A stretch of DNA of 64,000 nucleotides from Octopus sinensis (lineage: Eukaryota). The notes below the pieces were generated by a model. It was not told the DNA's origin. It did no database searches and was given only the letters and a program-made list of their open reading frames with translations. The DNA lies in contig NW_021833018.1 of assembly GCF_006345805.1 (NCBI RefSeq), positions 1-64,000 of the forward strand. The letters are read 5' to 3'. The number at the start of each line of letters is the position of its first letter. Position 1 is the stretch's first letter. A program made the translations under genes and the position numbers. Positions 1 through 64,000 of this stretch are shown here, piece by piece.

Positions 1-426
1 TATGTATTCCTAATATCTCACGTTAAGCTCAAACTCTCCCACAGTCGAATTTGAATGCAACGACGAAGCCTTGGTTTTGGTCGTCGATTATATTTCCGGT
101 TGTTTGAAAGACTCTATTTAAGCCAAATATAACTCAGAATCAGATATTGACAACTTCAAAGCGGCATTAATAGAACTCAACAACAACGTGGAGAATGTTT
201 GTTTGATTTTAATATCCTATAGATCTATCAATTGCTCATGGCAATGGCTTTGTGGGAATGTGATGAAAAGTCTATTAACGAGTTATCGGAGGCTGCTGTT
301 TTGTCGGGGAATGGACACGTGCTTGTTAATGTACTGAAGCAGATCTACCCCGAGGATCAGGCCACTAATCGACCTGATCTTGCTAAAATCATTAGCTTTT
401 CTGACACGATTTTACCACAAGGTTAA
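1..426 (+). CDS. 3' part of an unidentified host gene with tiny introns
   Basis: Removing GT-AG introns 99-122 (24 nt) and 197-222 (26 nt) gives one frame, ..FECNDEALVLVVDYISAKYNSESDIDNFKAALIELNNNVENIYQLLMAMALWECDEK..LPQG*, which joins ORF 232..426. No family recognised. Confidence 0.6.
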
Positions 427-596
427 GTACCGGTCCCTTTGATTACAAAAACAAAATTTAAATTAAAAAAATAATTAATTAAAAATATATTAAATATAAT
501 TTAATAAATAATTAAAATATATTAGATGACAAGACATTTGTAAGAACATACTTATTCCGTTACTATTGTCGCAAGATAGACCACCAGGCACACGAT

Positions 597-1342
597 TTGT
601 CCCCTACAATCACAAGTTTATCTTCCTCAATGTCGAATTTCTACGAAAAGACATCCAAACAACTCGAATCTTTGAAAACCCGAATTGATTCTTTAAAAAA
701 TGCCCCATCAGACAGTTTTAAATCAGTTCTTGTCGACTTGGAGTCAGGAGAGGACTTGAAGACAATCATTTCGAAGACATTCACCGACAACAATCAGTTG
801 AGTCCCCTCGAACGTCAACTGACCACGTTTTTCCTGTGCTGTCGTCGGTTTGTGAGTCAATTGGCCATGTCCCGGGATTTCGAATCAGTCAAAAATTCAA
901 TTTTGTGGTCCCTCGGTGAGTCCCTTCAAGGGATCCCCTCAGGAGACACAATCTCCCTGCCAAGCTCACTCAACAATCTCTTCAACGTGATCGAAGCCAC
1001 CCCCCAACAAGGGATGTTGAATATAATGAGGGAAGAACTGAGGACAATTGGATTGAAGGTCGATCAGTTGTGTTCCGACAAAAAAGTGGACATTTCCAAT
1101 ATTTTTAGTCCTCGACTCCTCAATGTGAGCCCCAGGCAATGGACGAGGGGTTGGTCGACAGCAGTCCTGTTAAGAGGGTTCGCCAGAATGACGAGGAAGT
1201 GAGTCCCCCCAAACGGATTACCGCCAATGTTGTTGCAAAAGCACGCAAAGTTCGTTTTTTACTCAAAAATTGTGCAACGAAGATATTAAACGACAGCGAG
1301 GGTTATCGAAATGGGGGGACTAGTCACGTTCCTTGTCGATAA
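597..1342 (+). CDS. Hypothetical host protein (true start probably upstream)
   Basis: A 23-nt GT-AG intron at 1086-1108 (gtggac..ttttag) puts ORF 597..1202 in frame with ORF 1139..1342 (..CSDKK|SSTPQCEPQAMDEGL..). No family recognised. Confidence 0.6.
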
Positions 1343-1639
1343 ATATGACTGTTTTATTGGTTAAGTGTTAAATATCAACATTTTTCGGGCAGACATTAAA
1401 TTACAAAACTCATCAAGGGACTATTTTCCATAACAGTCAGTGTCGGTTGTGCAAAATCATATTTTTTGAATCCCTTTCGCTAGTCTTTGACTTCTTAATT
1501 ATCCAAAAAGTCACTGGCATTAACACAATTATCTATTAAGCCTATACGATTTTTCAATTTGGTGGATTAAGTCAGGCGTAAACCTTTTTTTCAATTTAGT
1601 CTAGGAGAAATGATTGTTAGCTTGATTGTCCTAGGAAGT

Positions 1640-1990
1640 GAATCTATGCTTTAGCTGGGTGTATGGATGTGGTAGAACTTAACAACGATCGGACCTGTCT
1701 TTACCTTCCCTACAGATGTTCTAGCTTTATATGCCTTTGCAAATTCTATGAACGCAGAAAAGATCGATCAAAATATTCTGCCTTTTGCAACTGGCTATTT
1801 TTCAAGTTCTCCTTTGCGCCAAAAACGGCAATCATTTAAATCGCTGCTAATCATGTCATCTTCTCAAGCCATAGTTCCCGCTATTTCAACTATTACAGTA
1901 ATTGGTATGGCTTCTTTAGTTACGCTTTCGTAACTCAAGCAGTTTATCGACTAACAAAAGGAAATGTTTCTTATCCAGGTAAAATCGATA
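1640..1990 (+). pseudogene. Decayed bacterial FetB/YbbM (UPF0014)-like ABC permease fragment
   Basis: ALYAFANSMNA resembles the family GNSMNA motif, and QAIVPAISTITVIGMASL resembles AALIPTINSMxxVGLVSL. Intronless with stops. Recognition is weak. Confidence 0.35.
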
Positions 1991-2539
1991 CATTAACCTT
2001 TTTATTCTCTTATTTTTCTGATCAGCAGCTGTTAGGTCAAATCAGCAGCTGTTATGAGTTAATTATTCATTTGAGACCAAGCCTATGTCAAGTTCACCGC
2101 AAACTCCACTAGAATACTGTTTATTCTGCCTATAACCAAACAATTTGAAAATCGATCAATCTATAATCAAGAATCTAAATAATACAAATTCACCTCGCGA
2201 AGTTATCACCGATATTTTTGACTCAATGTACACGCGTGGATTTGGCTTAAGATATCTTGAACAAATCAAACAGAAAGTCCTGTTATTCTTCTCCATAATT
2301 AGTATTTTGAATGGATAGAGGTTGTAGAAACGGTCGAAGATTTACAAAATAACAGAAAAATTTGTAACAGCAAGCAACCGTCTAAGCAAAATCCACATTT
2401 CTTTACACCTTTTATTAAAAAATTCAATAAAAAGATCACTGGAAACTTTTACTATTCTCGTTTCAGCAGGAAATATTTACCCTATAAAAGGTAGACATGC
2501 AATTATGACTGATAACACGTGATAACCAGTTTTCAAAAA

Positions 2540-2905
2540 TGTGTGATGTCAATCACGCATTCTTTAATTCTACTGAAATTGACGTGATATCTTATTAACA
2601 ACTTAGTTAACTGGAAGTGTTTTGGTTTCTTTGAAGCATCTAGGATTCTTTCTTGTCCCAATGACCATTTATTTTGGAATCTTTTTTCCCCCATAAATGC
2701 GTTTAAATGATACGTTGTTTCTCTCTTTCCAATGCTGAAGCCAACCTGAATTAGGAATAAAATCATCCAGTTTCATTAACCAATTTATCCAATTAATCGA
2801 TATATATTGAATGGAAAGCATATAAAATATGTTATTGAAAATAAATTTATGTCATTAGCCGATTTATACAATTAACCAATATGCAATTGACCAGTGTATA
2901 CTGTA
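2540..2905 (-). mobile_element. pogo/Tigger transposase fragment within the bacterial-like block
   Basis: Minus strand reads NSGWLQHWKERNNVSFKRIYG (CENP-B-type HTH motif) and MVIGTRKNPRCFKETKTLPV. A TA|CAGTATAC terminus lies near 2905. Confidence 0.55.
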
Positions 2906-3113
2906 CCAAGTTCTTAGTTCTCTTTAAGAATGAACGCTAAAGAAAAAAACTTAATAAAATTTGAAGTCAAGATTTGTTATTAAAACATCTATTCTGAGCT
3001 TGATTTTCTTTCAGTTGAAATGAGAACTTTTCAGGGTTTTTGAATCCACATGCAGTGATCTCTTTTCCCCATTCTTACAATACATCTTCTATTGATTCTA
3101 AAAGGAAAACAAA

Positions 3114-3246
3114 ATGAAAAATACGTTCAGTAGATCCAGTAAATCAAGCAATTGGCATTGCTTCCCTTCATTTTCAAGAAGCTGACCATTTAATTGCTCA
3201 TGGCCGTCGAAAGCTAAACAACGCCGAACAAAAAATCCAAACACTG
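3114..3246 (+). pseudogene. xseB: Exodeoxyribonuclease VII small subunit remnant (bacterial)
   Basis: SLHFQEADHLIAHGRRKLNNAEQKIQTL matches the XseB C-terminal helix. The ATG at 3114 is preceded by an RBS-like AAAGGA (3101-3106). The 5' part is frameshifted. Confidence 0.6.
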
Positions 3247-4590
3247 AATAGCATTCCCAAAAAACTTAAAAAATTCACCTTTATTCTCAATGATAATGTC
3301 ATAGCAATTACCAAAAATGTAATCGCTGTAACAAGTATTCTCAGCCACTTTTTTAATAGCCTTATTGCTAACCACATTCACGACGACCTGATAAAAGTCA
3401 TTCTAAGAATTCCAGGTTACGTAAAAACACTTATCGAGCAAAGCAATCAGATGAAAGAATCAATGAAAAACGTGATTAGCACTGCTAAATTTAAGCAGTT
3501 TGGTCTCCATCGATGTGCATGAAATCAAAAAGCTTATCGATACTATCAAAGCACTGAAAGATCAGGACCCCTTTACCCTCGTTCACATTCTTCCAGTAAA
3601 AGGACAAGGCATAAAAAGAGAAGGCATGCATCCAACGCCTTATCAAAAAGGAAAACTATTTAATAGAAAAACAGGAGAATTACATCTTTATAAAAATCCT
3701 AGGCTAACATTCTTTAAAGTTTTTTGGAAAGCACGTTCTCAAGTTTGCTGAAGAAGATCCCAATATTGTTGCTATCACACCTGCTATGCACGTCGGCTCT
3801 TGCTCAGATGTTTTTATGAAGCGATATCTAGACAGCTGCATAGATGCAGTCATTACCGAGGGAAACTCTTTTGCCTACTCTCTAGGTATGAGCTATAATG
3901 AAAAACTAAAAGTCATTGCCTTTGTCTAATCAACTTTCCTCCAGCGTGCTTTTGATAACATTTATCACAATGTTTGTGTTCAAAAGCATCATTAATCGCC
4001 CTGGTCTAGCTTTTGATGATGGAATCACTGCTCAAGGGCTCTAAGATATTGAATGCCATGCCCAATATATTTATCGCGCAGCCTTGAGGCGGGAAGGAAT
4101 ATGCTAAAAGCCCTCCTACAAAGTGCTTTCGTATGGAAACTTCCATCTGCTATCCGCTATCCTAACTTACAGACAGTTGACGAAGAGATTCAATTCGAAA
4201 AAGTTTTTTTAGCAAAGAATCCCTTAAAAAGGAAAAAATCTAACGATAGTAGCTTTTGGCCACGTGGTGGATATTGGTCTGCAAACACGCGAGCTTTTGC
4301 TTTTAGAAGACCTTGATGGAACAGTCATCGACCAATCTTTGTTAAACCTTTGGATGAAGATACTTTGAAAATTCTCGAGGTGTTGTTATAATTGAAAAAC
4401 ATTCACTTCAAAGTGGCATGGGATCGATTATCAATTCTTTTATTGTCCAAGAAGGCTTGACTCATTTACACGTTAGGAAATCAGCATGCTAATCATGCAG
4501 ACTTGTTAAAAGAAGTTGGACTTTACCCCGACAATATTGCTACAGGTTTTAGAGACTTCTTCAAAACAAACTGCCAGGGTCCAATGAAAA
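3247..4590 (+). pseudogene. dxs: 1-deoxy-D-xylulose-5-phosphate synthase pseudogene, chlamydia-like, N-terminal part deleted
   Basis: Colinear motifs: FTFILNDN, IDVHEIKKLID..HILPVKGQG, EEDPNIVAITPAM, ITEGN (IAEGH equivalent), STFLQRAFDNIYHNVC, NAMPN, SAIRYPN, FVKPLDED, IEKHSLQSGMGSIINSF. Many stops and frameshifts, no introns. Confidence 0.92.
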
Positions 4591-5410
4591 AAATTGCTCT
4601 TTTTCCAAAAACTAAAGAGAAATCAAAAAATATCTTTTCTAAAAAAAGCATCCAGGTTGCTGTTGGAGATGATAAAGCAAGCGATCTTAAGAGGCACCTC
4701 TTTTCTCGGCAAACTCGTAGGATATTGAATGGTTGATCACAATGAGAGGAGATGGATCTATCTTGCGCGTAGCGCATAAGTACGCTGATATCGATGCAGT
4801 TATTTTATGAATTAATTTCGGGCATCTCGGGTTTATGGCAGATGTTCAAATCATCAATATCATCCTCTGACTGGAAGATTTAATTCACCGGCAGTTCACA
4901 TTTAAAAATAGAATAATGATCGAAGGAACATCTCAAAGTAAAAAGTCTTTCTTTTCCATAAAGAATTGTCTCCTACAACTAGTACACAATCCTATTATTA
5001 TTAAAATGGCAATTTATGTTATCTTTATCTGAATAGGCTTGAAGCTGATAGTGTCATTTTAGCAACCTTTAATATGTCAACAGCTTACTCTTTAAGTTGC
5101 CGGTAGTCCTATCTTAAGCCCTGATATTAATGCTTTTGTCTTAACTTCTATTTGTTTACATACCATTTCAAATCGTCCTTTCGTTCTTACACTAAACCGC
5201 AAAATTCAAAACGAGTATGTGAGTGAAAATGAGTCCATTGAAGTTTCTGCAATGGTCTCAACCGCTTTGAGCTAAAAACGGGAGAAACGATTAAAATCAG
5301 ACGCAGTCAAAAAAATTCAAACTCGTTAATTTAAACCACATTGACTTCTACTTTACTCTCCGAACAGAGCTCTGCTGATCCGGAAAGCTTCGTCAATCAA
5401 AGGAAATTGA
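4584..5410 (+). pseudogene. nadK: NAD kinase pseudogene (bacterial, directly after dxs)
   Basis: MKKIALFP.., ITMRGDGSILR (decayed GGDG), INFGHLGFMADV, EADSVILATFNMSTAYSL, HTISNRPFVL, FYFTLRTELCxSGKLR. Stops and frameshifts, no introns. Confidence 0.9.
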
Positions 5411-5426
5411 TTAAACAGTTTCTCTC

Positions 5427-5700
5427 ATGATTCCTTTAAAACTTGCGTTTAATTTGTCCGCTTTTAACCCCTGACTGCAGAAAAATTTGATTCATATCTT
5501 CGCTATCAACAAGATGAAAAAGCAATCCAAGCTCAATACTCTTTAGAAATGACCGGAATCATCTCTGCAAATCAAACGCATGGTGGTTTGATGCAAGCCC
5601 TTGGAAAACGCTTATACTACGTAACAACAGGTCCTCGTATTATCGATGGCCTTCATATTGCAGGGCGAACAATGGGATCTAAATTAAAACTAAAACAAAG
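5427..5700 (+). pseudogene. Probable next gene of the bacterial operon (unidentified)
   Basis: ATG 16 nt after the nadK stop, same strand, intronless: ..DSYLRYQQDEKAIQAQYSLEMTGIISANQTHGGLMQALGKRLYYVTTGPRIIDGLHIAGRTMGSK. Family not recognised. Confidence 0.4.
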
Positions 5701-6347
5701 CCAGGGCTTTTTTATAATCATCATATTACATGTTTTGTTGTAGGAACCAATATAAGAAGTTGTCATTATCCTTAATAGAAAGGTTTATAAAACTCTTAAT
5801 CCAAAAGACAACTCTTTAGACTTGTGATTTATCATAGTGAGCCATTAGATAAAGCATCTCTCAAAGTAAGTGGTGAAACCCCTCCTTTTTTCTATTATTA
5901 CATGCGTATTATGCAAGCAGATCAAATAAACTTTATAAACGTTAAACCTTGTGATAAAAACTATTAATAAAATCAAGTAACCTTTCAAATGGAGAGTTGC
6001 CACACCATCGACCGAGTCAGAGAATAATTCGGTGAACTGCTTTAATCCAGAAGAAATTGGAATAAGATCCAAGGCCGCCCCACCGCACAGCTAAAGTCTT
6101 GTTGTATACTGATAATGATTATACTAAATACCGTTTTCAATATCTTTTGATAGATGAAACTAAGATAGTTACTATCAATAGAGTTAAAAAATGTTAAGTT
6201 TTTCAAATTTTTAGGAATTATCTTTAGTCAGTAATTAATGTCAAACTAAGTAGGTCACCCTGTCAACCCTGTCAACAATGAAGGTCGCTCTGGTCGTCAG
6301 CGTGGGGCGCGACATAATACATCTCTCACATTGCAAAATATCATCTA

Positions 6348-7012
6348 TACCATTTCCCATACTAAGTGGGATAAACACCAAACTAAGTGGGATTGAGAGA
6401 AAACTAAATGGGATTAACATCAAACTAAGTGGGATTAATAACGAACTAAATGGGATCAATAAAGGATTACTTTTATTATAAATATTATATTTTGACGCAG
6501 CAAATAAAAATGCCACGTAAATCATTAGAAGAGAAAAATCAAATACATAGAAATAAAATACATTTAATTTCAGTTGCAGAATCAGGTGGGGATTGGAAAA
6601 AAACGGCAATTGAACTCAATATCTCGAGAACAACAGCATATCGTTGGATAAGGGATGGAGTTAAACCTGACACGAGAGGTGGAAATTATAGAAAAAAGTT
6701 TGACAAAGAACATATCGACTTTTGTATATCATGCATTGAAGACGATAGCACAATTACCCTTCATGGAATTAAACGAAAATTTGAATTAATTTTTCCGAAA
6801 TTATCAATATCAAAATCAAGTATCGCTCGACATCTCAAGTATCGTTAACATAAAATTTTAAACAAAGAATTTTTTGGTGTTAATCCCATTTAGTTTGCTA
6901 TTAATCCCACTTAGATTGATGTTAATCCCACTTAGTTTGACGTTAATCCCATTTAGTTTTCTGCTAATCCCACTTAGTTTGGTGTTAATCCCATTTAGTA
7001 TGAGAAATGGTA
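6348..7012 (+). mobile_element. Internally deleted Tc1/IS630-like element with 21-bp repeat-array TIRs
   Basis: TIRs TACCATTTC(C/T)CATACTAA(G/A)TGGGAT with flanking TA on both sides. Five left and six right inverted 21-bp units (core ACTAA(G/A)TGGGAT). The internal ORF from 6501 encodes only the HTH region (KTAIELNISRTTAYRW..RGG..ISKSSIARHL). Confidence 0.85.
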
Positions 7013-7877
7013 TATTGTTTACTAATCTAAAATTGTTTGCCAAAAAAGGCTTGAATAATCAGCAATGACTTCACAATGACTACATAAGATTTCATTTTGA
7101 AATGCGTCCAAATATATCAAGGCAAAAAATAGGTGACGAAAAAGTCAAAAAAATAGAATGAGAATAATTTATAATTTAAAATTAACAATTAATTAGTTTG
7201 TTGTAGATTTATTAAAATAATTATTTATTTATTAAATCGAACTTGTTGATGTGGTTTATTTTTGCATTCATCTTTTACAAAATAATTTCAGTGACTGATC
7301 TCCAATGTGAAATCAATGAAGACATCCTCTCAGAATGGAACAACTATGTTGCCAACTTCAGTATTGTATATACTTTCAATGTATTAGAGATCAACAACGA
7401 GAGCCATTCAGAATCTGCATTTTTAAGCGTAACATGGACATTATCAATGAAAACAACAAATTATATGAATCTGGAAAGTCGAGCTATAAAATGGCATTAA
7501 CCAATTCACTCATTTAGTTCTTTAACTGATTATTATGTAGACTGCCGACGAAGTTCCCAAAGGATTATCACCAAATATTTAACCCTCACTAATTCTAATT
7601 TTTCACTAATTCTATTTTCTCTATTCTAATTTTTCTCTATTAGTGGCGTCATATGACGTCATGATTTTTGTCAAGTTTCACAAAAAAATAAAGGTATAAG
7701 ACGCGAACTACGTAATTATATTATAAACATGGGGAATTTTTGTATATTATAAAAAAAAGGAACAATTAGAACTGATGAAATAAAACGGATTTTTCCAAAT
7801 TAGAAAAATTACAGAAATATGTTGACAAGCGTTTCAATGACGAGCATTTCAATGATTGTCTTTATTAAATAAAAAAA

Positions 7878-8575
7878 TTTAACGCGGACGATATCTTGGT
7901 TACGGATGTCTTGATGTGGGGACCCCGACACAGAGAAGGTTTTCCTGGAGCAGACTAGAACCGTACTTGGAGGAACTTGAAATCTGGTGCAATGGTAAAG
8001 GCTTGAATCTCGCTCGGGACAAAAGTACCATTTGTTGGATTTCAATGGGTCGTGACAAAAAACCGACTTTCGAGGATTATGGGAACCTGATTATATCGAA
8101 GAACCTACGTTACCTGGGAGTAACTATAGACCCCACCGGGTCATACAAACCCCATGTGCATGCAAAGCGGAAACAAGGAGCGAAAATCCTAAAAGGACTG
8201 AGGCGTTTTTGTCTAAGCGCAGAAACGTTTCTACACATCTACCAGACTTGTGTTCAGCCACTAATAATCTATGGTTCGGAGGGCTGGTACCAAACTGATG
8301 AAAGGGACCTTCTAATCGCCAAACTCGAAAAAACCAGACAATTTGCCATCAAACTGCCATTCGGCCTGGAGCTCAGCAGTCCGCTGGAGGACCTGCATGA
8401 GCGGAGTGTTGACACGATAGACGCGATCCTTGCAAAAACTCGAATTCGCTGAGGAAGATAAGACAGTCTCCCGGGGCAAAACCGAAGTTGAGACCTTCGT
8501 GGCTCTCGTTATCAAGCCCCCTAAGCTCTAATTCCTCGGCCACTTTTCTTTTGGAGCTATTGTATTAAATAAACC
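7878..8575 (+). mobile_element. 5'-truncated APE-type LINE, RT C-terminal fragment
   Basis: NADDIL (YADD-like), LRYLGVTID, IYQTCVQPLIIYGSEGW, followed by an A-rich 3' end. Confidence 0.85.
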
Positions 8576-9099
8576 ATATTCTTCACTATTAAATAAAAAA
8601 ATTTAAATTGAAAAAAATTAATAGATCCATATTGCGCATTTTGGGTTCAAAAATGTGCAAACTATTATTTGTGAATTTAAAATTTTGGATTAAATTGTAA
8701 TTTTGGTCTTAATGGGAGTAGTGCAATTCCACAGTTTTAAGTGTGTAGAGACATAAACCAAAGTTCCAGGTTTGTCTCCTAAAAACTATCTCAGCAGGTT
8801 AGTTATAAGGAATTTCCTTACAGACTATTGGTAAACAAACAGAAACCATTTAATACACATAAGATTTGTATAATGCCAGACAAATAAGATTAATTTTATC
8901 TTTCTAATTGTGATTTCTTTTCTGTAATTGATTGTCGCTATTTGATCTCGCTCTAGATAAAATATATATGTTTTGTATTTAATAGAATTTGAGACTACCC
9001 TATCCTGTGTCAACACGATAAAGAATCATTTATATATTCATGTATATATAAAAGTATTGGGAAGCAGGACTTCAATTCATCTTTTGTTATCATTTTATT

Positions 9100-9585
9100 T
9101 TCTTTATCATTAACCACAAATTTTAACATACCTACCGACTCGTAGATATTGTAATAAGAACAATCTCACAATAATAACCCTTTTTATACACTTTCCACAT
9201 TTTGAGAATTGAAAGCAAATTCGTCGTGCTCACGATCAGCTAATCAAAAACTTATAAGCAAAAAATATGTTGGCAATCTTAGCTACATGCTCACCTAACC
9301 AAAATATACAAACCAGTGAACTCCATGTGAACTTTACCAATGGCCATCGTTCAGTAAAGTGTCTGTAAAAACAACAGAACCAAATTTGACAAATTTTCTG
9401 AAATTGAAAGTATGTGGGGCATGAATTTAATTAATTTTAATTATTTTCCTAACATTTGACATACTTTCCATTTCACCTGCAATAACCACATTGATCTGAT
9501 CATATTTGATCAATAATAGCTTGTAGCCCAGATCCACACAACATGTCGGCAGTATACGCGGAAGATGTGCTTTGAATTCCTATCT
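9100..9585 (-). pseudogene. Acetyl-CoA acetyltransferase (thiolase) pseudogene fragment
   Basis: AYTADMLCGSGLQAI (active-site CGSG), VVIAGEMESMSN, TLLNDG, HMEFT|GEHVA (19-nt intron at 9295-9313), EHDEFAFNSQ. It has in-frame stops and one degraded acceptor. Confidence 0.8.
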
Positions 9586-9940
9586 TAAGTAATAGTTGTA
9601 TAGTACTGGAAAGAAAAGAACAACAAAAAAACAATTCATGCACATAAAAGTTGTTTTTATTTATTTAAATAATTTTAAAATATTTTTGAAATAAAATTCA
9701 TATAATAAATTATTTATTAATAACAAACATAACTATAATTTGCATCATATTTTCTTTATTATTTTATATACATTTTTAGTTTTTTAATTAAACTAATATC
9801 TATTGATTAATAATTAATTTGTTATATAAAATAAGCTAATTTAATTATTCTTAATACTTTTTTCAAGTATCGATTTTTAACTAAATAGACTATATCATTA
9901 AATCATTCTAGTGAGACCCTTTGGAAATTGTTATTTTAAA

Positions 9941-11936
9941 ATGTCAAGAAATGAAATTTTGGCTCCCTATATAGTTTATATCAAATATTAAAATTGTAAT
10001 AGACATTACTCAGACAACTTCGAAGAGTTGATTTGCAAAAACTTTGTCATTTTATTCATGCAAAGATTTCTGGAAATAAAAATGATCTGTTGCAACGAAT
10101 TTATGAGAATCTAGAAACAGTTTACAATCCCGAATTCCTGTCAGAAATCAAATTTATTTTTGAGTACACCAAATAACAAATTTTATTTTAGACATAGAGA
10201 TAATGCTTTATTCTCATTAAAAACGATATTTCCTACAGTAAAACATGCTTCCCCAATTGATTTGAATTCTCTTAAATTCGAAGATATTCCTTATTATGAA
10301 AACCTTCACACACTCTTATACCCAACTTTAATCAAGAATGGTAAACCTGCCATAATTATTTTAGGTGACAAAATATCTGACGGCGACTGCAGAAACGTGT
10401 TTACTTTTGCAGAGTCAATTTACAATACTTTCCCAGATTTAAAGTAATTGTTTTTTAACAAGTTATAAAATATGTTTACCAACTATATTTATTCAATATA
10501 AATAATTTTTGATATTTTATAACACAGATTTTTTGACTACATGGGATTCAGAACTGACATTCAAGTACAACTTAGGTTCAGTTTAAAATTAATAATTCTA
10601 GAATTGGCGTTTTGGAATCAAATGTTTTGCGTGATAAATATCCGTCAACTTTAACGTGTAAACTCAACTCAAAATCTGTCGATCTTCCAGTATTAAGTCG
10701 ATCTTTTATTTAGCCATACCTCCCTATCAAGCGACAAAACGACGTACAGAAACGTCCGCGGATTCCCGTTGATGTGACTATGGTGACAATCACACACCCA
10801 AATAGCACAAATTGTTTATTTGTCCGTAACAGTTCTAGCGAAAAAGTAATTTTTATATTCATTTTTAGGATCAATATTACGCGGGAATTTTTATTGTTAG
10901 AAAATTATTAGTCAGTGATTTAATAAACAAAATACAATCTCGATCTCCAATAACAACTGAACAGACTCGGAAATGGAGTTTGACCTAATAAACTGACTTT
11001 TCAGTCACTGAACGTCTTTCTGCAAACAATGAAACTGACGAACCTGTTGTGACTGATATATTCCTCTCTCTCCTATGTCCTGTTTCCATATTTTCATTTA
11101 CTCGTATAGATATCCCAGACTCGTTTGTCCCTTCCGGTCAGATCGACGCAATGTGACCACATTCAATGTTTTGATGCCCATACTTTTCTCACAATGAATG
11201 AGAAAAGACCTAATTGGCGTTGTCCGATCTGTTCTCGGCCTATGGACTTTTGCTACGTGAAGATTGACGAGTATCAGTCTTACTATATTATCCCATAAGA
11301 TACGTCTCCTTCATTTTAATGCAGACTAAAACTCACGTGAGATCTGTTGGGTTTGACGAGAATGGGCTTTGGCACTGTGTTTCAGATAAAGGGGAACCTG
11401 CTAGAGGTTATTTGCCATTGTTGATTTTTCTAGAAATTTTTGATACCACTGAACATAAAGAACCACTCCGATAACTGAGAGTGTGGTTAATATTTCGAAG
11501 GGCAGACGAGGTTATTGTCATTGAAGATTCTGACGATGAGGAAAAAGATAAAAATAATCTACAAGTTGAGAATGAACAGCCCTCCTTAGTCCTCATAGAA
11601 GGATCGGTACGTTCTCTTAATCAGGATATCCAAAATGAACCACATGTTCTACGACTTCCCTTATCTTCTAATAAGAGGCCTTGTTTAGACTCAATGAATA
11701 CTGTATTTAATGGAAGTAGCGACATTACTCATCGAGACATTCCGTTTAAAAACTCGGCTTTTAATAGCCAAGTGTTTCACCCGTTTGGTTCATCTCAGTC
11801 AGTGCCTCCTCGATTGTTCACAGTTTCTAATTATAATCAGCCATTCTTCCACGGATTGATCTTTCCAACTTCGATGTCAAATAATACTCCCCAAGGTGAT
11901 AGAAACATTTTTTTGGACAAGTTACCAAAATTATAA
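9941..11936 (+). CDS. PIAS: PIAS-family SUMO E3 ligase (SAP, PINIT, SP-RING, SIM)
   Basis: The spliced frame gives SAP (LRRVDLQKLC..SGNKNDLLQRI), PINIT (FEDIPYYENL..IQVQLR..KRPRIPVDVT), SP-RING (SLLCP|ISQTRLSLPVRSTQCDHIQCFD..NEKRPNWRCPIC) and a SIM/acidic patch (VIVIEDSDDEE). About 10 introns, mostly 23-30 nt. The junction at 11471-11500 is non-canonical. Confidence 0.93.
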
Positions 11937-12014
11937 CAATTAAATTTTTTTCTTCAATAAATTACATTTCAGTAATTTTTATTAATTTATTAAATTAATC
12001 ATTGTAACTTATAT

Positions 12015-12908
12015 ATGGATAATTCGCATGCTTGTCCTGTTAACTCACATGTCTTCTAACGAAGCTGGTATTCAATTTTGCTTCTTACTTTTCTAATTAA
12101 TTAAATTTTAAATGAAGTTTCTTGCCCAATATCAAGAGAGAAGTTGAATAATAATACGAAAATCTCTAACCCACCAGAAGGAGGATGTCCAATGGCACAT
12201 AACAATATAGAGATTGTAAATGATCGGAATATGGTTGTTAATAATGTGAAATCTTAGAAAATAGATGCCAGATTTTAGTAAGGATACAACTTCTGAGAAT
12301 TTCTGTAATCTAAAAAAAACAAGAGAAACGTCAAGTATTCCAATGTCTTCTTCTGATTCAAAAAAATGGACTTATCCGTCTTCTGAAATGTTTTACCGTG
12401 CTATTGTTAGGAAAGGTTTTTTTAAACTATTATAAAAATTTTAATCAGGCCACCAATTTGAAAATGGACAACTTGATTCTCAGTTGATTGATGATGCAGT
12501 GAAAGCCCATAACTCTACTAACGAGGCTACATGGAAGGAGATTCTCAAATGGGAAGCCCTTCACGCGAAGTTTTAAATATGGAAACAATATATTAGTGAA
12601 TGTCCTAGTCCTAGTTTACGCCGTTTCCACGGGAGAAATGACGATATTTCTCCTCGTGCAAGAATTAGAAATTTTTTCGGGCAAGAATTAGAAATATTAA
12701 AGTTTAATTCTGTAGGTATCAATTACCCTTCGACCGTCACGACTGGTATGTCGATCGGTGTGGTTTTGATGTGAGATATGTTATTGACTACTATGACTGT
12801 TCGAATGAAACACTTCTTGATGTAAGACCTGCCTTGGATTCATTTTCGGCGGTTATGGATCGTTTTAAAGTTATGTGCTATCGGTGGTACTGCAATTGGA
12901 TAAACTAA
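12015..12908 (+). CDS. HCCS: Holocytochrome c synthase (cytochrome c heme lyase)
   Basis: CP heme-regulatory motifs, [69 protein letters not shown]. Introns include 12068-12117 and a GC-AG intron at 12681-12715. The start is either ATG 12015 (one base out of frame) or ATG 12049. Confidence 0.95.
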
Positions 12909-13435
12909 TATTTTATCTTTGTTTAATAACACTAAAATACATTTAAAAGTATATGGATAATCATAGAGAGTTTGGGGATTCGATATCAAATTCATTTGTT
13001 TAAATTTAACAAAAATTTGCTAGTCGAATAATTAGTTAAAAATCGTGATCTTAAGTAAAAGCTTTTAACTCAAATGCAATTGGATGAAAGATCAAATTTT
13101 GGTTCAAATTTATTGGCAAATTTCACAAATAACTATTCTGTAGTTGAAGAAAGTATATGCGGTTTTTAAAAACAGAAAAAAACACATGGCCAAGATTCAA
13201 AGATTTCTCACATATAAGTAGAAACTGGAATAACTCTCTAAATTAGATTAAACAATATCAAAGTGTTTAAATAAGAGTCACCGGTGCATAAAAGTGAAAC
13301 TTTTTAAAATTATCTCTTTTTAAAATCTTGACGAATTCACTAAAAGATTAATTAGAAACAGTTGCTCCATTGCTAATGCAGTATATTGGACGATCCTGGA
13401 ACGATGTTTGTTGTTCGAATTATGAAATGTAATTA

Positions 13436-14230
13436 CAGTACGACCCCGCCCCAATAGAAAAGTGCCCCAAATATAGAGGGTGCCCCTAAGATAGAGGTAT
13501 ATATAATTTTTACATTTTAAAAGCAAATATCTGTGTTTTTTAATAATAAAATATGTTTTTTCGTATTAAAAAAGAGGAATTAATTTATTCTATGAAAAAT
13601 AATCAGTTATTTTGAATCCAGTATTATATTTATTTCTTAGAATCTTCGACATTTTTATCTTGAATTCATAGTATTCTTTGAGTCCTTCAGGGCAAGTGTT
13701 GAATAAGGAAGTTTCAAGATCATTAATTATTCTCATTAAATCTTTTAAGTCGGACCCTTCAATTTCATCATTTCCATTATACAAAGTATCATTATCCTCA
13801 ATTCCGTTTATTTCAAGATCCATTAAAGCTAAAACATGCTTATCGATTAATTCAGATTCTTTTTTTAAATTAATTTCAGGAAAACATGTTCTCTGTTCGT
13901 TTATTTTCATCCAACAATTGACAATTGTTGTTGTTGTTACTTGACTCCATGCTTCCCCCACATATGCGATTATTTGCCTCATATTAATTTTTAATAAAGT
14001 CGAATAGTACTTTTTGAGATCATCAGTACATATCATTTCATAAAGAACGTTGCTATAATAGGCTTTAAAACGAATTTATGATCTCCATGTCTAAAGGTTG
14101 AAAAAGTGCTGTTGTATTTTTAGGAAATTTAAAAAATGATAAGTTTGAATATTCTTGTAATTTGTGGCACAATTGCATCCTACTATTTTTTTATTCTCGG
14201 GAATTTGTGGCACAATTGCATCCTACATGG
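13436..14230 (-). mobile_element. pogo/Tigger element, 3' fragment
   Basis: TA|CAGTACGACCCC terminus. Minus strand reads FPKNTTALFQPLDMEII and AWSQVTTTTIVNCW (DDE_1 C-terminal). Confidence 0.8.
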
Positions 14231-14289
14231 AAACAAAAATAAAAAACTTATTTATAACAACAATCAATGAAAACAATGACGCTGTATAA

Positions 14290-14620
14290 TTTTAGAAACA
14301 AATTCTTTTACATTTGGCTCCATGATCGTAAGACGAGGCCGTAAATCTCCTCTCTCAGCAACGTCTAAGCAGTTTCGACTTTTTGTAACGAGTTGAAATA
14401 CAACGCTAAAGCTTTTCTCAACCAAGTAAGAAGTAAGAAAAGCGATAAAAATAATTTAGCTTTCTCCCTTAACATATGATATTTTTCAGGAATATTTGTC
14501 TGTAGCCAAAAATCTTGATATAATTTTGTTTGAATCTTAGTTTTAATTCCAATAAAATTAGTTCCTGTTGGCAACAAAATTCGACGTCGTCGATATCTAA
14601 AAAAAATCTATGATCCAGTC
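14290..14620 (-). mobile_element. hAT transposase dimerisation-domain fragment (ZBED5/SCAND3-like)
   Basis: YQDFWLQTNIPEKY..IAFPSSYLVEKGFSVV..RGDLRPRLT, read across frameshifts. Confidence 0.75.
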
Positions 14621-14633
14621 CGGAACATATTAA

Positions 14634-17600
14634 TCTTAATAATAAAATGGTATGGTGTGTGTCTGTCTGTCTGTCTGGTGTGTGTCTGTCTGTCTGTCTG
14701 TCTGTGCACACCACATTCAAATTGTTACAAACCAGATCAAATTGTCAAAACCTTCCCTTTTGTAGTTATTCGATAATGAGGCACAATAAAGGTTGATATC
14801 CTCTAAGAACCTTCCTGTCAAAAAATTTTAATAAGAAAGAATATCCTCGATGATGAGGTCCCCCAAAACCTTCAAGTCAATTTTCTGCGTTTTTGTTAAA
14901 ATGAACAACAAGAAAGTCCTCGACTCACATGATGTGGTCCCCCAAAACCTTCAAGCCAAAAAATTAAAAAAAATTATTTTCTGCGTTTTTGTTAAAATGA
15001 ACAACAAGAAAGTCCTCGACTCACATGATGTGGTCCCCCAAAACCTTAAGCCAAAAAATTAAAAAAATTATTTTCTGCGTTTTTGTTAAAATGAACAACA
15101 AGAAAGTCCTCGACTCACATGATGTGGTCCCCCAAAACCTTCAAGCTAAAAAATTAAAAAAATTATTTTCTGCGTTTTTGTAAAATGAACAACAAGAAAG
15201 TCCTCGACTCACATGATGTGGTCCCCAAAACCTTCAAGCTAAAAAATTAAAAAAATTATTTCTGCGTTTTTGTTAAAATGAACAACAAGAAAGTCCTCGA
15301 CTCACATGATGTGGTCCCCCAAAACCTTCAAGCCCAAAAATTAAAAAAAATTATTTTCTGCGTTTTTGTTAAAATGAACAACAAAAAAGTCCTCGACTCA
15401 CATGATGTGGTCCCCCAAAACCTTCAAGCCAAAAAATAAAAAAATTATTTTCTGCGTTTTTGTTAAAATGAACAACAAGAAAGTCCTCGACTCACATGAT
15501 GTGGTCCCCCAAAACCTTCAAGCCAAAAATTAAAAAAAATTATTTTCTGCGTTTTTGTTAAAATGAACAACAAGAAAGTCCTCGACTCACATGATGTGGT
15601 CCCCCAAAACCTTCAAGCCAAAAAATTTAAAAAAATTATTTTCTGCGTTTTGTTAAAATGAACAACAAGAAAGTCCTCGACTCACATGATGTGGTCCCCA
15701 AAACCTTCAAGCTAAAAAATTAAAAAAATTATTTCTGCGTTTTGTTAAAATGAACAACAAGAAAGTCCTCGACTCACATGATGTGGTCCCCCAAAACCTT
15801 CAAGCCAAAAAATTAAAAAAAATTATTTTCTGCGTTTTTGTTAAAATGAACAACAAGAAAGTCCTCGACTCACATGATGTGGTCCCCCAAAACCTTCAAG
15901 CCAAAAAATTAAAAAAAATTATTTTCTGCGTTTTTGTTAAAATGAACAACAAGAAAGTCCTCGACTCACATGATGTGGTCCCCCAAAACCTTCAAGCCAA
16001 AAAATTAAAAAAAATTATTTTCTGCGTTTTTGTTAAAATGAACAACAAGAAAGTCCTCGACTCACATGATGGTCCCCCAAAACCTTCAAGCCAAAAAATT
16101 AAAAAAAATTTTTCTGCGTTTTGTTAAAATGAACAACAAGAAAGTCCTCGACTCACATGATGTGGTCCCCCAAAACCTTCAAGCCAAAAAATTAAAAAAA
16201 ATTATTTTCTGCGTTTTTGTTAAAATGAACAACAAGAAAGTCCTTGACTCACATGATGTGGTCCCCCAAAACCTTCAAGCTAAAAAATTAAAAAAATTAT
16301 TTTCTGCGTTTTTGTTAAAATGAACAACAAGAAAGTCCTCGACTCACATGATGTGGTCCCCCAAAACCTTCAAGCCAAAAAATAAAAAAATTATTTTCTG
16401 CGTTTTTGTTAAAATGAACAACAAGAAAGTCCTCGACACATGATGTGGTCACCCAAAACCTTCAAGCTAAAAAATTAAAAAAATTATTTTCTGCGTTTTT
16501 GTTAAAGATGACAACAAGAAAGTCCTCGACTCACATGATGTGGTCCCCCAAAACTTCAAGGTAAAAAATTAAAAAAATTATTTTCTGCGTTTTTGTTAAA
16601 ATGAACAACAAGAAAGTCCTCGACTCACATGATGTGGTCCCCAAAACCTTCAAGGTAAAAAATTAAAAAAATTATTTTCTGCGTTTTGTTAAAATGAACA
16701 ACAAGAAAGTCCTCGACTCACATGATGTGGTCCCCCAAAACTTTCAAGCCAAAAATTAAAAAAATTATTTTCTGCGTTTTTGTTAAAATAAACAACAAGA
16801 AAGTCCTCGACTCACATGATGTGGTCCCCCAAAACCTTCAAGCCAAAAAATTAAAAAAAATTATTTTCTGCGTTTTTGTTAAAATGAACAACAAAAAAGT
16901 CCTCGACTCACATGATGTGGTCCCCCAAAACCTTCAAGCCAAAAAATTAAAAAAAATTATTTTCTGCGTTTTTGTTAAAATGAACAACAAGAAAGTCCTC
17001 GACTCACATGATGTGGTCCCTCAAAACCTTCAAGCCAAAAAATTTAAAAAAATTATTTTCTGCGTTTTTGTTAAATGAACAACAAGAAAGTCCTCGACTC
17101 ACATGATGTGGTCCCCCAAAACTTCAAGCCCAAAAATTAAAAAAAATATTTTCTGCGTTTTTGTTAAAATGAACGACAAGAAAGTCCTCGACTCACATGA
17201 TGAGGTCCTCCACAACCTTCAAGCCTCGTGAGGCCATTAATTAGCTTAGCATCTTTTTTTTCGATGACATAAATTCTTTTTTGTTAAATTTTCGTTAAAA
17301 AAATAAAATAAAAGCTCTAATTGTTATCGACCATGAATAGACTGTGCAATTATCAGATTTTGAAAACCACTAAAAAGGAAAAAGCAAAAATTATTAGAGA
17401 TTTACATAATTGATTCTTTTTAACTGCCGAAACTGACAAATTCGATTATGCTACTGTTTAGATTTCTTAAAAGATAGAGGCAAATAAAATTTAAATTAGT
17501 CATGTAAATTTCAATTTGCCTATATTTAAATCTCCTTGATTTAACAGGCTTTAATTTTTTCCTTATAATACTACAAAGATGAAGCTGATTATCATTTTCT

Positions 17601-18868
17601 TACCGAAACAGACAAGTTCGATTATGCTAAAGTTTCAATTCCTTTAAACATAGAGGCAATTAAGTATAATGGCTTTGATTGGATAATACACTTTACATAA
17701 ATTTCACTAAATAATTTACGTAGAAAATTTAATATAAATTACTGATTCGCGTTTACAAAATCATAAGAATGTCCTATAAAGAGAGATCTGAGAATGTTAA
17801 CAAACAAGAGAATATGAACCATATAACAAAAAAAGAGAAACGAGGGAAGATGTGCTTAATGGTGAGGGAACTTAGACAACAGCTGAACAAGGTCAGGACT
17901 GCTGTTAGACTCAACTACGGGTAATAGAATTATGCATTCTAGGTTAATTGTTTGGGATGAATGTACGATGGCTCATAAAGGCGCATTCAAGCAGTTGACC
18001 GAACATATAGAGATATCAAGAATTGTAGCGACCATTTGTTTGGGGGAGCATTAGTTGTATTGGCAGGTGATTTTAGACAGACGCTGCCATTATTCAAAGA
18101 GGGACGCCGCGGATGAATTGAATGCCTGCCTCAAATCGTCATATTTGTGGACACACGTGAAAAAGGTAAGCTTAGATGTAAATGTACATGCACATTTACA
18201 AGGCGTTAATAGCATATTCCCACAAATCCTTCTAGATATTGGAAATGGGGCAATCACTTCAGAAATGCACGACCAGAAAATTAGGCTACCGGAAGAATTA
18301 TGTATTTTCGTAGAAACAGCAGAAGAATTATTGAATGCCGTCTATTCCGAACTATCTGAACACTACGTGAATTTCGACTGGCTGCGTGAACGAGCTATAT
18401 TAGCTCCACTTATGATGAGGTACTTAATATAAATTTAGATTTATTAATGAAAATCCCTGGCAGAGAAGAATATATAAATCGGTCGACGTTATTATGGACC
18501 ATGAAAGGGCCTGCGATAGATTTAAGAGACTACAATTTCCGCTGAAGATAAGTTTTGCTATGACAATAAACAAGGCCAGGGACAGTCTTTAAAGGTAGTA
18601 GGCTTATTTTTAGAGAACGAGTGCTTTTCACATGGCCAGCTGTATGTGGGGTGCTCAAGGGTAGGTAGAAGAGAAATTTATTTATATTGCCAAGGATGGA
18701 CGGACTGCAAACATCGTTTATCCACAGGCCTTAGAATAAGGTTATATCAAAGCAGGTCGCATTTATATATCTACATAAATTTATAGTTATTTAAGGAAAC
18801 TGCGAGCGTAGCGAGCAGGGCCTCCGCAGGAGCTAGCTCGCAGTGAGCGAAGCGAACTGCTGAGCTAG
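14634..18868 (+). mobile_element. Non-autonomous Helitron, copy A1
   Basis: A|TC 5' end, (CTGT)n microsatellite, 96-bp satellite, decayed PIF1 helicase motifs ([36 protein letters not shown]), a 3' GC-rich hairpin region and a CTAG terminus. Confidence 0.93.
14850..17225 (+). repeat. Tandem array of about 25 x 96-bp units inside Helitron A1
   Basis: Unit AAAATGAACAACAAGAAAGTCCTCGACTCACATGATGTGGTCCCCCAAAACCTTCAAGCCAAAAAATTAAAAAAAATTATTTTCTGCGTTTTTGTT. Variation is mostly homopolymer length. Confidence 0.98.
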
Positions 18869-21727
18869 TCTTAATAATAAAATGGTATGGTGTGTGTCTG
18901 TCTGTCTGTCTGTCTGTCTGTGCACACCCACATTCAAATTGTTACAAACCAGATCAATAAAAAAATTATTTTCTGCGTTGTTTTAAAATGAACAACAAGA
19001 AAGTCCTCGACTCACATGATGTGGTCCCCCAAAACCTTCAAGGTAAAAAATTAAAAAAATTATTTTCTGCGTTTTTGTTAAAATGAACAACAAGAAGTCT
19101 CGACTCACATGATGTGGTCTCCCAAAACTTTCAAGCCAAAAAATTAAAAAAATTATTTTCTGCGTTTTTGTTAAAATAAACAACAAGAAAGTCCTCGACT
19201 CACATGATGTGGTCCCCCAAAACCTTCAAGCCAAAAAATTAAAAAAATTATTTTCTGCGTTTTTGTTAAAATGAACAACAAGAAAGTCCTCGACTCACAT
19301 GATGTGGTCCCCCAAAACCTTCAAGCCAAAAAATTAAAAAAATTATTTTCTGCGTTTTTGTTAAAATGAACAACAAGAAAGTCCTCGACTCACATGATGT
19401 GGTCCCCCAAAACCTTCAAGCCAAAAAATAAAAAAATTATTTTCTGCGTTTTTGTTAAAATGAACAACAAGAAAGTCCTCGACTCACATGATGTGGTCCC
19501 TCAAAACCTTCAAGCCAAAAAATTAAAAAAAATATTTTCTGCGTTTTTGTTAAAATGAACAACAAGAAGTCCTCGACTCACATGATGTGTCCCTCAAAAC
19601 CTTCAAGCCAAAAAATTAAAAAAAATTATTTTCTGGTTTTGTTAAATGAACAACAAGAAAGTCCTCGACTCACATGATGTGGTCCCCCAAAACCTTCAAG
19701 CCCAAAAATTAAAAAAAATATTTTCTGCGTTTTTGTTAAAATGAACGACAAGAAAGTCCTCGACTCACATGATGTGGTTTCTCAAAACCTTCAAGCCAAA
19801 AAATTAAAAAAATTATTTTCTGCGTTTTTGTTAAATGAACAACAAGAAAGTCCTCGACTCACATGATGTGGTCCCTCAAAACCTTCAAGCCAAAAAATTT
19901 AAAAAAAATTATTTCTGCGTTTTGTTAAATGAACAACAAGAAAGTCCTCGACTCACATGATGTGGTCCCCCAAAACCTTCAAGCCCAAAAATTAAAAAAA
20001 AATATTTTCTGCGTTTTTGTTAAAATGAACGACAAGAAGTCCTCGACTCACATGATGAGGTCCTCCACAACCTTCAAGCCTCGTGAGGCCATTAATTAGC
20101 TTAGCTATCTTTTTTCGATGACATAAATTCTTTTTTGTTAAATTTTCGTTAAAAAAATAAAATAAAAGCTCTAATTGTTATCGACCATGAATAGACTGTG
20201 CAATTATCAGATTTTGAAAACCACTAAAAAGGAAAAAGCAAAAATTATTAGAGATTTACATAATTGATTCTTTTTAACTGCCGAAACTGACCAATTCGAT
20301 TATGCTACTGTTTAGATTTCTTAAAAGATAGAGGCAAATAAAATTTAAATTAGTCATGTAAATTTCAATTTGCCTATATTTAAATCTCCTTGATTTAACA
20401 GGCTTTAATTTTTTCCTTATAATACTACAAAGATGAAGCTGATTATCATTTTCTTTACCGAAACAGACAAGTTCGATTATGCTAAAGTTTCAATTCCTTT
20501 AAACATAGAGGCAATTAAGTATAATGGCTTTGATTGGATAATAACATTTACATAAATTTCACTAAATAAATTTACGTAGAAAATTTAATATAAATTACTG
20601 ATTCGCGTTTACAAAATCATAAGCATGTCCTATAAAGAGAGATCTGAGAATGTTAACAAACAAGAGAATATGAACCATATAACAAAAAAAGAGAAACGAG
20701 GGAAGATGTGCTTAAATGGTGAGGGAACTTAGACAACAGCTGAACAAGGTCAGGACTGCTGTTAGACTCAACTACGGGTAATAGAATTATGCATTCTAGG
20801 TTAATTGTTTGGGTGAATGTACGATGGCTCATAAAGGCGCATTCAAGCAGTTGACCGAACAATAGAGATATCAAGAATTGTAGCGACCATTTGTTGGGGG
20901 AGCATTAGTTGTATTGGCAGGTGATTTTAGACAGACGCTGCCAATTATTCAAAGAGGGCGCCTGCGGATGAATTGAATGCCTGCCTCAAATCGTCATATT
21001 TGTGGACACACGTGAAAAAGGTAAGCTTAGATGTAAATGTACATGCACATTTACAAGGCGTTAATAGCATATTCCCACAAATCCTCTAGATATTGGAAAT
21101 GGGGCAATCACTTCTGAAATGCACGACCAAAAAATTAGGCTACCGGAAGAATTATGTATTTTCGTAGAAACCAGCAGAAGAATTATTGAATGCCGTCTAT
21201 TCCAAACTATCTGAACACTACGTGAATTTCGACTGGCTGCGTGAACGAGCTATATTAGCTTCACTTAATGATGAGGTACTTAATATAAATTTAGATTTAT
21301 TAATGAAAATCCCTGGCAGAGAAAGAATATATAAATCGGTCGACGTTATTATGGACCATGAAAGGGCCTGCGATAGATTTAAGAGACTACAATTTCCGCT
21401 GAAGATAAGTTTTGCTATGACAATAAACAAGGCCCAGGGACAGTCTTTAAAGGTAGTAGGCTTATTTTTAGAGAACGAGTGCTTTTCACATGGCCAGCTG
21501 TATGTGGGGTGCTCAAGGGTAGGTAGAAGAGAAATTTATTTATATTTGCCAAGGATGGACGGACTGCAAACATCGTTTATCCACAGGCCTTAGAATAAGG
21601 TTATATCAAAGCAGGTCGCATTTATATATCTACATAAATTTATAGTTATTTAAGGAAACTGCGAGCGTAGCGAGCAGGGCCTCCGCAGGAGCTAGCTCGC
21701 AGTGAGCGAAGCAAACTGCTGAGCTAG
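18869..21727 (+). mobile_element. Non-autonomous Helitron, copy A2, head-to-tail with A1
   Basis: Junction GAGCTAG|TCTTAATAATAAAATGG at 18868/18869. It ends CTAG|T at 21727 and is near-identical to A1, with fewer satellite units and a 5' internal deletion. Confidence 0.93.
18955..20085 (+). repeat. Tandem array of about 12 x 96-bp units inside Helitron A2
   Basis: Same unit as 14850-17225. Confidence 0.97.
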
Positions 21728-22031
21728 TAATTAAATATGATAATCGCTTACAAATCAAAATTGAACGCTACAACGATCAAGTTGTCAAAAGGATAAATTA
21801 ACTTATCGCAAAAAAGCTAAAATTGTTAATTGTTTTTGCAAACAAGTCAGTTGTCTTATTTAGTACAATATTAAAATGTGTAAAATATGAAGGCCTTTTC
21901 CTTTCTCAAAAATTGCATCAACGTCCCCAAACTATTATGCTTATTGGGATGCTCGCCCTGCTTTACAAAAGATGAAATATTGAATTCCATCGATAAAACG
22001 TTAAGACTATGTGCCGACTCGATCCTAAATA

Positions 22032-25000
22032 CAGTCCGACCCCCAAATGGGGCACCAAGTGCCCCAAAATGCGGGGGTGCCCCAAAAACAGGGGTTTGTT
22101 ATTTTTTTAAAAATTAAACCATTAATAAACATCAAAAAACATTTTTACTAAAATATTCAGTTATTTTCTTTTTATTTGTAGAGTTTTGTCTGATATTGTT
22201 CGTCAATTTCAGCCGAAAATCAAAAAAATCTCGGAGCATACTTGGTGCAACATTAGAAATTTTTCTTCTAAATTGTTAAGCAGATCTTTTGTTTTTGCTA
22301 CGACATTTTCACTATTTTCGGTTTCTGAATATGTATCATAAACATTATTGTTCATGTCTTCGCATTCTCCATCAATTGTTTCGTTAACAACTTGATCTAA
22401 ATGTTCATCTGTTAGACAGTTTTTTGTTGCATAAGAATCACGGTTCCTGTCGATTTTCTTCCAACAATTAACAATACTTTTAGCATCTATTTTCTCCCAT
22501 CCTTTTGAAATTAGCATCATAACCTGACGCAAATTTAATTTACCAATAGAATGTGTAAAATCGTTTTCGAAATCTTGAAAACATAAAAATTCCATTAAGA
22601 AAGAGGAATAATAATCTTTAAAAATCTTGATTATTCCCATATCCAAAGGTTGTAAATAGGGCGTTGTATTTTTCGGCAAAAATAAAAATTCGATGTTCGA
22701 ACATTCGGCAGTTTTATGGCATCCCGCATTGTCAAGTACAGTACCGCTCAAATGTTTCGGACCACCCTATTTTTCTCAATTTCCAAGTCAATCCTAAATT
22801 ATTTTTATACGGTTCTTTAGAGAAACTTATTAGATAAGCTTAAATACATTTATTCTATTCTAAAATTTTCTTTAAATATTTTTGTTTGGCGCCAATTGAA
22901 TATAATTGATTTTTGACTCGATCATATGTTCCGGACCAGTTGCAATCATATGTTTCGAACCAGTTAAATCTCTTTAAATTTAAATAATTTTTGATTCAAT
23001 TAAAAACAAAAGACTAAAAATAACAAATGCCGCGTGTTTCACTGGTTGATCGGGTCGCTATCATCACTTTTTTTAAAGATGGAGCTTCACAAAGAGAAAT
23101 TGCCGAAAAATTAAAAATATCCAAAACTGCTGTTCAAAGAACAATTTCCAGATATTCATCCGTTGGACTATATTCCGACAGACCCAAATCTGGTCGACCG
23201 AGATTGTTATCCCCAAGATCTGAACGCAAATTAGTGAGAATTTCGAAAGCAGACCCCACAAAAACGGCAAATCAAATTAAATTGATATGAAATTAAATTC
23301 TATTGTAAGCACAAATACAATTAAAAGATGCCTACAAAGAAATAATTTGAATGGGCGAAAGCAATGCCAAAACCAAGTCTTTCCATATGCCATAAAAAGG
23401 CTAGAAAAAATTGGTGCATTGAGAAATTAACTTGGAGCCAAAATGATTGGGGTAAAATTATTTTTAGTGATGAATGCAAAATAAATTTGCATTCAAACAC
23501 AAAAAATTATGTTAGAAGGCCACCAAACTCTAGATTTGACTCAAAATATTGTTTAAAAACACGAAAATTTTCTCCTAGCATTATGGTCTGGGGAGCTATT
23601 GCTGCAAATGGATGGAGAAACATTGTCTTATGCATTAAAAATGTTGATTCCGCAGAGTATCAGAGAATTATAAATGTTGGACTCGAAAATTTTTATGATG
23701 AGACCATGTATCTCCAGCAAGACGGCGCTCCTTCCCATCGGTCCATGTCGACAATGAATTTTTTTCAAAGGAAACAAATAAAAATCTTAGAAACTTGGCC
23801 GAGCCAGTCACCCGAACTGAATATTATTGAAAATATGTGGTCGGTACTAAAACAAAACTTTATGATCTGGAACCAAAAGATCTTCCAGAGCTCTGGAATT
23901 TGACCAAAAAATTTGGTACGAGATTGATAATTCGTACATTGAAAAATTATACAATTCACTTCCAGAGCGAATAAATGCTGTTATAACGAACAACGGAGGA
24001 AATATTAATTATTAACTTTTTATAAGTTTAATAAATTTTCGGTTTTTTTTAAACTGGTCCGGAACATATGATCGAGTATAAAATCGATAATTTTAAAATT
24101 GCGCCAAACATGAATATCTGTCCAAGTTTTTAAAATAGAATAAATGTGTTTAAGCTTATCTAATAAGTTTCTCTAAAGAACCGTATAAAAATAATTTAGG
24201 ATTGACTTGGAAATTGAGAAAAATAGGGTGGTCCGAAACATTTGAGCGGTACTGTATTAATAATATTTTTCTGTTGTTTTTTGCAAAACGATTCATTTAT
24301 AAGTGTAAGCCAACTCATAAAAGTCTTTCCAGTCATCCATGCATTTTGAGAAGATGAATACAATAACCCAAAATCTTGAACATCAAAATTTTTTAGACAC
24401 CGAGGTTTTTTATATTTTCCAATAATCAATGGATTAAGTTTTTCCCCGATTAAACTGCAGCATAGAAGAACAGTGAGTCTTTCTTTCCCTTGTTTATAAC
24501 CAAAACACGGTTCGCCTTGTTCAACAAATGATTTTTGAGGAGTTCTTTTTATAAAAAAGCGCAGTTTCATCACAATTAAATATATTCTCAGGTCCATTTT
24601 TAATACTTTCTGGTCATATTTTTCAATAATTTTTCACATAAGATAAATCACATGAAGCTTTTTCACCACATATTGACTTGAATTGAAGTTCATGCCGCAA
24701 TTTAAATCTATCAAGCCACCCATTGGAAGCTTTAAAAGAAGTAAATCCAATTTTTGAAGCTGTAACTAAGGCAATTTTTTAAAATAGGGCCTGAAATCGG
24801 AATTTTATCTACGCGTAGTCTTTGAAATATTTCAAAGACTTGATCATCAAATTTATCTTTATCGGCTTTAAATGTGTCATATTCCTCAGAAATAGTATTG
24901 CCGTGTTGCAAGAAAGGTACAATATTTCGTTTTATTCTTGATATTGTTCCTTTACTTGTGTTGTACTTTTTCATTAGTTGCCTCTCAGATAAATTTTTCT

Positions 25001-25287
25001 TCAAAATTTCTTTAGCAATCTTCAATTTAGTTTCGTAATCCATAACCACAACAATAAAAATATAAATTGAAAATAAAACAAAAAATAATTAATTATTATA
25101 ATTTTATTTTATTTTTAATTCCTTATAAATGATTTTATGGTGCCCCAAAAATTCCATAATTTTTTATCGATTTTTATTTTTTTTCTGCCAAAATGTACTT
25201 TTGGAATAAAGTGCCCCAATTGCGGGGGTGCCCCAAAATCGAGGGTGCCCCACCCCTGGGGTCTGCCCCATTTTGGGGGTCGGACTG
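22032..25287 (-). mobile_element. Full-length decayed pogo/Tigger DNA transposon
   Basis: TIRs CAGTCCGACCCCC with TA on both flanks. HTH-psq/CENP-B region (24732-25049), KERLTVLLCC, NAWMT, then VLDNAGCH..LPKNTTPYLQPLDMGII on the far side of the nested Tc1. Confidence 0.92.
22739..24254 (+). mobile_element. Tc1 (DD34E) transposon nested in pogo
   Basis: TIRs of about 200 bp starting CAGTACCGCTCAAATGTTTCGGACCA, with an inner repeat (ATATGTTCCGGACCA) and TA TSD. The transposase shows paired-like HTH, FSDECK, QQDGAPSH, WPSQSPELNIIENMW, with a few stops/frameshifts. Confidence 0.95.
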
Positions 25288-25430
25288 TATTCGTTTCTAA
25301 AGATCATTAAATGTGATAGTAAGATTCGTAAATTTTTCTTAAACTTAATTTTTTATAATAATTCATTAATGATTTATTTAAAAATGTTTTAAATAATAAT
25401 TGTGTTATAGTTGTAAATGTTTTATCCAAA

Positions 25431-26801
25431 ATGTTCTCTTCAATCCAGAAAAAAAAGAAATGGGATTAATAGATTTCGATATATCGAAATGCTTATCGAA
25501 GAATTTAAATTCAATAAATCATATAGTTTGACATTTTTAAACAAATTGAACAATTTTTAGAATCACGCTCCCAAATCGTTGCAAATCTTGCAAATTTTGC
25601 ATATGATCCGTTAAATTTTAACATATTAAACAAATTAAACGTAGTCAAACTTGGTACTTTTGTCGAAGTGGTCGCAGTTTTTTTAGGCCTTTTAAAAAAT
25701 CTACTAATTTTTGAGGTGGAATATATTATATTATTTAAGTCGCTCTATCAATAATTTAAAATTATTAAATTTTTTACTAATTATTTTCTAATTTTTTTAA
25801 TATTATGGCGAGCATGTACCTAATATTGATATAAACTGGCACTATAGGTCACATGGAAAATTCTGTTGTGGACTTATGCAACATCAAATTCCGACAGCTC
25901 CCAATAAGTAAGGAGGATGCAGTGCATTTTCTGCAAAATTATTCAGAAAATTCTTTGTGGATCCAACGACGGGAGTGCACACCCAGACAGTAGAACGAAT
26001 GTGGGGAAGTGCCAAATGCAAGAATAAAGCTCAAGAGGAGCTGTAAGACATCATCTGGGATCTTATTCGCAGGTTTTTAGTTAGTTATTTTTTCAGAATT
26101 TATGTGGCGAAAACAAATACAGAACTATAAGGAATCTTTTGCACAGATTGTAAAAGACATAAATTCCTTCTACAGTCCTGGAATTTGGATGCCGCGTACT
26201 AAAAATGACTAAATTGGTTAAATAAATTTTTTTAAATATTTAATAACCATTTAAATTATTGATAGAGGGTTATAAATTAAATAATCTATTTTTCACTAAA
26301 AAAATTAATTAATTTTAATTATCTTCTAAAAAAATGCGACCACTTCGACAAAAGTACCACTTTTTCTAGGTTTTGTAGCTTCAGGGTTTATTTTATAGAC
26401 ATACTTTCCAACACCAATTCGATTAAAGAAATAGAGTTTGCGAGCGCCGGAATCTGCAATCTTGTTTGCGGTTAATAATTTATTTTAAATAACATCACAG
26501 ATACATTTTTTAGAGATCAAGTCATTTCCTTTTCAGGAATGGAAATATTGACTAATTTGCTTGAAAATAACTTTAACGAGACGGTGTTGACTAACGTAAT
26601 GGCATCTATAATATACCTTGCAGGTGAAGACACTCGGCAACGTTGATATTATGTTTTTTTATATCTAGATATATCTTCTAGAGTTGCCGAATATTTTATG
26701 AAACTAAAAGATCATCACTTCATTTCGATTCGGAATTTAGCGATCATTTTTTTGCAGGTTTACGACTTTACTTCATTTTTTAGGATTTTTGTAATCAATA
26801 G
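25431..26801 (+). CDS. ARMC7: Armadillo repeat-containing protein 7, interrupted by a Merlin element
   Basis: Spliced: NGINRFRYIEMLIEEF..QIVANLANFAYDPLNF..VKL[Merlin]FL|DILS..EFASAGICNLVC|D..NETVLTNVMASIIYL..IRNLAIIFLQ|DFCNQ*. ANLANFAYDP, EFAxxGxCNL and RNLAxIFLxDFC are ARMC7 signatures. There is one frameshift in an A-run near 25450. Confidence 0.88.
25653..26358 (+). mobile_element. Non-autonomous Merlin (IS1016-like) element, copy 1
   Basis: TIRs GGTACTTTTGTCGAAGTGGTCGCA. Transposase N- and C-terminal remnants (FVDPTTGVHTQTVERMWGSAK..EFMWR) are joined by a deletion. Only 4 bp (ACTT) are duplicated at the target. Confidence 0.88.
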
Positions 26802-27006
26802 CGAATTCATTTTCCATAAAAGACTAAATTTTATTTGAATTCCTTAAAACAGAGAAGAAATAATACCGATCCTACCTTCGCATGATTATTTTCAATTTTT
26901 GAATTAATTATTTATATTATTGAAGACATTTTTATAGATAAGGAAATTGACGTATGCTAAACAATTCGATTTTTAACTTGTTGATAAGTGACTTAATCAT
27001 CTAGAA

Positions 27007-27470
27007 CAGGTGTTCTCAACCGGGGGCGAATCGCCCCCTAGGGGCGAAACTTTTGTACAGGGGGGCGATAATATATTTAATAAAATATTCGAATTTTAAT
27101 ATAATACAAGTATTTATACATGATCATGCGAGCAGGATCGAACCTTTCAGTAGGATCTCCCTCGTTCGGATCGGCGATCACGGGGATTATTATAATTAAC
27201 TGGCTTACCCGTCTTTGGTCTTTAATAAATAAATAATCTAAGATGTCTTCTCGCTCAAATAAGAAAAGTCGTCATTATCAAAACGAATATTTAAAATATG
27301 GGTTTATTCAAGTACTGAAGATACAGAACAACCATATTGTCTTATTTGTCAATGTTCTTTCTCAAATGAGGCGATGAAGCCATCACGATTACAGAATTAT
27401 TTAAAACGCAAGCACCCGGATAAAATGTCAAAGCCGATTGAATATTTTCAAAATTTAAAATACAATTTTA
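27007..27470 (+). mobile_element. hAT element, 5' fragment (BED-like zinc finger)
   Basis: CAGGTGTTCTCAAC terminus. RHYQNEYLKYGFI..PYCLICQ..SNEAMKPSRLQNYLKRKHP. Confidence 0.75.
27121..27236 (+). mobile_element. 5'-truncated copy of the SINE at 43579-44010
   Basis: Near-identical to 43890-44005 (GATCATGCG(A/G)GCAGGATCGAACC..GGTCTTTAATAAATAAATAA). Confidence 0.85.
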
Positions 27471-27859
27471 TTTACTTTTACGAGGTTTTTGGAATCATGC
27501 ATACAACATTTTGTTTCCAGGCCATAGGTAAGTGATTTGACAACCATCTTGAATTGAAAATCACCGACCTTTGAAAGATTCGCATGTGCACGGTTACTAA
27601 TGACACACCTGTTCTCAAATTCAAGGGATCAAAAGAGTAGCCTTTGTTTAATTAATAATTTGGTCTAATTTAAATCTGACCGATTCTCTATGTATAAAGA
27701 AGATTGTTTTCTATTTATTTATGATTGAATCTTTTAAACATTCATTAATAAATAGACGAACCTCTTGTTAAACGAATTGTTTAATCAAAATTTAGACAGT
27801 TAATTGAAGATAAGTTTTAAATAATTTTTCTTGTTAACTCACTTTCACATCTAAAAATA

Positions 27860-28540
27860 TCGATATTATTGCAAGTTCTTAATGGCAATGATCCAGACCA
27901 ACGAGTACAATTTTGCGAATGGTATTTACAAAAATGTGAGAAAAATGAAGAGTTTTCAAGCAGGATTGTGTAAAGTAGCGAAGCCACATTCAAGTTGAAT
28001 AGGTCCATTAACAGCCATAATTGTATCTATTGGGGACCCGAAAATCAGATGTTACTGTCGAGCGGAATGTCAATTTACTAGGAATTACTGTATGGTGTGG
28101 TTTATATCAAAAGGGTTAAGTGGGCCATTCTTTTTTGACGCAACTGTAATCAGTCAGTTTTACTTGAACTTGTTACAACAGTCTGTCATGCCATTAATTA
28201 GTGACGATTTTTATGATGAAAATGTTCATTTTCAGCAAAATGCTGTTCTCCCGCATTACCATCGCGATGCTAGGTCTTATCTTAATGAGGTTATGCCAAA
28301 CAGTTGGATTGGACAAAAAGGCTTTGTTGAATATCTTCTCCATTCACCTGATCTTACACCACTCAATTTTTTCCTATAAGAATACCTAAAAGCCAAAGTC
28401 TACGCTACAAAACCCCCAACAGGTGCTGAATTAAGAGAAACCATTAAGCATTAATGTACACAGATATCAAGTGAATTGTTTCATAAAGTGTGTGATTCTA
28501 TTTCTTGGCGTTGTTCTCACTGCTAAAAGAAAATCATATA
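27860..28540 (+). mobile_element. Decayed Tc1/mariner transposase of the DD37D/DD41D-like group
   Basis: [49 protein letters not shown]. Confidence 0.8.
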
Positions 28541-29229
28541 AGATTAACTCCCTCCTTAACTTATGCTGTGACCCTAAGAGGTCTGTCAGTTTTTTTCGTG
28601 CCACATTCCTCTTTAATTTCACGGGGGAATGGGGTTAAACAAATAAAAACAAACATAGAAAAAACGGAGAGCATGGAACAGTTCAGAAGAAAGAATAGGA
28701 CAAGGAACTCTCGTACAAAACTAAGAAACTGGACTCGCTCCTCGGTGATGCAGACGAAACTTAACTCTTTCGCAGAGATCAGCTACGAATAACCTTGTCT
28801 GCACGAAGTCAATCCAGATTCCCCCCCGGAATCCTCTACAAGACAACAGGAAAAGAATCTGGAGAAAAAATCAAGCATTTTTCGTCACATTCTCAGGATG
28901 AACATGAATCCTCCAGGGAACCCAAATATAGAGGATCACTTTGTTTAGGATGCATCACGCTTTAAAGGCTGACCAGGAACATCATTGGCGGTCTTCTTTG
29001 ACGAGGATTTCAAAAACATTGCGAAGTGCCTTAAAGATTGAGGGATGTCTACATGTCACGCAACGCGGCTTGGAATAAAACTGTAAACTCCAACATAAAA
29101 GAGTTTACAATGCTAAAACGTACTGATTGAAGTTAAAACGCACTGACGCGACAAATCATGAAGAAGGCAAAAGAAGTTTGATATTTTGATATTATTTACA
29201 TCAATTTCAAGAAAATATTGAAAAATTTC

Positions 29230-30560
29230 ATTTTTAAATTTTTGCACTCTCGGAAAATTTCTCATTTGATATGCTTGGCAATTCAAAAACATCTACAAGA
29301 GCATTTTTAACTTCAAGAGGTATTGTTTTCACAGCAAGAGCATAACAATGCAGCATACGGTGAAGATTTTTTACATTTGCATAGACAGATTGTATCTCAC
29401 CTCGGAAGCCAGAGTTACATCCAACATATCTGGTGCTCCATCTGTGATGCATTTACTAAGATTTTGCTACCATAGACCTATGATAAGTAGAAATCAAAAA
29501 TGTACCTTCAGTTTCAAAAAAACAATTAACCAAATAGTTTAAAGCAGTGGTTCTCAAGAATTTTGAGCCAGGGGCCGTAAAAATAAATTTTTTTATTTAT
29601 AAGGGCCGCACATTTTTTGTCAACTTAATGAAGATAAGATATTTGTTATTTCAGACTGAACTGAAGAAAATACATATGATTTTTGTTTTACTGTGTACAT
29701 GCAATTTAGAGCTGCGTCCTATCGCCGCACATTTGTTATATCAATGAATAAAAGAATTTATAAACTAGTTTGTCATATTTCAAAATCTACAAATGTCGAA
29801 ATCCGCTACATCTGATCTAGATGGATATCCGTTAGTTCATTGTGGTATTATTTCCTAATTTTAGTATCTGTACTTAGAGGTAACTTGTGTGCAATATCGA
29901 AAACAGCGGGCGAACAACATTCCGATGCAAATATTTCGATTGCCGTTTTATATAATTCGCAATCAGAATAAGGCTTCATATTTTTAGCCAATGGGTAACT
30001 AATTTTGTATGATGCCAGGTTAATATTAGACGAATATGTGCCACTTTTGAAAGTGAATGATCGCTTTAAATAATCTTCATTCATTTGTTTTAGTTTTTTC
30101 GTCCGAGTACCAGTGAATTTGTCATAAAGAATAGAGTGGGAAGGATAATGCCGTTCGATTGTATACGTTTTTAAAGTTACAATAATAGAATTGCATATTA
30201 GGCAAAAAGCCTTTCCATTGACCTCAATAATGAAATATTTTTCTTCCCAGATGAGTTTAAAAATCCCATTTTCTTTGGAAATTTTTCGAAAACGTAAGCC
30301 CCTCAATTAAATCCTAGGAGCCGCACTAAAGAATCACTGGTTTAAAGCATTCTTTTTTCCAGCTCTGCTTTACTATATTCTTACATAATTCCTCTGATAA
30401 ATTTTTAATCGATTTGATACTTTTTTCAAGAAAGATAGCGTCTCCCAACGCCGCTTTAATTTACTTTCTAAGTTCGTTTTTTCATGAAGTAGTTTAGATT
30501 GCTTTTCAATTACCAATCGATTTTATTGTCAGAAAGAAACTTCTTTTTTTCATAGTCTTC
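29230..30560 (-). mobile_element. Decayed hAT transposase fragment split by a nested hAT derivative
   Basis: Minus strand reads CITDGAPDML and NLHRMLHCYALAVK. It continues on the other side of the 29545-30339 insertion. Confidence 0.55.
29545..30339 (-). mobile_element. Non-autonomous hAT element (GTF2IRD2/EPM2AIP1/SPIN-like N-terminus)
   Basis: Termini CAGTGGTTCTCAA and CAGTGATTCTTTA with a perfect 8-bp TSD GTTTAAAG (29537-44, 30340-47). ORF shows WEEKYF..FCLIC..IERHY..ASYKISYPLAKNMKPYSD. Confidence 0.88.
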
Positions 30561-30579
30561 CAGATAACTTAGAATACTA

Positions 30580-31868
30580 TGTCACCGGTTTTATAGCCCA
30601 CCGGGTTGGATAACCCACCATCGAAAAAACTACCAAAAAAATATAATCTAAAAATCATCAGAAAATATAATTAACTTTGATTTTCTTCTTTTTTATTAGT
30701 TTTTATATTTTTGCCTGTTGCATAAATCACACATCATTCATTTGTGCTTTACATTTTTAAAATAAATAAAATTTTATTTATTTAATGGGAGTCAATAAAA
30801 AATAAGAATTAATTCATTTAAAAAAATCAAAATTTTAATCAAATTTTTTTAATCTATTTAAATGCACATTTGATACTGTTTCTCCATTATCTTTATTAAT
30901 AGTACACGTAGTTTCAAATTTTTCTGAAACTGTGTACTTATTTATATCCAGTTCGTCATATAATGGGTATCTACGGTTACCAGGGTTATCATCCCTGTCG
31001 TGTTTCAGCAGCACTGTATCTCCAATTTCAATGTCTTCTGCGTCATATTTCCACTTACGACGTTTTTTCATTTTTTCTCCAGCTTGAACAAGGTTTTCAT
31101 GCACTTGTTTCTCAGTTCTTTTATCGTCATTTTCAAAATAATTCGAATTTGACTCATCACTTAGTTCTGCATTTGTTCCGTCAAACATTAACAATGCATT
31201 TATTTGATCTTCTGTTCTCTCCGAATCTCTTTTATCCCCTATAAAAATTTTGAAGGGGGCCCATTTCGTAGTTTCATGTTGTGTAGTGTTATATTTGTAT
31301 ACAATTTCTTGATAAAATTCCTTGAATTTCCCTAGCATTCCGTTGTATGCACTTGTCGAGCTAATCCATCTTTTAATTGATTGATTAAACCTACAAATAA
31401 ATTGACTATAAGGAACCTCTCTACTTGCCCCTGAACCCAGGGTGCTCTAGGTCGTCCACATATATGAGTGATGTTTAATTCGGAGCACATTATTTCCATG
31501 CATTTATTCTTGAACTCTTTCCCATTGTCTGTTTGCAAGATAAACGGGGGTGGGATTGAGAAGAAAATCTTTTTTAACTTTCTTGTTATTTCTTCAGCTG
31601 ATTTCGTTTTTGCAAGTTTTACCACTGCAAATTTGGAAAAGGAGTCGATTACAACAACCAACTAAGACTTATTCAAATAAAAGACCCATCCATAATTGCT
31701 GTTAAGGTTTGAATATCTCCTTAGATCCACTAAATCTGCAATATACCGATCTCTAGGTCCTCATGCAATTATGGGGGTGATAGTTGGTTTTGTTGCCATG
31801 AAATTTTTCGACTAACACTGATTAACAACATTACTTGGCAATAGACACATGCTATAAAACCGGTGACA
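30580..31868 (-). mobile_element. Ginger-like (rve integrase) DNA transposon remnant with two tiny introns
   Basis: 17-bp TIRs TGTCACCGGTTTTATAG. Integrase RDRYIADLVDL..GW|LVVVIDSFSKF..QTDNGKEF..QGQVER|FNQSIKRW..YKYNTTQHETTKWAPF. Introns at 31662-31685 (24 nt) and 31391-31416 (26 nt). One premature stop and a 5' deletion. Confidence 0.82.
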
Positions 31869-32424
31869 TAATATTTCTCATTTTTTTCAATTCTAGACAT
31901 ATAAAAATTGAAATATTCGAATTAATTTTGCTGATATTATAACCAAAAAATACATTTTCAGTGAGAACTGTTCTCGTTTGTAATTTTATCGTTTTTGAAA
32001 GATGGTCACATCATTTTCAACATAAGGCCAGGTCATACAAACCACTTATGGCATTTGCAACAATCTTAATCGATCACCACTTTGCAGCTGAAAGTGGTTA
32101 AGCTCTTTGGACGTTAAAATTTGAAAATTCAAAGATTTAATCTCAAATAAACAATTTCCATTCTGATTTGAATTCACGACCCATATGTACTATGGTTTGC
32201 ATTTGGATTTTCATTTACGTCCATAAAATTTTTGACAATCGAGAATGGTCTTTCAACTTTTTTGAGTATATACCTCTTTTGAGTTATCCATCCAATAGAA
32301 GCTTTTAAATTAATGGATTCTAATTCGTATACATTCAGTTCAATTATTTTTGGATTACAAATATAAATAGACATGTAAAATATTGACGTTCCTGTTCCTG
32401 CGTTAGAACCAAAATATTTAGAAA

Positions 32425-34499
32425 CTAGCTCGGCAGCTCGCTTCGCTCACCGCGACCTAGCTCCTGCGGAGGGCCTGTTTCATCAAACAACTATAAGTTT
32501 ATGTAGATGTATAAAACTACCTGGTTTAATGTAACCCTATTCTATCGCCTGTTGATAAACGATGTTTGTCGTCCGTCCTTCCGTGGCATATATGAATAAA
32601 TTTTCTCTTCTGCCTACCCTCGAGCATCCCACATACAGCTGTCCATGTGAAAAGCACTCACTCTCTAAAAATAACCCAACTACCTTTAATGACTGTCCCT
32701 GGGCCTTGTTTATTGTCATTGCAAAACTCATCCTCAAAGGAAATTGCAGCCTTTTAAATCTAAATGGTAATTCATCAGAAATTATCGGAATTCGTGGAAT
32801 ATAAACATCCTCACCTCTATACTTACCTGTTCATATCGTCGCCTCTATTACGTTAGGCATCAAATTTTTGAGAACTAACCCCGTTCCGTTGCATAATTTA
32901 GGTGGCGCAAGATTTCGTAATAAAACCACTGGAACGCCTATCTTTAACTTTAAAAGATGATTCGGCATTCCAGAGGGATCTAAGGAGTTTAAAAATTCAA
33001 TCCGGTTGAATTTTTAGAAAATAACAAAAAAATAAAGAAAAACAAATAAAAATAAATAATTTAAAAACAAAAAAATAAAAAAAACAAAAAAAAACTTTAA
33101 AAATTTGTAAAATAGTATAAACAAACAAAATCTCTGCCGCCACGGCAACAACCAGTCTAATTTTTTAACAGCCAATTAAGATAATGCTTAAGAGCCTTTA
33201 TAGTACGGAGATTTAGCTTAGTGACCTTGATTAGACAAACCACTGGCGGAAATGGGGCAGCCGGAGATGCGGCAGGCAGAGTAGCAGCAGCCAAAAAAGC
33301 GACACACAAAAAAGATTTAATTAATTACCTTAAGCTGACCGTTTTTTCTTCAGCTTCGTTTTTCCTCCTTCGGTTATCTATTTAAAAAATTATTTTTCAA
33401 TAATAAAAAAGTTTAGGAAAAGAGGCATACCGAAAATAAATTCTATCTTTACGAAAAACTTAACTAAATAGTTAATATTTTTACGCAAATTCTTCTGATT
33501 GCGCTGTCAATTGGTGGTAAATTGTGTTAATAATTGTGCTAATGTGGTTTTAACTATCAAAGTGTTTTTCAAAATCTGTTAATTGCACACTCTATTCAAG
33601 GTCGTGCAATCTGTAATTGCACATTCTGTCAAAGTCAAATATGATAATAGCTTTAATTTTGATTCATGGTCGATAATGATATATGCATTTAATTTTAAAG
33701 AGAAAATCATAGGATGAATTGAATTTCTTTATCGCGAATAATTGGGAGTTCATCATTGTTAATATTCTCGCTGTCGTTTTCATCAAGGATATTCTTAATA
33801 CGTTAGATTTTTGCCTCGAAGGTTTTAATGGACCTCATCATGAATGTCGAGGACATTAACGTTGTTCATTTTAATCAAATGCAGAAAATAATTTTTTGAT
33901 TTTTTGGCGGGAAGGTTTTAAGGACCTCATCATGTAAGTCGAGGACATCGTAGTTGTTCATTTTAACCAAAATGCAGAAAATTTTTTTTTAATTTTTTTT
34001 TGGGGGAGAAGGTTTTAAAAACTTCATCATGTAAGTCGAGGACATCGTAGTTGTTCATTTTAACCAAAATGCAGAAAACTTTTTTTTTAATTTTTTTTGG
34101 GGGGAAGGTTTTAAGGACTTCATCATGTAAGTCGAGGACATCGTAGTTGTTCATTTTAACCAAAATGCAGAAAATTTTTTTTTAATTTTTTTTTGGGGGG
34201 AAGGTTTTAAGGACTTCATCATGTAAGTCGAGGACATTGTAGTTGTTCATTTTAACCAAAATGCAGAAAATTTTTTTTTAATTTTTTTTGGGGGGAAGGT
34301 TTTAAGGACTTCATCATGTAAGTCGAGGACATTGTAGTTGTTCATTTTAACCAAAATGCAGAAAATTTTTTTTTAATTTTTTTTGGGGGGAAGGTTTTAA
34401 GGACCTCATCATGTAAGTCGAGGACATCGTATTGCCAATTTGAAGTTGGTGTGCACACACAGACAGACAGACACACACCATACCATTTTATTATTAAGA
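32425..34499 (-). mobile_element. Non-autonomous Helitron, subfamily B
   Basis: Same A|TCTTAATAATAAAATGGTATGG 5' end and CTAG|T 3' end as the A copies. Helicase C-terminus ([42 protein letters not shown]) and a diverged satellite. Confidence 0.9.
33780..34430 (-). repeat. About 7 units of a diverged ~94-bp satellite inside Helitron B
   Basis: Unit AAAATGAACAACTACGATGTCCTCGACTTACATGATGAAGTCCTTAAAACCTTCCCCC.., homologous to the A unit but with shared diagnostic differences. Confidence 0.92.
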
Positions 34500-35819
34500 T
34501 ATCAATTGAGATATATTCAGGAATTTTGATATTACCAGACTTCTTCATTTCGTCTCGTCAATGATAAATACATCCATCTAAACTTTTCTGATAATAGCCA
34601 ACAGTTCTGTTGCCCGCTTTTGAAGAGAGCAGGCATTAACCAGGCTAATCCTGGTTACATTTGATTAATTTGGTGACTGTTTCCCTTTTTAGGATAGCCA
34701 CAAAACAGAATAAAAATTTAAAATCTTTTTTACTTCTGGTCACATCCTTATAGACATTTCAAGCTTACTGATTAAATCATGTCGAGATCGACCCGTCATC
34801 GACCTAGCTCCCGAAGTCGACAAAGTCTGCATAGCCGAGTGAGATACAGTTTCCTCTGTTTGTATTCCAACTTTAGGTGTTTCCCTAACTATTGGAACGT
34901 TCAATCCTGCATATTACTTCAAGGCTGCATTTTTTATATCTGTTTTCCGAAGCTTCTTTTAACAGTTTCTGCACCAACATTTTCTCATTTTTCGGCTTTG
35001 AAGCTTTTTCAGCTTTCTCACAGCCCCGATGATTTGACAAGTGGCTTGGAGAACCGTAGTTGAAGCATTTTTTCATGTTACAGTCCTTGAAATCTTTCCA
35101 AGCATTTGTGCCTGAACAAAATAGACATTTTTCTGATTTTTACAAAAACGTGTTATGTGCCCAAACTTTTGGCATCGATAGCAATGAACTTCCCGTTTTC
35201 TGTACCACTCGGCCTTTACATTTTTCAGTTTCAGAAAGAGCAGAGGCAGATTCAGGGCGAAAAGCAGAGTCTATGAGCGATGATGCGAAAAACGAGTCGA
35301 CAGTTTACATCCCATACAAGGACAAATCTCATCTTGAACGGGAATAATGTGGACCCGCCAGGAGGAACTTGAATTAATCATCTATCTGCCAAATATTATC
35401 TTTTTTGTTTTTAAAAATCATTTGATTTACCGATAGTTTGGAATCATTAGAACCTTGAAGCTAGGGGAAAATGAATGAAATAGCTATTAATCATTGTGGC
35501 TCTTCTTATAACAAAATGCTGAAATATTTCGTTTTTCAAACAGAAAGTAACAATTAATAAATAGAACTTTGATTCTTAAAAAAATTTTACCGGAAAAACC
35601 TAAATCCATGGCTCCGATCTTAAAAAATATCCTTAATGAAAGTCATAAAATAATTTAAGATATTTTTATTATCATATTTACGTTTTTTGCGCATATTCTG
35701 AGACATTCGATTTAATGCTAACAGAGGTAATTTTTAAGTCTGATTTGAAAATAGAGATAAATTACCAACAATTTTGAAAATCGAATTTTTAATTAGATAG
35801 TTTAATTAATAAAAGATTA

Positions 35820-36000
35820 ATAAAATCAGATATTTTTGTCCATGACAAGATGAGGAATACAATTACACTCATTGAAGTTGGGATTACCTCACAAAATTGC
35901 CTAAAGCAAGTTGAAGTGGAAAAGTTCCACAAATATGACTTTTTGGCAAATGAATTGGGGGCGATCCATCGGGCTAAAGTGAAGATAATCCCTGTTGTAC
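35820..36000 (+). mobile_element. R4/Dong-like retrotransposon restriction-like endonuclease fragment
   Basis: SDIFVHDK..ITLIEVGIT..EVEKFHKYDFLANEL..VKIIPVV matches the PD..IEV..EK..KY RLE pattern. Confidence 0.75.
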
Positions 36001-36439
36001 TTAAATTAATTTACTAATCTAACTTATTTTATGATTTTATGACGGAATTTTTGCTATTTTTAATGAATTTTGTGTCCACAAGAAATAATTACAGGCCTCG
36101 ATTGGTGTCACATAGAAACTTTAAGGCTTAGTTTGCTATGCCAGGCTTTCCTCATTATAGCACATGTATGGCCTTAAAGAACAATCACAAATTTTTCTCA
36201 CTAGTCAAACAACTATATGGATGACAAATAAATTTAACTAAACAAATTACTCCACCAATCAACAATAGTCATGCACCACTACCCAAAACATCAAGCTATC
36301 AGTCTGTCAATTCTTATCGTGATCAGTTTTTTTGCGTTGAGTCAAATTGATCCGATAGCTCCAGTTTTGGTGGTGGTCTTATGTCAATTCTTTTAAATTT
36401 GAGCTTTGCAACTATATTCCTTAAAACCCCAAAGATGGT

Positions 36440-37080
36440 TGCAGAAGAAAAGGGAATTGCTGGTTTGCAGTTTGGCTTGCAGAAGAAAAGGGAATTGTTG
36501 TTTTAAGACTCCTGATGCCGTATCGAATGCCACGGCGGATCATACATTTGCCATTTTCTTAGGATTACTGCGAAAAGTATCTGAAGGGCAAACCTATGAT
36601 AGAGAAAACAAATGGATGGGCTGGGATCCTTAGCATTTTTTAGGAAAAGGCTTACCAGGAAAAACATTTGGCATTATCGGCTGTGGTGGGTTTGAAAGGT
36701 TGCTGTTCGTCGAGCAGTTAAACTTGATCTCAATGTCATTTGTTATCATTACCGTAAAAATTGATGCTAGGGTTCGTGAGTTGAGCAAAGTTTCTTAGAA
36801 AGAAATGCTCGAGACAGTTGATTAACCCTCTCTTTATTTTCCATTAACGAAAAAAACGCGAGGGATGATTAATTATGAAGCGATTTAACAAATAAAAAAA
36901 AGCCTAACATCAACATAGCTCAGAGTCCCATCATTAAAACAAATGATTTGGTACCTGCACTAAAAAAAAACCTGCTAGGTGGAGCACCTTTAGATGTGAC
37001 AGATCTTGGACCTTTGTTAGGAGATTATCATCCTCTTTGTCATTTAGAAAACTTTTTAGTTCTACCTCATATTGCTTTGA
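36440..37080 (+). pseudogene. D-isomer-specific 2-hydroxyacid dehydrogenase (glyoxylate/glycerate reductase-like) pseudogene, intronless
   Basis: KTPDAVSNATADHTF, WMGWDP.HFLGKGLPGKTFGIIGCG (Rossmann), FPLTKKTRGMIN, INIAQSPII, GGAPLDV, ENFLVLPHI. Many stops and frameshifts. Confidence 0.85.
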
Positions 37081-37089
37081 GACTCAAAC

Positions 37090-39180
37090 TTGACATTTGC
37101 AAATAACATCGTTGCAGATGTGAAAAAATGGTTGACACCAAAGGTGCCCATCCACTCTCTTGCAAACAAAGCATTGGTTTGGGATTTAACGTGTTGACAC
37201 CAATTCCAAAACAAACACTGTCTCATTGGATGTTTATCTGGGTTCTGCAGTAGATGCTGCAGAACAAAGAAAAATTGCCAAATATAAAAATCTTGGACAA
37301 CGGTATCACGTCATTCCTATGGCTGTAAAAGCATCTGGGGTAACTGGCCCTCTAACGACTTCTTTCATCAAAGAGGTCGGCAGATAAGTTGCTGTGCAAC
37401 GTAGAGAGCTTCGAGGGCTGCAAAAAACGGCTATGCGACAACTCGCCTATAGACGAGTTGTCGCCTAACTCGCCTAAATTTATTTGGCGACAACTCGCCT
37501 ACTTAAAATAAATAAAAAATTTTATTTTTACCAGATTAAATCTAATTAATTAAAATTTCAACAATTTTGTTTACTTTAATCCTTATTATGACTGACTTTG
37601 AACTGCTTAAAAGCCAAAGAGGTGGCAAACTTTTACTACACCGGAACTATTTGTATAATACAGATAGAAAAAAAGACGGTCTTACCTATTGGAGGTGCAG
37701 AAATCGAGAATGCAGGGCGAGGTGCACGGTGGATGCTCAAAACAAGATGGCCCCTTTGAGGATCATGAGATAAAAAGCATGAAACTAGTTTCTGACCTGA
37801 AAGATTCCGCAAAGGCGTCAGAAGACAGAACTATGAATGTGGTGTCAAGAAGCCTCATTGGAGCCAATGTTGACGTCATTAAAATCTTGCCAAAGGAACG
37901 TTCATTGACTCGTCTCGTTCAACGGGAAAGAGAAACACTGATACCAAATTTTGTTCCGACCATTCCTGAAATTCCTGAAAGTTTGTGGTATAATGATCGG
38001 GGCGAAATTTTTTATCGCAAGGATTCTGGAATTAATGATGTAAATCGTTACGTCATTTTTTGTTCGGATTATCAGATTGACATTTTGAAAAAATCAGATA
38101 TCTGGGTTATTGATGGTACCTTTAAAAGCGTCTCTAATCAATTCGAACAAATGATTACAATACAAAGAAAATACTTATGTAAATTCTGGCCTCTTGCGCA
38201 CGCTCTTTTGCTCAACAAAACAGAAAATTCCTACTGTGCATTATTTGAAGAAATAAAGACACTTGTTGTTACTTCATTAGCAAGTATTTTAATTGATTTT
38301 GAAAGGGGTTAATTAACTCCACAAAATCAGTTTTTTCGTCGTCTAATGTATTTGGCTGCAATTTCCATTTCGGCCAAATCATATGGCGGAGAATACAATG
38401 TCTTGGTCTTGTGGGAGCCTACAAAGACGTTTCATCGTGGGAACGAAAATTATTGAGAAAATGCTACCATTTAGCTTTCATCCCTGTGGAAAATGTTTTA
38501 ATGGAATTTGAAAAAATTTCTCTTGATGCGACAAAAAAAGAAAACAACCAACAGATAATGAATTTTTTGGTTTATTTTAAAAACCAATTTATTGCTGACC
38601 CATCTTATGACGTCAGTTTTTGGAGTTGTTTTTATCGAGTATTAAAGTCAATGCCCAGGACGACCAATTCATTGGAAGGTTGGCATAAGCTGTTGAACAG
38701 TTCTTTTAACAGAGTGCACCCAAATTTGGCAGCTTTTGTCAATGTTTTGGCCAGGGAAGAACAAAGACTTTTTGTGAAAATGACACAAATTAAGTCAGGA
38801 AGGTATCTTGAAGTGTCTGCGACAGACTGCAAAAAGGAACTTGAACTGAGAATAGCATGTGAAAATTTTCATGAATTTGAAGTAGATTGCTATTTTAAGC
38901 TAATTGATGGTTTGATTTGCTTTAAAAGTTCAGAATAAACAGTAATTGTTTTAAAATTTTATTTTATTTACCTTTAAAATATTTTTCTTCGTAGACGAGT
39001 TGTCGCCAAAAAAATTTAGGCGAGTTAGGCGACAACTCGTCTATAGGCGAGTTGTCGCTCAACGCCTCTAACGACTTCTTTCATCAAAGAGGTCGGCAGA
39101 TAAGTTGCTGTGCAACGTAGAGAGCTTCGAGGGCTGCAAAAAACAGCTGGGGACCGCATTTGAGAACCGCTTATCTATAA
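37090..39180 (+). mobile_element. CRE-clade retrotransposon 3' fragment (zinc knuckle plus RLE), split by a MULE
   Basis: RCEKMVDTKGAHPLSC, LVWDLTC, AAEQRKIAKY, VIPMAVKASG. Confidence 0.75.
37429..39066 (+). mobile_element. Mutator-like element (FLYWCH plus MULE transposase), decayed
   Basis: TIRs of about 75 bp built on GCGACAACTCGCCTATAGACGAGTTGTCGC. FLYWCH (SQRGG..YLY..YWRC..C) and MULE core (IDGTFK, LIDFE, GCNFHFGQ, RTTNSLEGWH). Confidence 0.92.
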
Positions 39181-39272
39181 TACCTGAATGAATCTACTAA
39201 AAACTCAAAAAAATCTAGAAAGGCCTTATAGAAAAACTTCTTTTTTAAGTCTGCAAGATCAAATGGTTTTTC

Positions 39273-39623
39273 ATGAAGTTGGTAAGCCTCGAGCGCTTTA
39301 ATTTCTCAATTGAAAAGGTCTTGGATGATAGGTTTGCTATATTGATCGACTCTCTCCATCAATTAGAAATCAATATTCATGAGATGAGAGAATGTAATCT
39401 CCTAACAGAGGTTTTCGGAAAACCTTATGTCGAATTACAAATAGATATACGAGAAATAGAATCTATCAGATCTGATACGGTCCAAGTAGCCTATACTCCC
39501 GTTGAAGATTTTACCCTTTACCCTGTTCCAATTTATTCCAACTTTTTTGAGTCCTATCCAGTCTACTCTGCATTATCTGAAACAATAAAAGACAAATACT
39601 GTGCAGGACGATTTTTTCGTTAA
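39273..39623 (+). CDS. Hypothetical 116-aa ORF or terminal exon
   Basis: Open, protein-like composition, no motif recognised. Confidence 0.3.
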   Translation: MKLVSLERFNFSIEKVLDDRFAILIDSLHQLEINIHEMRECNLLTEVFGKPYVELQIDIREIESIRSDTVQVAYTPVEDFTLYPVPIYSNFFESYPVYSALSETIKDKYCAGRFFR

Positions 39624-39829
39624 TTTGATAATTTTATAAATTAATAAATAGCTTACTACAAAATCTGCTTTAAAATCGTACAGGAATAATGAAAATATTT
39701 GCTTAAGAATAGATTCGTTTATTGTTTGAATTGTTAATTTTTTTAAATGTTTAAATGACGCTTTTTGTTAACAATTTAGTCAATTTCGCGTTTAAATCTT
39801 TATGGAGTGTATTTTAGTTTCGATTTCAT

Positions 39830-41482
39830 TTTATTTAAACAAAAATGAAAATATGGAAAAGTAATTCAAATTCTTTTTTTTTGAAATAGCAAATAGTTGT
39901 CTATTTTCGATTGCAATCATAAAAGAACAAAAATTTAAGATATAAAGAAGTTTATTCCGAAACAAAATTTTTATAGTTTTAACGATAGCTAGTCTATTAA
40001 TATCGATCTCGTAAGGGGCCTCATGATTGATCAACATATTCGTCGAACTAATTTGGACCCTGTCGTGCTGTAAAATCCCAACGACAGTATATTCAGTACA
40101 ATCCAAATGTTCGTGGAATGGTCGACGGCGTGTTGTTGTATTCGTATCTGTGTCGGTGTGGATGACCACTTTCGTCCCAGAGGAAAGTCAAGGATATCAT
40201 TCCTCCAATTAGATCGTCTCCTCATGGATTCAGCAGCACTATTAGTATTCCTCCTCGCAATATCTCGTAAATCTTCGGCTGCTGCAGAAGCTACTACAAG
40301 TCGATCCATCTCGTTGTCGTTTGTTTCCACATCAAGTCCATGTAGTTCTTGTTGAATTTGCTCGGTTCTTGGCTCTTCATTGTAGTCAAGTTGATTGATG
40401 GAATCAATATATTCAATGAGTGCCTGAGTATGACCTCGAGCCATTTGTTCTCTAATCCGTGGGCCATACATCAAATGAACAGGAGAAAAGCGCGTTGTAG
40501 AGTGTATCCTTGTATTATATGCGTATGTTATATTTTCGAGGATATCAATCCAACGAAATCCATTCCCGTTGGTTAATAACGTCGAACTGAGCATCCATTT
40601 GAGTGTCTGATTAAGTCGTTCCACTTGACCCTGTATCCAGGGACATCGGGCCCTCCCCCTGACATGGCGAATTCCAAATTCTTCGCACAACTGCGTCATC
40701 CGCGAGTTGCAGAATTCAAGTCCATTGTCGGTATGTATTATGAATACTTCCCCCAAAGAAAGAACAACACTTCGTATCCTCGGTATCACATCAGCCGAGT
40801 TCTTTGATTTCAGTGCTGAAGTCCAACAGTATTTCGTAAACGAGTCCATTATCACCAGCAACCATTTTTCGCCACTATTTTGATCGCTGTAATATCTTAG
40901 GTCCACAAGATCGATAATCAGCCTTTCTCGTGAAAACTTGGCAATTATTGGAGTAATTTGTCTCCTGGTTGCGAGCGTACGACGAGCTATGCAAGTTGTA
41001 CATGCACTTAGAACATGATTCATATGCCAAGTTCTTCATATGATTGAATAATTATCTCGACCTGGATGCCCCGTATCCAGGTGACACAACCGGACATAAT
41101 CATAAAGTTGTTCTTGTTCTTCAACAGTAAAAAATCGGACAAAATGATCAACTCCACGTTTAAACATAAGATTCGGCGGAAAGTGAATAAACTTACTCGC
41201 CCGGAGCCTGAAGGAACGAATTTCATTGGCGGTACTGAGTGTTGACGTAAATTCGCATTGACTAGATAATCAATAATCTGATCCCTTTCATAATTGCACA
41301 TCGATAGATATCCCATGCTCAAATAAAAATTTATTATTTTTTGCAAAAAATAAAAACATTTTCAAAAATAAAAATGATTATTACTAAATAGACATATAAT
41401 TTGCTTAATTTATTTATATTTGAATACTATGCGCTCTATTTACTACGGATCGCTATTCCTGGAATCCCTATTTACTGCGACA
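39830..41482 (-). mobile_element. Second Ginger-like/KRBA2-type rve integrase element, intronless
   Basis: 5' terminus TGTCGCAGTAAATAG at 41482. H2C2 tail CTTC, RERLIIDLVDL, IMDSFTK, HTDNGLEF, QGQVERLNQTLK, YNTRIHSTTRFSP. The 3' TIR was not found. Confidence 0.85.
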
Positions 41483-41538
41483 ATAAGTTTTATTATAATT
41501 AGCTTTTAGCTCTTTTTAAAGAAGGTTTTCTTCTTGAG

Positions 41539-43405
41539 TCAAAAGCTCTTTATTGAGGTAATTGAGTTGAATGTTTTATTTAGCACGAAACCAAGAGAAC
41601 GAAAACAAGTTATGTGGTTAAAGATACGGTCTTTTATGAGACTTGACATTGTTTCTTCGCAGTATTGACCGTTTATTGAGGTAACGAAGAGAATAGCTCC
41701 AGTAAAGGCAATTCCTAAGAAAATTAGAAAGAGGTAAAGAGTAATTGAGATAACAGCTCCTGTTCCAACAAGCTCGATTTGGTCAATTTGAAGCGACGAT
41801 GAACTTGACTTACCCAATCTAGAGCCTTCCATGTCAATCGCTGCTTTTCCTTTGACCTTTGACTCATTTTTAGTCGAATCAAAGAAAGAGTACTTAACGA
41901 CTTTGTTCGTGATATTTTGGAATGCCTCTAAAAGGAAACTCATCATGAGAGAGGTAAGACCTACCTAGTGCATAAATAGATCTAATGTATTTTGAAAAGA
42001 CACCGCAGAAAGAAAACACCTCCAGATATTCCTATAGCTCAAGAAATGATTTGTGGACTAAAATGCCAGTAAAATTTTCTAAAAATGTTTCCCCCAAAAA
42101 AGAATACAGTTATAAGAATTACAACTCCAACAATTGTGGTCACTCGTTCCATAAACATTTGATAATCTGCTTTTGTAGGAAATTACATCTCTGGGTGAGC
42201 TTTTTAAGTCACTTCAGCCATATTAATCGTAATGGCGTATCCGATGACAAGGACAACGATAGCTAGAAAGTACTTTGAAGATAAAATATGCTTGATACTT
42301 TTGCGAAGTGAAAACTCAGTTTTTTGGTGACTGCTTGCTTTGTTACATTTGGATCATAGTAGCGCTTGTCGTTGCGGACATAGCGGTTTATCCTCCAATA
42401 AACAACCATGATCATGATCCTTGCAACAAAAACATATCCTAATAAAGATTGCAGAGTAAAACAGCAGCTTTGGCCTAGAAATTTCTTTCCATAGTAATAA
42501 CTGAGAGGACAGGCTAAGATTGGTGCGAGATCTATTGTTGCAATAAAGAGGGTATAGGTCCTTTTTGCTTCTGTTACTTTGCAGATGTGATTGGCAAATC
42601 CCCAGGAGAGTAGGAAAATACGACCTGTCCCCAAAGCTTCATTGTAACAAATCCGAATAGTGTATTTTACACCAAGATGAGTTGTGAACCAAATTGCTGA
42701 TTTAGTAGAGCTCAAGCACTTATGTTAGGGTACAAGATGAAACTATATATTTGAACAATAGAGAGGAAAATAGAAATAATTCCGTAAAAAAAGTTTAGCA
42801 TTTGAAGAAATTACTAAGCTTAGAATACCCATAGCACAAAGGATCGACGAAAAAAGACAAACTCGCCTTTTAGGATACTAATAACTTCTGCTCCAGAATG
42901 TTCTGCAGCCATTACAATAGGGTCCTTGGAAAGAATTATTGTGGAGTAAACTAGAGAAGCGAGAAATTTAAGAAATAAGAGATGGAACATCTTGTCGTCG
43001 GCTTCAGAGCCGGGCTCCGCAGCCAACCTGGCCGAAACGCTAAAAATCAAGAAATACAGTGCATTATCTCACCGCCACATCTTTGCCCCGATCGCAGTGG
43101 AGACATCGGGAGTCCTCGGCCCCAGAACTAAAAAATTCCTTATTAAACTAGGGGATTTGGCAAGCAGAAGAAGAAATGATCATCGGGAACGGACATGGCT
43201 TTTCCAACGCATATCAATAGCCATCTTGCGTGGGAATTGCCATTCCATCCTATCCTCTGCTGCTAATTAAATATACATAATTATCATAAAAAAAAATTAG
43301 AGATGGAATACTTTTTTAGTTTGAAAAAACAAAATGGCCAGATTTTTTGAACTCAAGAGGACTTATAGGATTCGGTACTATTTATGATCTGTTATTTCAG
43401 GACAT
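41539..43405 (-). pseudogene. Nucleotide transport protein (NTT/Npt/Tlc ADP/ATP translocase family) pseudogene, chlamydial/rickettsial type
   Basis: Colinear motifs: IWP..KLKK, KDPIVMAAEHSGAEVISILK, SKLSN, SWGFANHICKVTEAKRTYTLF, YWRINRYV..DKRYYDP, FQNITNKVVKYSFFDSTK, ESKVKGKAAID.EGSRLGKS. Intronless, with many stops and small deletions. Confidence 0.92.
42988..43298 (+). mobile_element. 5'-truncated CRE-clade retrotransposon inserted in the NTT pseudogene
   Basis: RLE C-terminus (AETLKIKKY..FAPIAVETSG..LFQRISIAILRGN), A-rich tail, and 8-bp TSD AGATGGAA (42980-87, 43299-306). Confidence 0.88.
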
Positions 43406-43453
43406 TATTCTATCTACATACTTAGCAAAAAGTAACACAAACAATGAAAATAC

Positions 43454-43482
43454 AAAAAAAACTCCGAGAATTTACTCGGGGT
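43454..43482 (-). terminator. Bacterial-style intrinsic terminator upstream of NTT
   Basis: Minus strand ACCCCGAG-TAAATT-CTCGGAGT followed by a T7-8 run (one stem mismatch). Confidence 0.45.
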
Positions 43483-43578
43483 CTTAAATCATTTTTGGAA
43501 TTTTGAATTTTATATTCAAAGTTTTAATTTAGACCAGAGGTGTCAAAAATGAAGCCGTCGGAACGTATAGGTGGAGCC

Positions 43579-44010
43579 CCCTTGGCTGGAGACTAAGCTA
43601 TGGATAATGGATTTGGACAGTCGTGAGTTCGATTCCGAAGGAGGCAGTTTTCATCCTGGGGCCAATTCTCGTTATCGTTCCCCTGCCCGTGAGGCAACGA
43701 GTACTTCTGGCATGACACAGTTGGAAACAGGGATCTCTTACCTTCCTTCCGGTCTTAGCGTGGCGTTATGGGGTCCACCATGTCAGTTGGAAAATTCCAT
43801 TCGGATATGGCAACGCTCAGGAGGCACTTAATGCCTACCGAAAAAGGACTTCTAGATCTCAGACCCTGGGACATCGTCGTCTCAGGCCGATCATGCGGGC
43901 AGGATCGAACCTTTTCAGTAGGATCTCCATCGTTCGGATCGGCGATCACGGGGATCATTATAATTAATTGGCTTTACCCGTCTTTGGTCTTTAATAAATA
44001 AATAATAAAT
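43579..44010 (+). mobile_element. Full-length tRNA-headed SINE
   Basis: B-box GTTCGATTC at 43627-35 with a degenerate A-box upstream, (TAAA)n tail, 12-13-bp TSD (T)ATAGGTGGAGCC, and a second partial copy at 27121. Confidence 0.8.
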
Positions 44011-46199
44011 ATAGGTGGAGCCTGCGACCCTCGTGTGGAACAGTAATGTTTAGTCGAGTAAAGCAACTGTGCCGTGCAGTCAGATTTGATGTTTATAAAA
44101 TACAAAAATTATTTCGGGGTGTGACTCAGATTTAATATTAATGAAGAAATTCTCGAACTGGTACCAATGGTCGAAGACTACTAAAAGTAAAAATATCTTT
44201 TTTAAACTACAAAAACTTCTCTTTGTCTAAGATTTGATTCAAAAAAGGTTTTATGTTTGCACACCTATGGTGCTCCGGATATAGCTCGACAACATGCTGG
44301 AGTTGCTGCTAAATTGCGAGTTAAAATAGAAAAGTTAAATCCTAGCTCATTATTTACACATTTTAATTATTCATCACCAAAATTTGTGCTCAAAAATTTT
44401 AAAAATAGAAAATACTATTATTCCGATAACAAAAACAATAAACTTGCAGCTCACCTAAATGATTATTATCAGCGGCTAGAGAGTTTAAATAAGAAGCACG
44501 ATTATTTTACAAATCCCTAAGGTTTATCTAACTTCACTCGTGCTATTGCAACATTAAACCGAGAATTTCACGAAAAATCGGATCACATGTTTTAAAATCT
44601 CAATTGTGTTCTTGTCAAAGGGCATGATTTTGTAGAAAAAATTATCAATGAAGTGGTGTATGATTTCAAAGCTTTATGGGACTACATAGCTGATTCAGTT
44701 CATCAAGAAGTTAAGCCCTAAAAAATTTTCAAAGAAATCGGCCGTATTAAAAAAGACTCTTGAGTAAAAATAGGCTTCATAGCCTGTTTACTATTCTTCT
44801 CTTCAAAAAACAGTTGAAAGGCTTTTTTATTGTTTAAAAGAAGTTAGTTTTATAAAAGGTGATTAGAGAAGTTGTGTAAGAAAAGGCACTAAAATGCACG
44901 TGTGCTGTTCAAAAGTGCCAGAATTTTGTTTATTTTTTGTTGTATTTTTTCCACTATTAATTGTGCGTGGGAAGATGCTCAAAGAAAGTGATTTTGGAGA
45001 AAAGGTATGATGAGTCTGATGATCAGGAAATCAGTACATATGAAGATATGATTTTGGATTGTAAGAAAGATGGTATTTTCACTATTAGCCTGCCAAAAAA
45101 TTTCCTGCTGAAGGAATGACATGCATTGTGATCGTTGCTGGTCTCATTAGTTGTATGAACTGATGATTCATCTTGTCTACGAGGAGGTGGGTGAGCTTAT
45201 TGCATGCCCCTCAAAAAATAATTTTTCATTTCTCTTTCATATATGCCTAGCAATAAAAAAATAATTAAAAAATCGATAATGCGAGACATTTTCAATCAAA
45301 ATGGTCTGAATCTTTTACATTCACGTCTAATTCAGAACAAATACCAAAATGCCTTATTTGCCAGGAAACTTTAAATCAAAACAAAAAGTCAAATTTAGAG
45401 AGACACTTAAACACAAAACACTCAAATTTCGTAAAAAATATCCAATTGGTGATTCGCGAAAGAAAGCTGTCGATGTCGTTTATCAAGGCATGTTTCATTA
45501 AATCCTATGAAGAACTTTTTCACGATTTTTTAAATAAGGCAGAAATCGTGAATAAGATAATAAATATACCTTTATCTGTAAAAATAGTAGCTGACAAGAC
45601 TTTTAAGATGTCTTCAAATGTGTTTGTTCAACAAGTTCCTGACATGAAATTGGATAATTGAATTTTAATAAATGTGGAGAAGCGCAAAATAGCGCAATAA
45701 AAGACATATAATAACAGTAACATATACATTTTTAAAATTTTCATTAAAAGATAGAATGAAATTCAATAAATAAAGATAAAAAGGAAAATAATGTTTCACA
45801 AATTTCAACATAAATCAAATAAACAGATTAAAGGAATAAATAATAAGATTTCAAATAATTTAATCATTAAAAGAAACTACATCTCGAAATATCCTTCCTA
45901 AATCTAATTTCATAAAAAATTAAAAGAGGGTTAATTATAAAAACAGCACTACAAAATGAATCAACTGAATAATTTATTAGGTTTGCCATTAAAGATTAGG
46001 ATGATTACTACACAATTTTGAATGTCAGTAGTTTATACCCTTGTCAGCTATCAGTATTTCTATTTGAATTGATGTGGTGGAAACGTAAAATTCGGTCGAT
46101 CAGGCCTTTTTGAGAGTTTATCACAATTTCTATAAGCGCGATTATGTTACTCATATCCACCTCGTTATCCTGGACTTTCTTATCCGTATTTATTGTTGT

Positions 46200-47375
46200 G
46201 TCAATACGAATCTTCACAGAGTAATTCGCACTCACTGACTAAAAAGAATAGATTTTCAATTCTGCACAGGCAAGGGTGGGGGTGGCAGATGTCCAAGAGC
46301 TCGTTAAGTTCAAGAGAGGAAAGAAGAACTGAGCATACGGAATTCCTTGAAGCCGACGCGGAAGAAAGATAACAGGGCAAGGCCAGATTCGCACAAGAGC
46401 GGATCCCGATCCTCCCGAAACAAGTGGGTAGGCTGGCACAGGTAAAACCGTCACCAGTTATCCTCGAATTGACATAGAATGTTAAGGATTCGTGGACGAG
46501 ATTGTCGATTCTGAATAATGAATTAGGGGCAACGAAACACGGGGAAGACCTGAGAAGATAGGTCAGTCTGGGGACGAAAACGAAGTTCTTCAATAGGAAA
46601 AATACTAGTTGTGAGCCGACCCCACGGATCCGATCAGTAAGCATTTTAATTTCGATAAGGATTTTGTTATGCCATCGGCGGAGATTGGAAAGCCCAATAT
46701 AACTAGATCGCTGGTTGGCGTAAGCCTTAACCCATCGATCGGGCTGCTGAGAGAGAAAAATGTGCGGGAGAGAGCGACGGGGGCAAGGGAAATATTGGCA
46801 AGTTCGCATTTGCCGCCGTTTAAGGATAGACCGATCTTGGAGAATCCAGAAGTGTTTCTCTTTATGTCCTCTATAACGATCTCTGTAGGTCCACCAATCG
46901 TCACGTAATCCAAGTACCACAAGTTAACACTGTACGAACGCGGGGATGGGTGGGCTTTAAACCATCTATCCCGCCGCTGCTGCCAGGCGAAAAAACCTCA
47001 GAGCAGTCAAGACCTCAGACGAGGTGATCGGGGTGGGCGGAGCCGGATCCAACGAAGTTGCACGGAGGTCAACAGGGGGGTGTTTGTTGTGGAGTTGATT
47101 TAAAACTGCATTAAACCAAGGAGCCACAGAGGAGTTCGACGAAATTACGCGCACAGCTCCAGAGATATCGCCGAGAATGATTATTTGGGTAAACCAAGGG
47201 AACTCGGGCTCTTCCAGCAATGGATAATAACCGAGCTGGCACTGGAGATTCCGACGCAGGATAGGTGGAAGTACAGATCGCAAGAAGAGCACAAGCAGCC
47301 CTTTTTTGCGGGAATTGGGTAATTTACATAAGTTGTCATGTGAGAGAGGAAAGAAGAACTGAGCATACAACAATA
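46200..47375 (-). mobile_element. CRE-clade retrotransposon, internally deleted
   Basis: Cys-rich start (CSSCDLYFHLSC), LGDISGAVR, WYLD RT motif, LNGGKCE, VPRLTYLLRSSPC, ASLP..GIRS..LALPCYLSS. Confidence 0.8.
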
Positions 47376-47572
47376 CAATGAGCCGAGATAAGAAAAAGAA
47401 AGATTGGTAATCTCCAAGTTTCGAAAGATTAACAGAATAATGAAAAGAAGGAACGAAATGATAGCAATAACAACAATGATTCCAAATATTGAATAGATTT
47501 TCCTTAGTGCCTGAATGTTTGTATTTTTTTGGCTAATTTGAACCTTCATATAGGCTCACATATTAACCAATT

Positions 47573-47790
47573 CTAACTTTTAATATGTTTTTCGCGAAAA
47601 TATTGAATAATCATTTTTGATGTATGGCTGGGGGCGTTGTCATGCTGAAAAATATAGTTTAATAAACACCATTTTTGTGCAGAATGTGGAAAATTATTAG
47701 TCAAAATAGATTGATATTTTGCAGAATTAAACGTCTTGTCTATAAATACCAAATCGCCTACTACACGATAAAAAAACAACTCCACACCGT
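47573..47790 (-). mobile_element. Tc1 DDE fragment
   Basis: GDLVFID..NSAKYQSIL..IFQHDNAPSHTSK. Confidence 0.75.
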
Positions 47791-47859
47791 GATATTTCCT
47801 AATTTTGTATTAAATCACAATTTATCTTTTCTAAAATTGACAGTTGGAGTAACAGGAAG

Positions 47860-49233
47860 GATTGAACAACCAAATTTTTTGTCGAGTGGTGTATTCGACA
47901 ATTAAGCAATAGAGAGGGCAATACACTCGAACTGCAGGGAAAATCTGTGCAGGAAATACCTAAGAAAAAAGAAAGGTACTTTTGTCGAAGTGTCGCAGTT
48001 TTTTTAGAAGATAATTAAAATTAATTAATTTTTTAGTGAAAAATAGATTATTTAATTTATAACCCTCTATCAATAATTTAAATGGTTATTAAAATTATTT
48101 AAAATTTATTTAACCAATTTAGTCATTTTTAGTACGCGGCATCCAAATTCCAGGACTGTAGAAGGAATTTATGTCTTTTACAATCTGTGCAAAAGATTCC
48201 TTATAGTTCTGTATTTGTTTTCGCCACATAAATTCTGAAAAAATAACTAACTAAAAAACCTGCGAAATAAGATCCCAGATGATGTCTTACAGCTCCTCTT
48301 TGAGCTTTATTCTTGCATTTTGCACTTCCCCACATTCGTTCTACTGTCTGGGTGTGCACTCCCGTCGATGGATCCACAAAAATTCTGAATATATTATATT
48401 TCCTTACTTATGGTTAACGGTTCGTGTGTGTAGCCGTTTTCAACCAATTGATCAGTTGAATACCCTAAATGTTAATCAAATAATGCGGCAATCTACAATT
48501 CTCTAACCAGGTATCTAGAATTATTTGAGAGAAATTATACCTTTTTTAATAGAACATTGGACTCTACAACCAACTCTTGAGCATTTCCAATTGAGCTTCG
48601 GTCCCAGACTAATTCCATCTGATGTCCCTTCGGACATATACGTGATTTTGAAAGGATATCCACATTTTGCAGAAAATGCACTGCATCCTCCTTACTTATT
48701 GGGAGCTGTCGGAATTTGATGTTGCATAAGTCCACAACAGAATTTTCCATGTGACCTATAGTGCCAGTTTATATCAATATTAGGTACATGCTCGCCATAA
48801 TATTAAAAAAAATAGAAAATAAATTAGTAAAAAATTTAATAATATTTTAAATTATTGATAGAGCGACTTAAATAAAATATAATATATTCCACCTCAAAAA
48901 TTATTAGATTTTTTAAAAGGCCTAAAAAAACTGCGACCACTTCGACAAAAGTACCAAAAGAAACGTAAACTTGACCACGTTCACCCATATCCTGGTCATG
49001 GAAGTGTGCATCACGTACCTAGGTCGTTTGCAGACAGTAAAAGTACAGAAAAAAAGTATGAAAGTATCTCATTTGATGCTTGCCTATTTAGTCCTCTCCT
49101 AACATTTAGTCAGCGAGAGGCGCTGGAATGCACTTTCTCGAAGGTCTACAATGCCAGAGAAAAGGAGGAAGAAAAGAAGGCGATGCGTGGAGTGCCATCC
49201 TCTGTTCATTTTGAGGGGTCTAGACTTAGTTAG
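47860..49233 (+). pseudogene. Unidentified ORF interrupted by Merlin copy 2
   Basis: Removing the element and one TSD restores IERAIHSNCRENLCRKYLRKKK|RKLDHVHPYPGHGSVHHVPRS..SRLS*. Confidence 0.4.
47975..48955 (-). mobile_element. Non-autonomous Merlin element, copy 2 (longer)
   Basis: Same TIRs as copy 1 and a perfect 8-bp TSD AAAAGAAA (47967-74, 48956-63). It retains the extra N-terminal CPKGH zinc-finger segment that copy 1 lacks. Confidence 0.92.
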
Positions 49234-49533
49234 TCAATTAATTAGTTAATTCTTTTCTCTCTATAAATAAAGTTTAGATTTTGATGTCACTCTAATACAC
49301 ATCACGAGAATAAAAACACTCATAAATTACTCACGTGTACAGAACGACCTATGAAATGTGCGTTTAAAATAGCTTTACCAAATTATGTAGAAATCTAATA
49401 ATTATGAAATAATTTTTTCGGGAGCAATCAAACAAATCTCTCCGCAAATGAATGATTTTGCATTAACTTTTTTTATTTTTAAAACTGATTAAAAAAGTTT
49501 AAACAAAAAATCACAGACAAAAATCAAAAGCAA

Positions 49534-50146
49534 TCAAAAGTAATTTGGGTCTTTAAATCTTTTAGCCTGGGCAATGATCTTAGTCTCATACTCAGCACGA
49601 TTCTTACTACAAAAGTAGTGACAACCCATACATGTAACAAGTATAAGCCTCGGCCTGTGCCGGATCATTAATGTTTGGTTCGTTCAATAAATTTTGGATT
49701 CCCAATAATATCTAAAAGTTATAATCAGAAAAAACCTGTTTGACAGTCACAGTTGGTCTCCAGTCTTGTTCCTCGTCCAATAAGGATAAGCAGACAGTGC
49801 CAGAAGGATAAATGTTTGGATGGAACAATTGAGGGTCAAAGCGGCCTAATACTGACTACATCAAGCAATACACTTTGGAGGAGTCATGGGATAATCGTCC
49901 TTGAAATACATCTTTAGTGTAAAGAGACCGCCTTCCCAGGGAGTCTATAAGCATGAGAGATTTATGGTTGCCATTTTCTTTCCAGGGATTTTACATTCCC
50001 ATATAAACAGGTTGAGGGTCCCATCTGCGTTTTTCCCCTGTCTTGCGACAAATCCCTTAAAATTATGATTCCGAAGTTACATGTGGGTGGTCCTTTCTCC
50101 ATGATTTTCTCTCTTCGTTCAGACGACCAACGGCGATACTAGACAT
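49534..50146 (-). CDS. UBE2I: SUMO-conjugating enzyme UBC9
   Basis: [22 protein letters not shown]|[14 protein letters not shown]|[15 protein letters not shown]|[29 protein letters not shown]|[21 protein letters not shown]. Five introns of 24-27 nt, one of them GC-AG. Fully intact. Confidence 0.97.
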
Positions 50147-50397
50147 CAAGTTTAATAATATTTTTTAATAAAAAAATTTTAATATATTTTAGACTTTTAC
50201 ATAAATAAATTCAAATTTTAAGGTTAGGAGCAGCAAAACAAAGCTTATACTGCGACAAAACCCATAATACTGATAATTTGTTTCTAAAGTATATTTGCTT
50301 CTAATTAATTTTACTTAAAAAAATTTTTTATTAATATAAAATATTTTTTATTAATAAAATGTTGTGATATTTAAAAATGTAATCTTTGAGTTTTGTT

Positions 50398-51189
50398 ATG
50401 ATTTTAATACGTTGGTGTTGTACCATTCCAGATTATTCCCATTATGAAAAAGTATATGAAAAAATAAGGAACACCAACACTCTAATACGAAAAATAGAGG
50501 AAACTAAACTATTCAATAAAGAGTTACCGCCTCTCAATAAAAGTGATTTAAAACACGTGGATTTGGGCAAGAATTCCCCTACTTTAAATACTAACTCAGT
50601 TTCTATAACAAAAATTTTGCAGTCTACATTACCCCCTAATGGACTGACCTCGAATCTCATTAGTGGAAGTTCTAATAGGACTCTGCTTAGTAATTTTTTT
50701 CATACAGAGTTCTTTTCACGGGATATTCTGAAGAGTGACATCACAATAGCATTAAGACAGAGCACAGAGTTTATTGAGGACTTGATTGAGGACAAGTATT
50801 TTTCCCAACTACCAGTCTCACATAAAAGTCTTTGTTATCACGGAAAAATTGATGGATTATTAAATTTGAGGTAAAGTCTTTATTTTAGTTGAGTTTGTAG
50901 AGACATTGCTCAAGTAATTTTGTGTGAATTAAAAGTTTCCAAAAATCACAGAAGGTCGTTGTTTGCGATTCCAGAACCATGGGCTTTGCAATTGGCAGCT
51001 TATCTCGGCGCTTTGAACTACTCGTTGCCAAATTTTAATATACGGAAATGCGTTCTGTTGGTTGCACATATGGACGGAATGCCAGGAAATTTCCAGTTTT
51101 ATTCTGAACCAGTTTTGGAGTTTTATTGGAAACTTTTTTTAAAACGTTTGAGCATTTTTAGAATAATGGATGGGACAATTTCATATTAG
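50398..51189 (+). CDS. MGME1: Mitochondrial genome maintenance exonuclease 1-like PD-(D/E)XK nuclease
   Basis: SITKILQST, VSHKSLCYHGKIDG, ELKVS, LQLAAYLGALN, LLVAHMDG.P, YWKLFLKRL, colinear with animal MGME1. A 30-nt intron at 50871-50900 joins the two ORFs in frame. Confidence 0.85.
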
Positions 51190-51349
51190 ATTTAAAAAAT
51201 TTAATTTTACATTTTTAAAAATTAATGGCTTTACGTGAATTTAGAATTTATTTTTAGTCATAGTTAATCAAGGTTTGTTAATTTGTTCAATTTCGAGTCT
51301 TGAAATAAAAAATCTTGTCAAAACAAGACTTATTGACAGCAATCTAACT

Positions 51350-52050
51350 CTTTATGATACAAGAGAACAGTGGCGTCAGCTTCATAATCAACACATAATG
51401 CTTTGAGCAGTCTTGATTTAAAGCCTTCTCTCGGATGAAATTGTCGCGGTGAGTAGCTGTTACATCTGGAACATGTTTTTCCAAAAGGGTTTCAACCCTG
51501 ACCTGTCCCCATAAGAGCACTGTTCGTGCAATTTGATCCCATTATTTCCAAAGAAATATCATATTCATCGAAAAAGTCACAATTATGTGGAAAACCTTTT
51601 TTCAGAGGCTCCTATTTCGAGATTTGCAAAGACAAAACTCTTTTGAAATTGAATTTTGTACACTTCCGGTTTTTTTACAATTAGTTGAATGCAATTATCA
51701 ACATTAATATATTCATTTAACTGGATTGAAATTTTTGTGAAAGAATTATTTGTCTAAAACAATTATTTTTAATATCGTCACTGATACAATTATTTGACGA
51801 AGGAATCTGCTGCAGTTTTCGTGAGGCGTCTAGACACAGAACTGTTTTTACCATTCCTAATTCCCACAGTTTAATAAAAGTTTTTGCAATATTAGGTTGC
51901 TTGTTTGATTTCGCAACTTCATATGCTACTTTTAATAACGCCAAAAGTAACGGTTTTCAATGCTAGTAAATCTAAGTTTTAGAAGCGTTTCTTGGATATC
52001 GTTTTCTTATAACTTTCAAACATTCAAAAACATTGTCCCCTTAACTGGAT
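51350..52050 (-). mobile_element. Decayed hAT transposase fragment
   Basis: LKVAYEVAK..IAKTFIK.., CTNSALMG, KSRLLKALCVD. Confidence 0.6.
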
Positions 52051-55000
52051 AGATTTAAAATGTTTGTTCACCTTTGAGATTTTAAATTCAAAATAAAAAA
52101 CTGCATCAAAAATCTCAAATCTGAGATAGACTTCACAAATACTACATTGAAGAAAGTATTACATCAATTAAGCCAAAATAAACGCCTGTAAGTTAATATC
52201 TAAATTGAATAACGATACATCAATTAATTAGAAATAGACGCTTGTAAAATAGCACTTTCCAAAGGCTAGAAATTTTGGTGTTAGAAAAGTTTATAATTAT
52301 GACCAATTATTTAAAATAAAAATATACAGCCATCGTGTTATTAAGACAGTTTCTAAACGGATTAACCTACAATTGCCCAAAAAGATTGGATATGACATTT
52401 TTTGGAACAATCAGCTGGTCTCTCGACAGTCATGGGTCTTCTTAAAGATCCGTACTCTGATTCCAGAAAAAAGAATGTGAGTACACATGCCAATGACACC
52501 ACTGGTTTCCGAATAAGGCATATTTTTAATATGTTCTTTTCTCCTCTAAGTGGCATATATGCTGGAGTCACAATGATTTGACAATTTTTGATTATGAAAA
52601 AGATAAACCGATTTTAACCATCCTGTGGATCCGTATGATTTAACGTTTGGTTTTAACTAAAAGAACGTGGCTCGTACTGATGCTATTCAACATTCTGGAA
52701 GGTCTTAAAACTATGCGTTTTTGATTAGTTCAAAGCTATCATTGGATATACTAACAAGCTCTAACTGATAGTACAAGTTTATTGTTTTTAGAGACCGACG
52801 GATGCTTCGATGAAGGATCTCTCATTTCAGTTTGCCAAGAAGCAATTCTCAAGAAATATTGGTAGTTTCAGATTAATTATTTTCGCGAAAACAGAATAAA
52901 GAGTCGATCACTTGTTTGAGATAAATGAAAAAAAATAAGCTCAAGGTGGCAATCAAAAATTATCTGCTGCGTACAGCGTATCGGGATATTTATGAATACT
53001 ACCTAAAATCAAAGGCATACTACGGTGATGGCATGTGATCTCAATTATGTGAGCGAAACTTTGTAGGTGCAATATTTACAAAAGAAATACAGTAAATACC
53101 CCCAAATTCGCCAATTCTTAGATTCGTTTTTTTGAAAAAATTCTAGTTTCAATGGAAATTCGCCAATTCTGAAATTCGCCACAATGTTTTTAAAATTTTT
53201 AAATAAAAAATAAAAAAATATTGATACATTTTTAAAAAGCATTACGCAACGTGGGTTTAGTACTAATTACACGAGACTTACAATACAACAAAAAATTGAA
53301 ATTTTGCGATATAAGGATGAAAATAAACAATTATCCTGTCAGAGAATTGCTGATAGATTTTCTCATTTGTTTAAAGTAATGATTTCGAAGAGGACAATAA
53401 ACAATATTTCGAAGATGCGTGAAAGGATTTTCGCACAATATAAAAGCGTCAATTTCTCGAAAAAAACTTTAAAAAAGCTGAAATATCCGGAACTTGACTA
53501 AAAACTCGTCAAGTGGATGGATCTTATGGAATCGAAAGGTATTTTTAATAATTTATAGTTTTAAGTTCTTTCTAGGGCAACCGGAAAGTTGCTCTTAAAA
53601 ATGTAAAAAAATTGACCCTAAAAGTCAACTAAATTGCTTTAAAAAATAAAAAAAAGTTGACATAATATGCATAAAAAGTTGCCCTAAGAAACAGAAATTT
53701 ATTTATTAAAGCACAACATTAAATAGTATTTAACATTGTCAGGTAGGAAATTTCTATCTTTGGTTAAAATTTTGTGAAGAATAGAAAATGATCTTTCTAC
53801 TTCACACGATGTTGCCGGGCAATCCAATAATAATGCGCGGTGAAATGGAGTAATTGGTAGCTTAGATAACTCCATTATTTCGAAAATGTCGTTTCTTGAA
53901 ATTCGTAAGCTTATGTAGTCTCGAATTTTGCAGGAATCTTCTTTAAAATCAACATTTTTCAAAAAATGATACGCTCTTAAAATAGTGAATTTATTAGATT
54001 CAATTTCCATTAAAATATCTGTTAATAAATTATATTCCCGGCTTATGTCTTCTAAATTCGTATAAAGAAATTCATTCATAACGGATTCCTTTGCTCTTTG
54101 TACAATAAAGATTCCCATTCTATACCATTACAAATATTGATGATTTTTTGCATAATAGTCAGCAGCATTTAACCAACTGCCCCATCTAGTTACAATGGGC
54201 TCGGGTAGATATCCAATTTTTGTAAATAATTGACGTCCTGAATTATTTTTGACAACAAGTGCTTTGACGCACGATATTAATTTATCTACCTCTGGATAAT
54301 GTGATTTAATTCTGAAGGCACAATTATGTAATAAATGCGCCACACAAGTGACATGAAATAGATTTGAATATAATTGCTTTAATACTTTTTCAGAAGAAAC
54401 CATATATGAAGCAGCATCAGAAATAAGTAAATAAAAATTTTTCCTATCAACATTGAGTTTGCGAATGACGTCATCAATAATTTGACATATAATCGCGGAA
54501 TTGGGAGCTGTATTAATTGCAATACAATCAATTAAAAAAATATTCTTGTGGATTTTTTAACGTTCCATCAAGACAATTAAAAAAAATTAATATACTTCTC
54601 TTTTCCAAAATCACTTTCGTCAATCATTAAAACAATTTGTTCACTTGAAACTGTGTTAATAATTTGTGAAACCATCCTTTCACCAAGAAATGTAACAATG
54701 TCTCTGCATTTGGTTTCCGAAGGAACAGAATGTCCATATTTATTAAAAAAATCAATAATTGATGTATTTCGGAATATTTGCTGATAAAAATGCATTTGCA
54801 AGATCCACGGCAAAACAATCAGCAGTAACCTCATTTTTACTATGAGTATCCAAAGTATTATTCGTATCTGGGATTCTCAGAATATGCTTTTTAGAATGTC
54901 TGTGCTTATCAATAAACCATTGCTTGTTGTTGTTGCATAACCCCGGTCTCACATTAGGGTATGAGACCGGCGGCTAGCAGAAACAACAGCGCCTTCGCGG

Positions 55001-58000
55001 GTTGCTCCCAAAGGACCTCGGGGGAGTGGACAGCAAATTTCCTGCGGACAGGGAGGAGAACAGGGCAGCGGAAAAGGTGATCAGTTGAGTGATCTTCGGC
55101 ACAGCAGAGGTTGCATACCGGGGAGATCACGACGTTCAATGAGTGAGCGTAGGAGTTTAGTGAGTGGTGGTGGCCCGAGCGGAAACGAGCAAGGTTGATC
55201 TGAGCGGAACGCTCCAGAAGCATTTCGGAGGGGTGAACTTCCGGAGGAAGTTTGTTGAGGACAGAGTTAGGCTTCAGCCTTAGAATGGACGACGTTGAAA
55301 TGAAGTCGTGGATTTTTTTCATTGGCTGTGAACATTGGTTTAGGCCATTGATTTTGGCAAGTACCCGGGAGTATAGTTTGGCAGGCGTGTTCTTCAATGC
55401 ACGGCCGTTGTCATTTAGCGTGTTTAGGGCAGTGCAAGGGTGGTAGAGTTTTCGCGAAGCGAATAGGAATTGTGCTCCTCTCATGTTTAGATGTTCCTCT
55501 ATCGGGAGAAGGTTGGTTTCACAGTGCAGATGGTCGATGGGTGTTGATTTCAGGCACCCGGATATGATGCGCATGGCTTTGTTTTGAATTGATTGGAGAG
55601 CCACAGAGGAGCTCATAGAAAGACAGGGAGCCTAACTCGGACTCGCGTAGCTTAGGACAGGGCGAATGTATTGTTTATACACACGTTTGAGAAGTGGTTT
55701 CTGCGCACCAGTGATGCGACCACTTATTGCTTTCAGGATATTTGTGCGCCTGTTAGCCTTGTCAGAGATCTTCGAGACATGTTTATTGAAGGACATTGTT
55801 GGGTCGAAGGTTAGTCCGAAAACAGTGGGGTGTTTTGATAGTGGGAGAACAGAGCCAAAGAGAGATAGGTTGGGATGTATGTTTGATTGTCTTCTGTCGG
55901 AAGATAATAGGGTGACCGAGGACTTGGAGGACGAGGCCTCGAGCCTGTTTTCTCTGAGCCAATTCTCAACGGAGTGAAGTTGTTGCTGAAGGTTGAAGGA
56001 GGCAGCTTTGTAGTCTTCGTGTTTTGAGGCAATAATAATGTCGTCAGCGTAAGATAGTGTCAAGTTGTTAGGATCGTTTGCCGGGAAGTCGTGCAAGTAA
56101 AGATTGAACAGGGATGGAGACAGCACGGAACCCTGCGGTACCCCATTTGGAAGATAGCGTTGTTTGGAACAATGGTCCATGAGGGAGACGTAGCCAATGC
56201 GGCCCGATAAGAAGTTAGCAAGCCAGGATTTGTAGTTTGAGTCTAGGCCGGTCGTGAGAATTTTCTTGGTGAGACCGCAACGGGGGACGCTGTCAAAAGC
56301 TTTAGATATGTCGATGGAAGCTAGAACTGTTCGTTTTGGGGGCCTCTTCACATTGAAACCGTCCAGGACGAACTGGGAAAGCGTTGTTAAGTGAGTGGTT
56401 GTTGAGTGCAGTGGTTTGAAGCCATGTTGGGTGTGGGATGTTGGTAAGTGTTTCGAGACTCGTGAAAGGATTAGTCTTTCGAGGATTTTAGATAGCGTGC
56501 ACAAAAGAGAGATTGTGCGGTAGGAGCTTGGAATGCCAGCCGGTTTGTTCGGTTTGATTAACGGGATGATACGTGATTTTTTCCAAAGAGATGGAATTTC
56601 GTTTTTTACAACGGAATTGTTGAAAATAGACACTATAGCGTTGATGGCGTTGGGGCCAAGTCTTTTAAGGTGGTGGATAGAAATGTTGTCAGGCCCCGTG
56701 GCGGGGGAATTCTTCGAGTTTTTTATACACTGCGAAACTTCGTCTGCAGTGAAAGGCGGTAAGGATTCCGTGCGAGGTAAGCTCCTCCGAGATTTGGCGA
56801 CCTTTCGGTCGTTTTTGTTTGAGGTTTTGTGGCTTAAGGAGGCGTAGTAGTTCATGAGCGAGTTTGCCTCCTGAACCGGATTCAGTGGGATGTTTGAGTT
56901 AGAAGTGGCAGATTCATGGGACTTGGGCTTTTCATAAATCAAATCATTCATGTCCTTTAGGGTCTTCCAGATTTTGGAGCTGTTAGATCTGTAGTCGATT
57001 GAGTTGATAAATTCGGACCACTTAGAATCTGCGTGTAGGTTAATGGCAGCGGTGATTTGTTTGTTTAGGTTAGCCAATTCAATAGAGGACTCGGCAGAGT
57101 GCCTTGATATCTGTTTCAGTTTGTTGCGAGTCTTTATGAGGGATTTCACTTCGTGGCTGTAGTTAGGGCGGAACTTTTCAATTTTTCCTTGGGGGATGAA
57201 ATTTTTGGAGGTGGAAATGATGAGAGCATTAAGGTGATTGACTGCTGCATCAGTCGAGCAAAAGCTGTTAATGTTGAAATTATTCAGAGAGTTTTCTAGG
57301 GCAAGGCGGTATTCGTCCCAGGAAGCTCTTTTGTAGTTAGTGTAACAGCGGCGTTGTAGGTCAATGTTAGATTTTAGCGCATTCTCGATTATGATTGGGT
57401 TATGGTCACTGGTTAGGTCATAAACCACCTTCCAGGAGGTAGCAGAGGCCAGAATAGGAGTACACAGTGAGATGTCGGGAGAGGAGATTGCGTCGCCATT
57501 TCTTGACGGGGTTCTGGTATGGGATGAGGAGTTGTTGAGGATGACTAAACCATCAAGTTGATCAAGTAGAAGAGTTCCTCTTGAGTTGAGGAATTGATTT
57601 TTAAGCCAAATCGGGCTCTTTGCGTTCATATCACCACAGATAAAGACATTACTGAGGGACTGGAGGTTTTGTATTGAAGGTGTCCAACCGTGAGGACAGG
57701 ATGAACACGGAGGGATGTACATGTTCATCAGCCTTCTGGTTGAGCGCCCTGTAGAGACCGTTATAGCCGTCAGCTCAATTACAGGGTCGTTATCGATTAG
57801 TGTGTAAGCTTGTGATGTACAGTTAGAGAAAGGGATTGATTTTCTGATAAGGGTTAAAAGGCCCCCGCCATTTACGGAGTTCGGTATGTCTCGCCGGATG
57901 TATGAGTAACCCGGGAAATCGGGCAGGCGGTTTTTGGGCGAGAGCTTCGTTTCCTGCACCAAAGCAATGTCCACGTCGTACTTCTCCATGAAGGAACAGA

Positions 58001-58067
58001 GTTCAGTGGTCTTGTGGGCGATCCCATTAATGTTTACTTGCAGGATACGAAGTAGGTTCTTCCTGGC

Positions 58068-58150
58068 GGGTCCAGGGTTTTGTTCGATGTCTCCGGAGAG
58101 GAGAAGGGCGAGTTGGGAGTGTAAAAGAGAGGTCCTTGGGAGCAACGGCT
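58068..58150 (-). other. 2A-like StopGo peptide upstream of APE
   Basis: LLPRTSLLHSQLALLLSGDIEQNPG|P matches D(V/I)ExNPGP. Confidence 0.88.
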
Positions 58151-58210
58151 TCGCGCCTGCTCTGCTGCCACCGACGTCACGGAAGGTATCCGATCCGACA
58201 GGGGGGAGGT

Positions 58211-58285
58211 TGTGGGTCTTTTGGTAGTTAATTCCATGAGAAACTATCATTTGCCACCACGAGAAGGTGACCCACATCGACAAAC
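58211..58285 (-). ncRNA. HDV-like self-cleaving ribozyme at the LINE 5' end
   Basis: GUUUGUC GA UGUGGGUC ACC UUCUCGU GGU GGCAAAU GA UAGUU..AACUA CCAAAA GACCCACA. P1 has a G1-U wobble. P2 is 8 bp and P3 is ACC/GGU. P1.1 is UC/GA, and P4 and a J4/2 C are present. G1 is the first base after the TSD. Confidence 0.85.
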
Positions 58286-58947
58286 AAACCATTGCTTATT
58301 AGCAGTAACGTAAGAATTACATAATTTGCAGAATAATTTTCCATCCAGTGAAGATGAAAACTCCTTAGGATATTTATTAACAATAGAAGAAATTCGCTTA
58401 GTGTTGGAACTCCTGTTTTTAGGCATTGTAAAAAAAAAAGCAGTCAACAAAAACCGAAGAAATGACGGTAAGAGTAGAAAATTGACTTTGTTGCTTTTAT
58501 AACTATTTATATATACATTTTTTATCGAAATAATTTGACTAATATCATTTTAACACTATAATTAAACAAAAAACTCAAGTTGACTTTGTTGACTTTCGGT
58601 CGCCCTAGTTCTTTCCTAAAATTATGTACATTTCTAAAAATGCAACAGGAATAATTCAACCAATGGACTTGGAAATTATCAAAACATTTAAAGTGCACTT
58701 TAATAGGCACAAATTATTTTATCTTACTAAAATTTTTGAAACAAAGTTTTGGTTTATGAATCCTATAAAAACATTTAAAACTTAAGGACACTGTTTTTTA
58801 TAAAAATGGCTTGGGAAGACGTATGCTCGAAAACTATTGAAAATTTCTTCAAAAACTGAAAAAATAGATTTTGATGAACAATCTACAGAAAAAATTTTAA
58901 TTGATAATTTAAACAGATATTTATGATCCTAATTTTTTCAATTACAT

Positions 58948-59406
58948 ATGTGTATTTCTCAACAAGTCGATAATATTACTACGAGGTGCATGAAGAAACT
59001 AAACATCTTGAAAGTGTTTCTTCGTAAATGCAGACAGTGGATCAGCTTCCCCGCACGACAAGCATTATACCGGCAATTCATCGAACCCTCCCTTAGCTAT
59101 GCTTGTGAGGCGTGGGGAGGGTTTATCAGTGGAACGAACCGCGTTAAAATCGAGAAAACTCAAGATCGCTTCCAAAAAGCACTACAGGGACCGAACGAAC
59201 ATCTACTCATCGCCCCATTTAATGAAATCTTGACAAGAAACCTCGTGGCTACAGGCCCTAAAACACCACCACCGCGCCCTCACAGAAATTGTGCCGGGAC
59301 AAGGGAGGAGCACCGGGCAAAGTTGAGGACCCTCCTCAGAGAAGCCGGGATCACCTGATTAATTAGTTTTATGTTTTGGACGGTGATCTTGGTTCTAATA
59401 ATAATA
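58948..59406 (+). mobile_element. 5'-truncated LINE 3' fragment with 25-bp TSD
   Basis: KLNILK..LYRQFIEPSLSYACEAW, (TAA)n tail, and identical flanks ATGATCCTAATTTTTTCAATTACAT (58923-47, 59407-31). Confidence 0.88.
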
Positions 59407-59789
59407 ATGATCCTAATTTTTTCAATTACATCAATTTTGGCTATTTTCGAATTATTAAACAGTTCTACTCACATTCAAAAATTATTGATTATATAATGAA
59501 ATTCGCCATTTCTCAAATTCGCCGCAAAAAATGACGGAACCAAAAATGGCAAATTTTGGAGTATTCATTGTATAATGAAAAATGAATGTGGTGTATCGAA
59601 CAGAGAATCGACAAGTCAATAAAAATATCACGTCATATTAAATTGATGTAGTCTCAAACAAATCAAAATAAAGATAAGAAATGAAATTTCAAAGAATGTA
59701 ATGTTTTTATAAGTTTTTGTAGTGTATTTCCTTGTTTTTTTGGTCTATATTAGAGAAGAAAAGAAGGCTTTTTCGGGATTTCTGTTTGT

Positions 59790-62245
59790 TTTTTTCCTTC
59801 CATTTCTTAATGGCTATTTGTTCCGTTTGTAAATCCATCAATAATCGGAAAAAGTCTATTCGGTGTGATTCTTGCTCTTCTTTCCATATTTCCTGTATCA
59901 AGCTGTCAAAGAAATCACTTTCCAGCCTCTCTCGTTGGGTGTGTTCTTCTTGCTCTTGCTTTCCTCCCTCTTATTTAAGTGATGGCCTCCCGTCACCTCT
60001 CCTCCCCCTCTTGACAATCCTTCAGATCCATTTTTGTTGGATTCTGAATCTGTCCTTAAATTTATTTATGATTATCGTGCTTCTTTCCGCATTCCTATTC
60101 GAATCCCAAAATCAGCCCGTATTTCGGTGGCCCAAAACCTTTCTTCTTTGATTGATTCTGTCATTTCTGATCCATCCATTCATAATTGGAATCGTTAATT
60201 CCTTTTCCCAACTTTTGCGTTGGGCTCTCCTGCTCATCGCCCCGGTGCCGGTGGCTCCTTTGTTTCTCTCTTGAAAAAGAATATGAGTCAGTTTATGAAT
60301 GGCTCTCTCGTTCGGTCTCCCTTTTATTTAAAATCTACCGCCAAGCCCTCGTCGAAGGACGCTTCTAAAGGTTTACGGTCTTGGATTAACTCCTGTTTAA
60401 TGTCACATGATGTTCGTCTCTTGTCATCTTCTGATTCTGTCCGTACAATCACCCCCGATGTTGTTCGCATTCTCAAGGAAAAGCACTTTATTGGAAAACC
60501 AGTAATGATGTGGCCCAGTCGTCCTGTTTTCCCTTTTCTGTTTCTTCCAAACAACTTCTGGACGCCTTAAACACCTTTAGGAGTAACAGTAGTGGACTAT
60601 CGACGGTCTCCGCCCTATTCATTTGAGAGACTTAATTTCCGCAATTGGTGATACCGGGAATCGCCTCTTGAATGCTTGCACTAACTTGTGCAATTTATTC
60701 CTAAGCTGCAAAATTGCTAGAATTCTGTTCTTTTCCGCGAATCTTACAGCCTTGGGCAAGAAAGATGGTGGTATCAGGCCTATTGCTGTTGGAAATGTCT
60801 TTCGTCGTTTATTTGCGAAAATCTGTTGCAAGTCCGTTATCCCTTCTATTGGCGAGCAACTGCAGCCAATTCAGTTGGGTGTGGGTGTCCCTGGCGGCTG
60901 GGAGTCTTCTATCCATGCCTCTCGTTGTTTTATTCACGCTTCTACTCATATTCCCCTTGCCTTATTGAAACTAGATGTAACTAATGCCTTCAATTCTCTG
61001 GACCGTGGGCATTTGTTGGAGATCTGTCAAGACCGTGTTCCACACTTGCTTCCCTTTATATCGCTTTCATACTCGCTTCCATCGCTTTTAATCGCCGGTG
61101 GTTCTTTCATTTCTTTGTCCTGTGGGGTCCAACAGGGTGATCCTTTGGGACCATTACTGTTCGCTCTTGTCGTGGATGCCATTGCCCGGGTTAATGAATC
61201 ACCCCTTAATCATTGGTATCTCGACGATTGCATCCTGGGCGGTCCGCCTGGTGTTTTGTTAAAGGACTTAGCCAGTCTAATTCCGGCTTTATCCGACATT
61301 GGTCTGGTTATTAATTCCAGCAAGTCCGAGATTGTCAATCTCTCTGCTGAGCTATCCCTGTTTAAGAACTCCTCTCTTTTTTGCGGACTCCTTCCAGAGT
61401 TGAGACAGACACCCCTGTCTGATCCGGAAATTCTGGGGTCACCGATTCTCGCCGACTCAGTTACACGAATCCTCCTTGCCAAAAAAATCTTTTTGCATCT
61501 CTTTGTGAAAAACGTTCTGCCATTGATCCTCATCCTTCATTTCACATCCTCAAGAACTATCTTTTGATCCCAAAAATCGTTTATATCCTGAGGAGCTCAC
61601 CTTGTTTTTATGTCACGCAAGTGCTGGAATCTTATGATTCCTTGGTTCGGAGTTCTGCGGAGAAAATTCTCAATGTGCATTTCGACGATATTGCCTGATG
61701 TCAGGCTAAACTTCCTGTAAGTCACGGGGGTCTGGCCTCCGTTCCAGTATTGATTTGGCTCTTCCTGCCTTTCTTTCTTCGGCGTCTAGATCATATCTCC
61801 TTGTCCAAAAGATTCTGGAAAAAACTACTGAATCATCGTTGGACTCTGAAATTAATTCGGCCCTTGCTCTTTGGAAACGCAATTTCTCTGAAGTCCCTTC
61901 CGATGTCTTTTCTCAGCGGAATTGGGACAAAATTCTTTGCCGTCGATCTTCAACTGACTTGGAACCACTCTTCGACCAACACAGATTGGCTTGTTTCCGT
62001 TCCGCCTGTCAGCCATACTCACGCTCCTGGCTGAATGCACTCCCTTCTCCGCTTTTGGATACTGTCCTCGATAGGGATTCACTCCGTTTGGGTATCTGTA
62101 ATCGCCTTGGATTCCTTGTCTGCAGACCTCATCCCTGACGTTGTGGGGATAAAGTTGACACCTTTGGGCTACATCCTCTGTCTTGTCGAATGAGCGCCGG
62201 CCAATTTCCTCGGCACACTAAAATTAACAATCTAATTCACAAAGC
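59790..62245 (+). mobile_element. CRE-clade retrotransposon (PHD-like finger, RT, zinc knuckle), 3'-truncated
   Basis: CSVC..IRCDSC..FHISC..WVCSSC, KKDGGIRPIAVG, LKLDVTNAFNS, GVQQGDPLGPLLF, WYLDD, WLNALP, C..RCGDKVDTFGLHPLSC. Confidence 0.9.
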
Positions 62246-62875
62246 TCTGAAAATTTTATGGCGTGAAACATGAGAAAAAATCCCTAAATAATACCAGTCT
62301 GGAAAATGAAGCTATAGGCTATATAAAACAATTTTATAAAGCTCTTTAATTAAATGACTGGGTTTCAGTGGCGTACCACTAGTTTGCAGAGGTAAAGACA
62401 GCGTTATCGGTTAAATTCTTAGAAAAGTAATTGTAGAGTGCTGTATTTCAGTCACTAAAAACATTCACTCTAATTTGCCGCACTCGTGTCTCTGATTTTG
62501 CTGATGTGTCATTTAATCCGAGAAGCCTAACAATAATAAATGTATAAAACTCTTGTCCCCATACATATGCGATTTTCAAAATTCATTATCAAGAAAATAA
62601 TACGGCAATCAGTCACTTGAATATGTCAATTTACTACTTTCATTTTGGGTTAATAAATATCTTAGTTTCGTTTAGTAAAAGGGTTTCACTCAAATATAGA
62701 TTTAGCACAAAAATATCCTTCGCTTGTTAATTTCAAATTTAGCTATTCGCTGCGTTATGTAAACCTCCAATTAACTTTGGTCTCACAGAAGATCATTGAG
62801 GTAGAGGAGATTAATTTATAAATTCCCAATATGTGTGAAATTAAATAATATCAATTTTATTCTCTCAAATATAAT

Positions 62876-63020
62876 TCATGAATCAAATCGAATGCAAGCC
62901 TTTTTCCATTTGCACTGGTTACACCAAGAATCCCTCCGATGAATTCCATAAATTTTACGACATTTTCCTGTTTTTTGAGCTTTTCTGGGCTGTTTACGTG
63001 AAATGGCTTCCTTTTTGACT
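62876..63020 (-). CDS. Last exon of a ZNF395/ZNF704/SLC2A4RG-like C-clamp protein; upstream exons probably extend toward 64000
   Basis: [29 protein letters not shown] matches the family C-terminus KCRKVYG...D.WCTACRWKKAC.RF. Confidence 0.8.
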
Positions 63021-64000
63021 TTATAAAATTGGGATTTCTTTTATATAAGGATTACGTCAAGAAACCGATTTATTAAACGAATTTATTTTCCCCTTTCCGG
63101 GAAGTACAAATTCCGAGATTTTAGATACTTTCAAATTTCTTTTTAACTTTTTACCTTCTCTTTGGTTTATGCTGCAGTAAATCGACAATTCCAAATGCAC
63201 GTAGCTATATCTAAAAATAAACATCACTAATTGTTTTAATATTTATTCTAATTAAAATGAATCGTACAATGGCAAATTTGCTGGTACTTGGTTGTCATCG
63301 CTTACGTCACTGTCAGAAAAATTTTGCAGTTCAAAAAAACTTTCATCGAGAAAAGGCATGTCCTCGCTTTCTGAAGACTTCTAAAAATTATAGTTAAGAG
63401 GATTAATCTATTCTTAGACAAGCCGCAAAATTATACGAATTATTCTAAGTTGTGTCTATTAAATCGGCATGCATTTTAAGGGTATATTTATTATCTAAAA
63501 TGCTAAAATTGCAATTGACTTGTCAGAAACCATCCGATAGCGATGAAATAGTCATACCGGCATATTTGAATCCTTGTTCGAAAGCATTTTAATGGTTTCA
63601 TTGAGGCGTCGAAAAACAGAATTGTCACTATCATTTGATGAGACATTAGCTTTTAGTTAACATTGTGTAAAAATACCTCCAAACGCATCTTTAAAGTCCA
63701 TGACGTACTGTTCCATAATTGAAAGTTCATTTGACCCACATTGAGTAGATCTAAGCTTGGAGGCATTGATTACAATTACCTGGAGTAACTGTTGTTAATC
63801 ATCTTAAACAGTATTACGTACGATGCGGCAAATAGTTTTGTAAATATTAATTATACATGTATAGTTATTTAGGTCCGCCTTTGTAAAACTAATTTTTATA
63901 TAATTTCAATAAAAGTAAAGTTGCATTTAAATTAATTGTGATTAATAAATTTTTTTTTTTTTTTGGAGTAATAAAAGGGTAATTTTTTTTTTTTGTTATT

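Follow-up and report, generated by a model that had tools for sequence, protein, structure and literature searches.

To our knowledge, nearly all recorded transfers of bacterial DNA into animal chromosomes involve Wolbachia or one of a small number of further symbionts of insects. NUMTs and NUPTs are stray DNA caught at double-strand breaks, sometimes in a mosaic with filler DNA, that then decays neutrally. Wolbachia nuclear insertions (nuwts), or "genomic fossils", have been described in Dictyocaulus viviparus (PMC4046930), filarial nematodes (PMC12693587) and Drosophila ananassae (PMC4558871). For chlamydiae, a study of Xenoturbella bocki and its cobiont found essentially no transfer to the host (PMC11521371). 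The full-text literature that we searched described no animal genome with multi-gene blocks of chlamydial pseudogenes, which is not proof of novelty.

Here we describe two blocks of decayed chlamydial genes in the window, by which we mean the whole 64,000-nucleotide stretch of Octopus sinensis DNA that was analysed. Like nuwts, they are multi-gene pieces of an intracellular bacterium, apparently in an animal nuclear genome, that keep the bacterial gene order, are non-functional, have decayed neutrally and are interrupted by host repeats. Unlike nuwts, whose donor Wolbachia belongs to the Alphaproteobacteria, they come from Chlamydiota (a Simkaniaceae-type clade). We consider it probable, at roughly 85%, that the blocks are nuclear fossils of chlamydial DNA that was transferred, arrived in at least two pieces and subsequently decayed at the host rate.

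Results

Two blocks of decayed chlamydial genes

Six-frame translations of the window match the Pfam domains DXP_synthase_N, Transket_pyr, NAD_kinase, 2-Hacid_dh_C and TLC (E 1e-5 to 1e-25), tblastn of chlamydial loci against it gives E-values down to 1e-123, and blastn aligns 5.7 kb at 82-87% identity to two metagenome contigs, JGI Ga0180433_10000305 (L008, matching block A) and JGI Ga0180434_10000199 (L001, matching block B). The window contains decayed, intronless DNA of bacterial derivation, far beyond what chance would give. Block A (3172-5476, + strand) comprises a piece of xseB, a dxs that lacks the N-terminus, nadK and the end of the gene that follows:

3172..3250, +, remnant of xseB (exonuclease VII small subunit), residues 39-63 (tblastn E 2e-8; blastn 90.7% over 75 bp to L008 5923-5997)
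3235..4580, +, pseudogene of dxs (1-deoxy-D-xylulose-5-phosphate synthase), donor residues ~171-638 (Pfam DXP_synthase_N, Transket_pyr; tblastn)
4584..5393, +, pseudogene of nadK (NAD kinase), residues 1-280 (Pfam NAD_kinase, NAD_kinase_C; tblastn)
5414..5476, -, right end of block A: final 21 codons of a 680-aa hypothetical gene that is convergent in the donor (tblastn E 0.004)

The gene order xseA-xseB-dxs-nadK is found in chlamydial relatives; block A retains xseB-dxs-nadK, and three to four of its genes are collinear with L008. The tail of the 680-aa gene falls within the single 2355-bp blastn alignment of block A to L008 6539-8884. The xseB remnant is fused straight to dxs residue ~171, with about 542 bp of donor DNA (the end of xseB and the N-terminus of dxs) missing. 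The dxs pseudogene is spread over three frames with at least eight in-frame stops, and nadK has several frameshifts and stops. The earlier note had drawn this island from 1.4 to 5.9 kb; its core is bacterial, but 1380-3170 and 5477-5900 showed no bacterial homology. No bacterial content was found in 1380-3170 or 5477-9000 by six-frame Pfam search (both strands of 1201-6000) or by relaxed tblastn of xseA, tpiA, secG, def and the downstream genes of three relatives against 1-3300 and 5300-9000. These flank searches gave a single signal, a weak HTH of the pogo type at about 2.7 kb on the minus strand.

Block B (36472-45239) is one collinear segment that carries genes for a 2-hydroxyacid dehydrogenase and an ATP/ADP transporter with a hypothetical gene between them, then a further two hypothetical genes and a piece of a Fic gene. 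It is interspersed with host sequence and is listed here together with an rRNA fragment just outside it:

36073..36422, -, decayed eukaryote-type 18S rRNA fragment (Rfam SSU_rRNA_eukarya, 51 bits)
36472..37070, +, pseudogene of D-2-hydroxyacid dehydrogenase (glyoxylate-reductase-like), donor residues ~86-283 (Pfam 2-Hacid_dh_C; tblastn; blastn 87.3% to L001 20146-20747)
37349..39148, +, FLYWCH-MULE DNA transposon of the host, within block B (Pfam FLYWCH, MULE; self-blastn)
39131..39588, +, C-terminal half (residues ~158-312) of a 315-aa chlamydial hypothetical protein (tblastn E 6e-43, 74%; blastn 82.7% to L001 11839-12271)
40031..41023, -, host retroelement integrase ORF (rve), within block B (Pfam rve, E 1e-13)
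41503..42996, -, pseudogene of the ATP/ADP (nucleotide) transporter, TLC/Npt family, residues ~25-502 (Pfam TLC E 2e-25; blastn 82.3% to L001 10080-11461)
42997..43290, +, candidate host repeat-encoded protein fragment, inserted near codon 25 of the transporter (gap between donor-homologous segments 42987/43291)
43291..43536, -, transporter start (residues 1-25), upstream spacer and 43 bp of the 195-aa gene that adjoins it in the donor (blastn 84.6% and 86.0% to L001 9889-10096 and 9470-9512)
43889..44006, unstranded, host dispersed repeat, within block B (self-blastn; second copy at 27122-27237, 95%)
44434..45151, +, two chlamydial hypothetical pseudogenes: 129 aa, nearly whole, and 303 aa, first ~89 residues (tblastn E 8e-43 and 2e-19; blastn 87.0% to L001 3776-4478)
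45122..45239, -, right end of block B: C-terminal piece of a Fic-domain protein, residues 200-238 (tblastn E 3e-7; blastn 82.4% to L001 2909-3010)

The six genes stand in the order and orientation of L001, and their order is also that of two further chlamydiae. The dehydrogenase pseudogene, whose donor gene was named via NCBIfam, occupies two frames with stops. ATP/ADP transporters are a hallmark of chlamydial energy parasitism, and the copy here is spread over three frames with about 11 stops. Inverted repeats of 68 bp (37435-37502 and 38991-39058) and direct repeats of 84 bp mark the ends of the MULE; a left half of the 315-aa hypothetical gene on the left of this element is unsupported. The peptide at 42997..43290 reads by eye, with no tool match, as host repeat-encoded.

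Thus delimited, the bacterial DNA differs from the layout in the earlier note, which had listed three islands: their bacterial origin and decay stand, but their limits change and their number falls to two. The supposedly separate islands at 36.3-37.1 and 41.5-43.5 kb merge into block B, thinned by deletions and split by transposons, and the remnant at 39131-39588 had been overlooked. A further stretch at 43.5-44.8 kb, proposed as more of the same, belongs mostly to block B (43291-43536, 44434-45239). The same proposal for 52.3-53.0 kb finds no backing, with zero Pfam matches in six frames across 52.1-53.2 kb and no match to the chlamydial loci compared.

Host sequence around the blocks

The interval between the blocks contains host genes:

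10006..12890, +, PIAS-like SUMO ligase (SAP, MIZ) and cytochrome c heme lyase, each multi-exon (Pfam SAP, zf-MIZ, Cyto_heme_lyase, E down to 9e-36)

Among the matches listed, animal proteins are no more than 44-54% identical to the heme lyase, and the top ones lean weakly towards arthropods. Helitron, Tc1, pogo, rve and MULE elements also occur in the window, so the earlier statement that host genes and transposable elements separate the islands is borne out. Apart from the blocks, only host genes and transposons were found in 1-41.4 kb (Pfam on stop-free stretches of at least 40 aa, leaving out minisatellite-repeat stretches); for further bacterial domains, 44.9-64 kb was covered by sampling. 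Within this one assembly the blocks are flanked by host genes and block B is broken by host transposons and repeats, and it is from this assembly that integration in a host chromosome appears likely.

The 18S fragment lies 50 bp left of the left edge of block B, and 33% of its conserved G/C positions have changed to A/T. It may have been caught at the block B junction as filler DNA. Its eukaryote-type alignment signatures rule out a chlamydial 16S at 36.07-36.42 kb; no bacterial rRNA is present in the 64-kb window, where this fragment is the only rRNA-like piece.

A single Simkaniaceae-affiliated donor lineage

The best protein matches of dxs in block A and of the transporter in block B are all Chlamydiota. 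At the DNA level block A is 83.5% identical to L008 and block B 82-87% identical to L001, while the remaining chlamydial loci compared reach just 64-69%. L001 and L008 are long (each at least 85 kb), similar in G+C (40-41%) and carry adjacent JGI sample identifiers; judging from their similar divergence, G+C and sample series, these unbinned contigs probably derive from one organism. A neighbour-joining tree built on dxs places the window sequence with L008, L005, L002 and the 'Simkania sp.' MAG OZ244056.1, with Simkaniaceae M30B2 adjoining. In this placement by one gene, a distance method and depositors' names, the donor appears to group with named Simkaniaceae and not with Parachlamydiaceae, Rhabdochlamydiaceae or Waddliaceae. 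Both blocks come from the same donor lineage, a Simkaniaceae-affiliated clade of Chlamydiota. Of the two donor groups suggested before, Chlamydiae is upheld and Rickettsiales is rejected, with top matches all from Chlamydiota; moreover, best-hit lineage and divergence are consistent across the islands, as expected of one donor and not of unrelated ones.

Both blocks have decayed equally and without constraint

Substitutions relative to the contigs affect 270 of 2304 sites in block A (11.7%) and 434 of 3423 in block B (12.7%), totals that differ by z ~1.1, and G/C-to-A/T changes affect 19.4% and 20.0% of G/C sites and A/T-to-G/C changes 3.4% and 4.9% of A/T sites, respectively. These counts confirm the earlier impression of broadly similar decay. 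Overall, G/C-to-A/T change is about five times as frequent per site as the reverse, transitions are about twice as common as transversions, and 49 small deletions stand against 11 small insertions (~4.5:1); the G+C of the inserts has shifted from ~41% towards the 35% of the host. The same rates and spectrum in both blocks point to one donor lineage and one age.

After allowing for base class, mismatch rates show no difference between codon positions and no deficit at positions 1 and 2, and the divergence is therefore unconstrained. G/C-to-A/T rates at positions 1/2/3 are.18/.21/.19 in block A and.19/.18/.23 in block B; the slight third-position excess in block B (.23 vs.19), absent from block A, means that some bacterial divergence is present there. 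Together these data point to neutral decay in the host as the source of nearly all divergence between insert and donor. At ~12%, this divergence would imply long vertical inheritance. Decay driven by CpG methylation is ruled out (change at CpG.15-.17 vs.14-.15 at non-CpG), as is deaminase-type, strand-coordinated hypermutation (runs test |z| at most 1).

The donor lineage is extant and already sequenced, because the DNA of the metagenome bacterium differs from the inserts almost only by apparent host-side neutral decay. The proposal that the fragments could come from an unknown, possibly extinct, symbiont gives way to a near donor carried on public contigs.

The decay also bears on contamination or a chimeric assembly, in which reads of a live chlamydia would have been mis-joined to host contigs, as might be suspected given how often animal genomes are assembled together with a chlamydial cobiont (PMC11521371). 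We regard this as highly improbable because a live bacterium would have none of what is seen here, namely stops and frameshifts throughout the genes, divergence spread evenly over codon positions, G+C drift towards the host, and host transposons and repeats inside the bacterial segment. Acquisition and use by the host, for instance of a domesticated nucleotide transporter or dxs, has a precedent in plants and algae, where chlamydial-type transporters and dxs were kept after ancient transfer (PMC2376095, PMC2490706). Here, each gene carries stops or frameshifts, apart from the short xseB fragment, whose 25 residues show none. No reading frame is intact, the transporter stays open for 150 codons at most, and the genes show neither constraint nor introns or eukaryotic signals; a host function is accordingly very hard to credit.

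Probably one episode, several fragments

The shared donor lineage and decay, together with the multi-kb deletions and transposon insertions that block B proves to occur here, could be accommodated by one very large chlamydial insert that was later broken up, so that the blocks would be the ends or pieces that survived while the intervening DNA was deleted, rearranged or replaced. The multi-exon PIAS-like and heme lyase genes lie between the blocks, however, and a single collinear insert is therefore unsupported. Furthermore, stop-free stretches of at least 40 aa in 6.0-36.2 kb contain no bacterial domain, and the donor loci lie on separate contigs of 85.7 and 93.6 kb. Judged from their positions on these contigs, their estimated spacing in the donor is at least 20 kb, and more than 130 kb in the orientation that the window needs, so that extra rearrangements would be required. 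We consider this history unlikely.

Two independent insertions at clearly different times, from a symbiont long resident in the host lineage, would fit the host genes that separate the blocks and the repeated transfer that is common for Wolbachia (PMC4046930). Yet substitution level, spectrum and indel bias are indistinguishable between the blocks, and both find their closest relative in one pair of JGI samples with adjacent numbers, which leaves this alternative with little probability. Equal decay fits one event and equally two events close in time. The earlier note had left the choice between repeated transfer from a long-term symbiont and one rearranged event; what survives of it is one intracellular bacterium and, most likely, one episode, because donor lineage and the amount and spectrum of decay are the same, but one shattered collinear insert is not shown. 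We infer that a single transfer episode leaving several fragments is the best reading.

Discussion

In the history that we favour, a single episode, DNA of an intracellular Simkaniaceae-type chlamydia would have entered the germ line of the animal and joined a chromosome as at least two pieces ~31 kb apart, probably by end-joining repair. At entry the pieces would have measured ~3 kb (xseB-dxs-nadK) and ~18 kb (Fic ... ATP/ADP transporter ... 2-hydroxyacid dehydrogenase). None of the transferred genes kept its function, and both pieces have decayed at the host neutral rate to ~12% substitutions, with a five-fold G/C-to-A/T bias and small deletions far in excess of insertions; block B in addition lost ~13 kb to a handful of large deletions and acquired host transposons.

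A chlamydial fossil in an animal that spans several genes, keeps synteny and can be dated would bring a second major intracellular bacterial group into the record of such transfers. It would also mean that a Simkaniaceae-type chlamydia lived in the germ line of the host lineage or close to it. With 5.7 kb of aligned dead DNA and a sequenced donor relative, it offers a clean readout of the host neutral mutation process. As a practical matter, genome projects can take inserts of this kind for contamination or for signs of a live infection. More speculatively, and with considerable doubt, the host genome may hold a large genome-wide set of chlamydial inserts, like the big Wolbachia integrations, and the nearly identical bacterium of the JGI metagenomes may be a still-associated present-day symbiont. 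If so, this would be the first host-symbiont pair for dating a chlamydial germ-line transfer to an animal, and the host neutral spectrum could be read directly against the living donor.

Among known systems, NUMTs and NUPTs likely share their mechanism with the blocks described here, and the 18S fragment beside block B would fit a mosaic; their source is an organelle, whereas here it is a bacterium. The chlamydial genes of plants and algae come from the same donor phylum, and a nucleotide transporter and an MEP-pathway enzyme recur (PMC2376095, PMC2490706), but those genes are ancient, functional, intron-bearing and expressed, whereas the blocks are younger dead fragments in an animal. The chlamydial cobiont of X. 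bocki also belongs to the Simkaniaceae group and lives with a marine animal (PMC11521371). Its dxs matches at 45% identity. It is not the closest relative of the blocks, and the X. bocki genome has 43% G+C versus ~35% here. As with nuwts, the blocks can be used to infer a past symbiosis.

Two blocks of decayed chlamydial DNA

The earlier note had proposed three bacterial islands, at about 1.4-5.9, 36.3-37.1 and 41.5-43.5 kb. Comparing stop-masked six-frame translations with Pfam, we found bacterial domains at all three sites, which confirms the islands as real: DXP synthase, transketolase-pyrimidine and NAD kinase domains at 3.2-5.3 kb (+), a D-2-hydroxyacid dehydrogenase domain at 36.5-37.1 kb, and an ATP/ADP transporter (TLC) split over three frames at 41.7-42.8 kb (-). 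Their number and limits required revision, as follows.

Chlamydial features, and host elements inserted among them
3172-5476, +: block A, identified by comparison with chlamydial loci; xseB residues 39-63, dxs, nadK, tail of the next donor gene
36481-37070: block B, 2-hydroxyacid dehydrogenase (L001 protein match, as for all block B genes)
37349-39148: FLYWCH-MULE transposon inserted in block B
39131-39575: block B, 315-aa hypothetical protein
ORF at 40031-41023: integrase-bearing element inserted in block B
43385-41504: block B, ATP/ADP transporter
about 42997-43290: repeat-derived fragment inserted at transporter codon ~25
43889-44006: dispersed repeat inside block B (second copy 27122-27237)
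44440-44757: block B, 129-aa hypothetical protein
44894-45151: block B, 303-aa hypothetical protein
45238-45122: block B, Fic-domain protein

A pseudo-protein stitched from the frame pieces of the decayed transporter matched chlamydial nucleotide transporters only, the best match (67%) lying on a 93.6-kb JGI metagenome contig, Ga0180434_10000199 (L001). Searching L001 proteins against the window recovered six genes in donor order and relative orientation, the whole segment being inverted. Since these genes are collinear across 36472-45239, the second and third islands are not separate; they are parts of one segment, block B, to which most of the previously unassigned 43.5-44.8 kb stretch also belongs, as had been suspected. 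This neighbourhood is also conserved in two other chlamydiae. From L001 DNA alignment coordinates, block B lacks ~7.9 kb, ~5.0 kb and ~0.8 kb of the donor sequence. At the transporter 3' end (41561-41672), two donor-homologous pieces share 13 bp in L001 coordinates (11449-11461) and are separated by ~110 bp of extra window sequence, which suggests a small duplication or insertion at this point.

In block A, the xseB fragment is fused to dxs starting at about residue 171, nadK follows, and the right end comprises the final 21 codons of the gene next to nadK in the donor; the order xseA-xseB-dxs-nadK is common to chlamydial relatives. The first island thus holds within 3172-5476 and not beyond, as bacterial sequence was not detected in 1380-3170 (a weak pogo-type motif only) or in 5477-9000. 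The stretch at 52.3-53.0 kb, which had been suggested as possible further bacterial DNA, gave no sign of it: six-frame Pfam comparison of 52.1-53.2 kb yielded no match.

Stops and frameshifts occur throughout the genes (the 25-residue xseB fragment alone has none), G+C in the blocks is down to 36-37%, against ~41% in the donor, and the bacterial DNA is interrupted by host transposons. Together these features make contamination by a live bacterium, and a domesticated host gene, very unlikely.

The donor is close to a sequenced bacterium

At the DNA level, block A is 83.5% identical over 2355 columns to JGI contig Ga0180433_10000305 (L008), its xseB piece reaching 90.7%, and all pieces of block B are 82-87% identical to L001. 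The remaining chlamydial loci compared (L002, L005, L006, L007, L009-L012) show 64-69% identity to the window, and relatives show 73-79% (L001 versus L006) or 76% (L008 versus L009) to one another. Related chlamydial species thus differ from one another far more than the window differs from the L001/L008 organism. When JGI metagenome contigs were scanned with the stitched dxs pseudo-protein, L008 was the only locus returned. The sample numbers of L008 and L001 adjoin, and both metagenomes contain a chlamydia almost identical to the donor, assembled into long contigs; an animal host of this bacterium may live at the sampling site.

Protein matches of the stitched dxs were confined to Chlamydiota, the top ones including 'Chlamydiales bacterium' entries, with Simkaniaceae and Neptunochlamydia below this group and Protochlamydia far lower. 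In a species-representative scan, the closest named genomes were the 'Simkania sp.' MAG OZ244056.1 and Simkaniaceae bacterium M30B2. In a neighbour-joining tree, the dxs of the window clusters with L008, L005, L002 and OZ244056.1; the M30B2 group is adjacent, and Parachlamydiaceae, Rhabdochlamydiaceae and Waddliaceae fall elsewhere. This tree covers a single gene, its third stitched piece is approximate, and it weighs less than the DNA-level comparison.

We binned mismatches by donor codon position. At positions 1/2/3, G/C-to-A/T changes per G/C site were.184/.211/.193 in block A and.190/.182/.230 in block B, and A/T-to-G/C changes per A/T site were.045/.034/.024 and.043/.049/.060; a third-position excess is absent in block A and slight in block B. 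Nearly all divergence is therefore unconstrained change, and the sequences indicate decay of dead DNA in the host rather than selected bacterial evolution. The donor would then have belonged to the same species as the metagenome bacterium, or nearly so. That lineage is extant and represented among public sequences, an argument against the unknown, possibly extinct symbiont that had been envisaged.

One transfer episode is favoured

Neither the amount nor the kind of decay distinguishes block A from block B, in agreement with the similar decay noted earlier. Substitutions affect 270 of 2304 aligned sites in block A (11.7%) and 434 of 3423 in block B (12.7%; z ~1.1 by our arithmetic). G/C-to-A/T changes account for 19.4% versus 20.0% of G/C sites and A/T-to-G/C changes for 3.4% versus 4.9% of A/T sites, with transitions:transversions of 173:97 and 291:143 and small deletions:insertions of 19:4 and 30:7 (A and B, respectively). 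In neither block did CpG sites change more often than other G/C sites, and no strand clustering of C-to-T or G-to-A changes was found.

The earlier note had offered repeated transfer or one rearranged insert. With one donor and equal age, a single episode is the favoured reading, and two insertion events well separated in time are the least likely. A single collinear insert is unsupported, because intron-bearing host genes sit between the blocks, Pfam detected no bacterial domain in the stop-free stretches of at least 40 aa at 6.0-36.2 kb, and the dxs and transporter loci lie on separate donor contigs, each at least 85 kb. The separation of islands by host genes and transposons was correctly described, with transposons also lying inside block B. 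One larger insert, later rearranged, would share the common donor and age and is a weaker alternative: from the positions of the loci on the donor contigs, the window order would need extra rearrangement (our arithmetic). We favour several fragments in one episode, in which pieces of one bacterial genome would have been inserted at breaks close to each other, at roughly the same time.

Host setting

The window has ~35% G+C, a CpG observed/expected ratio of 0.91, few long reading frames and no tRNA genes.

Host genes
~10.0-11.9 kb: PIAS-like SUMO ligase (SAP and MIZ domains), multi-exon animal gene
~12.2-12.9 kb (12180-12890), +: cytochrome c heme lyase, multi-exon animal gene
~49.8-50.0 kb: ubiquitin-conjugating enzyme fragment

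All matches of the stitched heme lyase were animal proteins, at 44-54% identity and none closely related, so the host is an animal; the low identity suggests that its lineage evolves fast or has been poorly sampled. The heme lyase gene is very compact, with exons within ~700 bp and hence very short introns.

Mobile elements comprise Helitron PIF1 helicases, Tc1 and pogo transposases, rve integrases, FLYWCH-MULE, hAT and LINE reverse transcriptases. The Helitron helicase fragment occurs in at least three copies (18.05, 20.9-21.5 and 32.7 kb); long minisatellite-like tandem arrays at ~15.0-17.3 kb and ~19.3-20.3 kb, on either side of such fragments, translate as repeats of 'KMNNKKVLDSHDVVPQNLQAKKLKKIIFCVFV'. 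Another repeat, at 25.4-26.1 kb and 48.1-48.8 kb, encodes 'TGTIGHMENSVVDLCNIKFRQLPISKEDAVHFLQN' and 'DPTTGVHTQTVERMWGSAKCKNKAQ' in both copies and resembles an ISXO2/IS1595-type transposase, with no Pfam match at the threshold used; this host repeat could be mistaken for a bacterial insert. An apparently intact LINE ORF (55632-58292, -; 886 aa) encodes endonuclease and reverse transcriptase, and close to its N-terminus lies a 2A-like 'DIEQNPGP' motif (58068-58091, -). Self-cleaving 2A-like peptides have been described in some non-LTR retrotransposons.

Within block B, the FLYWCH-MULE has 68-bp inverted repeats (97% alike) and is much younger than the surrounding chlamydial DNA. Just beyond these inverted repeats lie 84-bp direct repeats (37349-37432 and 39065-39148; 98.8% alike), far exceeding the usual MULE target-site duplication; as no alignment of these repeats to the donor gene was found, they may be part of the element. 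A decayed eukaryote-type 18S rRNA fragment (36073-36422, -) lies 50 bp left of block B, covering Rfam positions ~1118-1666 with internal deletions; about one third of its conserved G/C positions have changed to A/T. The fragment may have been taken up at the junction as mixed filler DNA.

Comparison with known insertions

Multi-gene blocks of chlamydial pseudogenes in an animal genome did not turn up in a full-text literature search; in the Xenoturbella genome paper (PMC11521371), a Simkaniaceae-group chlamydia was co-assembled and chlamydial transfer is reported as essentially nil. In mechanism and anatomy, blocks A and B match Wolbachia nuclear insertions, or 'genomic fossils' (PMC4046930, PMC12693587, PMC4558871), whereas the donor is a member of Chlamydiota instead of Wolbachia.

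Follow-up and report, generated by a model that had tools for sequence, protein, structure and literature searches.

Remnants of a bacterial xseB–dxs–nadK cluster of probable Simkaniaceae origin in the Octopus sinensis genome assembly

Results

Four collinear bacterial gene remnants in an octopus contig

We analyzed a window of 64,000 nucleotides (VCDQ01005567.1:1-64000) from an animal, Octopus sinensis, whose assembly we take to be PacBio-based. Positions 3163-5922 of the forward strand are occupied by the remains of four bacterial genes in collinear order (xseB, dxs, nadK and a DUF3604-like gene), the limits and lesions of which were mapped by tblastn and frameshift-aware alignment against the nearest bacterial proteins. 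The insert and its surroundings comprise the following features.

1-7840, unstranded: segment with the insert, belonging to a repeat unit that spans 20 kb or more; four further O. sinensis places (L086-L089) match it at 97.8-99% identity (blastn)
238-1202, + strand: LOC118761442, flanking orphan host gene within the repeat unit (exons 238-420 and 525-1202, GT-AG intron)
3163-3246, + strand: xseB remnant (exonuclease VII small subunit), residues 35/39-63 of 94, C-terminus deleted
3235-3260, + strand: xseB/dxs deletion junction, codon 63 of xseB joined to codon 155 of dxs
3235 to about 4580, + strand: dxs pseudogene (DXP synthase), residues 155 to about 628 of 630, about 11 frameshifts, stops at 3927 and 4042
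4584-5393, + strand: nadK pseudogene (NAD kinase), residues 1-280 of 280, five frameshifts, stops at 4718, 4808, 4868 and 5376
5471-5922, + strand: DUF3604-like pseudogene, three frameshifts, one stop
6346-7014, unstranded: small DNA transposon of the right flank, 116-nt terminal inverted repeats of 21-bp units (repeat search)

The conceptual translations match the Pfam families Exonuc_VII_S (below its cut-off), DXP_synthase_N, Transket_pyr, Transketolase_C and NAD_kinase. A first-pass annotation of this DNA had described stop-riddled bacterial genes in operon order on one strand, which Pfam, tblastn and frameshift-aware alignment bear out. Altogether, in-frame stops number about 7 and frameshifts about 19 in the insert of about 2.8 kb; the latter lie mostly outside homopolymers, and a single substitution separates each stop from the codon of the relative.

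In tblastn, the xseB remnant shares 72% identity with its counterparts in the Simkania-like loci L001 and L004, with about 80% DNA identity across 81 nt. Its N-terminus is not recognizable, and the assignment is based on residues 35-63, which score 19.1 bits against PF02609 (Exonuc_VII_S; cut-off 24), and on syntenic position. Alignments to the L004 xseB and the L001 dxs meet at a TGA(A/T)TA microhomology, and the junction removes xseB residues 64-94 together with DXS residues 1-154, or about 540 bp of donor sequence. The deletion fusing xseB to the middle of DXS, which the first-pass annotation had proposed, is real; its junction is common to all five octopus copies. Upstream of 3163, we detected no homology to the relatives, and alignment scores for a native xseB start or an xseA 3' end in this region fell within the range of shuffled controls. 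The RBS-like site and ATG at 3101-3117 are thus not supported as the native start of xseB.

The frameshift-aware alignment of DXS contains 298 identical residues out of 474 (63%), and all three Pfam domains exceed their cut-offs, DXP_synthase_N matching only from profile position 162. No complete open reading frame (ORF) persists owing to the N-terminal deletion, the frameshifts and the two stops, and the sequence is accordingly read as that of a pseudogene rather than of a working DXP synthase. NadK is 68% identical to its relative (190 of 280 residues) and scores 28.1 bits against PF01513 (cut-off 25.5). Its frame is likewise broken, and RGDG stands in place of the GGDG motif. Both dxs and nadK are irreparably damaged as enzymes.

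The end of the insert, previously placed at 5700, lies further downstream, since homology runs to about 5922 through the DUF3604-like remnant, which had gone unnoticed in the first-pass annotation. A hairpin followed by a T run at 5697-5715 was rejected as the insert end because the DUF3604 homology goes on beyond it in another frame. This remnant shares 62 of 134 residues with its relative (tblastn and frameshift-aware alignment). Its best match is KIC76263.1 of Neochlamydia sp. TUME1 (E=6e-7), found by exhaustive phmmer against 1.84 billion representatives; relatives surfaced only in that search, and a word-indexed protein search with the pseudo-protein returned no matches. Pfam yields no PF12228 match for the window fragment, whereas the three closest homologues (P0137, P0138 and P0140; 38-46% identity) match DUF3604.

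Host sequences surrounding the insert

The flanking gene LOC118761442 matches O. sinensis XP_036355210.1 at 100% and has two paralogues, LOC118761330 and LOC118761222. It is annotated at 238-1202 with a single GT-AG intron and not at 597-1342, where a host gene had first been suggested. No Pfam-recognizable content was found in the left flank (1-3162) upon a six-frame scan of 1-3200, and a pogo/CENP-B helix-turn-helix (HTH) remnant suspected at about 2600-2780 of the minus strand received no Pfam support, either alone or in that scan. In the right flank, the small transposon encloses an HTH-only ORF (6450-6848) with weak HTH_23 and HTH_28 matches under the Pfam cut-offs. Pfam further identifies LINE, integrase, Tc1, pogo and MULE elements in the 64-kb window.

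LOC118761442 is the sole annotated gene beside the insert and we found no homologue of it outside the O. sinensis assembly, which could suggest that the contigs derive from another eukaryote in the sample, such as an octopus parasite, and that this organism was the recipient. We consider such an origin very improbable: the insert-bearing contigs span 48-485 kb, are all part of the NCBI-annotated O. sinensis assembly, are AT-rich and are dense in animal-type transposons. Moreover, the repeat unit includes a processed pseudogene of lactate dehydrogenase (LDH) whose best solved-structure matches are animal LDH-A/B.

Sequence relationships and gene order point to Simkaniaceae

The top BLASTP matches of DXS all belong to Chlamydiota, the best being Simkania/Simkaniaceae sequences at 61-62% identity; with lesion positions masked, identity to Simkania DXS is 66.5-68.4%. 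The second-best match, P0002, is 99.8% identical to the DXS of S. negevensis Z, and its 90% cluster holds WP_013943232.1. We built neighbor-joining trees with bootstrap rather than maximum-likelihood trees, and the octopus copy forms a decayed long branch in them. In the DXS tree, the window sequence falls inside Chlamydiae (100%) with P0001 and P0002 (96%), as sister to P0001 alone (86%), and a 48-taxon clade with named Simkaniaceae, Simkania and Neptunochlamydia sequences receives 98%. In the NadK tree, the window pairs with L004 (98.5%), L001 joins them at 100% and Chlamydiae are recovered at 100%.

A survey of 74 chlamydial and 16 other DXS sequences refines the motif evidence put forward earlier. 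Within this sample, IAEGH/IAESH (G or S in place of Q or E) and IRYPN (N in place of R) are chlamydia-specific, whereas ITPAM, which had been listed with them, is not. Gene order provides a further comparison: a divergent tpi followed by xseA, xseB, dxs and nadK occurs in 11 of 11 chlamydial loci, none of them from Chlamydiaceae, and the direct succession of xseB, dxs and nadK, present in all 11, is seen in 0 of 73 other loci. In outgroup loci, xseB and dxs are separated by about 1 kb, and nadK is not directly adjacent. The octopus remnants match the chlamydial arrangement exactly.

These results uphold the earlier proposal of a chlamydial donor, BLASTP and both trees nesting the window in Chlamydiae beside Simkania. 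They support a Simkania-like chlamydia (Simkaniaceae), that is, an environmental lineage and not a member of Chlamydiaceae, as the likely source.

The insert has decayed at all codon positions

Window-specific changes amount to 14.1, 12.1 and 17.1% at codon positions 1, 2 and 3, compared with 3.7, 1.8 and 16.9% in the closest bacterial sister lineage and 8.1, 2.1 and 20.3% in another. At positions 1 and 2, GC-to-AT changes outnumber AT-to-GC changes by 126 to 35. The near-even distribution over codon positions and the GC-to-AT bias indicate that decay was neutral and reached about 0.1 substitution per site. Decay after integration, as initially postulated, is in line with this nearly flat divergence. 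The GC content of the insert is 36.9%, versus 43-44% in the operon of the relatives (about 43.5% in the Simkaniaceae loci) and 34.9% in the whole window.

Five copies share the same junctions and lesions

The assembly has the insert five times, always with the same deletion, borders and lesions, a multiplicity that had escaped the first-pass annotation. These copies are distributed over four contigs, one of which bears two of them at a distance of 23,967 bp within the repeat unit. The copies differ from one another by 0.1-1.2%, and some of them may be haplotigs rather than paralogues. Upstream, the unit contains the animal-type LDH pseudogene and a reverse transcriptase fragment. The LDH-like fragment had been considered as a second bacterial gene and was dismissed, as it scores 170 bits against vertebrate LDH and at most 128 bits against bacterial LDH. 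Within the assembly, the insert is therefore linked to host DNA on both sides, being flanked by transposable elements (TEs), the LDH retro-pseudogene and a spliced gene. Exact-sequence look-ups of the pseudogene ORFs 4053-4316 and 3500-3751 in other assemblies returned no matches.

Chimeric assembly had been a concern from the outset. Octopus contigs could have been misjoined to DNA from a chlamydia living in the sequenced tissue, either a symbiont or a contaminant: chlamydia-like organisms occur in marine invertebrates, only 3.1 kb of the window's contig precede the insert, and the repeat-rich region broke the assembly such that copies lie near contig ends. Other contigs, however, reach 10 kb further upstream, and five copies with identical junctions and lesions and with eukaryotic sequence on either side, two of them 24 kb apart on one contig, argue strongly against a chimera. 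The core genes of a living bacterium are also not expected to accumulate about 26 disabling lesions within 2.8 kb, or substitutions spread evenly across codon positions. Finally, none of the donor-neighbor genes xseA, tpi, secG, def, cydAB, mutS and those for outer membrane proteins (OMPs) is found in the window or its copies. We therefore give almost no credence to an assembly artefact.

Positions 3751-5000 of the insert (1.25 kb) are identical in all five copies. We do not ascribe this to selection since the non-bacterial flank at 751-2500 is equally invariant, and the zero variation reflects gene conversion or polishing and not constraint on the bacterial genes. This invariance, the amplification of the unit and a 104-codon ORF over the DUF3604 remnant, which runs from the ATG at 5427 without interruption in four of the five copies (L086-L089), could nevertheless be taken as signs that part of the insert, or a transcript from the amplified unit, has been co-opted. 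Against this, the ORF follows the homologous frame only up to about 5681 and its end is out of frame, and in the window copy, and only there, it is broken by a CC insertion at 5468-5469. Together with the invariant flank and the irreparable state of dxs and nadK, these features make co-option most unlikely. Enzymatically, the cluster is dead today, and it is of value as a record of past events.

Discussion

A probable fossil of chlamydial DNA in the octopus nucleus

Our data are best explained, with high probability, by a fossil lateral DNA transfer from a Simkania-like chlamydia to an octopus, the transferred fragment being dead and having later been copied with its surroundings. We propose that about 3 kb or more of a Simkania-like chromosome, comprising xseB, dxs, nadK and the DUF3604 gene, entered the octopus germ line; both the germ-line route and the absolute age of the insert are what we infer. 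The fragment would have become part of nuclear DNA rich in TEs, with end-joining as the most likely mechanism, since we found neither a target-site duplication nor transposon ends at the insert borders. It would never have been under selection in the host, so that substitutions, indels, stops and one microhomology-mediated 540-bp deletion could build up. Much later, a region of at least 20 kb with the orphan gene, the LDH pseudogene and TE fragments would have been duplicated, partly as a 24-kb tandem repeat.

Fossils of bacterial DNA are well known from animal genomes, where Wolbachia and a small number of other germ-line symbionts are their sources, and we regard the octopus locus as a genuine new instance of this phenomenon, namely a non-functional bacterium-to-animal transfer. 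To our knowledge, there is hardly any documentation of animal inserts from chlamydial donors, and we found no report of a chlamydia-to-cephalopod transfer in the searchable literature. Like nuclear Wolbachia inserts, the octopus fragment is intronless, retains the donor gene order, sits in a repeat-rich nuclear setting and has decayed neutrally, as is the case for such mostly non-functional inserts; its donor is likewise a bacterium that lives obligately within cells and could potentially reach germ cells. It differs from them in its donor phylum (Chlamydiota) and its host, a cephalopod mollusc instead of an arthropod or nematode, as well as in being a small fragment amplified later by segmental or tandem duplication in the host.

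The octopus copy shares gene order, strand and tight spacing with the S. negevensis/Simkaniaceae loci L001-L004, at 63-68% identity for DXS and NadK, and its dxs keeps the chlamydial signatures IAEG(H) and IRYPN. In contrast to these loci, it has no xseA, lacks the first third of xseB and DXS residues 1-154, and is broken in every frame. In addition, nadK is followed by the DUF3604-like gene in the octopus, whereas hypothetical or OMP genes occupy this place in L001 and L004. Transfer from chlamydiae to a eukaryotic nucleus is also represented in Archaeplastida, whose genes of chlamydial ancestry are ancient, functional, intron-bearing and expressed; the octopus cluster, unlike them, is a dead multi-gene fragment with no sign of domestication.

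Implications

A fossil transfer of this kind would imply that a close relative of S. negevensis was once able to reach the germ line of the octopus, and thus a past association between chlamydiae and octopuses. The locus could serve as a sequence snapshot of an ancient Simkania-like bacterium and as a marker datable through orthologous insertions in other octopods. We know of no animal with the MEP pathway, and the insert is expected to have no functional effect on the isoprenoid or NAD metabolism of its host. A more speculative extension, which we hold to be rather unlikely, is that the cluster is the tip of a larger and older germ-line invasion, with more Simkania fragments spread across octopods and this insert common to several Octopus species. 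If so, the association between Simkaniaceae and cephalopods would be tens of millions of years old and would provide a dated calibration for Simkania evolution.

The insert can also mislead contamination filters and metagenomic binning, since chlamydial reads obtained from octopus may be of nuclear origin. Contig breaks in the O. sinensis assembly are explained by the repeat unit: one copy opens the contig of the window, and VCDQ01001464.1 has another close to its end.

Remnants of a bacterial operon

In a three-frame reading of window positions 2800-6500, DXS and NAD-kinase peptides are recognisable, interrupted by stops and frame changes. Pfam searches of stitched translations identified both Transket_pyr and Transketolase_C, matched DXP_synthase_N only from profile position 162 on, and scored NAD_kinase at 28.1 bits and Exonuc_VII_S at 19.1 bits, under its cut-off of 24. 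A word-indexed protein search returned no homologue of the stretch 3' of nadK; exhaustive phmmer against 1.84 billion representatives found four relatives, the best being a DUF3604-domain protein of Neochlamydia sp. TUME1. Remnants were placed by tblastn, using proteins encoded at the closest bacterial loci as queries, and by a purpose-written frameshift-aware alignment:

3163-3246 (+): xseB remnant, residues 35-63 of 94, truncated at both ends; 72% identity (tblastn, residues 39-63)
3235-4575 (+): DXS remnant, residues 155-627; 298/474 identical; ~11 frameshifts; stops at 3927 and 4042
4584-5393 (+): NadK remnant, residues 1-280; 190/280 identical; 5 frameshifts; stops at 4718, 4808, 4868 and 5376
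5471-5922 (+): DUF3604-like remnant (frameshift-aware alignment); 62/134 identical; 3 frameshifts, 1 stop

These placements and the Pfam matches bear out the first-pass annotation, which had described bacterial genes riddled with stops and a deletion joining xseB to mid-DXS. It had counted three genes at 3114-5700; the gene remnants are confirmed, but they number four and, because the DUF3604-like remnant reaches 5922, the insert extends from ~3163 to ~5922. The xseB-dxs fusion removed ~540 bp of donor sequence, with its junction at a TGA(A/T)TA microhomology. Each stop is a single substitution away from the relatives' codon, and homopolymer runs contain only ~4 of the frameshifts, which makes long-read error an insufficient explanation. 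The insert is non-functional.

Upstream of 3163 we detected no homology to the relatives' xseB start or xseA end, alignment scores lying within the range of shuffled controls. The proposed RBS-like site is thus unsupported, and 3101-3117, with its ATG, is not a native start. A repeat search found no target-site duplication or repeat flanking both insert ends. A CC insertion at 5468-5469, present in the window copy only, disrupts a 104-codon ORF (ATG at 5427) that spans the start of the DUF3604 remnant and is uninterrupted in all four further copies of the insert.

A Simkania-like donor

Every named top BLASTP match of the octopus DXS belongs to Chlamydiota, with 61-62% identity for the best matches and 50-53% for named Simkaniaceae and Neptunochlamydia. 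With lesion positions masked, identity is 66.5-68.4% to Simkania sequences and 46% to Protochlamydia. In a neighbor-joining tree (91 sequences, 436 columns, 100 bootstraps), the octopus copy groups with the two closest bacterial proteins, P0001 and P0002 (96%), inside a clade that includes the named Simkaniaceae, Simkania and Neptunochlamydia sequences (98%), within Chlamydiae (100%), on a branch several-fold longer than its sisters'. The Simkania negevensis Z DXS falls in the 90% cluster of P0002, to which it is 99.8% identical over the compared region. The NadK tree is concordant, uniting the octopus copy with the Simkania-like locus L004 (98.5%), then with a second such locus, L001 (100%), within Chlamydiae (100%).

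The nearest genomes read tpi<-|xseA>xseB>dxs>nadK, with overlaps of 17 nt and 4 nt. The gene-order comparison suggested in the first-pass annotation revealed direct xseA-xseB-dxs-nadK adjacency in 11/11 chlamydial loci examined; among 73 non-chlamydial loci, none has nadK directly adjacent, and those with a nearby xseB show a ~1 kb gap between it and dxs. Of the DXS motifs proposed as chlamydial, IAEG/SH and IRYPN held in a comparison among DXS sequences and ITPAM did not. The chlamydial donor originally proposed is upheld by both trees and refined: it is Simkania-like.

A 321-aa DUF3604 relative is encoded on a bacterial contig (L091; ENA ERZ25039544 contig_36229) that may represent a chlamydia-like genome with pseudogenes; the contig also bears a transposase, a resolvase and fragmented Maf and HEAT-repeat genes of the kind that lie upstream of xseA at the Simkania locus.

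Neutral decay

Substitutions were polarised with the two bacterial sisters, L004 and L001.

Lineage changes at codon positions 1/2/3
Octopus copy: 14.1% / 12.1% / 17.1%
L004: 3.7% / 1.8% / 16.9%
L001: 8.1% / 2.1% / 20.3%

At positions 1 and 2, the octopus copy shows 126 GC>AT versus 35 AT>GC changes, and GC content is ~43.5% in the relatives' operon, 36.9% in the insert and 34.9% in the whole window. The near-even changes across codon positions and the GC>AT excess agree with the original proposal of integration long enough ago for decay. After subtraction of the bacterial-type contribution, roughly 0.10-0.11 neutral substitutions per site have accumulated since escape from selection. Dating requires a cephalopod rate; under an assumed yearly rate of 1-5 x 10^-9 per site, the inferred age would be ~20-110 million years.

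One integration, amplified with host sequence

The recipient is the octopus. The ORF at 597-1202 is 100% identical to Octopus sinensis XP_036355210.1, and the window is identical over the compared stretch to the first 11.2 kb of VCDQ01005567.1 (256 kb; GCA_006345805.1). Annotated paralogues of this flanking orphan gene led to further insert copies: four more places (VCDQ01012903.1, the end of VCDQ01001464.1, and two on VCDQ01006825.1, 23,967 bp apart) match window 1-6479, in some cases 1-7840, at 97.8-99% identity, entire insert included. As homology between copies holds across the full 10 kb upstream, the repeat unit spans at least 20 kb.

All copies share the xseB-dxs deletion and lesions, and their inserts diverge by 0.1-1.2%, from which we conclude that a single integration underwent long decay before recent duplication of the host region. 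The pair on VCDQ01006825.1 is certainly paralogous; haplotigs may be among the others. The first-pass annotation had raised the possibility of a chimeric assembly; this concern is removed because the insert, with the same junction deletion and lesions in five copies, belongs to an amplified repeat unit, although copy number needs care. Differences between the five copies are unevenly spread, with none in 751-2500 and 3751-5000 and more elsewhere, a pattern consistent with gene conversion or with polishing of repeats by short reads and giving no sign of constraint. Across window 1-6500 compared with the other copies (L086-L089), they cluster in 2501-3500 and 5751-6500.

The first-pass observation and its main interpretation thus stand, with refinements to donor, host, gene count, right end, RBS and copies. 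Events of this kind are already familiar for other intracellular bacteria, and the octopus insert is a further instance; within the searchable literature, we came across no description of chlamydial DNA in the genome of a cephalopod.

Other features of the repeat unit and window

The orphan gene, LOC118761442 (window 238-1202, +), is predicted with two exons and has at least three near-identical O. sinensis paralogues; no homologue outside this species was found among 5.8 billion proteins. The upstream portion of the repeat unit carries an RT fragment and a processed pseudogene of animal-type L-lactate dehydrogenase (L087 ~2520-3700, ~6-7 kb upstream of the equivalent of window base 1), which lacks introns, is frameshifted and, among solved structures, best matches animal LDH-A/B. 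TE insertions also distinguish copies: a 746-bp RT-like fragment specific to the window (7841-8586) and a 2-kb insertion within the small TIR element specific to L086 (16214-18293).

Window mobile elements include an apparently intact LINE, a MULE, a retroviral-type integrase and remnants of Tc1 and pogo transposases; a tRNA search of the window found none. Further features are:

14634-17225 and 18862-20000: satellite arrays, period ~95-96 bp, also at L086 20370-20964, after the repeat unit
15750-16127: spurious repetitive ORF arising from this satellite
36074-36362 (-): short eukaryotic SSU rRNA match (Rfam RF01960, model 1178-1604; 51.3 bits, barely over the gathering score), probably an rRNA-derived pseudogene or repeat
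55632-58292 (-): seemingly intact 886-aa LINE ORF with AP-endonuclease and reverse transcriptase domains, within a strongly GC-skewed, GC-rich block; possibly recently active

What the first reader, a model, noticed from the sequence alone, without database searches (positions are those of the whole stretch)
25640..26400. Merlin insertion in an ARMC7 exon can be spliced out in frame via its own TIR
Seen: the TIR starts G|GTACTT in phase 1 after ..GTC AAA CTT. The native 29-nt intron just downstream (26370-26398) is also phase 1. Splicing 25654-26398 gives VKL-D-ILS instead of VKLFL-D-ILS, a loss of only two residues. A GTAC donor is already used in PIAS intron 2, and the rest of ARMC7 shows no stops. 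Inference: an intronised transposon, meaning this family's TIR could generate or extend introns. The 745-nt length would be extreme for this genome. The same route fails for copy 2, where the nearest acceptor leads to a stop.
Basis: partly seen in the sequence, partly recalled or inferred. Interest (0 to 1): 0.7.

Follow-up and report, generated by a model that had tools for sequence, protein, structure and literature searches.

The report
Young Merlin transposon interrupting ARMC7 exon
A recently inserted 706-bp Merlin-type DNA transposon sits inside a conserved exon of an otherwise intact ARMC7 (minor-spliceosome) gene; it could be removed from the RNA in frame by one route, but nothing in the sequence shows this happens, so for now it is an ordinary gene-breaking insertion that makes a good RT-PCR test case.

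Summary
A 706-bp non-autonomous element (25653-26358) with perfect 24-bp TIRs lies in exon 2 of a six-exon ARMC7 gene. It belongs to the Merlin/IS1595 superfamily: its ORF remnant hits 134 proteins, and all 10 tested carry PF12762. A second copy has the expected 8-bp TSD.

GT at 25654 joined to the native acceptor at 26398 gives a stop-free 162-aa ORF lacking Phe-Leu. Of 70 GT..AG pairs spanning the element, only this one and a very weak TIR-internal one are in frame.

The inference "intronised transposon" has no positive support.
- Phase matching is a 1-in-3 event.
- The element is young, so the intact ORF may simply not have decayed yet.
- The lost residues sit in a short helix that never varies in length in 121 homologues.
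- 745 nt is nine times the longest of 14 introns modelled here (23-84 nt).
- The left TIR contains a native-looking 33-nt GT...TTTTTTTAG unit that leads to a stop.
- In the full transcript the donor is buried in a 25-bp TIR duplex.

That duplex is the known trigger of spliceosome-independent "SOS splicing", a rival route. No RNA or genome data for this organism could be reached.

The parts
25417..25525 (+). ARMC7 exon 1 (ATG at 25417)
   Evidence: Gene model translated. It aligns with Hydra ARMC7.
25526..25560 (+). ARMC7 intron 1, 35 nt, phase 1 (GTTTGA...TTTAG)
25561..25652 (+). ARMC7 exon 2, part left of the insertion (...ANLANFAYDPLNFNILNKLNVVKL)
   Evidence: tblastn with Hydra ARMC7 gives 67% identity over 25563-25652.
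25653..26358 (+). Merlin/IS1595-type non-autonomous element, copy 1, 706 bp. The transposase remnant is in the same orientation as ARMC7.
   Evidence: TIRs. It is 97% identical to copy 2. The ORF remnant matches the C-terminal end of the PF12762 domain in its database hits.
25653..25676 (+). Left TIR (24 nt, perfect). The inverted repeat extends imperfectly to about 140 nt at about 77%.
26335..26358 (-). Right TIR (24 nt, perfect)
25654..25659 (+). Candidate 5' splice site GTACTT inside the left TIR (phase 1)
   Evidence: It scores 2.8 bits, against -1.7 to 5.7 for 14 modelled donors in leave-one-out scoring. It is fully base-paired in the folded transcript.
25654..25686 (+). Cryptic 33-nt intron look-alike within the TIR: GTACTTTTGTCGAAGTGGTCGCAGTTTTTTTAG
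   Evidence: Its length and T-rich TAG end match the native introns, and the acceptor scores 5.0 bits. Removing it still ends at the stop inside the element, giving an 89-aa product.
25649..25652 (+). Left copy of the 4-nt direct repeat ACTT (in place of the expected 8-bp TSD)
   Evidence: The ancestral exon is inferred from 121 homologues.
26359..26362 (+). Right copy of the 4-nt direct repeat ACTT
26363..26369 (+). ARMC7 exon 2, remaining part right of the insertion (TTT CTA G = Phe, Leu and the first base of Asp)
26370..26398 (+). Native ARMC7 intron 2, 29 nt, phase 1.
   Evidence: It is the best-scoring acceptor in the gene.
26399..26801 (+). ARMC7 exons 3-6: exons at 26399-26470, 26516-26623, 26669-26757 and 26784-26801; introns of 45, 45 and 26 nt; TAG stop at 26799-26801
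   Evidence: The boundaries of introns 3 and 4 are less certain, because the alignment to Hydra has 5- and 7-residue gaps next to them.
47975..48955 (-). Merlin element copy 2, 981 bp, opposite orientation, flanked by the 8-bp TSD AAAAGAAA (47967-47974 and 48956-48963). It is nested among other transposon fragments.
10164..10191 (+).
   Evidence: Frame logic and the PIAS model, which carries SAP, PINIT and zf-MIZ domains. It is not covered by the alignment to solved PIAS structures.

Best explanation
A young, non-autonomous Merlin (IS1595-superfamily) cut-and-paste transposon has landed in exon 2 of ARMC7. It lies inside the codons for a short, strictly conserved armadillo-repeat helix.

On this haplotype the default transcript is broken. 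Read through, it meets a stop 33 codons into the element. If the 33-nt intron look-alike in the left TIR is spliced, it meets the same stop and gives an 89-aa product.

The remainder of the gene looks intact because too little time has passed for decay. The insertion may be polymorphic or heterozygous.

In-frame removal at the RNA level is arithmetically possible but not evidenced. Even if it occurred, the product would probably be impaired.

Shown here: the insertion, its family, its youth, the gene model, the frames and the conservation. Inferred: the fate of the transcript.
For: - **TIRs:** perfect 24/24, with chance expectation 0.
- **Youth:** 97.3% identity to copy 2 over 704 aligned nt.
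- **Family:** Merlin/IS1595. Copy 2 has an 8-bp TSD.
- **Premature stops:** the unspliced reading stops after ...VVKL+33 codons. After removal of the 33-, 39- or 62-nt cryptic introns, products are 74-89 aa.
- **Intron length:** native introns modelled here are 23-84 nt, median 28, n=14. The only animals reported with such introns are myxobolid myxozoans and a dicyemid, whose splice signals are reduced to about GTa...AG (PMC13644364).
- **The TIR's own look-alike:** the 33-nt TIR unit has donor and acceptor scores inside the native range.
- **Buried donor:** in the full transcript the donor and that proximal acceptor lie in a 25+10-bp duplex. P(unpaired) is 0.00, the arm duplex is -96.6 kcal/mol, and the fold z-score is -9.35.
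- **Conservation at the site:** F 119/121, L 106/121 (the rest mostly M or I), D 121/121, and segment length invariant in 121/121. The segment is an 8-residue helix in a pLDDT-91 model.
- **Possible early termination:** AATAAA motifs lie inside the element on the sense strand, at 26023 and 26221.
Against: - **The ORF and splice sites are intact.** All five GT..AG pairs and the whole ORF survive. If the insertion were as old as the split between the two copies, a neutral 495-nt CDS would be expected to carry several frameshifts. The copies differ by 10 indel events and 19 substitutions in 704 nt, which gives about 3.5 indels per 495 nt per lineage. This is a rough upper bound, and homopolymer indels may be assembly noise. 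So the insertion is either much younger than that split, or the gene is still under selection.
- **An in-frame route exists.** Exactly one reasonably scoring in-frame route is available, and it uses the TIR's own GT.
- **The TIR hairpin is a known excision trigger.** It is the pattern that triggers SOS excision of exonic transposons in C. elegans and human cells (PMC12779559).
- **Longer introns exist in these genomes.** Introns over 100 bp do occur in ultra-short-intron animals.
Confidence: 0.55

Rival explanations
1. The major spliceosome uses the TIR's G|GTACTT (25654) as a donor and the native intron-2 acceptor (26398). This removes 745 nt: the element, the 11 exon bases to its right and the old 29-nt intron. 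The result is an in-frame ARMC7 lacking Phe-Leu, so the transposon has in effect extended an intron.
For: - The product is in frame and stop-free, 162 aa.
- It is the only well-scoring route among 70 GT..AG pairs spanning the element.
- The donor score of 2.8 bits lies inside the native range, and the acceptor is the strongest in the gene.
- Donors in this genome are degenerate (GTT, GTA, GTG and GTC are all seen) and include a probable GTAC.
- TIR pairing would bring position 25654 to within about 40 nt of the acceptor in space.
- Introns over 100 bp exist in such genomes.
- The rest of the gene is intact.
Against: - There are no transcript data.
- The phase match has a 1/3 chance.
- 745 nt is nine times the longest of 14 modelled introns.
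- Nearer acceptors at 33 and 62 nt have native-like scores and lead to stops.
- The donor is fully paired in the complete transcript.
- The product deletes two near-invariant residues from a length-invariant 8-residue helix.
- Removal is not precise, unlike true introners.
- The only other copy in the window is not in a gene.
Confidence: 0.12
2. Hairpin-triggered, spliceosome-independent excision (SOS splicing). The base-paired TIRs are recognised in the mRNA and the element is cut out at variable sites in or near the TIRs. The ends are then rejoined by RTCB. Only a fraction of the products are in frame.
For: - The element is exonic and has perfect 24-nt TIRs, extended to about 35 bp with one bulge and further imperfectly.
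- A very stable hairpin is predicted: z = -9.35, arm duplex -96.6 kcal/mol.
- In C. elegans and human cells, ITR pairing is necessary and sufficient. Tc1, Tc3, Tc4 and HSMAR2 are excised, and Tc1 is removed from 90-100% of host mRNAs. Excision sites are rarely GU-AG (PMC12779559).
Against: - It is unknown whether this organism has AKAP17A, CAAP1 and SUT-2, or whether the system exists outside nematodes and mammals.
- In that study, rescue failed when the insertion lay in a conserved domain. This site is highly conserved.
- If the 33-nt TIR unit is spliced co-transcriptionally, the left arm of the hairpin is destroyed. This is inference.
Confidence: 0.18
3. The gene was already dispensable and is decaying. 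ARMC7 is a minor (U12-type) spliceosome protein. If this ultra-short-intron lineage has lost U12 splicing, an insertion in ARMC7 would be neutral and needs no rescue.
For: - ARMC7 is chain K of PDB 7dvq. The RBM48/ARMC7 dimer binds the U6atac cap in the minor Bact complex (PMC11874965).
- The window's protein keeps only 37 of 60 columns that are at least 90% conserved in 120 homologues, all of which keep at least 53.
Against: - The ORF and all splice sites are intact, and the core motifs ANLANFAYDP and LFLD are retained. This fits a fast-evolving but functional gene until very recently.
- The state of U12 snRNAs and U12 introns in this organism is unknown. None was found in the window.
Confidence: 0.1

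Closest known systems
Removal of Tc1/Tc3/Tc4 from C. elegans mRNAs: Rushforth & Anderson 1996 'Splicing removes the C. elegans transposon Tc1 from most mutant pre-mRNAs', now explained as SOS splicing (Zhao et al., Nature 2025, PMC12779559)
   Same: A cut-and-paste DNA transposon with base-pairing terminal inverted repeats lies in a coding exon. Removal is imprecise, leaving a small deletion or insertion, and only some products are in frame.
   Different: In those cases removal is demonstrated by RNA sequencing and is mostly not at GU-AG sites. Here nothing is demonstrated, the proposed sites are GT-AG, and the host is an ultra-short-intron animal whose SOS factors are unknown.
Maize Ds/dSpm elements spliced from exons (Wessler and colleagues, 1987-1991; cited from my own knowledge, see also PMC5395267)
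   Same: A splice donor inside the element's terminus is paired with an acceptor in or beyond the element. The resulting transcripts lack the transposon, carry a small in-frame change, and may retain partial gene function.
   Different: The maize cases involve plant hAT and CACTA elements in genomes with long introns, and were shown by cDNA. Here the intron would be about 25 times the typical host intron.
Introners: transposons that create introns on insertion (Micromonas, Aureococcus, dinoflagellates and others; PMC9860276, PMC12130899, review PMC11282704)
   Same: A TIR-bearing DNA transposon supplies a splice site at its end and uses host sequence for the other.
   Different: Introners are defined by many copies sitting as precisely spliced introns, often co-opting the TSD so that the ORF is restored exactly. 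Here there is one genic copy, removal would be imprecise (minus 2 or plus 3 codons), and a canonical 8-bp TSD would make TIR-to-TIR removal frameshifting (13 nt left behind). 'Merlin' and 'IS1595' do not occur in the main text of the 2025 survey.
MITE-derived non-canonical introns of Fritillaria borealis (reviewed in PMC11282704)
   Same: TIR pairing brings the intron ends together, and the introns originate from exonic MITE insertions in a compact animal genome.
   Different: Those introns have non-canonical ends and are removed by an adapted spliceosome, which has been shown experimentally.
Merlin superfamily (Feschotte 2004, from my own knowledge; Pfam PF12762 DDE_Tnp_IS1595)
   Same: An IS1595/ISXO2-like DDE transposase remnant, TIRs, and an 8-bp TSD at copy 2.
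   Different: Both copies are internally deleted and frameshifted, so they are non-autonomous. Copy 1 shows only a 4-nt duplication.

Membership tests
Merlin / IS1595-superfamily DNA transposon | Encodes, or derives from an element encoding, an IS1595/ISXO2-like DDE transposase | tested here: met
   The ORF piece window:48204-48407(-) hits 134 proteins at E<=1e-3 (best 3.6e-18). All 10 hits scanned carry PF12762 above its cut-off, and the hits' matched stretches lie at the C-terminal end of that domain. Named relatives are 'DDE_Tnp_IS1595 / ISXO2-like transposase domain-containing' proteins. Pfam on the short pieces themselves found nothing.
Merlin / IS1595-superfamily DNA transposon | Terminal inverted repeats | tested here: met
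   24/24 perfect TIRs. The inverted repeat extends to 37 nt at 92% and about 140 nt at 77%.
Merlin / IS1595-superfamily DNA transposon | 8-9 bp target-site duplication | tested here: inconclusive
   Copy 2 has an 8-bp AAAAGAAA duplication on both sides. Copy 1 has only a 4-nt ACTT duplication.
Spliceosomal intron derived from a transposon (intronised TE / introner) | Removed from the mature mRNA | not testable with these tools
   No transcript or protein of this organism is present in the databases searched.
Spliceosomal intron derived from a transposon (intronised TE / introner) | GT...AG boundaries that keep the reading frame open | tested here: met
   25654-26398 gives a 162-aa stop-free ORF. 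Only 2 of 70 spanning GT..AG pairs do so.
Spliceosomal intron derived from a transposon (intronised TE / introner) | Length and signals compatible with the host's introns | tested here: not met
   745 nt compares with 23-84 nt (median 28) for 14 modelled introns. The donor score is acceptable, but nearer acceptors at 33 and 62 nt compete. The donor is fully paired in the fold.
Spliceosomal intron derived from a transposon (intronised TE / introner) | Several copies of the family sit as introns in different genes | tested here: inconclusive
   Only two copies are in the window, and the other one lies among TE fragments.
Spliceosomal intron derived from a transposon (intronised TE / introner) | Removal restores the original coding sequence (element plus one TSD) | tested here: not met
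   The routes either delete Phe-Leu or insert Val-Pro-Leu. With a canonical 8-bp TSD, TIR-to-TIR removal would leave 13 nt; this is arithmetic.
SOS-splicing substrate | Exonic DNA transposon whose inverted terminal repeats can base-pair in the mRNA | tested here: met
   The MFE structure pairs 25652-25676 with 26335-26359 and continues to 25687/26325. The fold z-score is -9.35 and the arm duplex is -96.6 kcal/mol.
SOS-splicing substrate | Host encodes AKAP17A, CAAP1 and RTCB, and excised RNAs exist | not testable with these tools
   The genome and transcriptome of the organism were not available.
ARMC7 (armadillo repeat-containing protein 7) | Full-length similarity to ARMC7 orthologues, including the ANLANFAYDP and LFLD motifs | tested here: met
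   Hydra ARMC7 is hit at E 9.8e-25, 39% identity and 99% coverage. Supported by the alignments. The Hydra protein matches PDB 7dvq_K, human ARMC7, at 4e-57.
ARMC7 (armadillo repeat-containing protein 7) | Pfam armadillo-repeat domain above threshold | tested here: not met
   Only a weak ARM_ARMC5 hit: E 7e-4, 19.4 bits against a cut-off of 79.9. This is expected for a very divergent 164-aa protein.

The most novel reading that the evidence does not exclude
In an animal whose spliceosome normally handles about 23-45-nt introns with minimal signals, a Merlin family acts as a proto-introner. Its palindromic terminus GGTAC...GTACC supplies a 5' splice site. Its TIR hairpin folds 700 nt out of the way, so that this site lies about 40 nt from a pre-existing acceptor. 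The transposon plus the old intron would then be removed as one intron, keeping a minor-spliceosome gene alive. This would be a first case of transposon-driven intron extension in a myxozoan- or dicyemid-type genome. The odd 4-nt rather than 8-nt duplication, which also puts the TIR-to-TIR route in frame, would then be a selected secondary change.
Probability: 0.1. Interest if true: 0.65.

Novelty: new member of a known kind. Interest (0 to 1): 0.32.

Why it matters
If cDNA showed the element being removed, this locus would be a natural experiment on two questions.

- How does a spliceosome tuned to ultra-short, signal-poor introns cope with a 745-nt insert?
- Does hairpin-triggered (SOS-type) transposon excision exist in a non-bilaterian or mesozoan parasite?

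It would also show a route by which DNA transposons lengthen introns. As the evidence stands, it documents an active or recently active Merlin family, and probably a null or hypomorphic allele of a minor-spliceosome gene. That is useful for annotation but not surprising.

Tried and rejected
**Classifying the element**
- Pfam on five short ORF pieces of the element gave no hit, even at E<=10. Classification was obtained instead through the exhaustive representative search and Pfam on its hits.

**Looking for the organism's own proteins or transcripts**
- The ARMC7 splice model found only Hydra ARMC7 (39%) and one metagenomic protein.
- The 886-aa LINE ORF had a best hit of 42%.
- The organism is therefore absent from the protein collection, and no spliced or unspliced ARMC7 ORF could be recovered.

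**Exact-match scans**
- An ARMC7 exon-2 30-mer and the 24-nt TIR against metagenome contigs, and the TIR against viral contigs, all gave 0 hits.
- So there was no empty allele and no family survey.

**Other leads that went nowhere**
- The contigs encoding P0002 are intron-free metagenome scaffolds from an unrelated eukaryote and were not informative.
- The cluster look-up of the nearest transposase relatives named arthropod proteins only, giving no clue to the host taxon.
- There is no second ARMC7 copy and no fuller Merlin copy in the window.
- Modelling the 2-hydroxyacid-dehydrogenase-like and DXS-like genes to enlarge the intron sample was abandoned. The frames are too broken for confident boundaries.

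**Ideas considered and rejected**
- Skipping of exon 2 would be in frame by my count of phases in the model (99 nt in the empty-site version). It removes the most conserved 33 residues.
- An acceptor at 26369 (CTAG|) would leave a zero-length exon before the native donor.
- The 8-bp TSD hidden by point mutations: only 2 of 8 positions match.

**Caveat on the scoring**
- The position-weight scoring rests on only 14 introns and is a rough guide, not a predictor.
Full report
**What is there**

The window is AT-rich (29-46% GC) and crowded with animal-type transposons: LINE, mariner, pogo, hAT, MULE, integrase-bearing and Helitron-like ORFs. At 25653-25676 (+) and 26335-26358 (-) lie two perfect copies of GGTACTTTTGTCGAAGTGGTCGCA. 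A third copy at 48932-48955 marks a second element, and none is expected by chance. Copy 1 is 706 bp. Copy 2 (47975-48955) is 981 bp, inverted, and 97.3% identical over the 704 shared positions, with 10 small indel events. The inverted repeat continues imperfectly for about 140 nt.

**Family**

Pfam sees nothing in the short, frameshifted ORF pieces. A 68-residue piece of copy 2 finds 134 proteins at E<=1e-3 in the exhaustive representative library. All ten hits scanned carry PF12762 (DDE_Tnp_IS1595, the ISXO2-like transposase domain), and their matched stretches fall at its C-terminal end. Named relatives are annotated accordingly. Copy 2 is flanked by an 8-bp duplication, AAAAGAAA.

**The host gene**

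A six-exon model (25417-26801) with introns of 35, 29, 45, 45 and 26 nt gives a 164-aa protein once the two flanks are joined. It matches Hydra ARMC7 over 99% of its length (39% identity, E 1e-24). It also retains the ANLANFAYDP and LFLD motifs.

ARMC7 is chain K of PDB 7dvq. It is the partner of RBM48 that binds the U6atac cap in the activated minor spliceosome (PMC11874965). The interrupted gene is therefore itself a splicing factor.

The protein is unusually divergent. It keeps 37 of 60 columns that are at least 90% conserved in 120 homologues, all of which keep at least 53. Its best matches are medusozoan cnidarians.

Taken with the tiny introns, this suggests a myxobolid myxozoan, with a dicyemid as the alternative. 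These are the only animals reported with median introns below 30 nt and with splice signals reduced to about GTa...AG (PMC13644364). The taxon assignment is an inference. The organism is absent from the searchable collections.

The left flank ends GTC AAA CTT, and the TIR begins G|GTACTT, so a donor at 25654 is phase 1. The native 29-nt intron (26370-26398) is also phase 1. Joining 25653 to 26399 gives ...NVVKL-D-ILS... and an open 162-aa frame.

I enumerated all 70 GT..AG pairs that span the element. Only two are in frame and stop-free, and both use donor 25654. The other goes to AG 26354 inside the right TIR, adds Val-Pro-Leu, and has a very poor acceptor at -9.1 bits.

**Why the inference does not follow**

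1. **Phase match is weak evidence.** Matching phase with the next intron has a 1-in-3 chance.

2. **'No other stops' says little.** The TIRs are perfect and the two copies differ by under 3%, so the insertion may be very recent. Conversely, suppose it were as old as the split between the copies. The indel density between them would then predict roughly 3.5 frameshifts in a neutral 495-nt CDS. This is a rough upper bound, and homopolymer indels may be assembly noise. The intact ORF therefore means either a very recent insertion or continued selection, and one locus cannot separate these.

3. **The site is one of the most constrained in the protein.** In 121 homologues the segment NVVKLFLDILS never varies in length. 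F is present in 119, L in 106 (the rest mostly M or I), and D in all 121. In a pLDDT-91 model of the Hydra protein, VVDLFLDM is an 8-residue helix. Deleting FL, or inserting VPL, would be expected to damage it. In the SOS-splicing study, rescue failed for insertions in conserved domains.

4. **Length.** Fourteen introns were modelled here. Five are in ARMC7. Nine are in PIAS, and six of those are checked by a near-gapless alignment to human PIAS2/3. They measure 23-84 nt with a median of 28, against 745 nt for the proposed intron. Longer introns do exist in such genomes, so this is a handicap rather than an exclusion.

5. **Competition from nearer acceptors.** The left TIR contains GTACTTTTGTCGAAGTGGTCGCAGTTTTTTTAG, a 33-nt unit. 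Its donor scores 2.8 bits, its acceptor 5.0 bits, its last 12 nt before the TAG contain 7 T's, and it ends in TAG. All of these fall inside the native range. Removing it, or the 39- and 62-nt alternatives, still ends at a stop inside the element, giving 74-89-aa products.

6. **Structure.** Once the right TIR is transcribed, 25652-25676 pairs perfectly with 26335-26359, and the helix continues to 25687/26325. The donor has P(unpaired)=0.00, the arm duplex is -96.6 kcal/mol, and the whole-region fold has z = -9.35. The donor is available only in the nascent transcript, which is exactly when the nearby acceptors are the ones present. That last point is inference.

7. **Possible early termination.** The element carries AATAAA on the sense strand just after its transposase remnant, at 26221. 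This could end transcripts before the native acceptor is made. This too is inference.

The same hairpin is the pattern that triggers SOS splicing. This is a spliceosome-independent excision of exonic DNA transposons that requires AKAP17A, CAAP1 and RTCB. It has been shown in C. elegans (Tc1, Tc3, Tc4) and in human cells (HSMAR2). It cuts at variable, mostly non-GU-AG sites near the ITRs and leaves small indels (PMC12779559). If this organism has that system, the element may well be removed, though not via its GT and not necessarily in frame.

**An unexplained detail**

Copy 1 lacks the 8-bp TSD. Because the homologues fix the uninterrupted exon as GTC AAA CTT TTT CTA G, the net duplication is only ACTT. 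That implies a 4-nt loss next to the element, or a non-canonical integration.

One consequence is that TIR-to-TIR removal would leave 9 nt, which is in frame. With a canonical TSD it would leave 13 nt. This could be chance (1 in 3) or a selected secondary change. It cannot be decided from one locus.

**The PIAS precedent and copy 2**

PIAS intron 2 (10164-10191) with a GTACAC donor fits the frame and the domain content. The solved-structure alignment does not reach that region. By my reading, a GT at 10140 also keeps the frame. The donors modelled here are degenerate in any case: GTT in 8, GTA in 4, GTG in 1 and GTC in 1. Copy 2 sits among LINE and mariner fragments, not in a gene, so its 'failure' is uninformative.

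**Comparison with known systems**

The proposal works like the classic removal of Ds/dSpm from maize exons and of Tc1 from C. elegans mRNAs. It also resembles introners and the MITE-derived introns of Fritillaria.

It does not meet the introner definition. Removal would be imprecise, a canonical TSD would frameshift TIR-to-TIR removal, and only one genic copy is known. As an element it is a new member of the Merlin superfamily. As a phenomenon it is an exonic transposon insertion whose RNA fate is unknown.

**Verdict**

The most likely reading (0.55) is a recent, possibly polymorphic, gene-disrupting insertion. Interest is modest until cDNA across 25600-26450 is examined.

Noticed in passing
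window 25649-25652 / 26359-26362 versus 47967-47974 / 48956-48963: Copy 1 of the Merlin element has only a 4-nt flanking duplication (ACTT), while copy 2 has the canonical 8-bp TSD (AAAAGAAA). This implies a 4-nt loss at the junction or an atypical integration. It happens to make TIR-to-TIR removal in frame.
   Followed up: partly
window 25417-26801: The interrupted gene, ARMC7, is a minor-spliceosome (U12-type) protein (PDB 7dvq chain K; it forms a dimer with RBM48 that binds the U6atac cap). It is unusually divergent here, keeping 37 of 60 highly conserved columns. It is unknown whether this ultra-short-intron lineage still has U12 splicing.
   Followed up: partly
window 26354-26398: The right TIR also offers a GT (AAAA|GTACCA). 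With the native acceptor it forms a 45-nt cryptic intron that scores as well as true introns (16.7 in the crude model), so it would compete with the native donor at 26370.
   Followed up: partly
window 14880-17225, 18958-20080, 33818-34431: A 96-bp satellite forms three arrays (24.8, 11.9 and 6.4 copies, 94-95% matches; the third is on the opposite strand). They lie next to Helitron/Pif1-helicase-like ORF fragments at 18055-18783, 21168-21590 and 32540-32830.
   Followed up: partly
window 55635-58295 (-): An 886-aa LINE ORF (endonuclease plus reverse transcriptase; best database relative only 42% identical) carries a 2A-like 'DIEQNPGP' motif near its N-terminus.
   Followed up: no
window ~3118-4733 (+): Fragments of a DXP-synthase-like gene hit Pfam DXP_synthase_N (5e-9), Transket_pyr (3e-6) and Transketolase_C (2e-3). 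They are spread over several frames. This is unexpected in an animal genome and could be a horizontally acquired gene, a pseudogene, or a hint that the taxon guess is wrong.
   Followed up: partly
window 36074-36362 (-): An isolated fragment resembling eukaryotic SSU rRNA scores 51.3 bits, just above the Rfam threshold, and covers model positions 1178-1604. It lies just upstream of a degenerate 2-hydroxyacid-dehydrogenase-like gene (36403-37103).
   Followed up: no
window 22212-25290 and 27010 onward: ARMC7 is boxed in by other transposons. A pogo/Tigger-like element ends about 130 nt upstream of the ATG, with a G-rich terminus at about 25150-25290. A hAT-like element starts about 210 nt after the stop (CAGGTGTTCTCAACC...).
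   Followed up: no
window 9941-11940 (+): A PIAS-type SUMO ligase gene (SAP, PINIT and zf-MIZ domains) has introns of 23-84 nt. Six of the junctions are confirmed by a near-gapless alignment to human PIAS2/3. Introns of 23-24 nt are among the shortest described in animals.
   Followed up: yes

Follow-up and report, generated by a model that had tools for sequence, protein, structure and literature searches.

A neutrally decayed tract of Simkaniaceae DNA carrying a nucleotide transporter pseudogene and interrupted by host transposons in a eukaryotic contig

The 64-kb stretch of DNA analysed here (the window) contains, at 36472-45239, a tract of roughly 9 kb of bacterial origin, in which six or more genes, all of them broken, are accompanied by intergenic DNA and a conserved terminator. 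Its blocks, and the host DNA between them, are given below together with the corresponding positions in L001, a single Simkaniaceae-like bacterial metagenome contig.

36472-37070, plus: relic of a D-2-hydroxyacid dehydrogenase/glyoxylate reductase-type gene, left edge of the tract (L001 20146-20747)
37071-39170, no strand: host insertions between relic blocks, a retroelement-tail paralogue split by a MULE
39171-39604, plus: relic of the C-terminal half of a 315-aa chlamydial hypothetical protein (L001 11822-12271)
39605-41502, no strand: host DNA in place of the 3' end of the donor NTT gene and the intergenic region (replaces L001 11508-11821)
41503-43385, minus: TLC/NTT (Npt1-type) nucleotide transporter pseudogene (PF03219 in three frames and alignment to L001)
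41562-41671, no strand: 110-bp insertion near the NTT 3' end, flanked by a 13-bp direct repeat (alignment to L001)
42988-43298, plus: 3' end of a 5'-truncated non-LTR retroelement (92-aa ORF tail, A9TT tail, target-site duplication)
43386-43536, minus: donor intergenic DNA upstream of the NTT gene, with a terminator and a gene scrap (blastn to L001)
43537-44458, no strand: non-bacterial filler in place of ~5 kb of donor sequence (L001 4479-9469)
44459-45147, plus: relics of two adjacent chlamydial hypothetical genes (L001 3776-4478)
45139-45239, minus: Fic-domain gene scrap (~100 bp from its 3' end), forming the right edge of the tract (L001 2909-3010)

A preliminary description of this DNA had proposed the presence of a near full-length, intronless and decayed fossil of a chlamydial-type NTT at 41539-43482. 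The relic does lie there, but its coding sequence spans 41503-43385. PF03219 is matched in all three minus-strand frames, and the matches tile profile positions 109-285 (E=7e-13), 257-383 (E=1e-25) and 368-491 (E=2e-24) with scores of 49-91 bits against the cut-off of 21 (Pfam), while an additional N-terminal stretch extends beyond the profile range of 109-491. The conceptual translation of the relic, in which the frame was changed and an X was placed at each lesion, matches chlamydial NTTs with E=8e-163 and 65% identity, so that the repaired protein is recognized as a TLC protein, the check that had been proposed for it. Its best protein matches are all from Chlamydiota, and the top one is the transporter of L001 (P0001). 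The label "near full-length" is correct, since donor codons 1 to about 502 of 518 are represented. The relic is 86% identical to L001 in nucleotide sequence (1439 aligned sites) and can be aligned with P0001 from end to end. P0001, its nearest intact relative, passes the TIGR00769 model (452 bits vs. the cut-off of 387) and matches the structure 9j3n, "ADP,ATP carrier protein 1", with E=1.7e-117. The relic, which fits the TLC/NTT family profile over most of its length, is of the same family (PF03219, TIGR00769) as the chlamydial Npt1-type NTP/NDP exchange transporters represented by 9j3n.

Unlike those carriers, the relic cannot encode a protein. Its start codon has been mutated from ATG to ATA (43385-43383), and its reading frame is disrupted by eight in-frame stops, nine one-base deletions, larger deletions of 35 bp and 24 bp, and two insertions of 311 bp (the retroelement tail) and 110 bp. 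The last ~16 codons are missing from the truncated 3' end, and introns are absent. An intact ORF for a carrier of ~500 aa and 12 helices is not present, and this copy is a pseudogene of the TLC/NTT family, not a functional member of it. The 13-bp direct repeat that flanks the 110-bp insertion, TTACCTCAATAAA (gene sense), is located at 41549-41561 and 41672-41684 and occurs once in L001. No further copy of this insertion was found within the window by self-blastn.

The retroelement tail entered the NTT gene at codon ~27-30. It is 311 bp long, retains only the last ~92 codons of its ORF and ends with A9TT. The target-site duplication, for which 8 bp had been reported, is a perfect duplication of 10 bp, AGAGATGGAA, at 42978-42987 and 43299-43308; this sequence is single-copy in the uninterrupted donor-like contig, where L001 10080-10089 aligns with both duplicates. 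The duplication, together with the A-rich 3' tail of a 5'-truncated copy, identifies a non-LTR insertion. Diverged paralogues of this tail at 37241-37414 (41%, tblastn) and 52360-52509 indicate that it belongs to a resident host family. The claim that the NTT fossil is located in eukaryotic DNA therefore holds, because it is interrupted by a host retroelement with a target-site duplication. The fragment itself contains no RT, has no Pfam match and has just two weak, anonymous database matches. The CRE label that the preliminary description gave to the element is tentative. The tail motif resembles elements of the REL-endonuclease type (R2/CRE/NeSL group), which we take as a lead only.

Upstream of the pseudogene, the donor intergenic DNA is preserved (blastn identity of 84.6% to L001 9889-10096 and of 86% to L001 9470-9512), including a 43-bp scrap of the upstream 195-aa gene at 43494-43536. 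The terminator-like hairpin noted earlier in this region is genuine: a minus-strand stem-loop at 43479-43464 followed by T8 (-12.5 kcal/mol, z=-3.0; terminator scan and fold) is a rho-independent terminator, which belongs to the upstream bacterial gene and is unchanged relative to L001 apart from a single G>A substitution.

The remaining blocks are damaged to a comparable extent. The left-edge relic, named after the NCBIfam and Pfam matches of the intact L001 gene, is 87.3% identical to its donor counterpart over 607 bp (blastn; 60% over aa 86-226 in tblastn), has indels of 1, 1, 1 and 4 bp and shows mismatches of 15.7/11.6/10.0% at the three codon positions. The gene of the 315-aa protein is directly downstream of the NTT gene in the donor-like contig, and its relic is 82.7% identical over 434 bp (tblastn 75% over aa 217-309, with a match also in tblastx) and has indels of 1, 1, 11 and 3 bp. 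The block at 44459-45147 (blastn 87.0% over 705 bp) consists of the relic of a 129-aa gene (~44434-44773; tblastn 67% over aa 18-126) and the N-terminal part of a 303-aa gene (~44898-45147; tblastn 56% over aa 3-73). The Fic-domain scrap is 82.4% identical over 102 bp (tblastn 50% over aa 200-239). No match to L001 1-2908 is present anywhere in the window, nor to the 3.7 kb that follow the right end of L001 in the donor contig.

In the assembly as given, host elements are present both inside and between the bacterial blocks, and their families have other copies in the window. At 37071-39170, where ~7.9 kb of donor sequence is absent, the retroelement-tail paralogue (37241-37432) is interrupted by a MULE DNA transposon (37435-39058) with 68-bp terminal inverted repeats and an 84-bp flanking direct repeat (37349-37432 and 39065-39148). 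The repeats around it are 97-99% identical in self-blastn, and the match of its ORF 37689-38312 to Pfam MULE is sub-threshold (20.7 bits vs. the gathering cut-off of 27.6, E 5.8e-4). The host DNA at 39605-41502, which has no similarity to any of the bacterial loci compared, encodes on the minus strand a 330-aa ORF (40031-41023) with an integrase domain (Pfam rve PF00665, E 1e-13). The filler at 43537-44458 has no bacterial match and contains a dispersed host repeat (43889-44006) that is 95% identical to 27122-27237 (self-blastn). The tract is flanked by an 18S relic and a hAT-like element, the hAT/BED-like host element being located after 45239.

Comparison of the whole tract with L001 reveals eight blocks of 82-87% nucleotide identity, all reversed relative to L001, strictly collinear and in a single orientation, while other Simkaniaceae loci are only about 68% identical to the tract. 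The closest relatives of the NTT relic are encoded on gene-dense bacterial contigs, with synteny preserved across L001, L002, L003 and L004. In the NJ tree (26 taxa, 452 columns, microsporidian and plastid NTTs not among them), the relic and P0001 are sisters in 200/200 bootstraps inside Simkaniaceae. Together with "Simkania sp." OZ244056 and P0002 they form a clade (200/200) that leaves Rickettsiales, Parachlamydiales and other non-Simkaniaceae outside. The origin from Simkaniaceae is hence indicated by phylogenetic nesting as well as by gene order and nucleotide identity that extend to non-coding DNA. The tree gives a chlamydial donor, far from Rickettsiales. Because the relic nests inside Simkaniaceae and matches a bacterial contig in nucleotide sequence (82-87%) and in the order of genes, its transfer was, as had been suggested, independent of those of the microsporidian, Rozella and plastid NTTs, and microsporidia and plastids are excluded as its source. 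A rickettsial, microsporidian or Cardinium-like donor is ruled out by the tree and synteny.

L001 and L002 differ in gene content, and some of the apparent deletions in the tract may represent such differences between the true donor and L001. Since about 25 kb of the donor-like contig was covered by the comparison, more of the donor may have been inserted originally, or other pieces of the insert may be located elsewhere in the genome. The donor-like metagenome (3300017991) appears in the table of one paper without a habitat and is missing from the supplements of the chlamydial pangenome paper.

The decay of the tract is neutral. Mismatches to L001, summed over the tract, are spread evenly over the three codon positions (14.5/11.4/15.3%), as they are in the NTT relic alone (13.0/11.2/17.9%), as compared with 9.5/3.1/49.9% and 10.1/4.3/50.8% in functional pairs. 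Frameshifts are present in every gene relic, GC to AT changes outnumber AT to GC changes by 128 to 42, and the GC content of the NTT gene has fallen from 42% to 36%. No signature of CpG methylation was detected in the decay (C>T 16.7% at CpG vs. 15.7% elsewhere). The pattern is that of pseudogene-like evolution after transfer, and, as the flat codon-position decay is the same in all blocks, no phase of purifying selection in the host can be detected.

When the whole window was compared by tblastx with 76 bacterial loci (about 1.2 Mb), no bacterial relics were found outside 36480-45240. Three isolated short matches (at ~15.0, 18.2 and 30.1 kb) are single segments of low identity, which we regard as noise. 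The remainder of the 64 kb consists of transposons and satellite; tRNAs were not found in the window, and no viral or foreign eukaryotic sequence was found in association with the tract. The intact 886-aa RT ORF of the window has no relative of more than 42% identity among 5.8 billion proteins. The 18S relic is too decayed for placement. The set of transposons fits a metazoan-like eukaryote, and it is this transposon content, together with the 18S relic, that suggests an animal host and a nuclear location.

The explanation that we favour, with a probability of about 90%, is that Simkaniaceae DNA was integrated in bulk into the nuclear genome of the host and then decayed neutrally under repeated transposon hits. 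A single genomic piece from an intracellular Simkaniaceae (Chlamydiota) bacterium would have been inserted, corresponding to a span of at least 17.8 kb in the closest known relative and carrying the NTT gene, its neighbours and the intergenic DNA in bacterial order. Released from selection, it would have drifted towards the AT-rich composition of the host, accumulating point mutations, stops and small indels with no preference for a codon position and losing roughly four-fifths of its length through deletions. Host transposons would have hit it repeatedly, leaving the non-LTR tail with its target-site duplication in the NTT gene, the MULE, the integrase-bearing element and the dispersed repeat. 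The arrangement of the blocks points to a single insertion event, probably in nuclear, germline DNA. Its age can be put, from the neutral divergence of ~12-14%, at very roughly tens of millions of years, a figure that depends on the host mutation rate.

The preliminary description had read the relic differently, as a gene-specific acquisition of an NTT by a parasitic animal, in which energy parasitism failed at this locus and perhaps succeeded at another. No other piece of the tract is indeed as long or as complete as the NTT relic, in which ~97% of the codons are represented, and adaptive acquisition of NTTs is established knowledge for microsporidia and Rozella (PMC5923384, PMC5381601). However, no fewer than five unrelated neighbours of the gene, along with intergenic DNA and a terminator, came in with it in bacterial order; the gene decayed with the flat codon-position profile common to all blocks, in which purifying selection in the host is undetectable, and it has neither introns nor eukaryotic signals and has lost its start codon. 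A transporter-specific transfer is therefore not supported as an account of this locus, and we regard the scenario of energy parasitism as very improbable. The NTT relic shares one collinear, evenly and neutrally decaying block with at least five other broken genes, so it is the trace of a past infection and not of an attempt at energy parasitism that failed; nothing in the tract suggests selection for ATP theft. The relic is a functionless molecular fossil of a chlamydial infection that probably had access to the germline.

Two other explanations compete with bulk integration. Reads of a living chlamydial symbiont could have been mis-joined to host contigs, as symbiont reads are frequent in host sequencing projects, and complete Simkania and Neptunochlamydia MAG chromosomes are among the GTDB species-representative genomes. 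Yet eight stops, nine frameshifts, a lost start codon and comparable damage in every other gene are implausible in a living bacterium, eukaryotic transposons interrupt the blocks, one of them with a precise target-site duplication, the composition has shifted towards that of the host, and four-fifths of the collinear donor span is gone, so that we consider contamination hardly credible. The gaps of 5 and 7.9 kb between some blocks, filled with host repeats, could instead suggest that small pieces from the same symbiont were inserted independently on several occasions, or that the DNA came via an intermediate such as a virus or another eukaryote. Against this, the eight blocks retain donor order, one orientation and similar divergence (82-87% identity), and it is very unlikely that independent insertions would have landed in order within 9 kb; the tract has retained intergenic DNA and a terminator of bacterial origin, and viral or foreign eukaryotic sequence is absent from the tract. 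Such piecemeal or mediated entry seems to us as far-fetched as contamination.

Insertions of DNA of Wolbachia and other endosymbionts into the nuclear genomes of arthropods and nematodes have been reviewed (PMC3798261, PMC5541319). Like Wolbachia insertions, the tract is a bulk, multi-gene and non-selective sample of symbiont DNA in which bacterial gene order is kept, and its genes are neutral fossils into which host transposons have inserted and which deletions have eroded. Its donor, a member of Simkaniaceae (Chlamydiota), differs from the alphaproteobacterial donor of Wolbachia insertions. A non-exhaustive literature search yielded no account of an animal genome with a multi-gene insertion of chlamydial DNA. 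With the NTTs of microsporidia, Rozella, and plant and algal plastids the relic shares the entry of the same gene family into a eukaryotic genome from a source of the intracellular-bacterium type. Those NTTs are ancient, single-gene, intact, expressed and selected, whereas the relic is recent enough to show 82-87% identity to a living bacterial lineage, is accompanied by its neighbours and carries no sign of selection. As a pseudogene with no constraint and with a bacterial terminator and neighbours still attached, it does not resemble functional acquisitions of the microsporidian or Rozella type. The tract as it stands has no bearing on the energy metabolism of the host.

Among intracellular bacteria, it is chiefly for Wolbachia and a small number of other heritable symbionts that bulk transfer of DNA into the chromosomes of animals has been documented, and Chlamydiota are usually viewed as pathogens and as symbionts of protists and invertebrates. 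A multi-gene tract from Simkaniaceae would extend the range of donors to Chlamydiota and implies past germline access of such a bacterium in the host lineage. A Simkaniaceae symbiont with germline access, past or present, could also have left further, larger insertions, one of them possibly containing an intact, expressed gene such as that of the NTT, which would then be an animal-encoded ATP/ADP exchanger of chlamydial origin; we consider this very unlikely. It is much more likely that more chlamydial fossil tracts are present elsewhere in the host genome, and these would constitute the first record of "paleosymbiosis" for Chlamydiota in an animal lineage. When chlamydial or NTT matches are found in eukaryotic assemblies, their neighbours should be inspected for bacterial genes before adaptive acquisition is claimed. 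Through orthologous loci in related species, the tract may serve as a datable marker of the association, for which the organism behind JGI contig Ga0180434_10000199 would be a specific living relative and a candidate present-day partner.

In all three minus-strand frames of 41400-43600, translation followed by a Pfam scan matched TLC (PF03219) at 49-91 bits (cut-off of 21), and the frame pieces (109-285, 257-383, and 368-491), together with an N-terminal stretch, tile the 491-position profile, which bears out the preliminary description of a broken nucleotide-transporter (NTT) gene at about 41.5-43.5 kb and places it on the minus strand. With a conceptual translation hopping frames, in which X was placed at every lesion, 836 relatives were found. 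The best is P0001, an intact bacterial NTT of 518 aa (E=8e-163, 65% identity), and all named matches belong to Chlamydiota (Simkaniaceae, Neptunochlamydia, and ‘Chlamydiia’). P0001 itself is a full family member (TIGR00769, 452 bits vs. a cut-off of 387) and matches the solved structure 9j3n, ‘ADP,ATP carrier protein 1’ (E=1.7e-117). In a neighbor-joining tree of 26 NTTs (452 columns; microsporidian and plastid sequences left out), the relic and P0001 were sisters in 200/200 bootstraps, inside the Simkaniaceae clade and distant from Rickettsiales, Parachlamydiales, and others, in agreement with the chlamydial type proposed earlier.

P0001 and a second relative, P0002, sit on gene-dense bacterial contigs with synteny in common. 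Comparison of the whole window with L001, a 21.6-kb locus around P0001 (JGI metagenome 3300017991, contig Ga0180434_10000199, 93.6 kb), revealed eight nucleotide-level blocks of 82-87% identity, strictly collinear.

Blocks common to L001 and the window (all in reverse orientation)
L001 20146-20747, window 37070-36472: 2-hydroxyacid dehydrogenase
L001 11839-12271, window 39588-39171: 315-aa hypothetical protein, downstream neighbor of NTT
L001 11449-11507, window 41561-41503: NTT
L001 10080-11461, window 42987-41672: NTT
L001 9889-10096, window 43497-43291: NTT start and upstream intergenic DNA
L001 9470-9512, window 43536-43494: upstream-gene scrap
L001 3776-4478, window 45147-44459: 129-aa and 303-aa genes
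L001 2909-3010, window 45239-45139: end of Fic-domain gene

Of a 17.8-kb span in the donor, about 3.4 kb of donor-like DNA remains. Nucleotide identity is only ~68% at best for other Simkaniaceae loci, the complete ‘Simkania sp.’ chromosome OZ244056 among them. When the window was searched in translation against 76 bacterial loci, no bacterial-like DNA was found outside 36480-45240. The donor-like contig was compared over only ~25 kb in all, and in this stretch the 3.7 kb that follow L001 have no counterpart in the window; therefore, the left tract edge is real at that scale. Exactly at this junction, the short sequence ttgcagaagaaaagggaattg occurs twice in tandem (36438-36490), which may be the footprint of an end-joining event. 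Only ~110 bp from the edge lies a eukaryotic, strongly AT-decayed 18S rRNA relic (36074-36362, minus strand; Rfam RF01960, 51.3 bits, model positions 1178-1604 with internal deletions), which may be an rDNA fragment caught at the same break as filler or an unrelated pseudogene. The NTT neighborhood is syntenic in three Simkania-like genomes (L001, L002, and L004), with varying cargo (two Fic-domain genes in L001 vs. a P-type ATPase in L002), so some window ‘deletions’ may represent the donor's own gene content differing from L001. A DNA-alkylation-repair gene lies near NTT only in L002 and a further such locus, L003.

The terminator-like hairpin noticed earlier upstream of NTT is real (terminator scan; CCGAG-TAAATT-CTCGG and T8, minus strand 43479-43464; -12.5 kcal/mol, z=-3.0). 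In L001 its counterpart (CCCCGAG-TGAATT-CTCGGGG-T8) comes after the upstream 195-aa gene, which makes the hairpin the terminator of that gene, brought along with the DNA.

Alignment of the relic to L001 revealed a start codon changed from ATG to ATA (43385-43383), eight in-frame stops (donor codons 11, 91, 119, 301, 308, 356, 381, and 498), nine one-base deletions, and deletions of 35 bp (codon 140) and 24 bp (codon 414). The final ~16 codons are gone, and non-bacterial DNA (39605-41502) occupies the place of the 3' end and the next intergenic region. A 311-bp plus-strand insertion (42988-43298), which ends in A9TT and carries the final ~92 codons of a retroelement ORF, is bordered by a perfect duplication of AGAGATGGAA (42978-42987 and 43299-43308), present once in L001 (10080-10089). 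The target-site duplication described earlier thus stands, but its length is 10 bp, not 8 bp, and the CRE label given to the element is a tentative one. Diverged paralogues at 37241-37414 and 52360-52509 indicate that the inserted tail belongs to a resident family. Near the 3' end, a 110-bp insertion (41562-41671) has on both sides a 13-bp direct repeat (span 41549-41684) that is single-copy in the donor; it has no further copy in the 64-kb window and may be either filler left by repair or a very small non-autonomous element.

By codon position, NTT differs from L001 at 13.0/11.2/17.9% of sites and five relic genes summed at 14.5/11.4/15.3%, compared with 9.5/3.1/49.9% (L001-L002) and 10.1/4.3/50.8% (L001-L004) in functional pairs; therefore, nearly all of the divergence accumulated free of coding constraint. 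To judge from the small excess at third positions, the donor would have been very near the L001 lineage at the time of transfer. At ~12-14% neutral divergence, the insertion may, as a very rough estimate that depends on the mutation rate of the host, be tens of millions of years old. Changes in NTT run mainly from GC to AT (128 vs. 42 in the opposite direction; C>T and G>A make up 99 of 195 substitutions), and its GC content fell from 42% to 36%, approaching the ~33% of the window. The decay is a general C/G to T/A drift (transitions at 15.8% of C/G vs. 4.3% of A/T sites). In the bacterial DNA, C>T shows no excess at CpG (16.7% vs. 15.7% elsewhere), and over the whole window CpG is not depleted (observed/expected of 0.92), which together suggest little germline CpG methylation in the host.

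The DNA between the relic blocks consists of eukaryotic mobile elements.

Elements between the blocks
37435-39058: MULE with 68-bp inverted ends, within another retroelement tail (37241-37432)
40031-41023: rve integrase ORF, 330 aa
43889-44006: dispersed repeat, 95% identical to 27122-27237

The MULE terminal inverted repeats (37435-37502 and 38991-39058) are 97% identical. The 84-bp direct repeat bordering this element (37349-37432 and 39065-39148, 98.8%) far exceeds a normal MULE target-site duplication and is itself part of the retroelement tail. The remaining window contains Tc1/mariner, pogo, hAT, Helitron-like helicase fragments, APE-type non-LTR elements, and a 96-bp satellite, a set that fits a repeat-rich, AT-rich, metazoan-like genome. 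One APE-type ORF of 886 aa (55632-58292, minus strand; Exo_endo_phos, Exo_endo_phos_2, and RVT_1) is intact and followed by a 220-aa ORF (54954-55616, minus strand), which makes this an apparently young element. In a set of 5.8 billion proteins, the closest relative of the 886-aa ORF has an identity of only 42%, so neither the host nor any close relative of it is represented there. The satellite arrays (14880-17225, 18958-20080, and, inverted, 33818-34431; ~25, 12, and 6 copies, unit identity of 94-95%) adjoin Helitron/PIF1-like helicase fragments (~20.9-21.6 kb and ~33 kb), which suggests a Helitron-carried satellite.

We consider it highly probable (about 90%) that Simkaniaceae genomic DNA was integrated into the host chromosome in bulk and once: the DNA would have entered in a single event and would then have decayed neutrally, lost pieces to deletion, and taken transposon hits. 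Contamination or mis-assembly is very unlikely, since a living bacterium would not have such NTT lesions, nor are eukaryotic transposons with target-site duplications expected in it. A microsporidian or plastid source of NTT is excluded by the nesting of the relic in Simkaniaceae and by nucleotide-level synteny with a bacterial contig. The earlier reading of the relic as failed energy parasitism, in a supposedly parasitic animal, is unsupported at this locus, because unrelated neighbors arrived together with NTT and no episode of constraint is seen; NTT is a passenger of the integrated DNA. Bulk insertion followed by neutral decay is the established pattern for insertions from Wolbachia and other symbionts (PMC3798261, PMC5541319), and the tract shares this pattern but differs in its donor. 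As no published multi-gene chlamydial insertion in an animal genome was found in a non-exhaustive literature search, the chlamydial donor sets this tract apart, in a notable way, among known symbiont insertions.
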